Origin: Myxococcota bacterium | GTDB lineage: Bacteria; Myxococcota_A; UBA9160; JAFDDA01 | Assembly (NCBI GenBank): GCA_965228475.1 | Contig: OZ245817.1 | Span: 3,712,001-3,776,000 of the forward strand | DNA: 64,000 nt | Direction of reading: 5' to 3' | Part shown: positions 1-64,000 of the stretch, in pieces | Layout: every line of letters begins with the position of its first letter | How positions within the stretch are numbered: the stretch's first letter is position 1 | The notes under the pieces: model-generated | Told to the model about the DNA's origin: nothing | Databases searched by the model: none | The model's input: only the letters and a program-made list of their open reading frames with translations | Made by a program: the position numbers and the translations under genes

Positions 1-22
1 GCGAGGTTACCGCGGCGGCGGG

Positions 23-49
23 TCGAATCCGGTCACACCCCGGATTCGA
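23..49. repeat. Perfect 10-bp inverted repeat, possible terminator or operator
   Basis: TCGAATCCGG (23-32) and CCGGATTCGA (40-49) with a 7-nt loop, just past the stop of the minus-strand gene ending at 86; no U-tract. Confidence 0.4.
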
Positions 50-85
50 AACCAGGATCGAAACAGGGTTCGAGCGGGCGGCGGG

Positions 86-952
86 TCACGCTCCCGCGGC
101 CGCGCGCTCCATCTCGGCGATCATGGCTTCGTAACCCTCGCGGAACGTCGGGTAGGAGAACGCGAAGCCCGTCGCCCGCAGCCGCGCATTGCGGCAGCGC
201 TTCCCCGACGTGCGCGGGGCCTCGCTCGTGGCCGTGGGCGGCGACGGCGCGCCGAGCCGCGACGCCAGCCAGGTGAGCACCTCGCCCCGTTCGGCGGGCT
301 CGTCGTCGACGCCGAGGTAGAGCCCCTCGAGCGCATCGAGCACGAGCAGGTGGGCGAGCGCCCGGGCTGCGTCGTCCCGATGGATCCGGTTCGTGTAGTG
401 CGGCGCCGCCGGGCGTTCCGCCTCCCCGCGACGCACGCTCTCGAGCAGTCGCGTTCGGCCGGGGCCGTAGATCCCCCCGAGGCGCAGAGCGGAACCCGCT
501 CCGCCGTGGCTCGCCACGAGCGCTTCCGCCTCGAGCATGATCGCCCCGCGGAAGCTCGCCGGCTCGGCCGGGCTCGTCTCCTCGACCCACTCGCCGGAAT
601 CCTGGCCATGGACGGAGGTGCTCGACGTGAACAGGAGGCGAGGCGCCATGCCCGCGGCCGCAGCAGCATCGATCACGTTCGCCAGACCCGTCACGTAGGC
701 ACGCCGGTAGGCCGGCTCATCGCGGCCGTCGGCCGCGGCGGTGTAGGCGATCGCATCGAGGCCGCCGGCGAACACGGGCGAGAGCGCCTCGCGCAGCGCC
801 GCCGACACCGAGAGGTCCGCCGCGACGCCGGTGACACCCTCCGGTACGGCGGACGCGTTCCGCCGAAGGCCGAAGACCTCGTGCCCGGCTTCCGCAAGCA
901 ACCCTGCCAGGGCGCCCCCCACATACCCACACCCGGCCACCAGAACCCGCAC
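86..952 (-). CDS. NAD-dependent epimerase/dehydratase (extended SDR, YeeZ-like)
   Basis: GTG start after GGAGG; VLVAGCGYVG Rossmann motif, FTSSTSVHG, LRLGGIYGPGR, TNRIHRDD, YPTFREG. Confidence 0.85.
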   Translation of the reverse strand: MRVLVAGCGYVGGALAGLLAEAGHEVFGLRRNASAVPEGVTGVAADLSVSAALREALSPVFAGGLDAIAYTAAADGRDEPAYRRAYVTGLANVIDAAAAAGMAPRLLFTSSTSVHGQDSGEWVEETSPAEPASFRGAIMLEAEALVASHGGAGSALRLGGIYGPGRTRLLESVRRGEAERPAAPHYTNRIHRDDAARALAHLLVLDALEGLYLGVDDEPAERGEVLTWLASRLGAPSPPTATSEAPRTSGKRCRNARLRATGFAFSYPTFREGYEAMIAEMERAAAGA

Positions 953-1006
953 GAGACCTCCCGTCCTTCGGGATGATAGGATCCGCAGCGTCCTTTCGGA
1001 GGCCCC

Positions 1007-1945
1007 ATGACGCGACCGGTCCACTTCGGTGTCACGCTCCCGCAGATCAAGCGCTCCTGGCAGGAGACGCGCGAGGCGGCCACCACCTTCGACGAGCTCG
1101 GCTTCGATTCGGTCTGGGTGTGTGACCACCTCTACGGCGTGCCGCTGCCGACCCTCCCGATCCTCGAGGCCTACACCCTGCTCTCGGCGGTGGCCGCGGT
1201 GACGGAGCGCGTCGAGCTCGGCGCCCTCGTGACGCCTCCGTTCTTCCGGAACCCGGCCGTCCTCGCCAAGCAGATCGCCACGATCGACCAGATCTCGAAC
1301 GGGCGCGCCATCGCGGGGCTCGGGGCCGGCTGGTTCGAAGCGGAGTTCCAGGGCTACGGCTGCGAGTTTCCGGGCCTCGGGGCGCGCATGAAGGCCCTCG
1401 AAGAAGAAGTGACGATCCTGAAGGCGCTCTGGACCGAGGAGCGCGCGAGCTTCGAGGGCGAACACTTCCGTGTCGCCGACGTCGTGTGCGAACCCAAGCC
1501 GGTGCGGCGCCCGCCCATCCTGATCGGCGGGAGCGGCGAGCGCGTCCTGATGGGGATCGTCGCGCGCCACGCGGACGTCTGGAACAACCTCGCCGTCTTC
1601 CAGCCGCAGCTCGAAGCCAAGATCGCGGCGCTCCACCGGCGCTGCGAGGAAGAAGGCCGCGACCCGGCCACGCTGACGGTCTCCCAGCAGTGCGTCGTGG
1701 TCCTCGCCGAGGACGAGGCCGGCGCCACGGAGGCCCTCGCCAAGGCCCAGAAGATCTACGGAGGCCACATGGGGGGAAACCTCGAAGCCCATGGCATCTG
1801 GGGGCACCCCGAAGCCGTCGTCGAACGGATCGCGCGCCACGTGGAGCTCGGCTGCACGAGCTTCGTGATGGAGTTCTTCGGCCGCGATACCCGCGTCCCG
1901 GCGCGCCTGTTCGCCGAGAAGGTCCTCCCCGCCTTCCGCTCCTAA
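1007..1945 (+). CDS. LLM-class (luciferase-like) flavin/F420-dependent oxidoreductase
   Basis: GFDSVWVCDH, RNPAVLAK..TIDQISNGR..GLGAGW, PKP..PPILIGGSGE. Confidence 0.88.
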   Translation: MTRPVHFGVTLPQIKRSWQETREAATTFDELGFDSVWVCDHLYGVPLPTLPILEAYTLLSAVAAVTERVELGALVTPPFFRNPAVLAKQIATIDQISNGRAIAGLGAGWFEAEFQGYGCEFPGLGARMKALEEEVTILKALWTEERASFEGEHFRVADVVCEPKPVRRPPILIGGSGERVLMGIVARHADVWNNLAVFQPQLEAKIAALHRRCEEEGRDPATLTVSQQCVVVLAEDEAGATEALAKAQKIYGGHMGGNLEAHGIWGHPEAVVERIARHVELGCTSFVMEFFGRDTRVPARLFAEKVLPAFRS

Positions 1946-1950
1946 GCGCC

Positions 1951-1978
1951 TCAAGTCGAGGCTCGAGGCACCCGATTT
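1951..1978 (+). promoter_or_regulatory. Putative sigma28 (FliA)-type promoter
   Basis: TCAAG-N15-CCCGATTT, about 65 nt upstream of the PilZ gene. Confidence 0.55.
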
Positions 1979-2043
1979 TCTGTGACGGACGCGTGCGTTC
2001 GCGCTCGGGGTTTCCCCCTGCGCGAGGGAGAGAAGTCCGCCGC

Positions 2044-2745
2044 ATGGCCTCGAAGAAGAAGAACCACAAGCGCGCCCTCCAGGAGGGTGCCACCGTGCAG
2101 CTCCAGCGCGAGGACGGCGAGACCCTGCGCGGCGTGGTGATGCGCATCGAGGACGATCTGCTCGACGTGGTCGTCCGCGCCCGGGTCGAGCAGGGGGAGC
2201 TGCTCCGCCTCTCGCGGACCGTCCAGAACGACGCCCGCTACACGGCGGTCATCGAGGTGGTCGAATCCGGGACGGGCCGCTCCCGCGTCCGCCTCGTCGG
2301 CGACTGGCAGCGCATCCAGATGCGGGAGTACGTCCGCGTCTCGGTCTTCGGGATCCCCCTCGACGTCCGGCGCGACGAAGAGCTCGAAACGATGAGCCAG
2401 CGCGAAGCGCGGCTCCGGCGGCTGCGCGCGGTCGAGGAGGAGGACGAGCGGCCCTCCCGCCTGCTCGACCTCTCCGGAGGCGGCCTGCGGTTCGAGAGCC
2501 GCGAGCGCTTCTCCGAGGGCGAGAACGTCGAGTTCGACTTCACCCTGCCCGAGACGGGTCCGCTCCACCTCCGAGGCGAGATCGTCCGGGTGCTGGCGGT
2601 CGCGGAAGCGAACGAAGACAGCGGCGAGCCCGAGGGGTTCAACCAGTACGGCGTCCGCTTCCTCAGCGTGGCCGAGTCCGACCGCGTGAAGATCATGACC
2701 TGGGTCTTCGGCGAACAGGCCGCTCGCTTCCGCGAGTCCAAGTAG
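2044..2745 (+). CDS. PilZ-domain c-di-GMP effector (YcgR/flagellar-brake-like architecture)
   Basis: RxxxR motif (REYVR) and DxSxxG motif (DLSGGG), GEIVR..YGVRF; N-terminal beta-rich domain. Confidence 0.85.
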   Translation: MASKKKNHKRALQEGATVQLQREDGETLRGVVMRIEDDLLDVVVRARVEQGELLRLSRTVQNDARYTAVIEVVESGTGRSRVRLVGDWQRIQMREYVRVSVFGIPLDVRRDEELETMSQREARLRRLRAVEEEDERPSRLLDLSGGGLRFESRERFSEGENVEFDFTLPETGPLHLRGEIVRVLAVAEANEDSGEPEGFNQYGVRFLSVAESDRVKIMTWVFGEQAARFRESK

Positions 2746-2758
2746 GCGGGACTGCCCC

Positions 2759-3631
2759 CTACCCTTCGCCCGCGCCCTCCCGGCGCCGCACGAGCCCTTC
2801 CTGGATCACCGACACCACCAGCTCGCCTTCGCGCGTGTACAGGTGCCCCATGGTGAAGCCGCGCGCGCCGAAGGCGTTCGGGCTGTGCTGGTCGTAGAGC
2901 AGCCACTCGTCCGCACGGAAGGGCCGGTGGAACCACATGGCGTGGTCGAGGCTCGCCATCTGGTGGCCGTCGTCGCTCCAGGCGATGCCGTGGGGCAGGA
3001 GCGCCGTGTCGATCAACGTCATGTCCGAGACGTAGGCCACCGTGCACTGGTGATAGAGGGCATGGTCCGGCAGCGGCCCGCGCGAGCGGATCCAGAGCTG
3101 TTGCCGGGGCGAACGCTTGCGCGGCTCGAAGGGATTGCTCGGGTCGACCCAGCGCATCTCGAAGGGCCGCTCGCGCGTGTGCATCTCGCGCTCTTCCGGA
3201 GGCATGTGGCGCGTGTGCTCCGCCATCCACTCCTCGCGCGAAACGAGGCTCTCGGGCTCCGGCACGTCCGGCATCGAAGCCTGGTGCTCCGGGCCGGGCT
3301 GATCGGGCTGGAAGGAGGCCGTCAGGTGGAAGATCGGCCGGCCGTGCTGGATGGCCTGGGAGCGCCGCGTGGTGAAGCTCCGGCCATCCCGAATCCGGTC
3401 CACCAGGTAGAGGATGGGCGTCTTGGGGTCCCCGGGCCGGAGGAAGTAGGAGTGGAGCGAGTGGCAGAAGCCCTTGTCGACGGTTCGGTAGGCGGCAACG
3501 AGAGCCTGGCCTGCGACCTGGCCACCGAAGACGCGCTGGCGGTCTTCGTCCGGGCTGCGGCCTCGGAACACGTTGACCTCGAGCTCCTCCAGATCGAGGA
3601 GGTCGAGCAGGCCATCAAGCGTCTTGGACAT
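2759..3631 (-). CDS. tesB: Acyl-CoA thioesterase II
   Basis: RVFGGQVAGQA, HSLHSYFLRPG, RDGRSF, YVSD, ASLDHAMWFHRP, QEGL. Confidence 0.93.
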   Translation of the reverse strand: MSKTLDGLLDLLDLEELEVNVFRGRSPDEDRQRVFGGQVAGQALVAAYRTVDKGFCHSLHSYFLRPGDPKTPILYLVDRIRDGRSFTTRRSQAIQHGRPIFHLTASFQPDQPGPEHQASMPDVPEPESLVSREEWMAEHTRHMPPEEREMHTRERPFEMRWVDPSNPFEPRKRSPRQQLWIRSRGPLPDHALYHQCTVAYVSDMTLIDTALLPHGIAWSDDGHQMASLDHAMWFHRPFRADEWLLYDQHSPNAFGARGFTMGHLYTREGELVVSVIQEGLVRRREGAGEG

Positions 3632-4991
3632 CCGGGGGCTCCGTGGGCGCGGAGACGAACTCGGGCGACTGTAGCGCGCGCGGCTGGATCTCGATCGTCT
3701 TGGGCGAAGGGAGCTCGGCGTCGGTCACCGCGCCGAGCTCCTTCATCCGGCGGCCGCTCGGCACGACCCGGGTCTCGAGCGTCCCGACCGCGCTGTTGTA
3801 CTTGTCGACGGAGCTCTTGAGGCTCTTCCCGAGCGCCTCGAAGTGCTCGGCGAGCTTGGCGACCCGCCGGTACAGCTCGCGCCCCTCGTCGCTGATCTCG
3901 CGGGCGTTCTCGGCGAGCTGTTCCTGGTTCCAACCGAGGTGGATCGCGCGCAGGATCGCGATCAGGGTGGTCGGGCTCGCCAGCAGCACCCCCTTGTTGA
4001 ACCCGTCCTCGATCAGCTTCGGGTCCTGCGCCAGGGCCGCGCTGTAGAAGACCTCGCCCGGAAGGAACATCACGACGAAGTCCGGAGCCTCGGTGAACTG
4101 CTTCTGGTAGGCCTTGCTCCCGAGCTGGTTCATGTGCTCCCGAACGTGCTTGGCGTGCGCGGCCAGCCCGCGCTCCCGCACCTCAGGATCGGTCGCCTCC
4201 ATCGCGCTCATGTAGGAATCGAGGGGCGCCTTCGAGTCGACCACGATGGCGGCACCGCCGGGGAGGTCGACCACGAGGTCGGGCCGGAGCTTCCCCTCTT
4301 CGCCGTCGATCGACGCCTGCTCCCGGAAGTCGCAGTGGGCCTGCATCCCGGCGAGCTCGACCGCCCGGCGAAGATGGATCTCGCCCCAGCGCCCCCGGGC
4401 CGTCGGCTGCCGCAGGGCCTGGACGAGCTTGGACGTCTCGCCGCGCAGCTCGCGGTGGGCCTTGTCCACGTGAGAGAGGGTCTCGCGCAGCGAAGCGTGC
4501 TGGACGGCACGCTCCTTTTCGACCGCGCCGAGCTTCTCGTCGACCTTGCCGAGGGACTCGCGGATCGGCGCCACCAGGTCGTCGAAGGCCTTCTGCTTGC
4601 CCTCGAGGTTCTGCTCCGCCGCCTTGTGCAGCCCATCGAACTGGGTCCGGGCGAGCTGGAGGAAATCCTCCTTGCTCGTGCGCAGCACGTCGCCGGCGAG
4701 CTTCTCGAACTGGTCGGCCATCTTCTTCTCGGCATCGAGCATGAGCTGGAGCTTCTCGGCCGTGGCCTCCCGCTCCTGCCGGAGCTGCTCCTCGAGCCGC
4801 ACGTTGCGCCCGCGCAGCACCGCCCAGACGACCAGCGAACCGACGAGGAGGCCGCCGAGCGCCAGGGCCACCAGGGGCAGCCAGGCCTCGCCCGCAGGCA
4901 GCGCCGCCAGGACGGCCTCCCAGACCTCGGGACCCTCCGGCACCGGCGCGGCCTCCGGCCGGCCCCCCTGAACGCTTTCGGAACTGTCCAT
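3615..4991 (-). CDS. rmuC: DNA recombination protein RmuC
   Basis: N-terminal TM and coiled coil, RGRWGEIHL, LRPDLVV.LPG, VDSKAP, DFVVMFLPGE, SPTTL. Confidence 0.92.
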   Translation of the reverse strand: MDSSESVQGGRPEAAPVPEGPEVWEAVLAALPAGEAWLPLVALALGGLLVGSLVVWAVLRGRNVRLEEQLRQEREATAEKLQLMLDAEKKMADQFEKLAGDVLRTSKEDFLQLARTQFDGLHKAAEQNLEGKQKAFDDLVAPIRESLGKVDEKLGAVEKERAVQHASLRETLSHVDKAHRELRGETSKLVQALRQPTARGRWGEIHLRRAVELAGMQAHCDFREQASIDGEEGKLRPDLVVDLPGGAAIVVDSKAPLDSYMSAMEATDPEVRERGLAAHAKHVREHMNQLGSKAYQKQFTEAPDFVVMFLPGEVFYSAALAQDPKLIEDGFNKGVLLASPTTLIAILRAIHLGWNQEQLAENAREISDEGRELYRRVAKLAEHFEALGKSLKSSVDKYNSAVGTLETRVVPSGRRMKELGAVTDAELPSPKTIEIQPRALQSPEFVSAPTEPPDVQDA

Positions 4992-5064
4992 GACCCCCCC
5001 GATCGCAAGATAACGAAGCGATTCCGGGAGTATCGAAACGCCGTGTGACGGATCCGGTCACGGC

Positions 5065-5086
5065 AAAGAAGGCCCCGAACGGGCCT
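5065..5086 (-). terminator. Possible intrinsic terminator after typA
   Basis: Minus strand AGGCCC-GTTCG-GGGCCT hairpin followed by TCTTT. Confidence 0.4.
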
Positions 5087-5105
5087 CTAGAGGGGCGCGG
5101 GCGGC

Positions 5106-6920
5106 TCAGCCCGCCCGCGAGTGGCTCTTGCGGTGGCTGCCCGAGAGGACCCGCTTGCGCAGCCGGAGGTTCTCCGGCGTCACCTCGAGCAGCTCGTCGT
5201 CCGCGATCCACTCGAGGGCGCTCTCGATGGTGAGCTTGCGCGGCGGGGAGACGGCGGTGGACTCGTCCTTCCCGGCCGCCCGGATGTTGGTGAGCTTCTT
5301 GGCCCGCACGACGTTCACGTTCATGTCGCCGGCACGGCGGTTCTCGCCGACCACCTGGCCTTCGTAGACCGGGACGCCCACGGGCACGAAGAGCGTCGCG
5401 CGCTCCTGGATCGAGTGGAGGCTGTAGGCCGTCGTCTGACCGGGCTCGGTCGCCACGATGGCGCCGACACCGCGCGACGACAGATCGCCCGCGTGGGGCT
5501 CGTAGTCGCGCACGGTGCGGTAGAGCACGCCTTCGCCGCGCGTGTCCGTCAGGAACTCGCTGCGATAGCCGAACAGGCCGCGGCTCGGCGCCGAGAAGCG
5601 CAGGAGCGCCCGGCCCTCGCGCTGCTCCATGGCCTCGAGGCGGCCCTTGCGCCCGGCGAGCTTCTCCATGACGACGCCCTGGAACTCCTCGGGCACCTCG
5701 ACCACGACCTCTTCCCAGGGCTCGCAGCGCACGCCGTCGATCTCGCGCACGATGATCTCGGGGCGCGAGACGGCGAACTCGTAGCCCTCGCGGCGGAGCG
5801 TCTCGATCAGGATGGCGAGCTGGAGCTCGCCGCGGCCCGAGACCTCGGTGCCGTCGCCGCCCGCCGCCGGAGCGATGCGGATCGAGACGTTGCCGAGGGC
5901 CTCGCGCTCCAGGCGATCCCGGATCTGGCGCCCGGTCAGGAAACGGCCGTCCTGGCCCGCGAAGGGCGAGGTATTCACGAGGAAGGAGACGCGGATGGTC
6001 GGCGGCTCGACCTCGATGCGCGGCAGCGGGTCGGGCTGGCCCGGCGGGCAGACCGTGTCGCCGATCTCGATCGCATCGACCCCCGCGAGCGTCACGATCT
6101 CGCCGGCGCCGGCTTCTTCGCGCTCGACGCGCTCGAGCCCGCGCACGCCGAACAGCTTCGTCACGCGGAAGGTCTCGGCCGCGCCGTCGGCGCCGACGCG
6201 CTGCACGTTCTCGCCGCGGCGGAGCACGCCGCGCGCCACGCGGCCGATCACGAGCCGGCCGACGAAGCTGTCGTAGCCGAGGGTCACCGCCTGGAAGCGC
6301 AGCGGGGCGTCGAGGTCGACGTCCGGCGCGGGGATGTGTTCGATGATGGCGTCGAGGAGCGGGCGGAGATCCTTTCGCTCGGCTTCCGGTTCGAGCGAGG
6401 CCGTGCCCTCCTTCGCGCAGGCGTAGACGACGGGAAAATCGAGCTGCTCGTCGTTCGCGCCGAGGGCCACGAGCAGGTCGAAGACCTCGTCGACCACCTC
6501 GTGGGCCCTCTGCTCCGGCCGGTCGATCTTGTTCACCACCACGATGGGATGGAGCCCGTGCTCGACGGCCTTGCGCACCACGAAGCGGGTCTGGGGCATC
6601 ACGCCTTCGACGGCGTCCACGAGCAGGAGCACACCGTCCACCATCCCGAGGATGCGCTCCACCTCGCCGCCGAAGTCGGCGTGGCCCGGCGTATCGACCA
6701 GGTGGATCTGCACGCCTTCGTAATCGACGGAGGTGTTCTTCGCGAGGATCGTGATGCCGCGCTCGCGCTCGAGGTCGCCGGAATCCATGGCGCGCTCGGC
6801 CACGGCCTGGTTCTCACGGAAAGTACCCGTCTGGCGGAACAATCCGTCCACCAGGGTGGTCTTCCCATGGTCCACGTGGGCGATGATCGCCAGATTGCGG
6901 AGATCCTTGCGAGGCGGCAC
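5106..6920 (-). CDS. typA: Translational GTPase TypA/BipA
   Basis: [64 protein letters not shown] start inferred. Confidence 0.96.
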
Positions 6921-7100
6921 GTTGCTTTCCGGAGGGTGGGGCCCGAGAAGGGCCGAATGCGCGCGGAATCTAGCAGACGCCCCGCGCCACGCCCCGGGGT
7001 TTCGCTCCGGCCCCTCGAACCCCCTCGTGGCCGGCTGCCGGGCCGTTTCCGGCCGCTTGCCGGGCCCCGGGGGCCCGGGCAATGGGGAGACCCGGCTGAT

Positions 7101-9161
7101 ATGATCCTCGCGATGCGCTCGAAACTCTCCCGGACCCGTGCAATCCCTTTCGCCATCGCCCTTTTTTCCGTCCTCGCGGCAGGCCCGGCCCACGCCCGGC
7201 TGCGCTGCGACACGGTGCCGAAGCTCCTCGACTCCTACGTCCAGGCCCACGTCGTCCACAAGCGGATGACCTCGGAGCTCCGCGAGCGGACGATGGAGTC
7301 CTATCTGAATGCCCTCGACCCCTCGAAGACGATCTTCCTCGCCTCCGAGGCCGACGCGATCCGCAAGGACGCGAACCGGATCTTCCGGGAGGTCCGCGGC
7401 GGGAAGTGCGCCTATCTGACGGAGCTTCAGAAGCGGGTCCACGGCCGGTACCAGAGTCTCGAGACCCTCGTGCGGGGCATGGTCCAGCGCGAGGACTTCG
7501 CCCTCGACCCGACCATCGAACTGGTCATCGACCCGGAGGAGCGCGGCAACCCGGCGGACGACGTCGCGCGCAGCGAGCTCGTCCGCAAGCTCGTCCACTT
7601 CCAGATGTCGAACCTGCTGGCGAGCGAGGCCGAAGAGGCCGAGGCGCGCGAGCGGCTGATCCACCGCTACGAGCTGATGACCAAGCGCTCCTCGGAGATC
7701 ACGGACGAGGACGTCCTCTCGAACTTCATCGACGCCTTCGCGCGCTCCCTCGACCCGCACAGCAACTACTTCTCCGCGGATGCCATGGAGGACTTCCAGA
7801 TCGGGATGTCGCTCTCGCTGGAAGGCATCGGCGTCGCCCTCTCCTCGCGCGACGGCTACCCGGTGGTCGAGCAGATCATCCCGGGCGGCGCGACGGACCG
7901 CACCAAGGCCCTCGAGCCCGGCGACAAGATCGTCGCCGTGGCGCAGGACGGCGAGTCCGCGGTGTCCGTCGTCGACATGGCCCTGCGCGACGTCGTGCGC
8001 CTGATCCGCGGCAAGAAGAAGAGCAAGGTCACGCTGACGGTGCTGCGCAAGCAGGAGAAGGCCGAGCGCTTCAAGGTGACGATCGTGCGCGACACGATCG
8101 ATCTCAAGGAGCAGGCCGCAAAGCTCTCCTGGGTGGAGCGCGAGGTCGACGGCAAGAAGCTGAAGCTCGCGCTGCTCGAGCTGCGCTCCTTCTACGGCGA
8201 CCGCAGCCCGAACAAGCGCCGCTCGAGCGACGACGTGCGCAAGCTCCTGCGCGAAGCGCGCGACGGCGGGGCCGACGGCCTCCTGCTCGACCTCTCGCGC
8301 AACGGCGGCGGGAACCTCGAGTACGCCGTGCAGATCTCGGGCTTCTTCATCGAGGAGGGCGGCATCGTCGCCATCCGCGAATCGACCAAGCGCGAGCGCG
8401 TCCTGCGCGACCCGATCGACGACATGCCCTGGAGCGGCCCGCTCGTCGTGCTGACCTCGCGCATCAGCGCCTCGGCCTCGGAGATCCTCGTCGGCGCCCT
8501 GAAGGACTACGACCGCGCGGTCGTCGTCGGCGACTCCCAGACCTTCGGCAAGGGCTCGGTGCAGACGGTGATCCCGCTGACGCCGGGGCTCGGCGCGCTC
8601 AAGGTGACGACGGCGATGTTCTTCCGGCCGGGCGGCGCCTCCACCCAGATGGACGGCGTGCGGCCCCACATCAAGATCCCCTCCGCCTGGGACCGCGACG
8701 ACTTCGGCGAGAGCGAGCAGCCCTACGCCCTGCCGACCCAGAACATCACGCCCTTCACGCCGGTTCCGGGAACGCGCGCCGCGCGCGGCCTCGGGAGCTG
8801 GAAGCGCGTGACGCCCGAGCTGGTCCAGCGGCTCACCGCGCGCTCGCAGGAGCGCGTCGCCGCGAGCGAGGACTTCGGCGAGGTGCTCGAGAAACTCGCC
8901 GAGGCCGAGGAGAACGACGGCACGATCCGCCTCGCCGAGATCCTCGAGAAGCAGGACGCCGCCAAGGCCGAGGGCGAAGACGCCGAGAAGAGCGCCGCGG
9001 CCCCGGCCGAAGGCGCCGACGCGAAGATCGCAGCCGGCGACGCCGCCATCGCCCCGCCCGAAGGCCACTCGCCGGCAGCCGACGACGAGGACGAAGAGCC
9101 GACGCTCCAGGTCGAGGAGAGCCTCGACATCCTCGCCGACCTGGTGGCGATCTCGGGTTAG
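7101..9161 (+). CDS. prc: Carboxy-terminal processing (tail-specific) protease, S41 family, with PDZ domain
   Basis: Signal peptide ending [44 protein letters not shown]; start may be 7113. Confidence 0.9.
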
Positions 9162-9171
9162 GTAAGACCCT

Positions 9172-9552
9172 TCACCCCGCCGGGTCGATGATCTCGATCT
9201 CGATTCCGTCCGGGTCCCGAACGTAGAACCGCCGCCCCGGCTCGTACTCGGGCTCGAAGTGAGGCTCGACGCCGAGGCCGACGGCGCGCTCCCGCACGGC
9301 CGCCAGATCCTCCACCGCGATGCCGAGATGGTTGAAGCCGGCGTGGCCGTAGTCCTCTTCGACCGCCCCGGGCTGCTCCGCCTGGAAGAGCGCCAGGTAG
9401 CAGCGGTCGTCCCCGACGTGCGCCGCGGGCACGAGGCCCTCGCCGCCCGTCGCCTTCCCTTGCCAACGCACGCGATAGCCGAAGAGCTTCCGGTAGAAGG
9501 CCACCGAGCGGTCGAGGTCCTGGACGGTCAGATTCACGTGTTCGAGAAACAT
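9172..9552 (-). CDS. VOC/glyoxalase family protein
   Basis: LEHVNLTVQDL..S..FY, NHLGIAV, FYVRDPDGIEIE. Confidence 0.88.
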   Translation of the reverse strand: MFLEHVNLTVQDLDRSVAFYRKLFGYRVRWQGKATGGEGLVPAAHVGDDRCYLALFQAEQPGAVEEDYGHAGFNHLGIAVEDLAAVRERAVGLGVEPHFEPEYEPGRRFYVRDPDGIEIEIIDPAG

Positions 9553-9644
9553 GAGCACCTCCGATCGCACACAGGATCGGAGGCCCGGGGCGGACCCGCC
9601 CGCGCGCGGACGCTTCGTCGACAGGCGGATGCTCGGGCGACCCC

Positions 9645-10121
9645 CTAGCGCGGCGGCGGCGGCGGCGGCGCCCGGAACGGCACGCCGAGGTCGGGCTGGA
9701 GCCCCCGCAACTCTTTGTGGAAGGTGTCCTCGAAGGGGAAGTGGCCGTTCGGGTCGGGCCACAGGCACTGGAGCGCGGGGAAGGGTTTGCCCTCGTAGTA
9801 CCAGCCCGCGTACCCGAGGAAGTCTCCGTAGTTCGCGAGGTGCACCTCGCGGAAGTGGCACTTCATCCCCTGGACGATGCCTTCGTAGGCCTGCTCGGCC
9901 TCGAAGCGGCGGCCCTCGCCGACGTCGGCACCGACGGCGTTCACGAGCTGGTGCAGGACGTCGAGGTCCGGGCCGACGGCCACGATCTCCGGGTGGTCGT
10001 GGCTCTTGTTGAGGCCCACGGTGAAGGCGTGGGCGGGGCCCACGTCGTCCTCCATGACCTTCACGACGTGGAAGCCGTATTGCTCGATGTCGCGGGTGAC
10101 GCGCGGGTCGATTTCGGGCAT
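9645..10121 (-). CDS. DUF4262-like protein
   Basis: AFTVGL..HDHPEI, LQCLWPDPNGHFP. Confidence 0.75.
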   Translation of the reverse strand: MPEIDPRVTRDIEQYGFHVVKVMEDDVGPAHAFTVGLNKSHDHPEIVAVGPDLDVLHQLVNAVGADVGEGRRFEAEQAYEGIVQGMKCHFREVHLANYGDFLGYAGWYYEGKPFPALQCLWPDPNGHFPFEDTFHKELRGLQPDLGVPFRAPPPPPPR

Positions 10122-10162
10122 CGGGGCAAGGCTAGCGCGTCGACCCGTGCTACATCCGAGAC

Positions 10163-10489
10163 ATGGTGCGGCAGATCAGCGTGAGCGAGCTGGCCGATCG
10201 GCTGGCCGCGGACGATGCCCGGGGAGACGTCCAGTTCATCGACGTGCGGACCCCCGAGGAATGGCAGATGGCGCGGATCGCGGGCTTCCGCCTGCTCGAT
10301 GCGGGCCTCGCCGAATCCCTGCAGGGCCTCGCGCCGGAGACCGAGTTCGTCTTCCTGTGCCACCATGGCATGCGCAGCCAGGCCGCCGCCGAGCACTTCG
10401 CCGCCCGCGGCTTTTCCAACGTCTGGAACGTCACCGGCGGCATCGACGCCTGGTCGAGCCAGATCGACCCGGACGTCCCCCGCTACTGA
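10163..10489 (+). CDS. Single-domain rhodanese-like sulfurtransferase
   Basis: IDVRTPEEW, CHHGMRS, NVTGGIDAW. Confidence 0.9.
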   Translation: MVRQISVSELADRLAADDARGDVQFIDVRTPEEWQMARIAGFRLLDAGLAESLQGLAPETEFVFLCHHGMRSQAAAEHFAARGFSNVWNVTGGIDAWSSQIDPDVPRY

Positions 10490-10512
10490 GCGGCGCGCCC
10501 GAAGGAGCCCCC

Positions 10513-10773
10513 ATGGCCCTCCAGATCCTGAACCAGCCCGACGACCTGCTCGCCAAGATCAAGTCCGCCGTGGAGAACGCCATCGAAGGGGCCGAGGTCG
10601 AGGTCTCCTCGATGAGTCCGGGGCACTTCGAGCTGCGCGTGGTCTCGAGCGCCTTCGAGGGCCTGAACCGCGTGAAGCAGCAGCAGCTCGTCTACGCCGC
10701 CATCACGCCGATGATGACCGGCGACGCGGCGCCCATCCACGCCATCGACCGGCTCGAGACGATCACGCCCTAG
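10513..10773 (+). CDS. BolA/IbaG family protein
   Basis: AAGGAG RBS; GHFELRVVSSAFEGLNRVKQQQLVY, IHAI. Confidence 0.88.
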   Translation: MALQILNQPDDLLAKIKSAVENAIEGAEVEVSSMSPGHFELRVVSSAFEGLNRVKQQQLVYAAITPMMTGDAAPIHAIDRLETITP

Positions 10774-10787
10774 CGGGCGCGCGCGCC

Positions 10788-11507
10788 TCAGGGCTTGCGG
10801 GCCCGCAGGTAGACGTGGTGACTGCCCAGCAGCACGGCGTCCGCGTTGCCGAGGTCCGTGGCGAAGGCCTTGCGGTTCCGCTTCGACGAGAACCCCGCGA
10901 GCAGCCGGACGAGGGCCGCGGCGATCCGCCACGGAAAGCCCGTGCGCTTGGCCTTCGCCGCCTCGAGGCCTTCGAACTCGAGGCCCGCGGCCTCGAGCCC
11001 GTCGAGCACCTGGGAGACGAGCAGCGGCTGGCGGAAGTTCGCGGCGGGCTCGCCGGCGTCGTGCTCCGTCGCGAGCCGGCTGATGTTGCGCGCGATGCCG
11101 CCGCCGAGCAGGAAGCGCACCCGCCGCGAGATGTGGGCGTAGTTCGGGAAGGAGACGAGCAGCGCGCCGCCCGGCCGCAGCACGCGCGCGTACTCGGCGA
11201 TGGCGTTCGCGGGGTTCCACAGGCGATGCAGGCCGTTCACCGAGACCACGAGATCGAAGCCGGCGTCTTCGAAGGGCAGCTTGCCCTGGTTGAGCTCGGT
11301 GGCCTGCACGGTGAGCCCGGGTGCGCGGAACATCGCCGGGTCGACGTCGGCGCAGGCGACGTCGAAGCCCGCGGCGGCGAGGCGCTCCGAGAGAGCACCC
11401 TGGCCGCACGGCGCGTCGAGCACGCGGCCGCGCGGCAGGCGCTCCGCCATCGCCAGGATCTGATCGTGGTTTTCGAGGCGGGTGATGGGCTTCGGGGCGT
11501 CGGACAA
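10788..11507 (-). CDS. Class I SAM-dependent methyltransferase
   Basis: TTG start after GAGGT; VLDAPCGQG, LPFEDAGFDLV, RVLRPGG..SFPN. Confidence 0.82.
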   Translation of the reverse strand: MSDAPKPITRLENHDQILAMAERLPRGRVLDAPCGQGALSERLAAAGFDVACADVDPAMFRAPGLTVQATELNQGKLPFEDAGFDLVVSVNGLHRLWNPANAIAEYARVLRPGGALLVSFPNYAHISRRVRFLLGGGIARNISRLATEHDAGEPAANFRQPLLVSQVLDGLEAAGLEFEGLEAAKAKRTGFPWRIAAALVRLLAGFSSKRNRKAFATDLGNADAVLLGSHHVYLRARKP

Positions 11508-11544
11508 CGGAGACCTCGGTTCGCGGCGCGGGCTGAGGATCGCC

Positions 11545-12540
11545 TCAGGCGCCGGTGATCTTTCGGAAGCGTTCGAGCTCGCGGGCGAGTTCGGCTTCGG
11601 CGCCGCCCTCCCCCTTCGCCGCCTTGCGCGCCCAGCGCAGGGCGTTCGCCAGGTACAGATCCGCGCGGAAGACGTCGGCCAGCGCATCGTAGTCCGGGCG
11701 CCGCCCGGGCGCCGCGTCGAAGTAGGCCGCGTGGAAGACGGCGATGCTCTCGGGCTCCCCGCGGCAGATGCGCTCCTCGATCCGGACGAGGTCCGTCAGG
11801 AAGGAGCCGAAGCCGCAGCGGTGGGGCTCGAGCACCCAGGCCTCCCCGGTCGAATCGACCATGACGTCGCTCTCGGTGCAGCGGCGGTGGTGGAGCTGGA
11901 AGGGGCCGACGCGCCGGAGCGCGGGGAAGCCCCGAAGCCACTCCCGATGCCGGGGGCCGAGGTCCGCCTCGATCGCGCCGAGCTTCGCCAGCGCCCGCGT
12001 CCACTCGCCGTGGCGTTTGATCAGGCGATAGCCGAAGGGGCCGACCCGCGGCTGGTGGAAGGAGCCGTGGTGGAAGCGGCGTTCGACCCCGTGCACGCGC
12101 GCGAAGGCGCGGCCCACCGCCGCGAAGCCCTCGTCGCCCGGCGCCCCGTCGACGGCGTTCCCGCCCTCGACGCGCGCCTCGCAGAGGAAGTAGAAGCCGG
12201 TCTCCTCCAGCGTGCGGCGGGTGAGGTCGGCGTGGAGGACCCGGGGCGTCGGCAGGCCGTGGCGGGTCCAGAACTCGGCGGTCTTGCGGCGGCGGCGGAG
12301 GTCCTTGCGGCCGCGGCCGTCGCGGCCCACGCGGACGACGAAGCCCTCGCCCCCTTCGAGCCGGCCCAGGAAGACGAGCGAGCTCCGGCCGAGGGCCGGC
12401 ACCTCGAGCTCGAAGGCCCGACCGGCCTGCCCGAGCGCCGGCAGGACGACCCGCTCGACCCCTGTGCGGACTGGCTCGAGGAGCGCCTGCCGCGTCTCGA
12501 GCACCGGGCTCGCCATCGGCGCCCTCCCCTCGTTCGCCAC
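11545..12540 (-). CDS. APH/choline-kinase-fold phosphotransferase-like protein with degenerate catalytic motifs
   Basis: [22 protein letters not shown] and G...DL spacing fit the APH fold; the HGD and DFE positions read HRR and EPH; start may be 12516. Confidence 0.6.
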
Positions 12541-12609
12541 GGAGCATAACGGCCCCCGGGATGCCCCGCGGGGAAGGCTTGACCTGGACCGCCGGATGGC
12601 CGATCCTAT

Positions 12610-12629
12610 GCATCACCTTATCCGGATAT
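12610..12629. promoter_or_regulatory. Candidate operator upstream of ahcY-metH (SahR-like)
   Basis: GCATCA-N8-GGATAT imperfect dyad containing the palindrome TATCCGGATA, downstream of a TTGACC -35-like hexamer. Confidence 0.45.
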
Positions 12630-12694
12630 ATGATCCGACCCGGGCGGATGGCGCCCCGAGGCCTCCGCCCCATCCACACCACCAGGAGAATCCG

Positions 12695-14152
<1,458 letters not shown>

Positions 14153-14162
14153 GAGAACCCCC

Positions 14163-17857
<3,695 letters not shown>

Positions 17858-17861
<4 letters not shown>

Positions 17862-18787
17862 CGGCCGCCGAGCTCGAGCCGGACCCCGTCGAAGCGGACG
17901 AGGCGGTCTTCGTCCGCCACGCGGGACCACTCGAACCCGTCGAGCAGCTCGGCGGGCGTCGTCGGCTCTTCGCGGTCGCGCAGACCGCACGCCGTGGCCA
18001 GGAAACCGATCAACGCCCTCGCCCCGTACCCGGCGTCGCGCAGGGCCGGTAGTCCCACGGCACCGTGGAACTTTGCGAGCTTCTCCCCGCGCTCCTCGAG
18101 CAGGAGGAGGTGGTGCCGGTACGAGGGGGCGGGCCACCCGAGCATGCTGCGCAGCCGGAGCTGCACGGCGGTGGTCCCGGCGAGGTCCCGGCCGCGAACG
18201 ATGCGGGTGACGCCCGATGCCGCGTCGTCGACGACCGAGGCCAGGTGATAGGCGACGGCGCCGTCGCGGCGGCGGAGCACCGGGTCGCCGTAGGCCGCGG
18301 CGGGGTCTTCGCCGAGGTCCGCTCCCGCTTCGTCGCGGCAGGCGATCATGCCCTCCGGGAGCACGACACGCAGCGGCTCCCCGCTCTCCCGCCAGCCGCC
18401 GGACGGAAGCGGCCGGCCGCGACACGTGCCCGGATAGCGGTAGCTACCGTCGGGCGCGCGCAGACCGTGGGATTTGTGCGTGGCGCGCGAACACGCGCAG
18501 GGATAGAGCCGCCCTTCGGCGGCGAAGCGGTCGAGCGCCTGCTCGTGGGCGGCAGCGTTGGCCGACTGGCGGACGGTCTCGTCCCAATCGAGGCCGAGCC
18601 AGGCGAGCCCCTCGGTCATGCCCGTCACGAACTCGGGCTTGCAGCGGACGGGATCGAGGTCCTCGAGGCGCAGGAGGACACGGTCGCCGCGGGAGCGGGC
18701 ATCGAGCCAGCACAGGAGTGCGGCCAGCAGCGTCCCGGGGTGCGGGTCACCCGTGGTCGAAGGAGCGAAACGTCCGGTTCCGGGCAT
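17858..18787 (-). CDS. gluQ: Glutamyl-Q tRNA(Asp) synthetase-like protein
   Basis: [48 protein letters not shown]; no anticodon-binding domain. Confidence 0.85.
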
Positions 18788-18813
18788 CGCGGGGAGCCTA
18801 CGGCGCCGCCCGG

Positions 18814-19404
18814 TCAAGCGCCCGTGAGCTGATCGTGTGCGAGGTCCCGGCAGGCCTCGAGCATGGCGGCCGCGAGGCCTTCGTCCTCCAGGGCGCGGGC
18901 GATGGTGAGCCCGCCGATGCAGAGGCCGATCGTCGCGAGCGCACGCGGGTCCGGCGAACCCTGGCCGCGTCGCCTCGCGAGCCCTCGCTCGAACTCCGCC
19001 ACGAGTTCCCGGACGTTCGCCGTGTGGTTGCGCCGCGCGCGCTTGCTCGCGCGGGCGACGTCGACCGAAAGCGAGGCCATCTCGCAGCCAGGCCCGACCC
19101 GCTCCCGGTTGGCCGGATCCAGATACCCGTCGACGAGGGCCAGGGCTTCCTCGACCAGCTCGCTGCGCGTCTCTCCCCCGCGGCCCTTCATGCGCGTCAC
19201 GAAGTCGGGCTCCCGGGCCATCGCCTCGGCGAACAGCTCGGCCTTCGAGCGGAAGTGCTTGTAGAAGCCCCCCCGCGTGAGCCCGGCTGCCGCCATCAGC
19301 GCGTCGAGGCTCGTGCCGTCGTACCCCTTCCGGCGGAACAGGCGTCTCGCCTCGTCGACGATCCGCTCGCGAGTCCGCCGTTTGTGCTCCGCCGAGTAGC
19401 GCAC
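18814..19404 (-). CDS. TetR family transcriptional regulator
   Basis: [28 protein letters not shown] helix-turn-helix. Confidence 0.9.
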
Positions 19405-19461
19405 TTGACCTCCGGCCCGGTTCTTCCGTAAGCTCCGATGGGATTACATATAACATCCCAT
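19405..19461 (+). promoter_or_regulatory. Sigma70-like promoter with a dyad operator between the divergent TetR and GST genes
   Basis: TTGACC-N18-TAAGCT, then ATGGGAT-N10-ATCCCAT (19438-19461). Confidence 0.6.
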
Positions 19462-19513
19462 GGACGAACCGACATCCCATCCATCGAATCATCGATCGCG
19501 CGAAGGATCCACC

Positions 19514-20272
19514 ATGGCCGAATACGAACTCGTGATGTTCAACCGCAGCCACTACAACGAGAAGGTCCGCTGGGGGCTCGACTGGAAGCGGATCCCCCAC
19601 CGCCGCACGCCGCTCCTCCCCGGCCCCCACGCCGGAACCGTCACCAAGCTGACGGGTCAGACGGCCGTGCCGGTCCTGAAGATCGACGGCACGGCCCTCC
19701 ACGACTCCGCGCGCATCCTCGACGAGCTCGAGCGCCGACATCCGGAGCCCGCCCTCTACCCGGCCGACGCTGCCGACCGCGAGCGGGCCCTCGGGATCCA
19801 GAAGCACTTCGACGAAGAGGTCGGCCCGAAGATCCGCCGCGCGCTGTTCTCGATCCTGATCGAAGAGCCCGCATACCTCGCGGCGACCTTCGCCGGCCAC
19901 AAGAGTGGGTTCGTCCGGGCGCTCTACGGCGGAATCTTCCCGCTCGTGAAGAACAAGATGAAGCGCGAGATGAAGGTCGAGGAGCCTCACGTCGGCGAGG
20001 CGTTCGAGGCGACCCGCCAGGCCTTCGACTGGGTGGAGAAGCACGCCGGCCCGTCCGGCTACCTCGTCGGCGACCGCTTCAGCATCGCCGACCTCACCGC
20101 CGCCGCGCTGCTCGCGCCGGGCGTCGCCGTCGATCATCCCGACATGAAGAAGGCCGAACCGATGCCGGCGAGCGTCGAGGAGTGGGTCTCGCGCTGGAGC
20201 GACCACCCGGGAGCGAAGTGGGTGCAGGGGATCTACGCGAAGCACCGCCCCGGGCGCGCGCCCGAGGCCTAG
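19514..20272 (+). CDS. Glutathione S-transferase family protein
   Basis: [31 protein letters not shown]. Confidence 0.88.
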
Positions 20273-20287
20273 ACAGCGCCGGGCCGG

Positions 20288-21941
<1,654 letters not shown>

Positions 21942-21945
<4 letters not shown>

Positions 21946-22205
21946 GTGAAGAGCGGCCCCTCGGCGTAATCGAGGCGTTCAACGTCGTGCGCGACCAGTG
22001 CCCGAACGGCGCGGTCCAGCGCGTCGCGCGGCAGGGGCTCGAAGCCATCGCAAAGGACGGCGCGTCCGCGCTCCCGGTCCAGGCCTTCTACCTGCTCACG
22101 GCGGCCCGAGGCTGGCAGGGCCCCCAGGCCAACCGCGTGAAGGCCGCCCTCGAGGCGTTCCTCGCGGACCACGAGAAGAGCGCCGGCTCGGGGAGCTCCT
22201 CCTGA
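21942..22205 (+). CDS. Hypothetical small helical protein
   Basis: ATGA overlap with the upstream gene; normal codon usage; no recognised motif. Confidence 0.65.
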
Positions 22206-22927
22206 GCGAGCTCGAGTGGGCCGGCCTCACGGCCGCCCTCTTCTTCGGCGCCGCCCTCCAGAGCTTCCTCGGCTTCGGCTACGGGATCGTCGCGATGAGC
22301 GTCCTCGCCGTGAAGCTCGGCGTCGTCCAGGCCTCGGGCATCGTCAACGTGACGGCCTTCATCCAGGTCGCCTGGGTGGCCTGGGCGCTGCGCAAGCAGA
22401 TCCGCCTCGACTACGTGGTGCGCCTCCTTCCCGGCATGGCCGTCGGGCTCGGCGTCGGCCTCCTCGCCTTGAAGAACGTGGACCCGACCTGGCTGATCCG
22501 CGGTCTCGGCGCGACCATCTTCGGCATCGCCGTCTGGAACGTGACGGCCACGCGCGGCCACGGCGAAGGCTCCCGCTTCTGGGAATTCGTCGTCGGCTTC
22601 TCCTCGGGAACGATCGGCGGGGCCTTCAACACGGGCGGACCGCCGATCGTCGCCTATCTCTATCGGCGGGCCGACTCGCCGGAGGTCCTGAAGGCGACGG
22701 TCCAGATGACCTTCCTCTCCTTCACCGTCGTTCGCTTTGCCACGGCCTCGAGCGTCGGACTCATCGACCGGGAGATCCTGCGGCTCGCGGCCTGGTTCAC
22801 CCCCGTGGTGATCGGCGGCGCGGTGACGGGCCTCGTGCTCGCGCGCCGGGTTTCCGCCGAGCGCTTCCGGACGATCAGCTGGATCGCGCTCGGCATGCTC
22901 GGCCTCCTGCTCATCGTGCGGGCCTGA
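22202..22927 (+). CDS. TauE/SafE (TSUP) family membrane transporter
   Basis: LQSFLGFGYG, GGAFNTGGPP, multiple TM helices; start uncertain (CTG at 22202 proposed). Confidence 0.78.
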   Translation: MSELEWAGLTAALFFGAALQSFLGFGYGIVAMSVLAVKLGVVQASGIVNVTAFIQVAWVAWALRKQIRLDYVVRLLPGMAVGLGVGLLALKNVDPTWLIRGLGATIFGIAVWNVTATRGHGEGSRFWEFVVGFSSGTIGGAFNTGGPPIVAYLYRRADSPEVLKATVQMTFLSFTVVRFATASSVGLIDREILRLAAWFTPVVIGGAVTGLVLARRVSAERFRTISWIALGMLGLLLIVRA

Positions 22928-22980
22928 CGCCCGTTTTCGGCTGGCCGCCGGCCCCCGCATCCGCGAAGCTCCGCGCACCC

Positions 22981-23805
22981 ATGGCGCCGCGAAAGAACAA
23001 GACCCGGCAGCGGACGGAAGCCTCGCGCGCGGACAAGTACGTGCTCTACGAGCGCGCCGTCCAGGTCCCCGAGGCCGACGTGCGTTTCCTGCGGCGCATC
23101 TACCGCCAGCACTTCGGCCGGGAAGCGCGCACCCTGCGCGAGGACTTCTGCGGCACCGCGGCGCTGTGCTGCGCCTGGGTGAAATCGAACGCAGCGAACC
23201 GTGCCTTCGGCGTCGATCTCGACCCCGAGCCCCTCGCGTTCGGCCGGGAGCACCATCTCGGTGCGCTCGCGCCTTCGGCCGAGGCCCGCGTCCGGCTCTT
23301 CGAAGGCGACGTCCGCTCGGTCACCCACGAGAAGGTGGACGTGACCGTCGGCTTCAACTTCTCGTACTTCCTGTTCAAGAGCCGGCCCGCCCTGCTCGAA
23401 TACTTCCGCCATGCGCGCACCACGCTGAAGTCCGAGGGCCTCTTCGTGCTCGACATCTTCGGCGGCTGCGACGCCCACCGGCAGATGGAGGAAGACACCG
23501 ACCACGGCGACTTCGTCTACACCTGGGAACAGGCGCGCTACGACCCGATCGCCATGGAAGTGCTCTGCCACATCCACTTCGAGTTCCCGGACGGGAGCCG
23601 CAAGGCGCGCGCCTTCACCTACGACTGGCGCCTGTGGTCGATCCGCGAGATCCGGGAACTCCTCGCCGAGGCGGGGTTCTCGGGGTCCCAGGTCTACTGG
23701 GAAGGCACGGACCGCAGCACCAACTCCGGCAACGGCATCTACACCCTGCGCGAGCAGGCGCCGGACGACCCGGCCTTCGTCGCCTACGTCGCCGCCCGCC
23801 CCTGA
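22981..23805 (+). CDS. Class I SAM-dependent methyltransferase
   Basis: LYERAVQ, REDFCGTA, GVDLD, FNFSYF, FTYDWRLW. Confidence 0.8.
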   Translation: MAPRKNKTRQRTEASRADKYVLYERAVQVPEADVRFLRRIYRQHFGREARTLREDFCGTAALCCAWVKSNAANRAFGVDLDPEPLAFGREHHLGALAPSAEARVRLFEGDVRSVTHEKVDVTVGFNFSYFLFKSRPALLEYFRHARTTLKSEGLFVLDIFGGCDAHRQMEEDTDHGDFVYTWEQARYDPIAMEVLCHIHFEFPDGSRKARAFTYDWRLWSIREIRELLAEAGFSGSQVYWEGTDRSTNSGNGIYTLREQAPDDPAFVAYVAARP

Positions 23806-23815
23806 CCGGACAGGC

Positions 23816-26047
23816 TCAGGGTGTGACGTAGATCGGTGAGGACCAGGCGCGCTCCTGGTTTTCCGAGAGGCACTCGTCGGACTTGTCGGTCTGGTAGTCG
23901 CCGTAGCAGGGGTCGACCTCGATGCAGTTGCCTTCCGCGTCGTACTTGCATCGGAGGTTTCCCGCGTTGATCGCCGGGGTCGGCTCCTGGATGGCGCGAA
24001 CGTAGTAGACGGCCTCGCGGCCGCCGGCCATGAACTCCGGGTCCTCGAACTCGATGGCGCATCCGTTCGGATCCGGCGCACAGGCGAACTGACGCCAGGG
24101 GTCTTCGATCAGGTCCTCGACCGGCTCGTCCGGCCGGACCTGCGGCCGGATGCGGACCACGTCGATGCGCTCGATCCGCCGCCGTTCGTCGCTCGGGTTG
24201 TGACACTCGCCCCGGCAGAGTTTCTCGAGACGCTCGGCGCCGAGGCCCCGCACGGCGTACTCCGGGCAGCCCTCCTGCTGGATCGGCGCACCGACGGCGC
24301 GGACGCTGAACCGCGGCGCGCCGGAGACGGCCGACTCGCCACCCATCGCCACGCGTCCCTCGGCCCCGTTCACGAGGTCGAACCAGAGGAGCATCTGCTC
24401 GCCGGAGGTCGCGTAGACCTCCTTGCGATCGAGCGCGTTCCAGATGGCGTCGCGGCCCCGGCCCTCGGCGTGGACGGCGACGAGCCCACCCGTCATGAAG
24501 AAGGATGTCTGCCGCTCGTTGTAGGCGTTGCGCAGGAACTCGCCGAGGTGCGCGAACTCGCGCGCCGGCAGGGACTCGGGCGTGGGCTCGAGGGGCTTGC
24601 CGTTGATGCGGTCTCGCCAGGTCTCGTCCATCGGCCCGGAGGCCTCGGTCGTGTCGTGCCGGTCGCGCTCCTTGTAGCCCGTGCCCGGCCGGGCCGCGTG
24701 GTTGTCGCTCGACCCGATGAAACCGAACCGGAAGCGTCGCGGCTCCCCGGACTCGTCGAAGTTGGAGATGGCGAGCGCGTACTGGCTCGAGCCGGCGGGC
24801 CGGTAGCCGTAGGCGGGGTTGTAGCAGTCGTGGCACTGGCCGCAGCCGAGCCAATCCTCGACGGTCGCACCGGGCACGGTCTGGTAGCCGGTGATGCCGC
24901 CTTCGATGTAGTTGGCGCGGGCCGTCTCGACGCGCGCCTCGCAGGCTTCGTCCGACACGTCCTCTGCGCAGCGCGCCCGGATGATCTCGCCGGCGCGCCA
25001 GCAGCATGGCTCGTAGCCGTCGCTCGGTTCCGGGCAGACCTTCTCGCCCGAAGCGTCGTAGGCCACCTCCCGCCAGCCGCGGTACTCCTCGGAATTCCCG
25101 TGACCGGAATAGATCTCGACGAGCTTCTGGTACTCCGGGTCGTGCATCTCCCCGGCGAGCTGCTTGTCCCAGCTCGTGCCGAGGGGCGAGTAGAACCCCC
25201 AGGTGTTCCCGTGCGGAATCACCAGAGCCTCCCATCCGCCCTGGGAGAGCTTCTCGTAGAGAACGTCGGGCGTGGGCGCCGCTTCGTGGCAGTCGTCGGG
25301 CAGCTCGCGGGTGTCCACGCCGACCTCGCAGGCGGGAACGGCGCGGAACTCGCGCTGGTACTTCCCGATGTCGAGCACGCGCTGGGTGTCCGGCGCAAGG
25401 ATCGGGAGGGCGAGCTGCGCAATCCACGAGACTTCGATGTCCGGGCGGGGTGCATCGGGGTCGACCGAGCTGATCGGACGCGGCGGGATCTCCGCGTCGT
25501 CGAGATCGCGAAGGATCACGTTCTTGTGCCCGTAGTGCGCCTCGGCGGTCGGGCGGATGTGCGACCACTCCCAACCCAGGAAGGAGACGAGGTCGGGGTT
25601 CGTCGGATCCCCGGCGCGGGCGTTGCACTCGCGGATCGCGTCCTGGGTTTCCTCCCAGTGGAGCGGGGTCAGCGCTTCGGCGTGGTCGTTGATGCTCCAG
25701 AAATCGAGCGCCGAGCAGTAGCGCGCGTAGTCGCAGGCATCCGACGGCGGGTGGGCGCCGTCGCCCTGCAGGATCGCCAGGCTCGTGAGGAAGGCGTCGG
25801 CGGAGAAGGTCGTGTGGACGTGGAGGTCGCCGAACAGGATCTGCTTTCGCGGCCGCTGGTCGTAGCCGACGCCGCGGAAGATGCCGTCGGTGGCGATCGC
25901 CTGGCGGGCGACGCGCTCCTTCACGGCATCGCGGCCGAGGCCTTCGCCCTGGATCTCCCCCGGGCCTTCGTGTTCCCCGCATGCGAGCAAGGCCAGCGCC
26001 AGCGTCGCGGCGAGCGCGACCCGTCCCCCCGAGAACCCCTCGAACAT
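23816..26047 (-). CDS. DUF3604 family lipoprotein (PHP-like metal-binding fold)
   Basis: Lipobox LLAC; FGDLHVHT..SAD, NDHAE, GWEWS, GSSDNH, YYVRAIQEPT, QERAWSSPI. Confidence 0.82.
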   Translation of the reverse strand: MFEGFSGGRVALAATLALALLACGEHEGPGEIQGEGLGRDAVKERVARQAIATDGIFRGVGYDQRPRKQILFGDLHVHTTFSADAFLTSLAILQGDGAHPPSDACDYARYCSALDFWSINDHAEALTPLHWEETQDAIRECNARAGDPTNPDLVSFLGWEWSHIRPTAEAHYGHKNVILRDLDDAEIPPRPISSVDPDAPRPDIEVSWIAQLALPILAPDTQRVLDIGKYQREFRAVPACEVGVDTRELPDDCHEAAPTPDVLYEKLSQGGWEALVIPHGNTWGFYSPLGTSWDKQLAGEMHDPEYQKLVEIYSGHGNSEEYRGWREVAYDASGEKVCPEPSDGYEPCCWRAGEIIRARCAEDVSDEACEARVETARANYIEGGITGYQTVPGATVEDWLGCGQCHDCYNPAYGYRPAGSSQYALAISNFDESGEPRRFRFGFIGSSDNHAARPGTGYKERDRHDTTEASGPMDETWRDRINGKPLEPTPESLPAREFAHLGEFLRNAYNERQTSFFMTGGLVAVHAEGRGRDAIWNALDRKEVYATSGEQMLLWFDLVNGAEGRVAMGGESAVSGAPRFSVRAVGAPIQQEGCPEYAVRGLGAERLEKLCRGECHNPSDERRRIERIDVVRIRPQVRPDEPVEDLIEDPWRQFACAPDPNGCAIEFEDPEFMAGGREAVYYVRAIQEPTPAINAGNLRCKYDAEGNCIEVDPCYGDYQTDKSDECLSENQERAWSSPIYVTP

Positions 26048-26103
26048 TCCTCTCCCCTTCCCTTCCAGGATCCGCAGCGGCGTGGCGCTGGGTGAGTCCA
26101 ACC

Positions 26104-26841
26104 CTAGAGCTTCTCCGGCGCGTCGAAGCGACCGTGCATGTGCTGCATCCACACGCTCATGATCGGGCTGCGCGGCAGGCCGAGGCCGCGAAGCTGGTCC
26201 GCGATGGCGTGGTCGCCGAGCTCGAGTTCGACGCCCCGGCGCGAGAGCCCCACCCCGCGCGCCCCCGACGTGAAGGGCGTCCGGTGCGGGACGCCTTCGA
26301 TCCACGTGTAGGTCGTCATCTCCCGGTCCGGCAGGTCGCGCTCCCCCTCGGGCGTCACGCGCAGCGTGAGCACGTGGCGTCCGTCCGAATCCCAGCGGCA
26401 GGCCAGCCGCTCGCCTTCGCGTTCGAACTCGATGGTCTCGACGGTCTTCGGGAAGCCCCAGATCCCGCAGCCCGCCTCGCAGGTGAAGGATTGGTTCACG
26501 GGCAGGCGCCAGATGTACGTCCCGAGCTTGCCGCGGGTCATGTCGATCCACGTCCCGAGATAGGGAATGCCGGCGGGGGCCGTTCGCTCGCGCACGAAGA
26601 AGGCGATGGAGATCTCGTTGTAGTCGCCGAGGTCGTTGTCCTGGTAGTCGATGCAGGCGATGCTGCAGAGCGCACGGCCCGGGAGCGGCTCGGCGAGTAC
26701 GACCTCGTCGCCCGGCAGCAGACGGCGCGCGGCGGCGGCGTTCACGAGGAAGGTGGCGTTCCCCGAAGATGCCGCTCGCACGTCGCACGGCAGGGTCACG
26801 GTCCGGCCCTGGAATTGGTAGTTCGGCTGGCTGGGAGTCAT
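26104..26841 (-). CDS. Acetoacetate decarboxylase family protein
   Basis: DYQDNDLGDYNE, LPV, AG..IWGFPK. Confidence 0.8.
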   Translation of the reverse strand: MTPSQPNYQFQGRTVTLPCDVRAASSGNATFLVNAAAARRLLPGDEVVLAEPLPGRALCSIACIDYQDNDLGDYNEISIAFFVRERTAPAGIPYLGTWIDMTRGKLGTYIWRLPVNQSFTCEAGCGIWGFPKTVETIEFEREGERLACRWDSDGRHVLTLRVTPEGERDLPDREMTTYTWIEGVPHRTPFTSGARGVGLSRRGVELELGDHAIADQLRGLGLPRSPIMSVWMQHMHGRFDAPEKL

Positions 26842-26973
26842 GGCTTTCCTCGCGGGAACCCGAGCCCATGGTGGGCGTGCGGGGTGGCGCCGTCAACCGC
26901 GTTCCGGCTCTGGAGGGCCGGCGGATGGCCTTCCGTCGTGACTCCCCACACACCGGGCGACTATCCTCCGCAG

Positions 26974-27537
26974 ATGGGCGACCGGAGCAGGCTCGAGCGG
27001 GGCAAGACCGTCTACCTCCACGCACCCGGCGCGCGGGACCGCGAGGAGTTCCTCGCACTCGGCCGCGCGAGCCGGAAGCTCCACCGGGGCTGGGTCACTC
27101 CACCGGCCGACGCGGAGGCCTTCGCGGCCTACTGCAAGAGGGTGCGCGGAGACCGCTACGCGGGCTTCCTGCTTCGCCGGAACGAAGACGATGCGCTGCT
27201 CGGCATGGTGAACGTCAACGAGATCGTTCGCGGCGCCTTCCAGAGCGGATTCCTCGGCTATTGGATCGGCGCGCCCTTCGCGGGCCAGGGCTACATGACC
27301 GAAGGGCTCGGCCTCGTGCTGCGCCACGCCTTCGGCCCGCTCCGGCTCCACCGGGTGGAGGCCAACGTCCAACCGGAGAACGCGGCCTCCCGCGCGCTCG
27401 TCCTGCGCCTGGGCTTCCGCCTCGAAGGGCGCTCGCCGCGCTACCTCAAGATCGGCGGCCGCTGGCGCGACCACGACCGCTTCGCCCTGACGAAGGAAGA
27501 CTGGCGCCGCACACCGAGGACGCGCCGCGCTCGCTAG
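26974..27537 (+). CDS. RimJ/RimL-type GNAT N-acetyltransferase
   Basis: FQSGFLGYW..GQGYMTE, LHRVEANVQPEN..S, YLKIGGRWRDH. Confidence 0.88.
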   Translation: MGDRSRLERGKTVYLHAPGARDREEFLALGRASRKLHRGWVTPPADAEAFAAYCKRVRGDRYAGFLLRRNEDDALLGMVNVNEIVRGAFQSGFLGYWIGAPFAGQGYMTEGLGLVLRHAFGPLRLHRVEANVQPENAASRALVLRLGFRLEGRSPRYLKIGGRWRDHDRFALTKEDWRRTPRTRRAR

Positions 27538-29753
27538 AGACGCACGGCGCGAAGCCGCAGGGCGTTCCCGATCACCGAGACCGAGGAGAGACTCATCGCC
27601 GCGGCGGCGAGCATCGGGGAGAGCAGGATCCCGAAGAAGGGATAGAGCGCACCGGCCGCGATCGGGACGCCGAGCGTGTTGTAGGCGAAGGCGAAGGCCA
27701 GGTTCTCGCGGATGTTGCGCACCGTCGCCCGGCCCAGGCGGAAGGCCCGAGCCAGGGCCGCGAGATCGCCGCGCACGAGCGTCACGTCCGCGGCTTCGAG
27801 CGCGACGTCCGAACCATCGCCCATGGCGATCCCGACGTGGGCCGCGGCCAGGGCCGGCGCGTCGTTGATCCCGTCGCCGGCCATCGCGACCGTGGCACCC
27901 TCCGAGCGGAGGCGTTCGAGATGGGCCGCCTTCTCCTCGGGCAGAACCCCGCCGTGCCGGTCGTCGATGCCGAGCGAGCTCGCCACCGCCCCCACCGTGG
28001 TCACGGCGTCCCCCGAGAGCAGGACGATGCGGAGGTTCGCAGCCCGGAGCGCCGCGAGGGACTCGGCCGCATTCGGCTTCACGGGGTCCTCGACGGCCAG
28101 GAGCGCGGCCACGCGGCCGCCGCGGACGAGGAAGCTCACCGTGGCGCCGGCCTCCCGCAGCCTTTCCGCGCGCTCGGCGAGCGGGCCGGCGTCGAGGCCC
28201 GCGCCCGCGAGCATGGACGCGTTCCCGAAGCGCACGTCCTGCCCCGCGACGGTCCCGGACACGCCCTGACCCGGATGCGAGAGGAAGCCTTCCAGCACCG
28301 GAACGTCGAGCCCGCGTTCCGCGGCGGCGCGCAGCACCGCTCCCGCCAGCGGGTGCTCGCTCGGCCGTTCGAGCGCCGCCGCGAGCGTCAATGCCTCGTC
28401 GGCCCCGAGGCCCGCACCCGCGGCCGGTTCGATCTGCGTGACGACCGGGCGCCCCAGCGTGAGCGTCCCGGTCTTGTCGAGCACGAGCACGTCGACCTCG
28501 GAGAGCCGCTCGATGGCCTCCGCGTTGCGGAAGAGAACGCCGGCCGCGGCGCCGCGGCCCATGGCCACGGTGACGGACATCGGTGTCGCCAGGCCGAGCG
28601 CGCACGGGCAGGCGATCACGAGCACCGCGACGCTCGCGAGCAGGGCGTGGGCCAGCCGCGGCTCCGGCCCGAACGCCGCCCAGCCGAGGAACGCCAGTAC
28701 GGCCACGGCGCAGACGGCGGGCACGAAGACCTCCGCCACGCGGTCCGCGCCCGCCTGCAGCGGCGCGCGGCTGCGCTGGGCCTCGGCGACCCGCGCGACG
28801 ATCCGGGAGAGGAGCGTCTCCTCCCCGGTGTGTACGACTTCGAGGAGGAAGCTTCCGCGGCCGTTCAGCGTGCCGCCGATGACCTCGGCCCCCGGCCCCC
28901 GCTCGACGGGGATCGGCTCGCCCGAAACCATCGACTCGTCGATGGCGCTGTGCCCCTCGACGACGATGCCGTCGGCGGGAACCCGGCCTCCGGGACGGAC
29001 GCGCAGACGGTCCCCGGCCACGAGCGCGCCGACCGGCACGATCTCCTCGCTCCCGTCCGGCCCCACGCGGCAGGCCGTCTCGGGAGCCAGTTCGAGCAGG
29101 GCGCGCAGGGCCCTGCCCGTGGCCGCGCGCGCGCGAAGCTCGAGCACCTGGCCGAGCAGGACGAGGGCGATGATCACGACCGCGGACTCGAAGTAGACGG
29201 GCACCCGCCCATCGGCCTCTCGGAACGCGTCCGGGAAGATCCCCGGCGCGAAACTCGCCGTCAGGCTGTAGAGCCAGGCCACGCCGGTCCCGAGCGCGAT
29301 GAGCGTGAACATGTTCGGATGCCCGTTGCGAACCGAAGCCCAGCCGCGCCGGAAGAAGGGCGCGCCGCAGCCGAGCACGACGACGGTCGAGAGCAGCGCT
29401 TCGAGCGGCCGGAGCAGCGCCGGCAGGGAGAGCGCGGGAACCATCTGGGCCATCGTCAGGACGAGCACGGGCAGCCCGAAGACCACACTCACGGCGAAGC
29501 GCCGCGTCATCTCCCGGAGTTCGCCGTCGTCCTCGCTGGCGGGAACCCCCATGGGCTCGAGGGCCATCCCGCAGATCGGGCAATCGCCGGGCCCCTCCTT
29601 CACGACTTCGGGATGCATCGGGCAGGTCGTCCGCTCACCCGCGGCGACGGCCGGACGCGGGGCGCCGGGGTCGTGGCATGCACCGCCCCCCGCCTCCGCC
29701 GCGTGGCAGGAACCGGGCTCGTTCTGGCCGTTCTGGATGGGATGCGACGCCAT
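27534..29753 (-). CDS. copA: Cu(I)/Ag(I)-translocating P1B-type ATPase
   Basis: TCPMHPE..CPICGMAL metal-binding domain, SGE, ACPCALGLATP, DKTGT, SEHP, GDGINDAPALA, YN and MxxSS. Confidence 0.93.
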   Translation of the reverse strand: MASHPIQNGQNEPGSCHAAEAGGGACHDPGAPRPAVAAGERTTCPMHPEVVKEGPGDCPICGMALEPMGVPASEDDGELREMTRRFAVSVVFGLPVLVLTMAQMVPALSLPALLRPLEALLSTVVVLGCGAPFFRRGWASVRNGHPNMFTLIALGTGVAWLYSLTASFAPGIFPDAFREADGRVPVYFESAVVIIALVLLGQVLELRARAATGRALRALLELAPETACRVGPDGSEEIVPVGALVAGDRLRVRPGGRVPADGIVVEGHSAIDESMVSGEPIPVERGPGAEVIGGTLNGRGSFLLEVVHTGEETLLSRIVARVAEAQRSRAPLQAGADRVAEVFVPAVCAVAVLAFLGWAAFGPEPRLAHALLASVAVLVIACPCALGLATPMSVTVAMGRGAAAGVLFRNAEAIERLSEVDVLVLDKTGTLTLGRPVVTQIEPAAGAGLGADEALTLAAALERPSEHPLAGAVLRAAAERGLDVPVLEGFLSHPGQGVSGTVAGQDVRFGNASMLAGAGLDAGPLAERAERLREAGATVSFLVRGGRVAALLAVEDPVKPNAAESLAALRAANLRIVLLSGDAVTTVGAVASSLGIDDRHGGVLPEEKAAHLERLRSEGATVAMAGDGINDAPALAAAHVGIAMGDGSDVALEAADVTLVRGDLAALARAFRLGRATVRNIRENLAFAFAYNTLGVPIAAGALYPFFGILLSPMLAAAAMSLSSVSVIGNALRLRAVRL

Positions 29754-29780
29754 GACTGATACCCCCATAGGGTATCAGTC
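29754..29780. promoter_or_regulatory. CsoR/RcnR-type operator
   Basis: Perfect 11-bp arms GACTGATACCC-N5-GGGTATCAGTC with TAC-C-tract/G-tract-GTA core, abutting the ATPase start. Confidence 0.8.
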
Positions 29781-29782
29781 GG

Positions 29783-30430
29783 TCACCCCTTCGGCATCTT
29801 CGCCTGGTAGCCCATCATCTCTGCCGCCTCGGCGGCGATGGAAGGCCGGGCCCCGGCCCGCTCGAGCCACGCCGAGAGCCGCTCGTGCCCGGCATCGACC
29901 GGGAGGCCCAGCGTCGCCGAGAACAGGCAGACCAGGTAGACCGTCACGTCCACCACCGAGAACTCACCGCAGAACCAGTCGCGCCCCTCGAGCCGGGCGT
30001 CGAGCGCCGCGTGGTGCTCCGCGATCTGCTTGCGGGCCTCGGCGATCGCCGCCGCGTCGCCCGAGCCATCGGGCTTGTAGAAGACCTCGAGGATCAGGGT
30101 GTAGACCGGGGGGAAGAACACTTCGTCCGCGAAGAGTTCGAGCTGCCGGCACTCGGCCTTGGCCGCCGGCTCGGCCGGGTAGAGGGGCGGCTCGGGCGTC
30201 CGGTCCTCCAGGTACTCGAGGATCACGGTCGAATCCGTCAGCACGAGGTCGCCGTCGACCAGCACCGGGACCTGGGACTTCGGGTTCAGCCGAACCACCT
30301 CGGGGTGCTTGGGCTCGTAGCCCTGGGGCCCGAACGGCACCTCGATGCGCTCGACCGGAATCCCCTTCTCTCGCAGGGCGATCCGGACCTTGGCGGTGAA
30401 CAGGGAAAGCGGGCCGCTGTAGAGCTTCAT
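29783..30430 (-). CDS. Glutathione S-transferase family protein
   Basis: KVRIALREK, NPKSQVPVLVDG..DSTVILEYLE, FSVVD. Confidence 0.9.
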   Translation of the reverse strand: MKLYSGPLSLFTAKVRIALREKGIPVERIEVPFGPQGYEPKHPEVVRLNPKSQVPVLVDGDLVLTDSTVILEYLEDRTPEPPLYPAEPAAKAECRQLELFADEVFFPPVYTLILEVFYKPDGSGDAAAIAEARKQIAEHHAALDARLEGRDWFCGEFSVVDVTVYLVCLFSATLGLPVDAGHERLSAWLERAGARPSIAAEAAEMMGYQAKMPKG

Positions 30431-30557
30431 GATGCCTCCGGGCGCAGTCCGAAAGGTGCGCCCGCAGGCCGCGCCGGGAAAGGGCCAAATCGCACGGAGC
30501 ACCCGGGGCCACTTGCCGCAGTGGAAGGGGTGCAGCTTCCGGCCCTACCTTTGGGCC

Positions 30558-31196
30558 ATGCGACACGCACACCCCCTTTCCTGGGCCCTCCTTCTGACCG
30601 CAACCCTCGGCCTCCTGGGCGCGGACTGCTCGACGCGCTGGAAGCAGCGCATGTACGAAGGCGGCGGACGCGACGAATGGCAGCAGCCGGACCGCGTGGT
30701 CGAGACCCTCGGCCTCGCCCCGGACGCCCGCGTCGCGGACGTCGGTTCGGGCAGCGGCTACTTCACGGTCCGTCTGGCCCGGGCGCTCGGGCCGGAGGGC
30801 CGCGTGTTCGCGATCGACGTCGACCCGGACATCAACGGCCTCCTCGAGGACCGACTCGCCGAGGAGGGCATCGAAAACGTCGAAGTCCGCCTGGCCAGCG
30901 AAACGGATCCGGGCCTGCCCGAGAACGTCAACCTCGTCTTCACGAGCAACACCTACCACCACCTGCCCGATCGGACGGCCTACTTCGAGCGGGTGAAGGA
31001 TTCGCTCGCGCCCGGCGGGCGCGTCGCCATCGTCGAGTACTCGCCCGAGACCGGCGGCTGGTTCGTCCGCACCTTCGACCACGCGACGGCGGAGGCCGAG
31101 ATCGTCTCGGAGATGGAGGCGGCGGGATACCGGCTCGAAGCGTCCTACGACTTCCTCGAGCGCCAGAGCTTCCTCGTCTTCTCGCCAGCGGACTGA
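30558..31196 (+). CDS. Class I SAM-dependent methyltransferase with N-terminal signal-like segment
   Basis: Hydrophobic leader, RDEWQQP, VADVGSGSGYF, TYHH, LAPGGRVAIVE. Confidence 0.82.
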   Translation: MRHAHPLSWALLLTATLGLLGADCSTRWKQRMYEGGGRDEWQQPDRVVETLGLAPDARVADVGSGSGYFTVRLARALGPEGRVFAIDVDPDINGLLEDRLAEEGIENVEVRLASETDPGLPENVNLVFTSNTYHHLPDRTAYFERVKDSLAPGGRVAIVEYSPETGGWFVRTFDHATAEAEIVSEMEAAGYRLEASYDFLERQSFLVFSPAD

Positions 31197-31217
31197 GCGC
31201 ACCGCGGAGCTCGACGC

Positions 31218-32021
31218 CTAGACGTCCCAGACCATCCGGACCTCGGCATCCTCGTCGAGCAGCCCCACCGGGCTCTGCTTGTCGATGTGGCCGATCAGGT
31301 GGTTGTAGACGCCGTAGCCGACGAGCTCGCGCAGCCGCGGGGAGAACCCACGCGCGATCTCGCGGGGAATGCCGAGCTGCTGGTTCTCCTGCTGGCGCAC
31401 CCAGCCCGCGCAGTAGTTCATGGCAATGCCGACGCGCCGGGCGCCTGTGCGATTCGCCCCGCCCCCGTGCCAGAGCGAGCCGTGGTAGACGACGACGCTC
31501 CCGGCGGGCATCTCCGCGGGGATCGTCTCGTGGGGCTCGCGCGGGTCCGGCCAGCGGTCCGCCTTGTGGGAGCCCGGGACGAGGCGGGTCGCGCCGTTCT
31601 CCTCCGTGAAGTCCGTGATCGCCCAGATCGTGTTGCACACGAGCGGGACGTGGGGCTTCGGCAGCGGGATCAGCTGATCGTCCGCGTGCAGCGGCTGCGG
31701 CACCTCGTCGGCGCCGATCGCGATGCTCGAGAGCGAGGAGATCAGGCACCCGCGGTCGAGCACGCCCTCCACCACCGGCAGAACGTTCTCGTGGACGGGG
31801 ATCTCCTCGAACACCTTCCCGTGCACGAGCAGGTTGTAGATGCGGTGGGTCTTGAAGCCTTCGAAGGGGTTCTTGCCCGGGTCGATCGCGAGGTCCTTCT
31901 CGAGCCGCTCGAGGGCCTCGGCGATGGCCGCCACCCGTTCGGGCTCGATGGCGTTCTCGAGGATCGTGTAGCCCCGGTCTTCGATCTCGGCGAGGTGCCG
32001 CTTCACGTGCTCGGATTGCAT
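31218..32021 (-). CDS. Phytanoyl-CoA dioxygenase (PhyH) family 2OG-Fe(II) oxygenase
   Basis: QPLHAD, DFTEENGAT..PGSH, WHGGGAN..R. Confidence 0.88.
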   Translation of the reverse strand: MQSEHVKRHLAEIEDRGYTILENAIEPERVAAIAEALERLEKDLAIDPGKNPFEGFKTHRIYNLLVHGKVFEEIPVHENVLPVVEGVLDRGCLISSLSSIAIGADEVPQPLHADDQLIPLPKPHVPLVCNTIWAITDFTEENGATRLVPGSHKADRWPDPREPHETIPAEMPAGSVVVYHGSLWHGGGANRTGARRVGIAMNYCAGWVRQQENQQLGIPREIARGFSPRLRELVGYGVYNHLIGHIDKQSPVGLLDEDAEVRMVWDV

Positions 32022-32086
32022 GGCCCGAGGGTGCCACGCGGCGCGGAACACCCGCAAGCGCGACGGCCCGGCCCCGGATGCACGAA

Positions 32087-32113
32087 GCCCCGCCAGCCGA
32101 TGGCTGACGGGGC
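32087..32113 (-). terminator. Hairpin downstream of flagellin, probable terminator
   Basis: GCCCCGCCAGCC-GAT-GGCTGACGGGGC stem about 25 nt past the flagellin stop; weak U-tract. Confidence 0.6.
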
Positions 32114-32137
32114 CCGTGTTGCCTTTGCCGATTCGCC

Positions 32138-32956
32138 CTAGAGCAGCGACAGGGCGATGGACGTGGACACGTTGGCCTGGGCCAGAACGCTCACGCCCGC
32201 CTGCTGGAGCACCTGGGTGCGCGTCAGGCTCGCCGTCTCCGAAGCCACGTCGACGTCCCGGATGCGCGACTCGGCGGCCGAGAGGTTCTCGACGGCCGTC
32301 GCGATCGAGCGCACGGTGGACTCGAGGCGGTTCTGCGTGGTACCGAAGGTCGCCCGCAGCGAAGCGACGCTCGCGATGGCGCTGTCGAGCACGCCGAGCG
32401 CCGACTGGGCCGCCCCGGCCGAGGACACCGAGAGGCTCTGCACGCCGAGGCCCGAGGCCGTCGCCGTCACGCCGCTCACGGTGATCTGGTCCGAGGACGT
32501 TCCGTTCGCACCGACCTGGAAGTTGATGCCCGAGGCGCCGGCCAGGATCGAGATGCCGTTGAACTCGGTCACCTGCGCGATCCGGTCGATCTCGGAGATC
32601 AGGTCCGTCACTTCCTGGTTGAGCGACGACCGCTCGGCACTTCCGAGCGTTCCGTTGGACGCCTGAACCGCCAGCTCGCGGATGCGGATCAGGATGTTGC
32701 CGGTCTCGTCCAGCGCACCTTCACCGATCTGAACGAGCGACACGGCGTCGAGCGCGTTGCGCTGCGCCTGCTCGAGGCTGCGAATCTCGGCGCGGAACGA
32801 TTCCGAGATCGCGAGACCCGCCGCATCGTCGGCCGCCCGATTGATGCGCTGTCCCGAAGACAGACGCTCGAGCGAACGATTCAGGTTCGACGTCGTGTTG
32901 GCGAGGTTTCGCTGCGCGTTCAGCGAAGCCACATTGGTATTGACTCGAAGCCCCAT
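32138..32956 (-). CDS. fliC: Flagellin (short, 272 aa)
   Basis: AAGGAGG RBS; MGLRVNTNVASL, ERLSSGQRINRAADDAAGL, QNRLE, ESRIRDVDVA, SVLAQAN. Confidence 0.96.
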   Translation of the reverse strand: MGLRVNTNVASLNAQRNLANTTSNLNRSLERLSSGQRINRAADDAAGLAISESFRAEIRSLEQAQRNALDAVSLVQIGEGALDETGNILIRIRELAVQASNGTLGSAERSSLNQEVTDLISEIDRIAQVTEFNGISILAGASGINFQVGANGTSSDQITVSGVTATASGLGVQSLSVSSAGAAQSALGVLDSAIASVASLRATFGTTQNRLESTVRSIATAVENLSAAESRIRDVDVASETASLTRTQVLQQAGVSVLAQANVSTSIALSLL

Positions 32957-33048
32957 GGGATCCTCCTTGCATGCCTTGCTTGGGGGGGAGGCACCTTCCC
33001 TGGCGCTCCCTGCATTCACGTCCGGCCAATCCGGATGTGGGGGGAAAG

Positions 33049-33064
33049 AGCAAGACGAGTGCCA
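33049..33064 (-). promoter_or_regulatory. Sigma54 -24/-12 promoter of flagellin
   Basis: TGGCAC-TCGTC-TTGCT, exact match to the consensus, about 90 nt upstream of the start. Confidence 0.8.
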
Positions 33065-33269
33065 GACACCGCACCCCTCGATCCAGAAAGCCCAGCACGC
33101 ACGGACGGGTTTCAAGACGAAAGACGTAGGGCTTTCGATGCGCCGCAACTGCCTGGGAAACACACGCTTTTCGTCGTGCAGGCGGTGCGCGCGGAGGCGG
33201 CGGCCGCGTTTCGATCTGAACGATCGTGCAACCTGAAACGCAGGGGCTTCGGTGGTATGGTCGCGCGCC

Positions 33270-33968
33270 ATGAGCGACCTCCTCTCCTACGGCCTCCAAG
33301 ACGACGTCGCCGTCCTGCGCATGGACGACGGCAAGGCGAACGCCCTCTCCCACGCGATGATCGATGCGCTGCGCAAGGCGCTCGACCGCGCCGAGAGCGA
33401 GGCGGGCGCCGTAGCCCTGCTCGGCCGCCCGGGACGGCTCTCGGCAGGCTTCGATCTCTCGGTGATGAAGGACGGGCCCGACGCCGCGCGCGAGCTCGTC
33501 ACGGCCGGCGCGGAGCTGCTCCTGCGCCTCTACGAGTTCCCGCTGCCGACCGTCACCGGCGCGAGCGGACACGCCCTGGCGGCAGGAGCGCTCGTGCTGT
33601 GCGCATCCGACACCCGCATCGGCGCACGCGGCGACTTCAAGATCGGCCTGAACGAGACGGCGATCGGCATGGCGCTGCCGATCTTCGGCGTGGAGTTCGC
33701 ACGGGACCGGCTCTCGAAGCGGCACTTCACCGCAGCCGGCGTCCAGGCGCGCATCTACGACCCGGAAGGCGCCGTCGCCGCCGGCTACCTGGACCGCGTC
33801 GTCGATGCGGAAGAGCTCGAAGGGGCGGTGCTCGCCGAGGCGGGCGCGCTCGCGAAGCTCCCGCGCGGCGCCTATGCCGCGACGAAGCGCTCCTCGCGCC
33901 GCGCCACGATCGCCCACATTCGCGAGACCCTGGCCGAGGACATGGGCCGGATCTCGGGCGGGAACTGA
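33270..33968 (+). CDS. Crotonase/enoyl-CoA hydratase-isomerase family protein
   Basis: DDGKANALS, SAGFDL, GHALAAGA, IGLNE. Confidence 0.88.
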   Translation: MSDLLSYGLQDDVAVLRMDDGKANALSHAMIDALRKALDRAESEAGAVALLGRPGRLSAGFDLSVMKDGPDAARELVTAGAELLLRLYEFPLPTVTGASGHALAAGALVLCASDTRIGARGDFKIGLNETAIGMALPIFGVEFARDRLSKRHFTAAGVQARIYDPEGAVAAGYLDRVVDAEELEGAVLAEAGALAKLPRGAYAATKRSSRRATIAHIRETLAEDMGRISGGN

Positions 33969-34022
33969 TCCCGCCCGAGCCCCTGGTTGGCGGGCGCCGG
34001 AGCGCCCGCCTCGATCGCTGGC

Positions 34023-35129
<1,107 letters not shown>

Positions 35130-35154
35130 CGGGTCGGGCTCCTTCTTGGGGCGC

Positions 35155-35844
35155 TCACGCGGGCGACACGGCGGCAGCCCCGTTCGGGGCGCCGAGGTAG
35201 CTGAGAACGTTGCGGACGAGCTCGTCCGCGATCTCCGAGTCCGAGAGGACGCGCGCTCCCGCGCGCACCTCGCCGAACACGATCATCTGCTGCATGAATC
35301 CGAAGACGAGCTGGACGGCGAGATCCACCGCCAGCGCCGGATCCGGATGGCCGAACTCCTCGCGGCGTGCGTGGAGCAGCGAAACGAAGCGCGCCGAAGC
35401 ATCGCGGCGCAGGGCGCGGACTTCCTGCAGGGTGTCCGCAGTGCCCGTGGCGGCGCGGCCCATGAAGGCGACGAGCAGGGAGCGGCGGTCCTGGAAGACC
35501 TGGATCAGGGTCTCGATGCCGGCGCGAGCGATCTCCGGAATGCCGGCGCCGGCCCAGCGTCCGGGCGCGGCGATCTCGTCGAGCAGGTCGCGCATCTCGG
35601 CGAGGAAGCGCTCCTCGAGGGCGCGCAGCAGCTCGTCCTTGTCCTTGAAGCGGGCGTAGAAGCCGCCCACCGAAGAGCCGGCGCGGGCGACGATCTCCGG
35701 GACCGAGACGTCGGCGATGCCCTTCTCCGCGATCAGCGCCTCGGCCGCATCGAGCAGCCGCTGCAGCGTGGCCTCGCTACGGGCCTGCTTCGGCGCCGCG
35801 ACGGTGCGGAGCTGGGGCGGCTTGCGGGTGACGCGTCGGGACAT
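35155..35844 (-). CDS. TetR family transcriptional regulator
   Basis: PKQARS..T..RLLDAA, AGSSVGGFYARFKDK. Confidence 0.9.
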   Translation of the reverse strand: MSRRVTRKPPQLRTVAAPKQARSEATLQRLLDAAEALIAEKGIADVSVPEIVARAGSSVGGFYARFKDKDELLRALEERFLAEMRDLLDEIAAPGRWAGAGIPEIARAGIETLIQVFQDRRSLLVAFMGRAATGTADTLQEVRALRRDASARFVSLLHARREEFGHPDPALAVDLAVQLVFGFMQQMIVFGEVRAGARVLSDSEIADELVRNVLSYLGAPNGAAAVSPA

Positions 35845-35861
35845 GGGACTTCCTGGCAAGC

Positions 35862-35910
35862 AGAATCAGAATCGGATTCTTATATAGCATCGGACGGCTG
35901 AAGCTGACAA
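35862..35910 (-). promoter_or_regulatory. Sigma70-like promoter and dyad operator for the TetR-diiron operon
   Basis: TTGTCA-N18-TATATA with TG extension, directly followed by the dyad AGAATC-N7-GATTCT (35862-35880). Confidence 0.6.
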
Positions 35911-35941
35911 GATGCGGATAAACGTCAATTGAAACGAACGT

Positions 35942-37081
35942 TTACGGAGAGGTCTCGGCTGCGGCCTCGGGCGGCCCGGCCGAGGAGACTGCGGGAAGCG
36001 AGGCCGCAGCGGGCACCCAGACCAGGCTCGGAGCCGAAGCCGGCCGGAGCGGACGGGAAGCCGTCTCGGGGGTGGCGGCCCCTTCGCCCTGGTTCGTTTC
36101 GGCGTCGAAGTGGACCTGGCAGCGCAGGCCGGCGGGCAGACCGCGGTCGGGGTTGGGCAGATCGAGCTGGACGCCGAAGGTGCCGCTCGCGCCGTCGAGC
36201 ACCGGGTCCACGATGGCGACGCGCGCTTCGCGCTTCGCATCGAGCGGTGCCTCGGGCGTGATCTCGGCGCGGTCCCCCGGACGCATGCGCCCGAACCAGT
36301 CCGCCGGAAGGATCGCCTCCACGCGAAGCGGATCGATGCGGGCGATCTGGACGATCGTGTCGTCGTCGACCACTTCGCCGACGCCCCGGAGACGGTCGAT
36401 CACGACGCCGGAGACCGGCGCGCGAATCGTGCGGCGTTCTAGGTTGGCGCGGGCCTGCTCGAGCTGGAGGCCCGCGAGCCGGTGGTCTTCGCGTTCGCGC
36501 TCGAGTTCGAGCTCGGCGAGCTCGGCGTTCGCGCGGACTTCTTCCCGGGTGTCGAGGGAGAGGACGTCGCGCGAGAAGAGCTCCTCGGCGCGGTCGAGGC
36601 GCCGGCGGCTCAAGGCGAGCTGGGTCTGGCTCGCCGTGATTCCGTCGGTGCGCTCCGCCCGGGCCTGGGCGACGCGAAGGGCCGCCTCCTCGACGCTGGC
36701 TTCGAGCTTCGCAAGGACCTGGCCTTCTTCGACGTAGTCGCCGCGCTCCGCCGCGACCTCCGCGACCACACCGCTGACCGCGCTGCCGACGTCCACCATC
36801 TCGGTCGGCACGATCATGCAGTCGAAGGCACCGCCCTGCCCCGCCGCCGTCGACGCCGCCATCGATTGCGAGGGAGCCTGCCCGAGATCGTCGAGATCGA
36901 TTCCCGTCACCGTGCGCGGTTCGTCGGCCGTGCGCGCGACGGCCGGAGCGTTCTCCGGGACCGCCTCCTTGCGCGCAAAGCCCGGCATGAGCACGAGGCC
37001 GAAGCCGAGGAAGGCGGCCACGCCGCCGAGGGCCTTCAGGATCTGCTTGCGGCGGTCTTCTTTGGAAGTCGTCTCGTTCAT
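35942..37081 (-). CDS. Membrane fusion / periplasmic adaptor protein (HlyD/RND-MFP)
   Basis: One N-terminal TM, SGVVAEV..GDYVEEGQVLA lipoyl half, alpha hairpin, IRAPVSGVV, VDPVLDGASGT. Confidence 0.88.
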   Translation of the reverse strand: MNETTSKEDRRKQILKALGGVAAFLGFGLVLMPGFARKEAVPENAPAVARTADEPRTVTGIDLDDLGQAPSQSMAASTAAGQGGAFDCMIVPTEMVDVGSAVSGVVAEVAAERGDYVEEGQVLAKLEASVEEAALRVAQARAERTDGITASQTQLALSRRRLDRAEELFSRDVLSLDTREEVRANAELAELELEREREDHRLAGLQLEQARANLERRTIRAPVSGVVIDRLRGVGEVVDDDTIVQIARIDPLRVEAILPADWFGRMRPGDRAEITPEAPLDAKREARVAIVDPVLDGASGTFGVQLDLPNPDRGLPAGLRCQVHFDAETNQGEGAATPETASRPLRPASAPSLVWVPAAASLPAVSSAGPPEAAAETSP

Positions 37082-37102
37082 CGCCCTGGCTCGCTTCTTC
37101 GT

Positions 37103-39064
37103 TCACTCCCCCTGGCCCGAGAAGGCGAGCAACGCGTCGAGCTTGCGCTCCGCGTCGAGCAACCTTCGGCGGACCCGGGGCCCCCTGCGCTCTTCGGCGC
37201 GACGGAGCCAGTGCGTGAATCTCAAAGTGAAAGACCCGATGCCGGGCAGCGCGAGGCATGCGGCGATGGCGATGCGAAAAACACGCGGCAAGTTCGGTGC
37301 AAGCAGATCGCCGTCGAGGGCGACGATCTGTTCGCAGCTGCCCGGGGTCCCCTGTCGGGCGCAGCGCCCGAAGAGCTGGCGGTCGATGCGCAGCGACTCC
37401 CCGAGCTCCGTGGCGACGACCGCGAGCCCGCCGCGCTCCGCGACGCCGGGGCCGAGCCGGATGTCCGTCCCGCGGCCGGCCATCCGGGTCGCAACCGTGA
37501 TCCGCCCCGCCTCGCCGGCGGTGGCCACGAGCCCGGCCTCCTCCCGGTCTTGAACGGCGTTGAGCACGCGATGTTCGAGGCCGGCCGCGCCGAGCCGCGC
37601 GCTCAGCGCCTCGGAGGAGGCCACGCTGCACGTGCCCACCAGGACGGGGCGATGCTCGGCCCGGAGCTCGGCCGCGCGCTCGACGACCGCCTCCCACTTG
37701 GCCGCCTCATCGGGTAGGACGCGCAGCCCCCGATCGACGCGCCGGGAGGGCAGCCGGGTCGGGACGGCGACGGTCCGCAGGCGGTAGACGTTCCAGAACT
37801 CCTGGGCGACCTCGCGGGCGGTGCCCGTCATCCCCGCCAGCCGCAGGTAGCGGCGGAAGAAGCGCTGGTAGCTGATGCGCGCGACGGTCTCGCGGCGGGG
37901 CGTCGGCACGAGTCCTTCGCGGACCTCGAGCAGGGCCTGGATGCCGCCTTCGAAGCTCCGGTCGGGCGCGCGGCGGCCGGTGGGCAGGTCGATGATCTGC
38001 AATGCGCCCTCGTGGACCACGTAGTGACGCCCCCGCTCGAAGCTCGTCTCGGCGCTCAGCGCGCGTTCGACCCACGCCTCGCGCACGCGGCGGAGGGCCA
38101 GCGGGCCGTCCCGTGAAGCCGCGAGGGCGTCGAGGCGTGCGCGGCCGGCGTCGAGCAGCTCGACCCGGCCGCGGTCCACGGTGAAGTCCCGGCCTTCCTC
38201 GAGGCTGCGCGCCAGGAAGAGCGCCGAGAGAACGAGCGTCTCGTCGACGTCGGGGCCGGGCCTCGAGAGCAAGAGGGGCGTGCGGGCGTCGTCGATCAGG
38301 ACGGCGTCGGCTTCGTCGACGATCGCGAAGCAGAGGCCGCGCAGCACGGTCTGGCCGGGAGCTTCGGCGCCGAATTGCCCTGCAGCGGTGCCCGCGACCC
38401 GGTCCTGGAGGTAGTCGAAGGCGACCTGCTTGTGCGTCACGTAGGTGACGTCGCAGGCATAGGCCTCCCGGCGCGCGGACCGCTCGGGTTCGCTCTCGAG
38501 GGCCGCGCCCGAGGACAGCCCGAGGCGGGCATAGAGCGGGGCCATGCTCTCGGCATCGCGACCCACGAGATAGTCGTTCGCGGTGATCACGTGGACGGGA
38601 ATGCCGGCGAGCCCGGCCAGCGCCGCGGGAAGGGTCGCCGTGAGCGTCTTGCCCTCGCCGGTCTCGAGCTCCGCCAGGCCCCCGGACATCATCACGCGGC
38701 CGCCGAAGAGCTGGACGTCGTAGTGAGGCGTGCCGAGGGTCCGGCGTGCGGCTTCGCGCACGAGGGCGAAGCCGCGCGGCACGAGAGAACGGTCGAGGCC
38801 GCCGCGGCGCAGGCGACGCCGCAGGTCCGTCACGCGAATGTCGAAGGCCGCATCGGCGAGAGCCTCGAGGCCCTTTGCTTCCGCGTCGACGGCGGCGGCG
38901 AAGGCCTCGATCTCGGAGCGCTTCGCCTGGCGCGGCACCGCCGCGAGCCCGCGAAACCGATGGGCCAGGCGGGCGAGCCACGGCTCCTCGCGGTCCGGGC
39001 GCTCGGGCGCCGGCCCCCGTACCACGCCCGGGCGATCCACGAGCTGCGGCGCTGCGTCAGACAC
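37103..39064 (-). CDS. Secondary, truncated SecA-like DEAD ATPase
   Basis: YDVQ, ELETGEGKT, TANDYL, VDEAD, LAGMTGT, ATRMAGRGTDI, RIDRQLFGRCARQG; 653 aa, ends soon after NBD2. Confidence 0.9.
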   Translation of the reverse strand: MSDAAPQLVDRPGVVRGPAPERPDREEPWLARLAHRFRGLAAVPRQAKRSEIEAFAAAVDAEAKGLEALADAAFDIRVTDLRRRLRRGGLDRSLVPRGFALVREAARRTLGTPHYDVQLFGGRVMMSGGLAELETGEGKTLTATLPAALAGLAGIPVHVITANDYLVGRDAESMAPLYARLGLSSGAALESEPERSARREAYACDVTYVTHKQVAFDYLQDRVAGTAAGQFGAEAPGQTVLRGLCFAIVDEADAVLIDDARTPLLLSRPGPDVDETLVLSALFLARSLEEGRDFTVDRGRVELLDAGRARLDALAASRDGPLALRRVREAWVERALSAETSFERGRHYVVHEGALQIIDLPTGRRAPDRSFEGGIQALLEVREGLVPTPRRETVARISYQRFFRRYLRLAGMTGTAREVAQEFWNVYRLRTVAVPTRLPSRRVDRGLRVLPDEAAKWEAVVERAAELRAEHRPVLVGTCSVASSEALSARLGAAGLEHRVLNAVQDREEAGLVATAGEAGRITVATRMAGRGTDIRLGPGVAERGGLAVVATELGESLRIDRQLFGRCARQGTPGSCEQIVALDGDLLAPNLPRVFRIAIAACLALPGIGSFTLRFTHWLRRAEERRGPRVRRRLLDAERKLDALLAFSGQGE

Positions 39065-41192
39065 CGAGCTGTCTCAGCAGGAGACGCCGGAGCGAACGCC
39101 AGGCGCGGGGGCCGATCGGCTCGGCGCCGTGGTCGAAGCGGGCGTAGACGCGCTCGCCCGCGGCCACGGCGGCCCCGGCCGGCAGCGCCAGATCGAATTG
39201 GAAGACGGACTCGAGCGTTCGCAGGCCCTCGGGGTCCGACGGGTCCACGGCGAAGGGCCCGCCGCCGGCCGTCCCGAGCGCCGGGCTCGGCAGGCGATCC
39301 CGCGCGCCGGGCACCTGACGCTCGATGCGCGCCGGCAGGACCTGCGCCGGGTCGTGTGCCAGGCGCACCGTCACGGCGCGGGTCCGCTCCCGCAGGCGCC
39401 CTGCATCCTCCTGGGAGACCACGACGCGCGCGCTCGCCTCGGCGAGGTCGACGACGTAGGCCACGGTCTCGCCGCGAGCGACGCGGCGGCCCCGCAGCTC
39501 GGCCCGGTCGCGCGGAACGAACACGCCGGCAACTTCGGCCTGCACCCAGACCTGCCGCGCGCGTTCCCGCGCCCGGGCGAGCGCCGCTTCGGCCGCACGC
39601 AGACGCTCCCGAGCGATCGCGGCCTCGACCCGGTCGGCCCCGCGTGCCGCTTCGAGGCGGCGCGCGCTGATCTCGCGCTCGGCGCGGCGCGCCGCGACCT
39701 CCGCTTCGAGCGCCGCATCGCGGATGCGCAGCAGGCGGGTGCCCGCTTCGACCCTCGCGTGGGGCTCCGCCAGAACCTCGTCGACGAACCCGTCGACGCC
39801 GGCCCGGACGTGGGCCTGCTCGGGCAGCCAGACGACCCCCTCGCCCCGGGTCCGCAGCGGAAGCGGGAGCACGAAGAGGAGTACGAGCACCGCTGCGAGA
39901 GATCCGAAGCTCCCTGCGAGCACCCGGCCCCGCCGCTCCCCGGCAGCGGCGTCCGTCGCGAGGAACCTCACGAACGAAACCAGCGGCCGGCCGATCCGCG
40001 AGTAGACCGTGTAGAGCGCGAGCGTGACCCCGAGCGCGAAGAAGTGGCTCGCCAGGTAGAGGGCGATGGCGAGCATCACCGACACGCCGTAGACGTTCGC
40101 CGCGATCGCGTAGCCGACGAGCCAGCGCGCCTCCCCCGGCGCCGTCTCCGGGAGGGGGAGATCGCGCAGGCCGAGCAGGCGGCGGCGCGCCAGGATCTTC
40201 AGGTACTCGTTGGCGCGCTGGGCGAGGTTCGGGATCTCGAGGGCGTCGGCGAGCACGTGATAGCCGTCGAAGCGGAGCAGCGGGTTGCCGTTGAAGAGCA
40301 GCGTCGAGATTCCGCCGACCAGCATCACGGCGTAGGCCGCGTGGCGGACGGCGCCCGGCTCGACCGCCGCCCAGACGAGCATGGCAAGCGATGCGGCGAA
40401 GAGTTCCACCGCGATCCCCGCCCCGCCGACGATCATGCGGTGGCGCTTCTCGGGAAAGACCGAGGCGGCCGACGCGTCGACGTACGGCACCGGGACGAAC
40501 ACGAGGAAGAGGATGCCCATCTCCCGCACCTCGCCGCCCCAACGCTGCACGGCAAAGGCGTGGCCTAGCTCGTGGAAGAACTTCACGATCGGGTAGACAA
40601 ACCAGAACGCCACGAGGCTCTCGGGCTCGAGCAGCGAGCGGCCGGCTCCCGCCAGCTCGGGCGCGTGGCGCGCCGCCGAGACGCCACCGGCCACGAGAAC
40701 GGCCAGCCAGACCCAGGCGCCGGTTCGCGAGAAGATCGGCCGCGCGAGCCAGGCAAAGCGGTCGAGCGCGGCCTGGGGATCGACGAGCGGAACCCGGAAG
40801 GCGATCGGGTTGCGGCGACCGCGCCGCTCCTTGCGCAGCTCGTCGTCCGTCCGACGGAAGAGGACCGCGGTGTCCGAAGGGAGATCGCCGCGCAGGAGCC
40901 CCGCACCGTGGAGGGTGGCCAGGGCGGCGATCGCTTCGTCCTGGGTCGGCGCGTCGTCACCGAAACGTTCGATGCAGCCGAGCCATGCCGCGTCGATGCT
41001 GCGCTCGCCGTCGAGCGCCTCGGCCAGGGCGCGGACGGCGGGCGTCATGCGATGCACGCGGCCACTCGCCGGATCGCGCACGACCCACCAGACCTCGCCG
41101 CGGTAGCGGTGCCGATGGAAGCGCGCTTCGGCGGCGAGCCGGGGCCGGAGCTCGGCAACGCGGTACCAGGAGCTGCTCTCGAGCGGGTCCAT
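39057..41192 (-). CDS. PqqD/RRE-like domain + M50 (site-2) membrane peptidase + HlyD-like fusion
   Basis: N-terminal VVRDP..GR..LDGERS..L..LH..GLL; HELGH (40560-40574); NPLLRFDG (40263-40286); several TMs; C-terminal lipoyl/hairpin region. Confidence 0.85.
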   Translation of the reverse strand: MDPLESSSWYRVAELRPRLAAEARFHRHRYRGEVWWVVRDPASGRVHRMTPAVRALAEALDGERSIDAAWLGCIERFGDDAPTQDEAIAALATLHGAGLLRGDLPSDTAVLFRRTDDELRKERRGRRNPIAFRVPLVDPQAALDRFAWLARPIFSRTGAWVWLAVLVAGGVSAARHAPELAGAGRSLLEPESLVAFWFVYPIVKFFHELGHAFAVQRWGGEVREMGILFLVFVPVPYVDASAASVFPEKRHRMIVGGAGIAVELFAASLAMLVWAAVEPGAVRHAAYAVMLVGGISTLLFNGNPLLRFDGYHVLADALEIPNLAQRANEYLKILARRRLLGLRDLPLPETAPGEARWLVGYAIAANVYGVSVMLAIALYLASHFFALGVTLALYTVYSRIGRPLVSFVRFLATDAAAGERRGRVLAGSFGSLAAVLVLLFVLPLPLRTRGEGVVWLPEQAHVRAGVDGFVDEVLAEPHARVEAGTRLLRIRDAALEAEVAARRAEREISARRLEAARGADRVEAAIARERLRAAEAALARARERARQVWVQAEVAGVFVPRDRAELRGRRVARGETVAYVVDLAEASARVVVSQEDAGRLRERTRAVTVRLAHDPAQVLPARIERQVPGARDRLPSPALGTAGGGPFAVDPSDPEGLRTLESVFQFDLALPAGAAVAAGERVYARFDHGAEPIGPRAWRSLRRLLLRQLGV

Positions 41193-42920
41193 CTAGGGGA
41201 GCCAGGTCCAGAGCCGCATGCGCAGCCAGTCGACGAGGCCGTGGCTGAAGATCCAGAGCAGCCGGCGGCTCCCGACCTCGACCTTCGCCAGGCCCTCCAT
41301 GCCGGGCCGAAGCCCCTCGACGGGTTCGTCGAGGGCGGCCTCGACGCGGAAGAAGTGACGGCCGTCCTCGGTGCTCGAGACCGGGGTGATGCGCTCCACC
41401 GTGAGCGGCAGGGTTCGCCCCGGGATCGCCGAGAGCGCGAGACGGCCCTCCTGGCCCGCCGCGACGTCCGCGATGTCCCGCCCGTCGACCTCGAGCACGA
41501 TCCGGTAGCCGTCGAGCGGCGCGAGCTCGAAGAGCACGCTGCCGAGTTCCACCGGGGAGCCGAGCGCCTGGCCGAGGTCGCCCTCGAGCACCACGCCGTC
41601 GAAGGGCGCGACCACGCGGGTCCGGGCGAGCTGTTCCTCTACGAGCGCGAGTTTCGCTTCGGCCTGCTCGATCTGGGCGCGCAGCACGCTCACCTCCGTG
41701 CGGTCCCGTGCGGCCAGCGCTTCCCGATACGACTTCTCGAGTTGAGACTTCTCGCTCGCGCGACGCTGACGCGAGAGTGCGAGATCGCGATCGTCGAGCC
41801 GGGCCAGCAGGTCCCCCTCCCGCACGACGTCCCCCGCGCGTGCGTGCGCTTCGGCGAGGTAGCCGTTCACGCCCGCCACGAGGGAGCGCTGCACCCGGCC
41901 TTCGAGGGTGGCCCGCGCCGCCACCCGGTAGCCCGCGGGAACGATCGCAAGAAAAAGAAGCAACGCCGCCGTCGCTGCGAACACGGCCTTCGCGAGCGTT
42001 CGGTCCGGGCCGAGGTGCCGCTCGAGCGCTGCCCGCAGCGATGCGGCGGCCCGCGCTGCCGGCCCGTGCCCCGCGCGTTCGTGCAGCGCGAGGATCGGCC
42101 CGCAGTGGACCGCGACCTCCTCGAGGAACTCGCCCCGGCCGGCCGGTGGGTCCTCGCGCCACTCGCAAAGAAGCGCCCCGACGGTCCGGCCGTTGGCCGG
42201 AAGAGGAATCGTGGCGAGAGAAGCGGAACCCGACGCCTCGCCACAGGTCGCGTGCGCAACGGTGACGAGGGCCGCGCCCTCGGGCTGCGGCCACTCGATT
42301 CGCGCATCCTGATCGACGGACTCCTGCATCGCCTCGCGCAGGTCCCGGACGGTCTCGGTCTCCGCCCGGAAGCGCAGCCCCGTCGAGAGCGCGGCGACCT
42401 GAAGCGTTCCGTCGCGAACGAGGCCGATCGCCACGCGCTCGCACCCCTCGCGGCGCGCGAGTTCGAGGGCCAGCCCATGGGCGGCTTCGTCGGCCCGCTC
42501 CGTGGCCAGCAGGCCGGCAACGAGACCGAGCAGGGCGCCCTGCTCCCCACGCTCGCGCTCGGCCGTGAGCAGGCCGTCGAGCTCGCGCACGTCGGCGGCC
42601 AGGCGTTCACCGAGCTGCTTCAGGTCGGTCGGCCCGACGCCGGGCACCGCGATGCCGAGGGAGCCGACCACGTTGCCGCCGGAGATCACCGGAACCGCCG
42701 CGCAGGCGGTAGCGGCCTCGCTCTCCGCGGCCTGGCCGGCGGGGCCCGCACGATCCCGCGCCGCCTCGGCCGTGGCGAGCAGGCGCGCGCCCGGCTCCCC
42801 CTCGGCAGGCCAGGCGATGCGCTGCGGGCCGAGCAGCAGGAGCGCGGCGCGCACTCCGGGGATCCCCCGACACTCGAGAGCGAGCCATCGCTCGAGTCGG
42901 TTTCGAAGCTCCGGATGCAC
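41193..42920 (-). CDS. GAF-like + HlyD membrane fusion protein
   Basis: GTG start after GGGGAG; CERVAIG, AMQESVDQ, TIPLP..GAL GAF-like region; one TM; RAGDVVREGDLLARLD, VVAPFDGVV, LRPGMEG. Confidence 0.82.
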   Translation of the reverse strand: MHPELRNRLERWLALECRGIPGVRAALLLLGPQRIAWPAEGEPGARLLATAEAARDRAGPAGQAAESEAATACAAVPVISGGNVVGSLGIAVPGVGPTDLKQLGERLAADVRELDGLLTAERERGEQGALLGLVAGLLATERADEAAHGLALELARREGCERVAIGLVRDGTLQVAALSTGLRFRAETETVRDLREAMQESVDQDARIEWPQPEGAALVTVAHATCGEASGSASLATIPLPANGRTVGALLCEWREDPPAGRGEFLEEVAVHCGPILALHERAGHGPAARAAASLRAALERHLGPDRTLAKAVFAATAALLLFLAIVPAGYRVAARATLEGRVQRSLVAGVNGYLAEAHARAGDVVREGDLLARLDDRDLALSRQRRASEKSQLEKSYREALAARDRTEVSVLRAQIEQAEAKLALVEEQLARTRVVAPFDGVVLEGDLGQALGSPVELGSVLFELAPLDGYRIVLEVDGRDIADVAAGQEGRLALSAIPGRTLPLTVERITPVSSTEDGRHFFRVEAALDEPVEGLRPGMEGLAKVEVGSRRLLWIFSHGLVDWLRMRLWTWLP

Positions 42921-42994
42921 GCTGCCTGACTCCCCGCGCCGAAGGCGTTCCCCGAGCGGTTTCGGGGGCTTGCTTCGGGATCTGCCTGGGTTCG

Positions 42995-43022
42995 TTTTCG
43001 GCGCAACAAACGGCCTGCTTGA
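42995..43022 (-). promoter_or_regulatory. Putative sigma28-type promoter of the export operon
   Basis: TCAAG-N15-GCCGAAAA on the minus strand. Confidence 0.6.
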
Positions 43023-43080
43023 CCGCTGCCTGTGAGGGGAATTCCCGTGGCTTTTCAGAGAGTTCGGGACATTCCGCCCG

Positions 43081-43108
43081 TCAAGGCGCGGGGCCGACGC
43101 CCCGATGA
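43081..43108 (+). promoter_or_regulatory. Putative sigma28-type promoter of the giant protein gene
   Basis: TCAAG-N15-CCCGATGA, about 40 nt before the start. Confidence 0.6.
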
Positions 43109-43146
43109 GATAGGGACCCCCGGTTCCGCGGGGATGGGAGAGGTGG

Positions 43147-46100
43147 ATGATGAGGCGCCGGCGCGCCGGTTCGGGCGCAGGCAGAGCACGACGTGCGCGC
43201 GTCGAGGCCCTCGAGCCGCGCATCCTGCTCTCGGCGGACTTCCCGGGCCTCGAGGCCCTGCTCGCTCCGGAGGAGACGGCGCCCCTCGAGCTCCGGATGC
43301 CGGAGACGGACGCCTCGCCGCAGCTCGAGCAGAGCGTCCGGCGCGAACTCGTCTTCATCGACCCGCGGGTCGAGAACGCCGACGCGCTGATCGCGGACCT
43401 GACCTCGAGGAACGATCGCGAGCGGCGGATCGAGGTCGTCACTCTCGACGCCGCGCGCGACGGAGTCGCCCAGATCCGCGACGTGCTCGCTCGATCGGAG
43501 GAACCGGTCGACGCCGTGCACGTGGTCTCCCACGGCACCGACTCGGGCTTCCAGCTCGGCGCGACCTGGCTCACGCGCGACAACGTCGCCGATCACGCAG
43601 ACTCCCTCGCCCGCTGGAACGAAACGCTCGCCGAGGACGCCGATCTCCTCCTCTACGGCTGCAACCTCGCCTCGGCCCCGGACGGCCAGGCGCTCGTCGG
43701 CAGCCTCGCCCGCCTCACCGGCGCCGACGTCGCGGCCAGCACCGACCTCACCGGCTCGGCCCGGCAGGGCGGCGACTGGGAGCTCGAGTACACCGAGGGC
43801 CGCGTCGAGAGCACGGTGGCCTTCTCGGCCCAGGCGCGCACGAGCTGGGCGGGCTTGCTCGACGGCACCGCGATCTGGGCCCAGAACGGGCAGACCACAC
43901 CCCTCACGAGCGCCTTCGACGGAACGAGCTTCGGTCCCACCGGGCCCACCGTCGACGTCGGCCACGAGTGGAACGTGATCGCCGGCGCCGAATCGCCGGA
44001 CCGCGACGAGGCCATCGTCGCCGGCATCGGGGACGACGGCAACCTCGTCGGAATGGTCTGGGACGGAACCGCCTGGACCACCAGCGATCCGCTCGGAATC
44101 GGGGTCCCGAACATCACGGAAACCGAGCGCTGGGCAATCGACGTGACCTACGAATCGGCAAGCGGGGACGCGATTCTGGTTTGGAGCTCAGGGAGCACGC
44201 AGATCCTGGGCCAGGAGATCTGGTACGCGACGTGGAACGGAACGAACTGGAGCCTCCCGAAGGGATTGAACGCTCCGGCCGGGGTCGAGATCAACCAGAT
44301 TCGACTCGCCTCCAACCCCAACAGCGACGAGGTCGTGCTGGTTGCCAGCAACGAGGACTACGAGGACTACGCCTTCGTCTGGGACGGCTCGAACTGGGGC
44401 AACGCGATCACCCTGCACGACGGCAACAACGTGCCCGACAACCAGGACGTCCAGATCGTCTACGAGCAGCAATCCGGCCACGCGATGGCCGTCTGGGCGG
44501 AGAACAACCCCAACCTCCGGTACCGGATCTGGGACGGGGCGAGCTGGAGCGCGGAACAAAACCTGACGAAGCCGGGCGGCGTCAACGGCAAGGTCATCTC
44601 GATCGCGGTCGCCGCCGACCCGACCAGCGATCGCATCGTCCTCGGCGCGGTCACCGAAGACAACGAGACCTGGCTCGCCGCCTGGGACGGAGGCAGCTGG
44701 GACCCTTCCGTCCTGGCCACCTCGGACAGCCCCCACACGGACCGGCTGGGCGTGGCGGTCGCCTTCGAGAGCACGAGTGGCGAAGCCCTCGCCGCCTACG
44801 CGACGACGGCGGACGAGGTGCGGTTCCGGACGTGGAGTACGGGCGGTGGGTGGTCCGGGGAAAGTGTTGGGCCCGACATCGGTGCCCAGCCGAACGTACT
44901 CACGCTCGACGCGGATCCGGAATCCGATTCGATCATGCTCTCGGTCGTCGCGGACGACCGGGACATCTGGTTCGCTCACTGGGACGGCGGCTCCTTCGTC
45001 TCCGCGACGGAGCTCGAGACCGACGCCACGACGAACGCCGGCCAACCCTTCCTGTTCCTCTGGGACGCCGGCGAGACCGCACCCAATACCGCCCCGGTCC
45101 TCACACCCGGCGGGGCTGCCCTCACGGGCATCGACGAAGACGACCTGGCGAACGGCGGCGATCTCGTCTCGGCCATCGTCGGCGCGGCCATTGCGGACCC
45201 CGACGGGGGCGCCGCGGAGGGGATCGCGATCTTCGGGCTCGCCAGCGGCAACGGAACCTGGGAATACTCGACGACGGGTGGGGTCTCCTGGAACGCCGTC
45301 GGCGCGGTCGACCCGACGAATGCCCTCGTCCTCCGCTCGACGGACCGGGTGCGCTTCGTCCCGGACGGCGAGAACGGCACGAGCCCTTCCTTCGACTTCC
45401 GCGCCTGGGACCAGACCGACGGGAGCAGCGCCGGCGACAAGGTCGACGTCACCACGAACGGTGGCACCTCGGCCTTTTCCGCAGCGAGTGATACCGCCAC
45501 GATCGCCGTTGCGAGCGTGAACGACGCGCCCGTGCTCGCCCCGGCTTCACCGGCCCTCGCCGGGATCGCCGAGGACGACCTCAACAACGCCGGAGACCTG
45601 GTCTCGGACCTGCTGGGCGGAACCCTGAGCGACGTCGATGCCGTCACCCTGCAGGGCATTGCGATCACGGCCGTCGCGAGCGGCAACGGCACGTGGCAGT
45701 TCTCGACGAACGGTGGCGGCGCTTGGAGCAACGTCGGCGCCGTGGATGCGAGCAACGCCCTGCTCCTGCGCTCGACGGATCGCGTGCGCTTCGTCCCCGA
45801 TGGCCAGAACGCCGATACGGCCTCCTTCGACTTCCTCGGCTGGGACCAGACCTCGGGCGCCTTCGGCACGAAGGCCGACGCCAGCACCACCGGCGGCACG
45901 ACCGCCTTCTCGGACGACGCCAACACGGCCACCGTCACGGTGACGGCGACCAACGATGCCCCCGTCCTCGCGGCGGCCACGCCCTCCCTCACGACCATCG
46001 ACGAAGACGAGACCGGGAACCCGGGGGACCTGGTCTCGGACATCCTCGGCGGTTCGGTGACGGACGGCGACGCCGGTGCGCTCCAGGGCATCGCCATCAC

Positions 46101-49100
46101 TGCCCTCGCCTCGGGCCGGGGGACCTGGCAGTACGACACCGGGGGCGGGTTCACGGACATCGGCGCCGTGAACGCGACGAACGCGCTCCTCCTCCGCGCG
46201 ACGGATCGGATCCGCTTCGTCCCCGACGCCGAGAACGCGGACACCGCCTCCTTCGACTTCCGCGCCTGGGACCAGACCTCGGGCGCGGCCGGAACGAAGG
46301 TCGACGCCAGCACCACCGGCGGAACGACCGCCTTCTCGGACGGTGAGAACACCGCCGGGATCACCGTCACGGCGGTGAACGACGCGCCGACCCTCGCTTC
46401 GGGCGTCCGCGCCACGCTGAATGCGGTCAGCGAAGACGCCGGGGCGCCGGTGGGCGCCGTCGGCACCCTCGTCACGAGCCTGGTGGACGTCGCGGGAGGC
46501 GGCGGCCTCGACAACTACGCCGACGTCGACGCGACGACCGCGGTCGGCATCGCGATCACCAACTCGAAGTTCGCCGACGGAACGTGGTACTTCACGACCG
46601 ACGGCGGCGCGAGCTGGAACCTGCTCGGAACGCCGAACAACAACAACGCCCGGCTCCTCTCGGCGGATGCGCTGACGCGCGTGTACTTCCAGCCGAACCC
46701 GGACTTCGAGGGCACGATCGAGAACGCGATCCGCTTCCGCGCCTGGGACGGGAGCACCGGCGTCGCCGGCGGCATCGCCGACAGCACTCCGGCGGGCGGA
46801 ACGACCGCCTTCAGCAGCGTGAAGAACGGCGCGGACCTGACCGTCACCGCCGTGAACGACGCACCGGTCCTCGACGCAAGTGGAAACATGGTCCTGGCGG
46901 ACGTGGCCCAGGACGACGCCGACCCGCCGGGCACCTCCGTCCTCGGCATCATCGCCAGCGCCGGGGGCGACCGCATCACCGACGCCGACGCGGGCGCCTC
47001 CGAAGGCATCGCCGTCACGGGCGTCGACGACACGAACGGCACCTGGCACTACTCGACGAACGGCGGAGGGGCCTGGATCTCCTTCGCGGCCCAGGGCGTC
47101 TCGGACGGCGGCACGGACGACGCCAATGCCGTCCTGCTCGACACGACGGTCCTCGTTCGCTTCGTGCCCGACGCCGCCTACGTCGGCACCGCGGGCACGA
47201 TCACCTTCCGCGCCTGGGACCAGACCTCCGGCGCGAACGGCGACGTCGGCGTGGACGTCTCGACGAACGGCGGCACCACCGCCTTCAGCACCGCGACCGA
47301 GACCGCGACGCTCGGCGTGAACGCTCCCGTCGGGGTCGACAACATCGTCCCGGGCCCCCAGAACGTCGACGAGGACGGCACGCTCGTGTTCTCCGTCGCG
47401 AACGGCAACTCGATCACCGTGAGCGGCGGCGGCGCCGGCGATGCGACCCTGCGCGTCGTCGTCTCCGTGACGAACGGCGCCTTCACCCTGGCCGGAACCG
47501 TCGGCCTCGCCTCCGTCTCGGGAAACGGAACCGCCTCCGTCACGATGACGGGCTCGAGCGCCGCGATCGACGCCGCCCTCGCAGGGGCGAGCTACCAGCC
47601 GACCGGCGACTACGCCGGAGCGGCGAACGTACAGATCGAAACCACCCTGGCGAGCCTCGAGGGGCACTACACCTTCGACGACACAGGCGACCTCGGGAAC
47701 GACGAGAGCCCCGCGGGCACGAACGACGGCACGGTCACCGGCGCCGTGGCCGGGGTCGACGCGGGCGCCCGCGACTCGATCCTCACCTTCGACGGGAACG
47801 ACCGCGTCGACATCACGGGCCGATTCGGCGATCCGGCCAACGTGACGCTCGCGACCTGGGTGAACCTGGACGCCGGGTTCCAGACGGACGACGTCATCAA
47901 CCTCGGAGGCGGCGTCGTTCTGACCGTGGACGAGACCGGCAACGGGGTGACCGGCCACTTCTGGGATGGCGCGGCGGAACAGCTCACCACTTCGGGAACC
48001 TTCATCGCCGGTACGGGCTGGCACCACGTCGCGTACACCTTCGACGACGGGGCGAACGAGCAGATCCTCTACATCGACGGCGTCGCGGTCAACACGACGA
48101 ACCACGCGGCCTCGATCTCCTACGGCCTCGACCCGGACTCCTACCTCGGGCACGACCCGCTGAACGCCGCCAACGCCCTCCACGGCAGCCTCGACGACGC
48201 TCGCGTCTACGACCGGGCCCTGACCGCCACCGAGGTGGCGGCCCTCGCCGCGGACTCGGCGCGCAGCAGCGACGCCATCGCGGTCACTGTCGACGCGGTG
48301 AACGATGCACCGGCCGGCACCGCCGGCTCCGTCGCCACGAACGAGGACACTCCCTACGTCTTCGAGGCCGTCGACTTCGGGTTCACGGATCCGGTCGAGG
48401 GCCACGCCTTCGCCGGGATCGTCGTCACCACGGCCCCCGGAGCCGGGACCCTGCGGAACGGAGGGGACGTGCTCACGGGCGGCGAGTTCGTGACCGCCGC
48501 GGAGATCGCGGCGGGCGACCTCGTCTTCACGCCGGCGGACGACGCCCACGGCCTCGCCTACACGAGCTTCACGTTCCAGGTCCGCGACGACGGCGGCACG
48601 GCGAACGGTGGCGTCGACACGGACCCCGTCGCGGACACGATGACGATCGACGTCACCCCGGTGAACGACGCGCCGGAAGGGACGAACGCCACGGTGGCAA
48701 CGCCCGAAGACACGGTCTTCACCTTCGCCACCGGCCACTTCGGCTTCAGCGACCCCGTGGAGGGGCACGCCTTCGACGGCATCATCGTGACCACGGTTCC
48801 GGGCGACGGGACGCTGCGGAACGGCGGCACGGTCCTCACGGGGGGAGAGTTCGTGAGCGCGGCTGCGATCGCCGCCAACGCCCTCACCTTCACGCCGGCG
48901 CCCGAGGAGAGCGGCGCGGCCTACGCGAGCTTCACGTTCCAGGTGCAGGACGCCGGCGGCACCACGAACGGCGGCGTCGCCCTCGACCCGACGGCCAACA
49001 CGATCACCATCGACGTCACCAGCGCGAACGACGCGCCGGTCCTCACCCCGGGTGGCTCGGCCCTGACCGGCATCACCGAGGACCAGCAGAACAACGCGGG

Positions 49101-51111
49101 CGACACCGTCGCGGACATCGCCGGCGGAGCCATCACCGACGCCGATGCGGGTGCCGTCGAGGGCATCGCCATCACCTCCCTCGTGAGCGGCACCGGGACC
49201 TGGCAGTTCTCGCTGAACGGCGGCGTCGACTGGAACGCGATCCCCGCCGTCAGCAACGCCAACGCCCTCCTGCTGCGTGCCACGGACCGGGTCCGCTTCG
49301 TCCCGGACGGCCAGAACGCCACGAACCCCTCCTTCACCTTCCGCGCCTGGGACCAGACGTCCGGGCTCGCGGGGAACCAGGTGGACGCGGGCGCCGGCGG
49401 CGGAGCCAGCGCCTTCTCCGCGGCGACCGACGTGGCGACGATCGCGGTGACCGACGTCAACGACGCGCCGACCCTCGCCCCGGGTGCCCCCTCTCTCGGC
49501 GTGATGACCGAGGACGCCGGCGCGACCCCGGGAACCCTCGTCGGGACGGTGCTCGGCGCCTCGATGAGCGACATCGACGCCGTCGCCCCGGAAGGCATCG
49601 CGGTGACCGCCCTCTCCGGCGCGAACGGCACCTGGGAGTTCTCCACCAACGGCGGCGCTTCCTGGAACGCCATCGGTTCGGTCGCCGCCAACAACGCCCT
49701 GCTCCTCCGCGACACCGATCGGATCCGCTTCCGCCCCAACGGCACGAACGGGACGGCCGCGACCCTCGGCTACCACGCGTGGGACCAGAGCACCGGTGCC
49801 GCCGGCATCAAGACCAACGCCTCGGTCCGAGGCGGCACGACCGCCTACTCGACCGCCGGCGACACCCTCCAGCTGACGGTCTCGAGCGTCAACGATGCGC
49901 CGAGCATCGGAGGGGCGACCCTGGCTTCGGTGCCCGGCGGAACGGCCGACCCGCCGGGCGCGAGCGTCGCGGGACTGTTCGGCCCGACCCATGCCGATGT
50001 CGACGCCGGCGCGAGCTTCGCCGGCATCGCCGTCGTCGGAAACGGCGCCAACGCAGGCACCGAAGGCACCTGGCAGTACTCGACCGACTCGGGTGCGAAC
50101 TGGTTCGACGTCGGCACGGTGGCCGACGGTGCGACGGCGCTCGCTCTGCCGTCGACGTCCCTGCTCCGCTTCGTTCCCGCCGCGGGGTTCGAAGGCGAGC
50201 CGGCCTCGCTCTCGGTCCGGAGCCTCGACGACACCTTCGCCGGCGCGTTCTCCTCGACCGCCGGTGGCACCGAGAGCCGACAGTTCGCCGACACGACGGG
50301 CGCCGGAGGCACGAGCGCGATCTCCGGCAACGTGGGCAGCCTCGCCACGATGATCGGGGAGGCGGAGCCGCCGCCCGAACCGCCGCCGGCTCCGCCGCCC
50401 GACCTCGAGCCGCCGGAACCCGGAGAGGATCCCGAGCCCGAGGAGGAACCGGAACCCGAACCCGAGGAGACCCCCGAGCCCGAAACCCCGGAGCCGGGCG
50501 ACTCCGGCGCCCTCCCCGGGGATGGGATCATGCCCCCGCCCCTGGATTCGGAAGAGGATGCACCGCCCGCGCCCGAACTCGCCCCGCCGGCGCCCGTCTA
50601 CTCGATCGACACCGACCTCGATGAAGGCGGCACGGACGGAGACCCGGGAACCCGGCCGGGCGACGACTCCTTCCGGCGCGGACCGCGCGAAGCGGCCGGC
50701 GACCGCGTCGAGTTCCGTCAGCTCACCATCGAGACGGTCCGTAACCTCTTGAACGGCGGGTTCGACTTCCTCTCCGAGGGGGCCGGCCTGCTCGAGGAAC
50801 TCGACCGCTTCAAGGAAGAGGCCGAGGTGAAGACGCTGATCGAGAACGCGGTCGCCGGCTCGAGCGCGGCCGTGAGCGCCGGCCTCTCCCTCGGCTACGT
50901 CGTCTGGCTGACGCGCGGGGGCCTGCTCCTCGCGAGCTTCGCCTCCTCGATGCCCGCCTGGCGCCTGGTCGACCCGATCCCGATCCTCGCGAGCCTCGCG
51001 GTGCAGCAGGAGGGTGAGGACGAGTCCCTCGAGAGCCTCGTCGACGCGAGCGCCGAAGAAGATTCCGATGGCGAGGCCGGGCGGCCGAAGAGCCAGGGCG
51101 AGGTCCACTGA
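43147..51111 (+). CDS. Giant (2654 aa) repeat-rich surface protein, putative adhesin
   Basis: LEPRILL leader; DUF4347-like region (ELVFID..VVSHG..LLLYGC..DVAAS.D.TG..GGDWELE); WDG repeats; NDAP-bounded repeats; LamG-like (WHHVA..YIDG..LDD.RVY.RALT); Pro/Glu linker; C-terminal hydrophobic motif. Confidence 0.92.
45085..50352 (+). repeat. Intragenic domain repeats: 8 of about 145-160 aa and 2 of about 121 aa
   Basis: Long units start at NxAP at 45085, 45520, 45952, 46378, 46855, 49027, 49459, 49891 (GIA..GTW.YS..GG.W..RFVP..FRAWD pattern); short units at 48301 and 48664 ([24 protein letters not shown]). Confidence 0.85.
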
Positions 51112-51113
51112 CC

Positions 51114-54100
51114 ATGCGCCCGATCGGAGCCACCACCCACATCGCCCTCGGCCAGACGCTCCTGCTGCTGAGCGTCCTGCTGGCCGCGCTGCTGATCGGC
51201 CTCGTGCCCGACCGCGAGGCGGCCCTGCGCGAAGGACGGACCGCCCTGGCCGAGTCCGTCGCCATCCAGGCCTCGGCGCTGGTCACGCGCTCGGACCGCC
51301 TCGCCCTCGAAGCCACGCTGCGCGCCACGGTCTCGCGCAACGAGAGCCTCCTCTCCGCCGCCCTGCGGCGCCAGGATGGCGTCGCCCTCGTCCGCGTGGG
51401 CGAGCATGACGCACGCTGGGACGACTCGACCGGCGAGGTCTCGACGGCGACCCAGATCGTCGTCCCGATCTGGTCGGCCGGGCGTCGCTGGGGCCGGATG
51501 GAGCTCCGCTTCGCACCGCTTGCCACCGGGGGGTTCCTCGGCGCCGCGAACAGCCCGACGGCAAAGCTCTTCGCCTTCATCGCCCTCGGAAGCTTCGCCG
51601 TCTTCTTCTTCTACCTGCGGAAGATGCTGCGCCACCTCGACCCCTCCCAGGCCGTGCCGCCGCACGTCCGCTCGGCGCTCGACACGCTCGCCGAGGGTCT
51701 GCTCGTGATCGACATGAAGCAGAACGTGGTGCTCGCGAACCAGGCCTTCGCCGAGCTGCTCGGCGAGCGGCCGGAGGAGCTGCTCGGCCGCAACGCCTCG
51801 GAGCTCGATTGGCACCGGCCCGAGGGCATGCTCGAGGAGGAGCCCTACCCCTGGCTGCGCGCGCTCTCGGAGGGCTGCCCCCAGCGCAACGACCTGATCC
51901 TGTTCCGGAACCCCGAGGGCGAGCTGCGGACGTTCCTCGTGAACTGCTCCCCCGTCCTCGGGAGCGGCGGCGAGTACGGCGGCGTGCTGATCAGCCTCGA
52001 CGACGTGACCCAGCTCGAGGAACACAAGGTCCAGCTGGCCCAGGCGAAGGAAGAGGCGGAGGCCGCGAACCAGGCGAAGAGCGACTTCCTCGCCAACATG
52101 AGTCACGAGATCCGCACGCCGATGAACGCGATCCTCGGCTTCACGGACGTTCTGCGCCGCGGCATGGGCAAGAGCGAGGCCGATCGGCAGAAGCACCTCG
52201 AAACGATCCATGCGAGCGGCGAGCACCTGCTCCAGCTCATCAACGACGTGCTCGACCTCTCGAAGGTCGAGGCCGGACGGCTCGAGGTCGAGCGCATCCC
52301 CTTCGCGCCGCATCTGCTCGTTCAGGAAGTGGCAAAGGTGCTCGGCGTGAAGGCGCGCGAGAAGGGTATCGGCCTCGACGTCGAGTTCAGCGGCGTCATC
52401 CCCGAGACGATGACCTCGGACCCGACGCGCCTGCGCCAGATCGTCACCAACCTGCTGTCGAACGCCATCAAGTTCACGGAGCAGGGCGGCGTCACGGTCC
52501 GCGCGCGGCTCGATCGGGAGGGCCCGGAGCCGGCCTTCGTGCTCGACGTCGCCGACACGGGCGTCGGGATGCCGCCCGAGGCGCTCGACTCGATCTTCGA
52601 GGCCTTCGTCCAGGCGGACACCTCGGTTACGCGGAAGTTCGGCGGCACCGGCCTCGGCCTCGACATCAGCCGCCGCTTCGCCCGCCTGATGGGCGGCGAC
52701 ATCACCGTCACGAGCGAAGTCGGGCGCGGCAGCACGTTCACCGTCCGCCTCGACCCGGGCCCCCTCGAGGAGGTCCGGCTGCTCGATCCGGAAGAAGCGC
52801 AGGCCGCGACGGCGAAGGCCGACGCGGAGGAAGACGGACACTGGGTCTTCCCCTCGCGGCGGATCCTCGTGGTCGACGACGGCGACGAGAACCGCGAACT
52901 CGTCCGGCTCGTCCTGAACGAGGCGGGCCTCGAGGTCGCCGAGGCCGAGAACGGCCAGGTCGGCGTCGACCGCGCCTGCGCCGAGCGCTTCGACCTCATC
53001 CTGATGGACATGCAGATGCCCGTCATGGACGGCTACACGGCGACGGCGACGCTCCGCGAACGCGGGCACGACCTCCCGATCCTCGCCCTCACCGCCAACG
53101 CGATGAAGGGCTTCGAAGAGAAGTGCCTCGATGCCGGTTGCAGCGGCTTCCTGACCAAACCGATCGACATCGACCTCCTGCTGGCGACGCTGGCCGAACG
53201 TCTGGGTGGCGAACGCCGGCCCGGGCCGGCACCGGGCAGCGTGCCTCCGGCGGAGACCGCGGACGCCGCCGCGTCCGAACCGGCGCTCGGGCCGATCGTC
53301 TCGCGCCTCGCCGGGAACCCGAAGCTGCGGCCGACGATCGAGAAGTTCACGGTACGCGTGGCGGAGCAGCTCGACGCCATGGACGCCGCCCTCACGGCGG
53401 CGAACTTCGAGGCGCTCGCGGGCCTCGGACACTGGCTGAAGGGTGCCGGCGGAACCGTCGGGTTCGATGCCTTCACCGAGCCGGCCAAGCGCTTCGAAGA
53501 CCTGGCCCGCGAGAACGATGCCGCGGGGCTCGGGCCGGTGCTCGCCGAACTCCGAGCGCTCGCGGGACGCATCGTCGTCGACCCGGCGCCGGCGACGGCG
53601 GGCGCACCGCTCGTCTCCCGACTGGCTGGCAACCCGAAGCTCCTCCCGACGATCGAGAAGTTCGCGACGCGGATCCAGGAGAAGATCGAAGCGATGCAGG
53701 CCGCGCTCGACGCGGCGGACTTCGAGACCCTGGCCGGCCTCGGGCACTGGTTGAAGGGCGCCGGGGGTACGGTCGGCTTCGACGCCTTCACCGAGCCCGG
53801 CAAACGGCTCGAGGAGCTCGCCCGCGCCGGGCAGGCAGCGGCCCTCGCCGACGTGCTCGCGGAAGTCCGGGCTCTCGCGAGCCGCATCTCGACCCGCCCT
53901 GCGGACGACACCTCTCCGCCCCAGGAGCCGATCGCGACGAGCGGCCCTGCGACGGTCACGGCGCAAACCGCCCCGCCGCTGGCCGAAGGACCCGTCGTCT
54001 CCCGGCTTGCCGGAAACGCCAAGCTCCGCCCCACGGTCGAGAAGTTCGTCGCGCGCCTCGCCCAGCGGCTCGAGGCGATGGAGTCGAGCCTGGCGGAACG

Positions 54101-54293
54101 GGACTTCGAGGCGCTGGCGGGCCACGCCCACTGGCTCAAGGGCGCCGGCGGCACCGTGGGCTTCGATGCCTTCACCGGCCCCGCCGCCGTTCTCGAGCAG
54201 CAGGCCCGGGCCGGCAAGGCCTCCGAGATCGAAGCGACGATCGCCGATCTCCGCAGCCTGGCGGACCGGATCGAACTGGAGCCTTCCCCCTAG
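51114..54293 (+). CDS. Membrane hybrid histidine kinase: 2 TM, PAS, HisKA, HATPase, REC, 3x Hpt
   Basis: [41 protein letters not shown], three [11 protein letters not shown]. Confidence 0.93.
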
Positions 54294-54326
54294 AACCCGC
54301 GTGCTCCGGTCCGGGTCGCGCGTCCC

Positions 54327-54355
54327 TCAAGTCGGCGCGCCCCGTTGGCCGAAAA
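54327..54355 (+). promoter_or_regulatory. Putative internal sigma28-type promoter
   Basis: TCAAG-N16-GCCGAAAA, spacer one nt longer than in the other copies. Confidence 0.5.
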
Positions 54356-54396
54356 GCACCCAGGGGACGCGCGGTCCCCGGAGAGAAGCCGAGACG

Positions 54397-55206
54397 ATGT
54401 CCCAGGGAAACGTGGCCGCCGCCGAAGACGCGCAGGCCTTCCAGAGCGCCACCATCGTCGTCGTCGACGACGAGCCGACCACGGTCGAGATGATCGAGAT
54501 GTTCCTCGAGGCCCAGGGCTACGAGAACGTCGTGGCGCTCTGCGATTCTTCGAAGGCGGTCGAGACGATCCGCCGGTCGAAGGCAGATCTCGTCCTGCTC
54601 GACCTGATGATGCCGGACGTCGGCGGCCTCGACATCCTGCGAACCCTGGCGGCGGACGAGGTCCTCTCCTCGATTCCCGTCGTGATCTTCTCCTCGACGA
54701 CCGACCGCGAAGCCAAGCTCGAAGCGCTCGAACTCGGTGCCGCCGAGTTCCTCGCCAAGCCCGTCGACCCGAGCGAGCTCGCCCTCCGCGTTCGCAACAC
54801 CCTCGCCTACCGCGCCTACCAGCAGCGCTTCGGCCACAAAAAGGGCGCCGCCCATCTGCTCGATCGCATGGACCGTGCCCTGCGCCGGAGCGGCCCGATG
54901 ATCCGCTCCCGGCTCGGGAGCGACCCGCGCTACCGCCCCACGATCGAGCGCTTCGTCGCGCGCCTCGACGAGCGCCTCGACTGGATGGAGAAACGCCTCG
55001 AGAACGAGCAGTTCGAAGAGCTCGCCACCCTCGCCCACTGGCTGAAGGGCTCCGCCACCATGGTCGGCTTCGAAGCGTTCTCCGAGCCGGCGGACACGCT
55101 CGAGATCCTCGCCAAGAAACAGCGCACCGAAGAGGCACAGGAAGTCCTCGAAGAGCTCCACTCCCTCGCGGAGCGCATCGTGGTGGACGACGGCACCGAT
55201 GACTGA
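54397..55206 (+). CDS. REC-Hpt phosphorelay protein
   Basis: VVDDE, LLDLMMP, FLAKP; C-terminal HWLKGSATMVG. Confidence 0.88.
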   Translation: MSQGNVAAAEDAQAFQSATIVVVDDEPTTVEMIEMFLEAQGYENVVALCDSSKAVETIRRSKADLVLLDLMMPDVGGLDILRTLAADEVLSSIPVVIFSSTTDREAKLEALELGAAEFLAKPVDPSELALRVRNTLAYRAYQQRFGHKKGAAHLLDRMDRALRRSGPMIRSRLGSDPRYRPTIERFVARLDERLDWMEKRLENEQFEELATLAHWLKGSATMVGFEAFSEPADTLEILAKKQRTEEAQEVLEELHSLAERIVVDDGTDD

Positions 55207-55966
55207 TCGCGCCCCCGTCGAAGAAGCCGTGCTCGAGAGCCTGAAGGCCGCGCGGATCCTGATGGTCGACGACGAGCCGACCACGCTCGACGTCCTCGAG
55301 ATGTTCCTCGAAGCCGACGGCTATCTCGAGATCGTGAAGCTCTGCGATCCGGGCAAGGCCCTCGAGACCGTGGTCCGGATGGACCCGGACATCGTCCTGC
55401 TGAACCTGATGATGCCCGAGGTGTCGGGCCTCGACGTGCTCGAAGCCATGCGGGCGAACGAGGCGGTGCGCGACATCCCCGTCGTGATCATCACCGGCTC
55501 GGGCGACCCCGAACAGAAGCGCAAGGCGCTCGAAGCGGGCGCCAGCGACTTCCTCGGCAAGCCCGTCGACCCGAGCGAGCTCACGCTCCGCGTAAGGAAC
55601 CTCCTTGCCACGCGGCCGTTCCGGGAGGGCGCCGAGTTCGTTCCGTCGAAGCCGTCCGCGAGCGACGGCCCCTTGTCCGAGGAGCGCGTTCGCCGGATCG
55701 TGGAGACGTTCCTCGACCGCCTGCGCCCGCGCCTCGACGAGATGGACGCCGCCCTGGCCTGCCAGGACTTCGTCACGCTCGCGGAGCTGGCCCACTGGCT
55801 GAAGGGCTCCGCGGGAACCGTCGGGATCCACGACTTCACGGAACCCGCCGAGTCGCTCGAGGAGAGCGCCCGGGTCCAGGATGCACTCGGCTGCGGCACC
55901 GCGATGCGCACCCTGCGCCAGCGCCTCGAGCGTGTCGACGGCCGCCAGGAGTCCACGCCGTGCTGA
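55199..55966 (+). CDS. Pseudo-REC (Asp to Asn) + Hpt protein
   Basis: MVDDE, LLNLMMP, FLGKP; HWLKGSAGTVG. Confidence 0.85.
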   Translation: MTDRAPVEEAVLESLKAARILMVDDEPTTLDVLEMFLEADGYLEIVKLCDPGKALETVVRMDPDIVLLNLMMPEVSGLDVLEAMRANEAVRDIPVVIITGSGDPEQKRKALEAGASDFLGKPVDPSELTLRVRNLLATRPFREGAEFVPSKPSASDGPLSEERVRRIVETFLDRLRPRLDEMDAALACQDFVTLAELAHWLKGSAGTVGIHDFTEPAESLEESARVQDALGCGTAMRTLRQRLERVDGRQESTPC

Positions 55967-57711
55967 ACCAGGCGCGCGAGGGAACCAGCGAACCGGCCGA
56001 TTGCACCATCATGATGGTCGACGACGAGTCGACCACGCTCGACGTGATCGAGGCCTTCCTCCAGGGCGAGGGCTACGAGCGGTTCGTGATCGTCGAAGAC
56101 TCGCGCGAGGCCATGGACCAGGCCGAGCGGAACCTGCCGGACGTCATCCTCCTCGACCTGATGATGCCCCACGTCGGCGGGCTCGAGATCCTCGAGCAGC
56201 TCCGCGCGCACCCGAGGCTGAAGCGCACGCCGGTGCTGATCCTCACTTCGGCCACGGACCCCGAGACGAAGCTCAAGGCCCTCGAGCTCGGCGTGAACGA
56301 CTTCCTCGCCAAGCCGGTGGACGCGAGCGAGCTCGCCCTCCGGCTCCGCAACACGCTGACCGTGAAGGCACACCAGGACCGGCTGACCTACTACGACGGC
56401 CTGACGGGGCTTCCCAACCGCCTGCGCTTCACCGAGTGGCTCGACGAGTTCCTCGCCGGGCGGGCCGAGTCCGATGCGAACGCCGCCGTCTTCCACCTGC
56501 GGCTCGGCCGACTCCAGGAGATCTCCGACGCCTTCGGCCGCCCGGCGAGCCACGAGGCCCTGCGCATCGTCGCCGACCGCCTCCACGCGAGCCTCCAGCC
56601 GGGCGAGATCATGGGGAACCCCAACGCCCCCGAGCTACAGATCCTCTGCCAGGCGGGAGAAGGCGAGTTCCTGATCCTCCTCGAGGAAGCGGGCGACCCG
56701 GAGCGCGCCGCGCGCATCGCACGCCACGTCCTCGACCAGCTCAAGATCCCGGTCAACATCGGCGGCGAGGAGCTCATGGTGACGGGGCACCTGGGTGTCA
56801 CGCTCATCCCCGACGACGGCGAAGACGCCGAGACGCTGCTCGACAACGCGAGCCTCGCGCTCTCGCACGCCCAGGGCCTCGGCGGTTCGGGCTTCCAGTT
56901 CCACGACGAGACCCTGAACGCCGAGACCCGCGAGCGGCTCCACCTCGAGAGCCTCCTGCGCGGCGCCGTCGAGCGCGAAGAGGTCCACCTGCACTACCAG
57001 CCGAAGGTCGACGTCGAGAGCGGGCGGGTGGTCGGCGCCGAAGCGCTCATGCGCTGGCACAGCCCCGTGCTCGGCCAGGTCCCGCCCGACCGCTTCATCC
57101 CCGTCGCGGAGGAGTCGGACCTCATCGTGCGCCTCGGCTCCTGGGCCATTCGCACCGTCTGCTGGCAGATCCGCACCTGGCTCGATGCCGGCCTCCCGCC
57201 GATCTGCGTCGCGGTGAACGTCTCGAGCAAACAGTTCCGCACGGGCGACCTCGCGAGCGTCGTGCGCTCGTCGCTCGAAGACTTCCGTCTCGAAGGCCGG
57301 CACCTGGTGATCGAGCTGACCGAGAGCATGATCATGGAAGACCCCGCGGAGACCGCGCGCATCCTCGATGGCCTGAAGGCGCTCGGCGTCGCGATCTCCC
57401 TCGACGACTTCGGCACCGGGTACTCCTCGCTCAGCAACCTGAAGCGCTTCCCGATCACCGAGCTCAAGATCGACCGCTCCTTCGTGAAGGGCGTGCCCGA
57501 CGATTCGGACGACGCCGCCATCACCGCCGCGGTGATCGCGATGGGGCACGCGCTCGGGATGCGGCTCGTCGCCGAGGGCGTCGAGACCGAGGCCCAGGTC
57601 GACTTCCTGCGTGAGCGCGGCTGCGAGATCTACCAGGGATTCCTCTGCAGCCGGCCCCTGGCGGCCACGGACTGGCCGATGCTGCTCAGTCAGCTCGGCA
57701 CCGAAGACTGA
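55960..57711 (+). CDS. REC-GGDEF(degenerate)-EAL protein, probable c-di-GMP phosphodiesterase
   Basis: LLDLMMP; DGLTGLPNR but GEGEF; EAL, VNVS, ELTE, DDFGTGYSS, KIDRSF, EGVET, QG intact. Confidence 0.9.
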   Translation: MLNQAREGTSEPADCTIMMVDDESTTLDVIEAFLQGEGYERFVIVEDSREAMDQAERNLPDVILLDLMMPHVGGLEILEQLRAHPRLKRTPVLILTSATDPETKLKALELGVNDFLAKPVDASELALRLRNTLTVKAHQDRLTYYDGLTGLPNRLRFTEWLDEFLAGRAESDANAAVFHLRLGRLQEISDAFGRPASHEALRIVADRLHASLQPGEIMGNPNAPELQILCQAGEGEFLILLEEAGDPERAARIARHVLDQLKIPVNIGGEELMVTGHLGVTLIPDDGEDAETLLDNASLALSHAQGLGGSGFQFHDETLNAETRERLHLESLLRGAVEREEVHLHYQPKVDVESGRVVGAEALMRWHSPVLGQVPPDRFIPVAEESDLIVRLGSWAIRTVCWQIRTWLDAGLPPICVAVNVSSKQFRTGDLASVVRSSLEDFRLEGRHLVIELTESMIMEDPAETARILDGLKALGVAISLDDFGTGYSSLSNLKRFPITELKIDRSFVKGVPDDSDDAAITAAVIAMGHALGMRLVAEGVETEAQVDFLRERGCEIYQGFLCSRPLAATDWPMLLSQLGTED

Positions 57712-57902
57712 GCTCGCCGGCGCGACTTGGCCCTCCAGGCCGAGACTTCGACTCGAAATCCCCTCGGGGATCATCAACTTCCACGAAATAACCGAGTTTT
57801 TGCCGATTTCCCCAAGGGGATACTGGACTTTTCGGCTTGATCGGACGATTCTGCTCGAACGAACTCCCGGAGTACCGGGGGTCGCACCGAGCCGAGGAAG
57901 CC

Positions 57903-59630
<1,728 letters not shown>

Positions 59631-59632
59631 TC

Positions 59633-60166
59633 ATGAGCGCGCAGCCGATCCTGCACGACGACAAAGAAGAGATTCGCAGGCACCTCCACACGATCTCGCT
59701 GTTCGTGAACGACAAGCCCGGCGTGCTGGTGCGCGTGGCCCTGGTCTTCTCGCGGCGGGGCTACAACATCGAGAGCCTGGTCGTGAGCCCCTCGGCCCAG
59801 GGCGGGTTCTCGCGCATGACGATCACCTGCTCGGGCGCGCCGGACACGCTCGAGCAGATCATCAAGCAGCTCGCGAAGCTCGTGGACGTGGTCCACGCGA
59901 TCGACCACACGGACGGCAAGTCCTACGAGACCGAGATCGCCCTGGTGAAGATCGCGGCCGCCCTCGACCAGCGGACCCAGATCCTGCAGATCGCCGAGCA
60001 CTACGACTCCAAGGTCGTCGACTACGGCGCGGACTCGCTGATGCTCCGGATCTTCGGCTCGAGCGACAAGCTCGACGCCGCGATCGCCCTGCTCCGCCCC
60101 TTCGGCATCGTGGAGCTCGTGCGGTCCGGGAAGATCCTCATGGCCCGGGGCGCCGAGACCACCTAG
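59633..60166 (+). CDS. ilvN: Acetolactate synthase small (regulatory) subunit
   Basis: DKPGVLVRV..FSRRGYNIESL, EQIIKQL.KLVDV, ELVRSG. Confidence 0.95.
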   Translation: MSAQPILHDDKEEIRRHLHTISLFVNDKPGVLVRVALVFSRRGYNIESLVVSPSAQGGFSRMTITCSGAPDTLEQIIKQLAKLVDVVHAIDHTDGKSYETEIALVKIAAALDQRTQILQIAEHYDSKVVDYGADSLMLRIFGSSDKLDAAIALLRPFGIVELVRSGKILMARGAETT

Positions 60167-60197
60167 CCGCGCCTGCCGCGCCCGGGAACGGCCCGGC

Positions 60198-60225
60198 TCA
60201 AGGGCCCCGGCTCGACTGCCGATCC
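60198..60225 (+). promoter_or_regulatory. Putative sigma28-type promoter
   Basis: TCAAG-N15-GCCGATCC ending 7 nt before the ATG at 60233, suggesting a leaderless transcript. Confidence 0.6.
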
Positions 60226-60232
60226 GTTGCGC

Positions 60233-60982
60233 ATGGGAATCCGTGCGAGCAACACCGAGGCCTGCGACTTCCCGCCCACCCGCTGCACGCGGAGCTACCT
60301 CGTGGCCTCGAGCCCGGGCAGCGAAAGCCCCCTCCTGTGCCGCGCCCTCTGGGAGACCGGCGCCGCGGGCGCCCCGAAGGCGTACTTCGACCCGATCGAG
60401 ATGGAGGAGCTGACGGCCCGCTTCGCCTCGACCTCCGTGCGCGACTACACCCTTCGCCTGCTGCGGCTGCGAACGAGCTCGAACGGGGCCTTCGGACTGG
60501 ACATCGACTACGGCACCTTCCGCGATCAGATCCTCGAGCAGGACCTGCTCGGCCTCCTGCCCCGCCTGCGCTTCCTGAAGATCGACCGCGACGACCGGCT
60601 CGGCCAGGCGATCGCCTTCGTCCGGGGCCAGCGGGCCGGTTCGCGGGAGAGCGCCAAGGCCGGGGGCGAAGCGCGCTTCGATGCGGGCCGGATCTCGACC
60701 GCGCTCCAGAGGATCCACGGCGAGGAAGCGGCCTGGGAGCGGTTCTTCTCGCGGGAAGGCATCGAACCGTTCCGGGTCCGGCACGAAGCGCTCGACGAGG
60801 ACTACGCAGGAACGGTCCAGCGCGTCGTCGACTTCCTCGGCGTCACTCCGAAGCGTCCGCTTCCACCCGTGGCCGCAGCGCGGCGAGATCCCCGCGCCGA
60901 GGAGTGGCGGCGCCGCTACCTCGAAGCGACCCGCAGCCGGTGCCGCGGCCTCGCAGTCGGAGCGAGCGGCAGCGCGCCCTAG
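60233..60982 (+). CDS. Stf0-family sulfotransferase-like protein with degenerate PAPS loop
   Basis: LLC.AL..TG.AG.P..YF, NGAFG, R.D.L.QAI, W..FF...GI.P..V.HE.L; the expected PRSGST loop reads PGSESP. Confidence 0.7.
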   Translation: MGIRASNTEACDFPPTRCTRSYLVASSPGSESPLLCRALWETGAAGAPKAYFDPIEMEELTARFASTSVRDYTLRLLRLRTSSNGAFGLDIDYGTFRDQILEQDLLGLLPRLRFLKIDRDDRLGQAIAFVRGQRAGSRESAKAGGEARFDAGRISTALQRIHGEEAAWERFFSREGIEPFRVRHEALDEDYAGTVQRVVDFLGVTPKRPLPPVAAARRDPRAEEWRRRYLEATRSRCRGLAVGASGSAP

Positions 60983-61042
60983 CGCGCCGCACCCGCCCTC
61001 GGGCTTCCACTCCCCCGGGGCCCCGATTCATCCGGTCTTTCC

Positions 61043-61070
61043 TTTAGTTGCGGACCGTCCCTGCCGATGC
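61043..61070 (+). promoter_or_regulatory. Putative sigma28-type promoter
   Basis: TTTAG-N15-GCCGATGC, followed by GGAGG and the ATG at 61092. Confidence 0.55.
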
Positions 61071-61091
61071 GTGAAGCGGAGGTGCGTACCC

Positions 61092-63020
61092 ATGAAGGTT
61101 CGCCAGGAACCCCTCGCGGCCGGCCCGGAGCCGGTCCGCCTGACCCCCGAGCACGACTACCGCGTGCGCCGGCTTCCGCTCGCCTGGTACGTCGAGCGCA
61201 TCCGGCGCCGCGACTACTTCTCGTACACGAAGATCAACCACCGCTTCTGGGAGCTCGAGGCGGAGCTCCACCGCAACCCGCCCGGGCGAAGCCCCGAGGC
61301 GCGCGCTGCCGCCGATCATGCCCTGGGCCGGGTCGCCTACCTCGAGACGGGCTTCCGCGAAGAACTCCTCGCCGACCTCGGAACGCTCCCCCTCGAAGAC
61401 CCGAGCCTGGTCTTCGCGACCAGCCACGAGGGCTACCCCGGCTCGTGCCGCCTGGAGGGCGCGACGCCGGACCCGGCCGCCATCTTCGCCGTCATGAATC
61501 GCCTCCTGCCGCGTGGGCTGGTTCCGCACGACGGCATGCTCTTCAAGCGCGCCACGATCTCGGGCGAGATTCTCGCCTTCTACCGCGCGCTCCGGGATCT
61601 GCCGCTGCTCGTGGTGGGGCCCGAGTGGCTCTCGGCCCTCGCCGGGCGCTTCGATCTGCCGAACGCGACCCACCTGGCCATTCCGAGCCGCGAGGCCCGC
61701 GCGGAACGCTGGGAACTGCTCGAGCGGATTGCCGCGGCACGCGAGGCCATCGGTGCGGAAACCCCGGCCGCCGTGATCTTCGAAGCCGGCACGCTCGCAC
61801 CGTGGCTGATCCGCCGGCTGCACGGCCGGGTGGACCACACGTTCTTGATCGACGTCGGCCGGCCGCTCGACGTCTGCCGCCCGGCCATCGTCTTCCGTCA
61901 CAACTGGGCGCGCGTCTTCCGGCGCGAGCTGGCCGAGAACCTCGGCGTGATCGACCCGCGCGTCCGCGACTCCCGCTCGTACTTCGCGGGGGGTTCCAAC
62001 GCGAGCGCAGCGTCGAAGATCTCCTCCAGCGCGAAGCCGTCGGAGATCGAGCGCTTCGAGCGTGAGGGCGCCGAGCTCCTCGAGCTCCCGGACGAGACGC
62101 GCCTCGTCGCCACGGCCTCGGGCCCGGCGGCGCTCCGCACCCTGACCCGGCTCGAGACCCTCCGGACGGGAAAGCCGCTGCGTTGGGTGGCTCCGGCCTG
62201 GATGGACTCGAAGGCAGCCACCGTCAGCGCGATCGCGCGGGCTCGTCGGCTCGATACGGACGCCCGCGGCCTGCTCGACGCCCGCGCCCTCGCCGGGCTC
62301 GACCCGAACGCCTGGCACGGCGCCATCGTGTCGGACCCCTTTGGCCTCGCCGAAAGCTTCGAACCCGTCGCCCGGGTCTGCCGCCGCTTCGGCAAGAGTC
62401 TCGTGGTCGAGGGCTTCGCCGCCTTCGACGCGATCCGCAGGCGCCGCACCGGTCGGCTCCCGGAAGCACTGTGTCTCGATGTGGAACGTCCCTGGGGCGC
62501 CGCCGCACTGGGCCTCATGGCGGTCTCCCTCGAAGACGAAGCGAGCGCCCGGGAGCTCGTCGCCGGCGGCGGAAACGCCACGCCGTGCCCCGCCTCGGAG
62601 GCAGCCGTCCTCGCCGTTCGTGAGCGCCTCCTCGACCTGACCCAGGAAGGCACGCGACGGCACCTGCAGTACAAGCGGCTCGCCGGCTTCGCCGCCGAAC
62701 TCGGCTGGACCGTGCTCGGCCCGCACTCGACCCTCGAACGCTGCGCCACGCCGAGCGCCATCCCGCTGCTCGCGCCGGGCCCGCTCGACCCCGGCGCCTT
62801 CCGCATGGGACGCCTCGGCCTTCAGCCGGCCGCGCCCGCTCCCGGCCGGGGCGGCAGCGTCGCCGACTCGCTCCACGCTCGGCTCCTGCGCGTGCCCTGC
62901 GACGCGCGCCTCGAGCAGTTCTCGAACGACGAGATCCGCGCCGAGCTCCGCGCCGCCCTGCCCCGCGTCCGGACCATCCCGCGCGTCCGCGCGGTGTCCG
63001 CCGCGCGAGCCGGACTGTGA
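61092..63020 (+). CDS. Two-domain protein: unknown N-terminal domain (possibly GT-D-like) + degenerate DegT/DnrJ aminotransferase-like domain
   Basis: GGAGG RBS; N-half FSYTKINH..LVVGP..LIDVG..LD; C-half ERFE..VATASG.AAL, DTD..GLLD, PFG, ERPWG, LRVPC. Confidence 0.6.
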   Translation: MKVRQEPLAAGPEPVRLTPEHDYRVRRLPLAWYVERIRRRDYFSYTKINHRFWELEAELHRNPPGRSPEARAAADHALGRVAYLETGFREELLADLGTLPLEDPSLVFATSHEGYPGSCRLEGATPDPAAIFAVMNRLLPRGLVPHDGMLFKRATISGEILAFYRALRDLPLLVVGPEWLSALAGRFDLPNATHLAIPSREARAERWELLERIAAAREAIGAETPAAVIFEAGTLAPWLIRRLHGRVDHTFLIDVGRPLDVCRPAIVFRHNWARVFRRELAENLGVIDPRVRDSRSYFAGGSNASAASKISSSAKPSEIERFEREGAELLELPDETRLVATASGPAALRTLTRLETLRTGKPLRWVAPAWMDSKAATVSAIARARRLDTDARGLLDARALAGLDPNAWHGAIVSDPFGLAESFEPVARVCRRFGKSLVVEGFAAFDAIRRRRTGRLPEALCLDVERPWGAAALGLMAVSLEDEASARELVAGGGNATPCPASEAAVLAVRERLLDLTQEGTRRHLQYKRLAGFAAELGWTVLGPHSTLERCATPSAIPLLAPGPLDPGAFRMGRLGLQPAAPAPGRGGSVADSLHARLLRVPCDARLEQFSNDEIRAELRAALPRVRTIPRVRAVSAARAGL

Positions 63021-64000
63021 CGAGCCCCGCCCATCCGCTCCCGCCCGCAACGCCCGTCGGCGCCCGGGCGCCTTCCCGGCGGAGCGCGGATTTCGAACGC
63101 AACCCGGCCCTCGATGCAGCCCTCGCCGAGCTGAACGGGCTCCTGGCCGAAACGCGAGGCCAAACCCTCGAGCGCCATCGCATGCCGCGCCACCCGGTCG
63201 TCCTGCTCGTCGGCTGTCCGCGCTCGGGGACCACGCTCTTCACGCAATGGCTCGCGCGTTCGGGCCGGTTCGCCTACCCGACGAACCTGATGGCCCGCTT
63301 CTACGAAGCGCCGGCCGTCGGCGCGTGGGTCCAGCGCATCCTGACCGACCCGGCCCTCCGTTTCCGCGACGAGTTCGACGACGTCGGAAGCGCCTTCGGC
63401 CAGGAGCCCTTCCGCTCGAACCTCGGCAAGACGCGGGGCGTCCTCGCACCGAACGTGTTCTGGCACTTCTGGCGGCGCTTCTTCCCGGAGGGCCCGACCC
63501 ACGCGCTCTCCGAGGATGCGCTCGCGCAGGTCGACGGGAAGGGCTTCGCGGCGGAGCTCGCCGCGATCGAGTCGGTCTTCGAGCGTCCGGTCTCGATGAA
63601 GGCCATGTGGATCGACTGGAACATCCCCTTCGTCTCCTCCCTGCTCGAACGGGTGGTGTTCGTGAACCTCGTCCGCTCGCCCTTCTACGCCGTTCAGTCG
63701 GTGATCGAAGCCCGCGAACGCTTCTGCGGCGATCGCGCGGGGTGGTGGTCCTTCCGGCCGCCCGACTACGACGCCCTGCGCGCGCTCGACCCGATCCGCC
63801 AGGTCGTGGGCCAGATCGCGAGCATCCGCGGCGGCGTCGCGGAGGGGCTCGCTTCCCTTCCGCCCGAACGCGTGCTCGAGCTCGATTACGAGGTGTTCTG
63901 CGCCGACCCGCGCGCCGCCTGGCAGGGCCTCGCGGACCGCATGGGCCGGCAGGGCTTCGAGCTGGACACGTACGCCGGCCCCGAACGCTTCGAACATCGG
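63017..64000 (+). CDS. Sulfotransferase family protein (3' end beyond the window)
   Basis: Not in the ORF track; GTGA overlap start; my translation gives VVLLVGCPRSGTTL..YPTNLMARFY..RSP...VQS..LDYE. Confidence 0.8.
   Translation, partial: MTSPAHPLPPATPVGARAPSRRSADFERNPALDAALAELNGLLAETRGQTLERHRMPRHPVVLLVGCPRSGTTLFTQWLARSGRFAYPTNLMARFYEAPAVGAWVQRILTDPALRFRDEFDDVGSAFGQEPFRSNLGKTRGVLAPNVFWHFWRRFFPEGPTHALSEDALAQVDGKGFAAELAAIESVFERPVSMKAMWIDWNIPFVSSLLERVVFVNLVRSPFYAVQSVIEARERFCGDRAGWWSFRPPDYDALRALDPIRQVVGQIASIRGGVAEGLASLPPERVLELDYEVFCADPRAAWQGLADRMGRQGFELDTYAGPERFEHR

Follow-up and report, generated by a model that had tools for sequence, protein, structure and literature searches.

The type I systems for giant RTX adhesins are HlyB-HlyD-TolC and LapB-LapC-LapE with LapD/LapG. 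Canonical SecA uses its two-helix finger, wing and C-terminal tail at SecY, and SecA2 in Gram-positives delivers clients to SecYEG. CPDs have Leu-Leu/small-residue cleavage sites, with the domain just downstream. A "secondary SecA_DEAD" locus was described computationally by Kamneva, Poudel & Ward (2015, PLoS One, PMC4452313), which bears out the comparative genomics of secondary SecA_DEAD genes beside membrane-fusion protein (MFP) genes mentioned in the first-pass annotation of the DNA studied here. That locus has the same four gene types (GAF-HlyD, Peptidase_M50-HlyD, SecA_DEAD without wing/scaffold, and HlyD/Biotin_lipoyl), sometimes with an OEP gene nearby and, as here, without an ABC transporter. 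Its authors hypothesized that SecA_DEAD gives ATPase activity, with the M50 membrane protein as a possible pore, and called the module's biological role completely unknown; the available text of the paper names no cargo, with zero occurrences of adhesin, cadherin, DUF4347, HemolysinCabind, PqqD or cargo. Because SecA replacing the ABC ATPase and an M50 pore were proposed in 2015, the "hybrid machine" idea of the first-pass annotation is not new. Giant proteins of the "Chlorochromatium aggregatum" epibiont carry an N-terminal LEPRxLL motif, have sapC and tolC neighbours, and share a co-expression cluster with a horizontally acquired secA (bioRxiv 10.64898/2026.03.19.712371). The authors of that preprint describe these giants as lacking known transport signals and favour a SapC/TolC/HlyD route, C-terminus first; its available text does not mention an M50-HlyD/GAF-HlyD cassette.

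The window analysed here is a 64,000-nt stretch of a Myxococcota bacterium genome (GCA_965228475.1, contig OZ245817.1, positions 3,712,001-3,776,000, forward strand). A minus-strand operon at 35942-42920 (the cassette; Table 1) encodes an HlyD adaptor, a SecA paralog, a PqqD-like/M50/HlyD fusion and a GAF-HlyD adaptor; these four genes are tightly packed, with junctions of a 21-nt gap, an 8-nt overlap and a 0-nt gap. Profile searches confirmed the three HlyD-like modules, M50 peptidase and SecA-like ATPase first read from the sequence, and the operon is indeed divergent from the gene for a giant LEPR-XLL/DUF4347 protein (the cargo), followed by kinase, Hpt and EAL genes. The sigma-70 consensus had no match in 42921-43146, a search that is uninformative at 70% G+C. 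A mechanical 796-aa ORF from TTG 43583 was rejected for GAF-HlyD because it overlaps the giant gene, and GTG 42920 was therefore taken as the start.

Table 1. Features of the cassette, the cargo gene and the adjoining signalling genes.
Feature	Position	Strand	Details
Third periplasmic adaptor (HlyD/RND_mfp type), 379 aa	35942..37081	-	HlyD_D23 2.2e-17, HlyD_3 4.4e-17
Truncated SecA paralog, 653 aa	37103..39064	-	SecA_DEAD 5e-92, P-loop_SecA 4.8e-42, SecA_PP_bind 1.6e-11
Three-part fusion, 711 aa	39057..41192	-	HlyD_3 1.4e-8; Peptidase_M50 18.7 bits, below 27.2 cut-off
GAF-HlyD adaptor, 575 aa	41193..42920	-	HlyD_3 5e-17, GAF 1.9e-5; RND_mfp 102.1 bits, above cut-off
Divergent intergenic region, cassette/cargo gene	42921..43146	.	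226 bp
Cargo, 2654 aa	43147..51111	+	LEPR-XLL, DUF4347 6.3e-53, Laminin_G_3, cadherin-like domains
N-terminal leader, residues 1-66	43147..43344	+	NF012209 match 43198-43239
DUF4347 domain, residues 68-238	43348..43860	+	Pfam 6.3e-53; invariant H129, C172
C-terminal hydrophobic/amphipathic motif, residues 2579-2614	50881..50988	+	Also in the DUF4347-class cargos of L035 and L062
Hybrid sensor kinase	51114..54293	+	PAS, HisKA, HATPase_c, REC, three Hpt stretches (Pfam)
RR-Hpt protein 1 (REC + Hpt)	54397..55206	+	ATG at 54397; Pfam
RR-Hpt protein 2 (REC + Hpt)	55199..55966	+	Overlaps neighbours by 8 and 7 nt
REC-GGDEF-EAL protein	55960..57711	+	GGDEF motif = GGEEL; EAL, DDFGTG intact

Our best reading is that the cassette would be a leader-guided, TolC-linked machine for export and processing. 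It belongs to the "secondary SecA_DEAD / type-I-related" module, whose clients in this reading start with a LEPR-XLL leader, here the adjacent adhesin-like protein; we put the probability that it works as proposed at roughly 55%.

In Pfam scans, 26 further window ORFs were free of ABC, RND and OEP domains, consistent with the initial description of a window that lacks an ABC transporter, RND pump and TolC. Nor is an ABC transporter a regular part of homologous loci; among 80 related loci, five have weak NBD matches only, at inconsistent positions. The host genome encodes five ABC exporters, all below type I cut-offs, and no protein in it matches the type I HlyD model better than GAF-HlyD of the cassette itself, which scores 50.8 bits where 208.65 are required; based on these profile cut-offs, a type I ABC/HlyD pair is not recognisable in the genome. 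A genome search for canonical secA and tolC, suggested with the first-pass annotation, found a separate 934-aa SecA and five TolC-type genes, all outside the window. SapC and OEP genes, like the neighbours of the epibiont giants, adjoin the cassette in 8/80 and 6/80 related loci, respectively.

The cassette has HlyD/MFP adaptors and a TolC-family exit in common with type I RTX-adhesin systems; its cargo is likewise giant, acidic, Cys-poor and repeat-rich, with c-di-GMP genes beside it and putative proteolysis near its N-terminus. However, no ABC transporter is encoded in the locus, and none in the genome exceeds the type I cut-offs; the clients of the cassette are marked by a conserved leader at the N-terminus, where type I clients have a C-terminal signal. 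The cassette also has three different adaptors, with the M50 protease and the SecA paralog as inner-membrane and cytoplasmic parts. The third adaptor exceeds the NCBIfam RND_mfp cut-off (125.2 bits against 94.9), has an N-terminal membrane helix at residues 14-32 based on a hydropathy scan, and has a homolog following the cassette in 57/80 related loci. GAF-HlyD consists of a cytoplasmic GAF region, one membrane helix (residues 309-327, hydropathy) and a periplasmic HlyD module; it is present in 75/80 loci, the remaining five being uninformative.

In a sample of 401 genomes of the host's phylum, M50-HlyD occurs in 19 and LEPR in 14, all 14 inside the 19, and LEPR was found in none of the 382 cassette-negative genomes; in 300 Gammaproteobacteria, LEPR occurs in 16, an M50-HlyD match in 29 and both in 14 (related genomes in these samples are not independent). 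The host genome carries a single cassette and, beside it, its sole LEPR-XLL protein and sole DUF4347 protein, which are one and the same, the cargo. Among cultured genomes, four of five have a LEPR match that starts a 7974-9838-aa ORF ending at the cassette, and Amphritea and Neptuniibacter each have two cassettes, every one beside its own LEPR protein. A LEPR N-terminus was identified in 22 of the 80 related loci, and 19 more have an ORF of at least 1000 aa that continues beyond the upstream edge. The cargo-cassette link is well supported: the early suggestion that the giant protein belongs with the operon holds genome-wide (14/14 LEPR-positive genomes in the phylum sample, 14/16 in Gammaproteobacteria), and the two usually adjoin. 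Three observations count against leader-guided export: LEPR occurs in 2/271 cassette-negative Gammaproteobacteria; five phylum-sample and 15 gammaproteobacterial cassette-positive genomes have no LEPR match; and in two of five genomes with a cassette and no adjacent giant, LEPR was not found.

The cargo is acidic, Cys-poor and of surface type, with one Cys in 2654 residues. A hydropathy scan identified no 19-residue window at Kyte-Doolittle ≥1.6 anywhere in it, as expected from the initial report of a giant without a Sec h-region. Its leader consists of a basic stretch, a 13-residue core and an acidic disordered linker. The LEPR-XLL model NF012209 matches residues 18-31 (22.4 bits against a cut-off of 17), and in an alignment of 25 leaders E20, E23, R25 and A30 are conserved at ≥90%. 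AF2 gave residues 1-59 pLDDT <50 and left the leader undocked on DUF4347, which counts against leader-guided export. The claim that RTX repeats are absent stands for this cargo, which has one GGxGxD match (shuffles average 0.3) and no HemolysinCabind match in Pfam, but fails for the family, where many of the related cargos are giants of the RTX type, and since RTX repeats usually accompany C-terminal type I signals, this too counts against leader-guided export. A C-terminal motif, with a 17-residue and a 12-residue segment and followed by an acidic tail, is common to the DUF4347-class cargos of two related loci (L035 and L062) and was not found in the RTX-type giants compared. DUF4347 was likewise not found in RTX-type LEPR giants, and in the M50-HlyD tree a 40-row clade (support 97) holds RTX giants without a DUF4347 cargo.

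The fusion comprises a cytoplasmic PqqD/RRE-like domain (residues ~25-96), an M50 membrane core of site-2-protease type that carries HELGH and NPLLRFDG, and, at ~443-711, a periplasmic adaptor of MexA/AcrA type. The HExxH and NPLLRFDG motifs are invariant in 13 homologs (H207, E208, H211, N303, D309), and PqqD was detected in 11 of the 13. AF2 modelled the fusion at pLDDT 82.1 with a beta-beta-beta-alpha-alpha-alpha N-domain, which matches PqqD 3g2b_A by profile (E 0.0017), and Foldseek returned MexA/AcrA/MacA matches (E around 1e-12). Based on profile and model, the N-terminus is a putative PqqD/RRE-like leader-binding domain; with the intact M50 catalytic motifs, this indicates a role in leader recognition and cleavage at least as strongly as a channel role. 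No site-2 protease is known to act as a protein-conducting channel, which counts against leader-guided export.

Among curated models, the fusion comes closest to two RiPP leader proteases, the daptide HExxH protease NF041824 (1.6e-46, 159.1 bits; residues 1-395 cover 357/379 model positions) and YydH/LiaK NF058609 (1.3e-7). Together with PqqD/RRE domains, which are typical of RiPP pathways, and LEPR ORFs down to 116-174 aa in one genome (G411), this would suit a RiPP-like or small-peptide export system with the giant gene merely a frequent neighbour. However, both matches fall below cut-off (300 bits for NF041824), no RiPP-modifying enzyme family recurs among 801 clustered neighbour ORFs (of 90 aa or more) of the 80 loci, and the LEPR-XLL proteins that co-occur with the cassette are mostly 1000-16790 aa long; we regard such a system as very improbable. 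Leader-guided export shares its logic with peptidase-containing ABC transporters and RRE-guided RiPP leader proteases, in which a dedicated domain recognises an N-terminal leader and a protease that is part of the export apparatus cleaves it. The cassette differs in the fusion of its protease to a periplasmic adaptor, in clients thousands of residues long and in the lack of an ABC domain.

The SecA paralog has NBD1, the preprotein cross-linking domain, NBD2 and ~65 further residues. Aligned to B. subtilis SecA, it spans residues 17-549 and keeps the GEGKT, VDEAD, TGTA and GRGTD motifs, but has no helical-wing domain, two-helix finger or C-terminal tail; it falls below the cut-off of every NCBIfam SecA/SecA2 model. 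It is present in 67/80 related loci and in 17 of the 401 phylum-sample genomes, all 17 within the 19 M50-HlyD carriers and with the paralog adjoining M50-HlyD. Nine of the 80 loci form a SecA-less subtype; of five such genomes searched, three (G007-G009) have canonical SecA only, so ATP-driven feeding by the paralog is not essential to the core. The paralog is an accessory, and the core machine cannot depend on it as an obligatory motor. Thus, of the early claim that a SecA motor replaces the ABC ATPase, the absence of an ABC transporter stands and the obligatory motor does not.

Like SecA2 ATPases (TIGR03714, TIGR04221, TIGR04397, NF012136), the paralog is a second SecA-family ATPase for a small client set, and that precedent, the retained ATPase motor and cross-linking domain, and a canonical SecA that could serve SecA-less systems would fit a role in bringing LEPR-XLL proteins to housekeeping SecYEG, with adaptors and TolC taking the protein from the periplasm and M50 as leader peptidase. 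We consider this distinctly unlikely, as the paralog lacks the finger, wing and tail, the leader has no hydrophobic core (best 12-residue window in residues 1-70, 1.04), and a protein of 2654-8000 aa would need to be kept from folding in the periplasm. Whereas SecA2 proteins work with SecY2/Asp proteins, the paralog is found in diderm bacteria, where its operon partners are adaptors; it scores far below cut-off on all SecA2 models and ends shortly after NBD2.

The AF2 core of the cargo DUF4347 (pLDDT 84-97) matches Tce1, itself named a DUF4347 protein (9qpe_G; VIA Z 13.1, rmsd 2.7 A, 148 residues), and CHAT (Z 9.3), and H129/C172 align with the Tce1 His186/Cys240 dyad, which has been superposed on the TcdB dyad (PMC13323088). 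By this modelling, the domain adopts a CPD-like cysteine-protease fold of clan CD, and its invariant His/Cys dyad lies shortly past the leader. It resembles Tce1, of the T6SS effectors Tce1/Tce2 (PMC13323088; PDB 9qpe), in fold and dyad, albeit at 20% sequence identity and a profile E-value of 0.024. As in the autoprocessing CPDs of TcdB/TcdA and MARTX, it lies just past a conserved Leu-Leu/small-residue site, a putative cleavage site.

The kinase gene starts 2 nt past the cargo stop codon. An ORF at 54345-55202 was rejected as being in the wrong frame, the real gene there being RR-Hpt protein 1. From its motifs, the REC-GGDEF-EAL protein is probably a phosphorelay-controlled c-di-GMP phosphodiesterase. 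HK or GGDEF-EAL genes occur in 11/80 related loci with differing gene orders; the proposed joining of the export locus to a c-di-GMP phosphorelay therefore applies here and recurs, but only in this minority of loci.

The c-di-GMP genes coupled to the cargo, its protease-like domain next to the leader, RTX repeats in related cargos, the SecA-less subtype, and M50 motifs typical of proteases rather than channels could also indicate a processing or retention device. The cargo would then cross the envelope by another route, and the cassette's part, governed by c-di-GMP, would be limited to docking, clipping or releasing the cargo N-terminus at a scaffold linked to TolC, like LapD/LapG-LapA. This is unlikely: neither an ABC exporter nor an HlyD of the host genome passes the type I cut-offs, the cargo lacks a Sec-type hydrophobic region, three adaptors with OEP adjacency in six loci would be lavish for a protease scaffold, and 67/80 loci include a dedicated ATPase with a preprotein clamp.

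For leader-guided export, we infer the translocation mechanism, including leader binding, transport direction, channel, cleavage sites and regulatory logic, as follows. The PqqD/RRE-like domain would capture the unstructured leader with its 17-residue stretch, and the shortened SecA paralog, as motor and preprotein clamp, would feed the long, unfolded, Cys-poor polypeptide N-terminus first, in contrast to the C-terminus-first route suggested for the epibiont giants (10.64898/2026.03.19.712371). Passage across the inner membrane would be through an assembly of M50 membrane cores with membrane helices contributed by the three adaptors, and the MexA/AcrA-type adaptors would provide a periplasmic duct onto a TolC-family channel encoded elsewhere. 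Leader removal would fall to the site-2-type metalloprotease, to the CPD-like DUF4347 of this cargo class, or to both; DUF4347 may cleave behind the conserved LL. Export or surface retention would be tuned via c-di-GMP by the GAF domain and by the co-transcribed phosphorelay, whose last member is the EAL phosphodiesterase.

The hybrid secretion machine first proposed for this locus retains its giant, operon-linked cargo and the lack of a routine ABC transporter, but not the paralog as obligatory motor. Beyond what was described in 2015, our analysis ties the module to LEPR-XLL cargo and to c-di-GMP genes, identifies an RRE-like domain in the fusion and a CPD-like one in the cargo, and recognises a SecA-less subtype. 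The cassette and its adjoining giant look like an experimentally unstudied export route for such proteins.

Domain scans confirmed the gene content that the first-pass annotation had described, namely a cassette of four minus-strand genes that is divergent from a gene encoding a giant protein (hereafter, the cargo), which our scans place in the LEPR-XLL/DUF4347 class. The region is ~70% G+C and lies within a 5.0-Mb single-contig genome. Within the cassette, the junctions are, in order, a 21-nt gap, an 8-nt overlap, and 0 nt. A promoter scan found no sigma-70 consensus site in the divergent region, a result that is uninformative at 70% G+C. The annotation had also described the window as free of ABC transporters, RND pumps, and TolC, and the giant protein as lacking a Sec h-region and RTX repeats; we detected no ABC, RND, or OEP (TolC-type outer-membrane) domain in the 26 other ORFs scanned, and the cargo has no Sec-type hydrophobic segment. 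In type I secretion, the energizer is an ABC transporter of the HlyB/PrtD/LssB type, whereas none is encoded in the window. Type I substrates carry an uncleaved C-terminal signal and RTX repeats; in contrast, the conserved element of the cargo is N-terminal, and the protein contains a single GGxGxD match and no HemolysinCabind domain.

Features of the locus and its surroundings (positions within the window)
Feature	Position	Strand	Basis or remarks
1346-aa ORF	5121-9161	+	C-terminal half is a tail-specific (S41) protease; ~700 N-terminal residues without Pfam match; mechanical start may be too far upstream
1080-aa ORF	23816-27058	-	Partial DUF3604 match only
Flagellin gene	32138-33271	-	2.7 kb from the cassette, amid unrelated metabolic genes
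HlyD-type adaptor (third adaptor)	35942-37081	-	Domain profiles
SecA paralog, 653 aa	37103-39064	-	Domain profiles
M50-type membrane protease fused to HlyD module (M50-HlyD), 711 aa	39057-41192	-	Domain profiles
GAF-HlyD protein	41193-42920	-	Domain profiles
Divergent intergenic region, 226 bp	Between cassette and cargo gene		
Cargo, 2654 aa	43147-51111	+	LEPR-XLL, DUF4347, Laminin_G_3, cadherin-like; Pfam/NCBIfam
C-terminal motif of cargo	50881-50988	+	GYVxWLxRGGxLL...SSxPAWxxxDPxPxL and acidic tail
Hybrid kinase, three Hpt stretches	Starts 2 nt past cargo stop codon	+	
Rejected ORF	54345-55202		Wrong frame; no Pfam or NCBIfam match
RR-Hpt (REC-Hpt)	54397-55206	+	Paralog of 55199-55966 gene; fills gap after kinase
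RR-Hpt (REC-Hpt)	55199-55966	+	
REC-GGDEF-EAL protein		+	Last of the relay genes; EAL and DDFGTG intact; GGDEF motif is GGEEL
779-aa ORF	60681-63020	+	High GC3; no Pfam family

The locus truly belongs to a module known from computational description only (Kamneva 2015): a SecA_DEAD protein without wing or scaffold occurs in addition to a canonical SecA, and its partners are GAF-HlyD, Peptidase_M50-HlyD, and HlyD/Biotin_lipoyl proteins, with no ABC transporter. The authors of PMC4452313 already remarked on the missing ABC transporter in 2015, proposed that the SecA_DEAD protein supplies the ATPase activity, suggested that the M50 membrane protein might form a pore, and termed the biological role of the module unknown. 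The mechanism put forward in the first-pass annotation, with a SecA motor and an M50 channel, is already in print. The 2015 paper mentions no cargo, adhesins, DUF4347, or PqqD. Our literature search found no follow-up of the 2015 module, and in the portions of the sources available, LEPR-XLL or LEPRxLL was nowhere tied to the cassette. Four points go beyond the published record that we found: the assignment of the cargo, the logic of leader recognition, the accessory status of SecA, and the predicted protease nature of DUF4347.

It is quite probable that the cassette and LEPR-XLL proteins work together. The LEPR-XLL model (NF012209) matched the cargo with 22.4 bits in hmmscan (cut-off 17) and with 29.2 bits in the genome search; within its own genome, there is one cassette, one LEPR-XLL match above the cut-off, and one DUF4347 protein, all adjoining. 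Among 401 genomes scored in the window's phylum, 19 carried M50-HlyD and 14 carried LEPR-XLL; all 14 LEPR-positive genomes had an M50-HlyD match, LEPR-XLL was found in 0 of the 382 genomes without one, and 5 cassette-positive genomes had no LEPR match. In Gammaproteobacteria (300 genomes scored, one not scorable), M50-HlyD was detected in 29, a number that includes weak 214-250-bit relatives and the unpublished genome G556 (used for no other claim), and LEPR-XLL in 16; here, 14 of the 16 LEPR-positive genomes carried M50-HlyD, LEPR-XLL occurred in 2 of the 271 genomes without a match, and 15 cassette-positive genomes had no LEPR match. Because related genomes are not independent and metagenome-assembled genomes are incomplete, these counts are associations rather than statistics. 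Together with adjacency in the window's own genome and in related ones, this genome-wide co-occurrence upholds the earlier proposal that the giant is the client of the cassette.

The best 80 of 379 confirmed related loci in reference genomes span Alpha-, Beta-, and Gammaproteobacteria, Myxococcota, Thermodesulfobacteriota, Nitrospirota, Campylobacterota, Bacteroidota, and Spirochaetota. The recurrent gene order is GAF-HlyD, M50-HlyD, SecA-like, and HlyD, with GAF-HlyD present at 75 of the 80 loci (the other 5 being uninformative) and the third adaptor at 57. With a motif pattern that we widened after reading the actual N-termini, a LEPR-type N-terminus was in view at 22 of the 80 loci, including all 16 DUF4347 neighbors. 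At 19 further loci, an ORF of at least 1000 aa runs off the upstream edge, and those of these ORFs that were scanned encode giants of the RTX, PKD, Laminin-G, or Calx-beta type. In four of five cultured genomes, the LEPR match opens an ORF (7974, 8215, 9838, and 8696 aa) with its 3' end abutting the cassette; in the fifth, the match is on a different contig. Of five genomes in which the cassette has no giant beside it, three had LEPR proteins elsewhere, and none were found in the other two. Amphritea and Neptuniibacter have two cassettes each, every one beside its own LEPR protein. Cultured, non-pathogenic carriers include Neptuniibacter caesariensis MED92 (two cassettes), Marinobacter suaedae (SecA-less type), Amphritea sp. 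HPY (both types), and Methylobacterium extorquens AM1, which PMC4452313 names. The system's clients are not necessarily giant: in one genome (G411), nine LEPR-XLL matches lie in open frames of 116-5174 aa.

The C-terminal motif of the cargo recurs in the DUF4347-class cargos of two related loci from distant taxa (L035 and L062), and no Pfam family covers it; this motif might anchor the protein in a membrane or direct its sorting. At three other loci (L056, L071, and L050), the upstream RTX-type LEPR giants terminate with SGW(A/I/G) and then a tail rich in Lys or Arg, an ending that resembles a C-terminal sorting tag.

The family of the M50-HlyD fusion is very large and uniform in length, with at least 5796 proteins at E ≤1e-10 among 8000 candidates scored. 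Across 13 aligned members, HELGH and NPLLRFDG do not vary. The residues expected of a site-2 (M50) protease, which has HExxH in a membrane helix and an NxxPxxxxDG-type third-ligand motif, are likewise invariant in 13 sequences (H207, E208, H211, N303, and D309), with a score of 18.7 bits to the Pfam Peptidase_M50 model (gathering threshold, 27.2). The predicted structure (pLDDT 82.1) consists of three strands and three helices, a helical membrane core, and then an adaptor, for which Foldseek returned MexA, AcrA, and MacA at ~1e-12. In the N-terminal domain, the topology of the model is E25-30, E33-39, E46-49, H51-58, H66-80, and H84-96. PF05402 (PqqD) was detected in 11 of 13 fusion homologs (E value for the fusion encoded in the window, 0.012). 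A profile built from 24 N-domains matched the PqqD structure 3g2b_A (E value, 0.0017) over residues 13-94 of 95. Based on these profiles and the model, the N-domain is PqqD/RRE-like and is predicted to bind peptides. In RiPP pathways, PqqD-like domains serve to bind the leader, and RiPP leader proteases are the nearest curated models for the fusion, albeit with scores below their cut-offs. The Gammaproteobacteria sample also contains a second tier of M50-HlyD-like proteins of ~700 aa (214-250 bits; for example in genomes G471, G494, G554, G558, G643, G687, G690, and G695), mostly without LEPR matches; these proteins may form a sister family that serves other clients.

AlphaFold2 predicted residues 1-59 of the cargo as disordered and residues 61-200 as confidently folded. 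The best structural match of DUF4347, by a wide margin, was PDB 9qpe chain G (Z 13.1, rmsd 2.7 Å over 148 residues), which is Tce1, named a DUF4347 protein by its depositors; a CHAT protease (Z 9.3) came second, and further clan-CD enzymes appeared among generic alpha/beta folds. Foldseek alone returned mostly generic flavodoxin-like matches, and the Tce1/CHAT signal was clear with VIA-align and profile alignment. In the profile alignment, H129 of the SHG motif and C172 of the YGC motif align to His186 and Cys240 of Tce1, the pair that the Tce1 paper (PMC13323088) superposes on the TcdB dyad. Neither cargo residue varies across 13 cargos, and the 2654-aa protein has no cysteine other than C172. 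DUF4347 is thus predicted, from sequence and modeled structure, to have a clan-CD, CPD-like cysteine-protease fold (caspase-like alpha/beta) with a His...Cys dyad at the ends of adjacent strands. In MARTX and clostridial toxins, the CPD cuts its own chain behind a leucine that lies a short way upstream of it. The invariant core of the leader ends in LL-SAD, ~40 residues upstream of DUF4347, and by analogy the cargo may cleave itself at this LL; in the AlphaFold2 model, the leader is not docked into the active site of DUF4347. The RTX-type LEPR giants have no DUF4347, so leader removal there would fall to the M50 protease.

The SecA paralog aligns only to residues 17-549 of Bacillus subtilis SecA, and it retains the Walker A, DEAD-like, TGTA, and GRGTD motifs as well as the preprotein cross-linking domain. 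As just ~65 residues follow NBD2, the helical wing, two-helix finger, and C-terminal tail are missing. The protein scores below the cut-off of every SecA/SecA2 model (best, 483.9 bits vs. 814; SecA2 models, 309.9-439.5 bits vs. 725-1100). A canonical SecA of 934 aa is encoded at a separate locus of the genome, outside the window. In a stricter first look at the phylum sample, the short paralog (458-775 bits, full length) occurred in 17 genomes, all among the 19 that are M50-HlyD-positive, and each adjoins M50-HlyD; the other matches listed are canonical SecA at ≤360 bits.

Among the 80 related loci, a SecA-like gene is present at 67, absent at 9, and uninformative at 4. Canonical SecA alone was found in three of five searched genomes whose cassette is SecA-less. 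The first-pass annotation held that SecA takes the place of the ABC ATPase; the absence of the paralog from nine loci, with only canonical SecA in three of five such genomes, makes it accessory and qualifies that model. The paralog is not the obligatory energizer, and it is plausibly a feeder for very long substrates. Where visible, the cargo of SecA-less cassettes is DUF4347-class (complete cargos, 1638-1716 aa), whereas SecA-containing cassettes mostly lie beside larger cargos (2548-16790 aa), with two possible exceptions. We rejected a strict size rule, in which SecA-less cassettes would have cargos of ~1600-1900 aa and SecA-containing cassettes larger ones, in favor of a tendency: ORFs of 1495 aa (genome G061) and 1112 aa (G278), which may be incomplete, adjoin SecA-containing cassettes.

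In a tree of 78 M50-HlyD sequences, five SecA-less cassettes share one well-supported clade. The RTX giants fall within a 40-row clade (support 97) that is free of DUF4347-class cargo; such cargo is found only among 38 rows of the tree. Clustering of labels on the tree is modest (4 changes vs. 6.2-6.3 in shuffles; 28 of 500 shuffles were as low). Cassettes from different phyla are intermixed on the tree, a pattern expected of a mobile module. One SecA-less cassette (L051) lies inside the otherwise SecA-containing 40-row clade, a position that suggests an independent loss of SecA.

Homologous loci do not routinely carry an ABC transporter: NBD matches occurred at just 5 of the 80, all weak and in varying positions. 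The five ABC exporters of the window's genome scored best to MsbA-type models and reached 298-348 bits against the HlyB model (cut-off, 725.55). Each of the three adaptors in the cassette has an HlyD fold, with only the generic RND_mfp model passed; against the type_I_hlyD model (cut-off, 208.65), their best score was 58.3 bits, and the top match in the genome search was the cassette GAF-HlyD at 50.8 bits. OEP genes number five in the genome, all outside the window, and at 6 of the 80 related loci one is adjacent to the cassette. This last count rests on clustering of neighbors, with Pfam run on two members, since TBLASTN with the genome's own OEP proteins recovered one of the six loci. SapC-family genes (PF07277) lie beside the cassette at eight of the 80 loci (L014, L033, L073, L075, L078, L081, L086, and L091), and the two members checked against Pfam matched with E values of 4.2e-72 and 1.5e-72. 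According to a preprint on Chlorochromatium (bioRxiv 10.64898/2026.03.19.712371), sapC and tolC flank LEPRxLL giants, a horizontally acquired secA falls within the giants' co-expression cluster, and the authors, who describe the giants as having no known transport signals, ascribe their export to SapC, TolC, and an unlinked HlyD. The pairing of SapC with LEPRxLL giants is thus reported for Chlorochromatium as well as seen at the cassette loci.

As proposed earlier, a c-di-GMP phosphorelay lies next to the giant, and the genes from the cargo through the kinase and the two RR-Hpt proteins to the EAL protein have the appearance of a single operon. With the second REC-Hpt gene, the relay would consist of a hybrid kinase with three Hpt stretches and two RR-Hpt proteins before the output, an unusually large number of phosphotransfer steps to precede a REC-GGDEF-EAL protein. 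The RR-GGDEF-EAL protein scored 115.8 bits against the LapD model (cut-off, 1020). Kinase or GGDEF-EAL homologs flank 11 of the 80 related loci, in arrangements that differ relative to the cassette and cargo, and this recurrence supports a functional connection in some of the systems. That the GAF domain senses nucleotides is conjectural.

We lean slightly toward the cassette itself being the exporter, as modeled here. The full reading is tentative, and we give it a probability of roughly 40%: a distinct diderm pathway in which proteins with an N-terminal LEPR-XLL leader would be exported through three adaptors and a TolC-type exit, without an ABC transporter and with an optional boost from a wingless SecA, and in which the CPD-like protease of DUF4347-class cargo would cut after the leader Leu-Leu and detach the adhesin under c-di-GMP control. 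Such a pathway bears on the export of LEPR-XLL-tagged proteins whose length runs from thousands into tens of thousands of residues, and its clients, if the reading is true, include some of the largest bacterial proteins known. With a defined leader and a defined client, the function of the module becomes testable by ordinary genetics in harmless carriers that are in culture. If confirmed, the pathway would represent a protein-export route without an ABC transporter or a classical signal peptide, and DUF4347 would gain a role as a cargo-borne protease.
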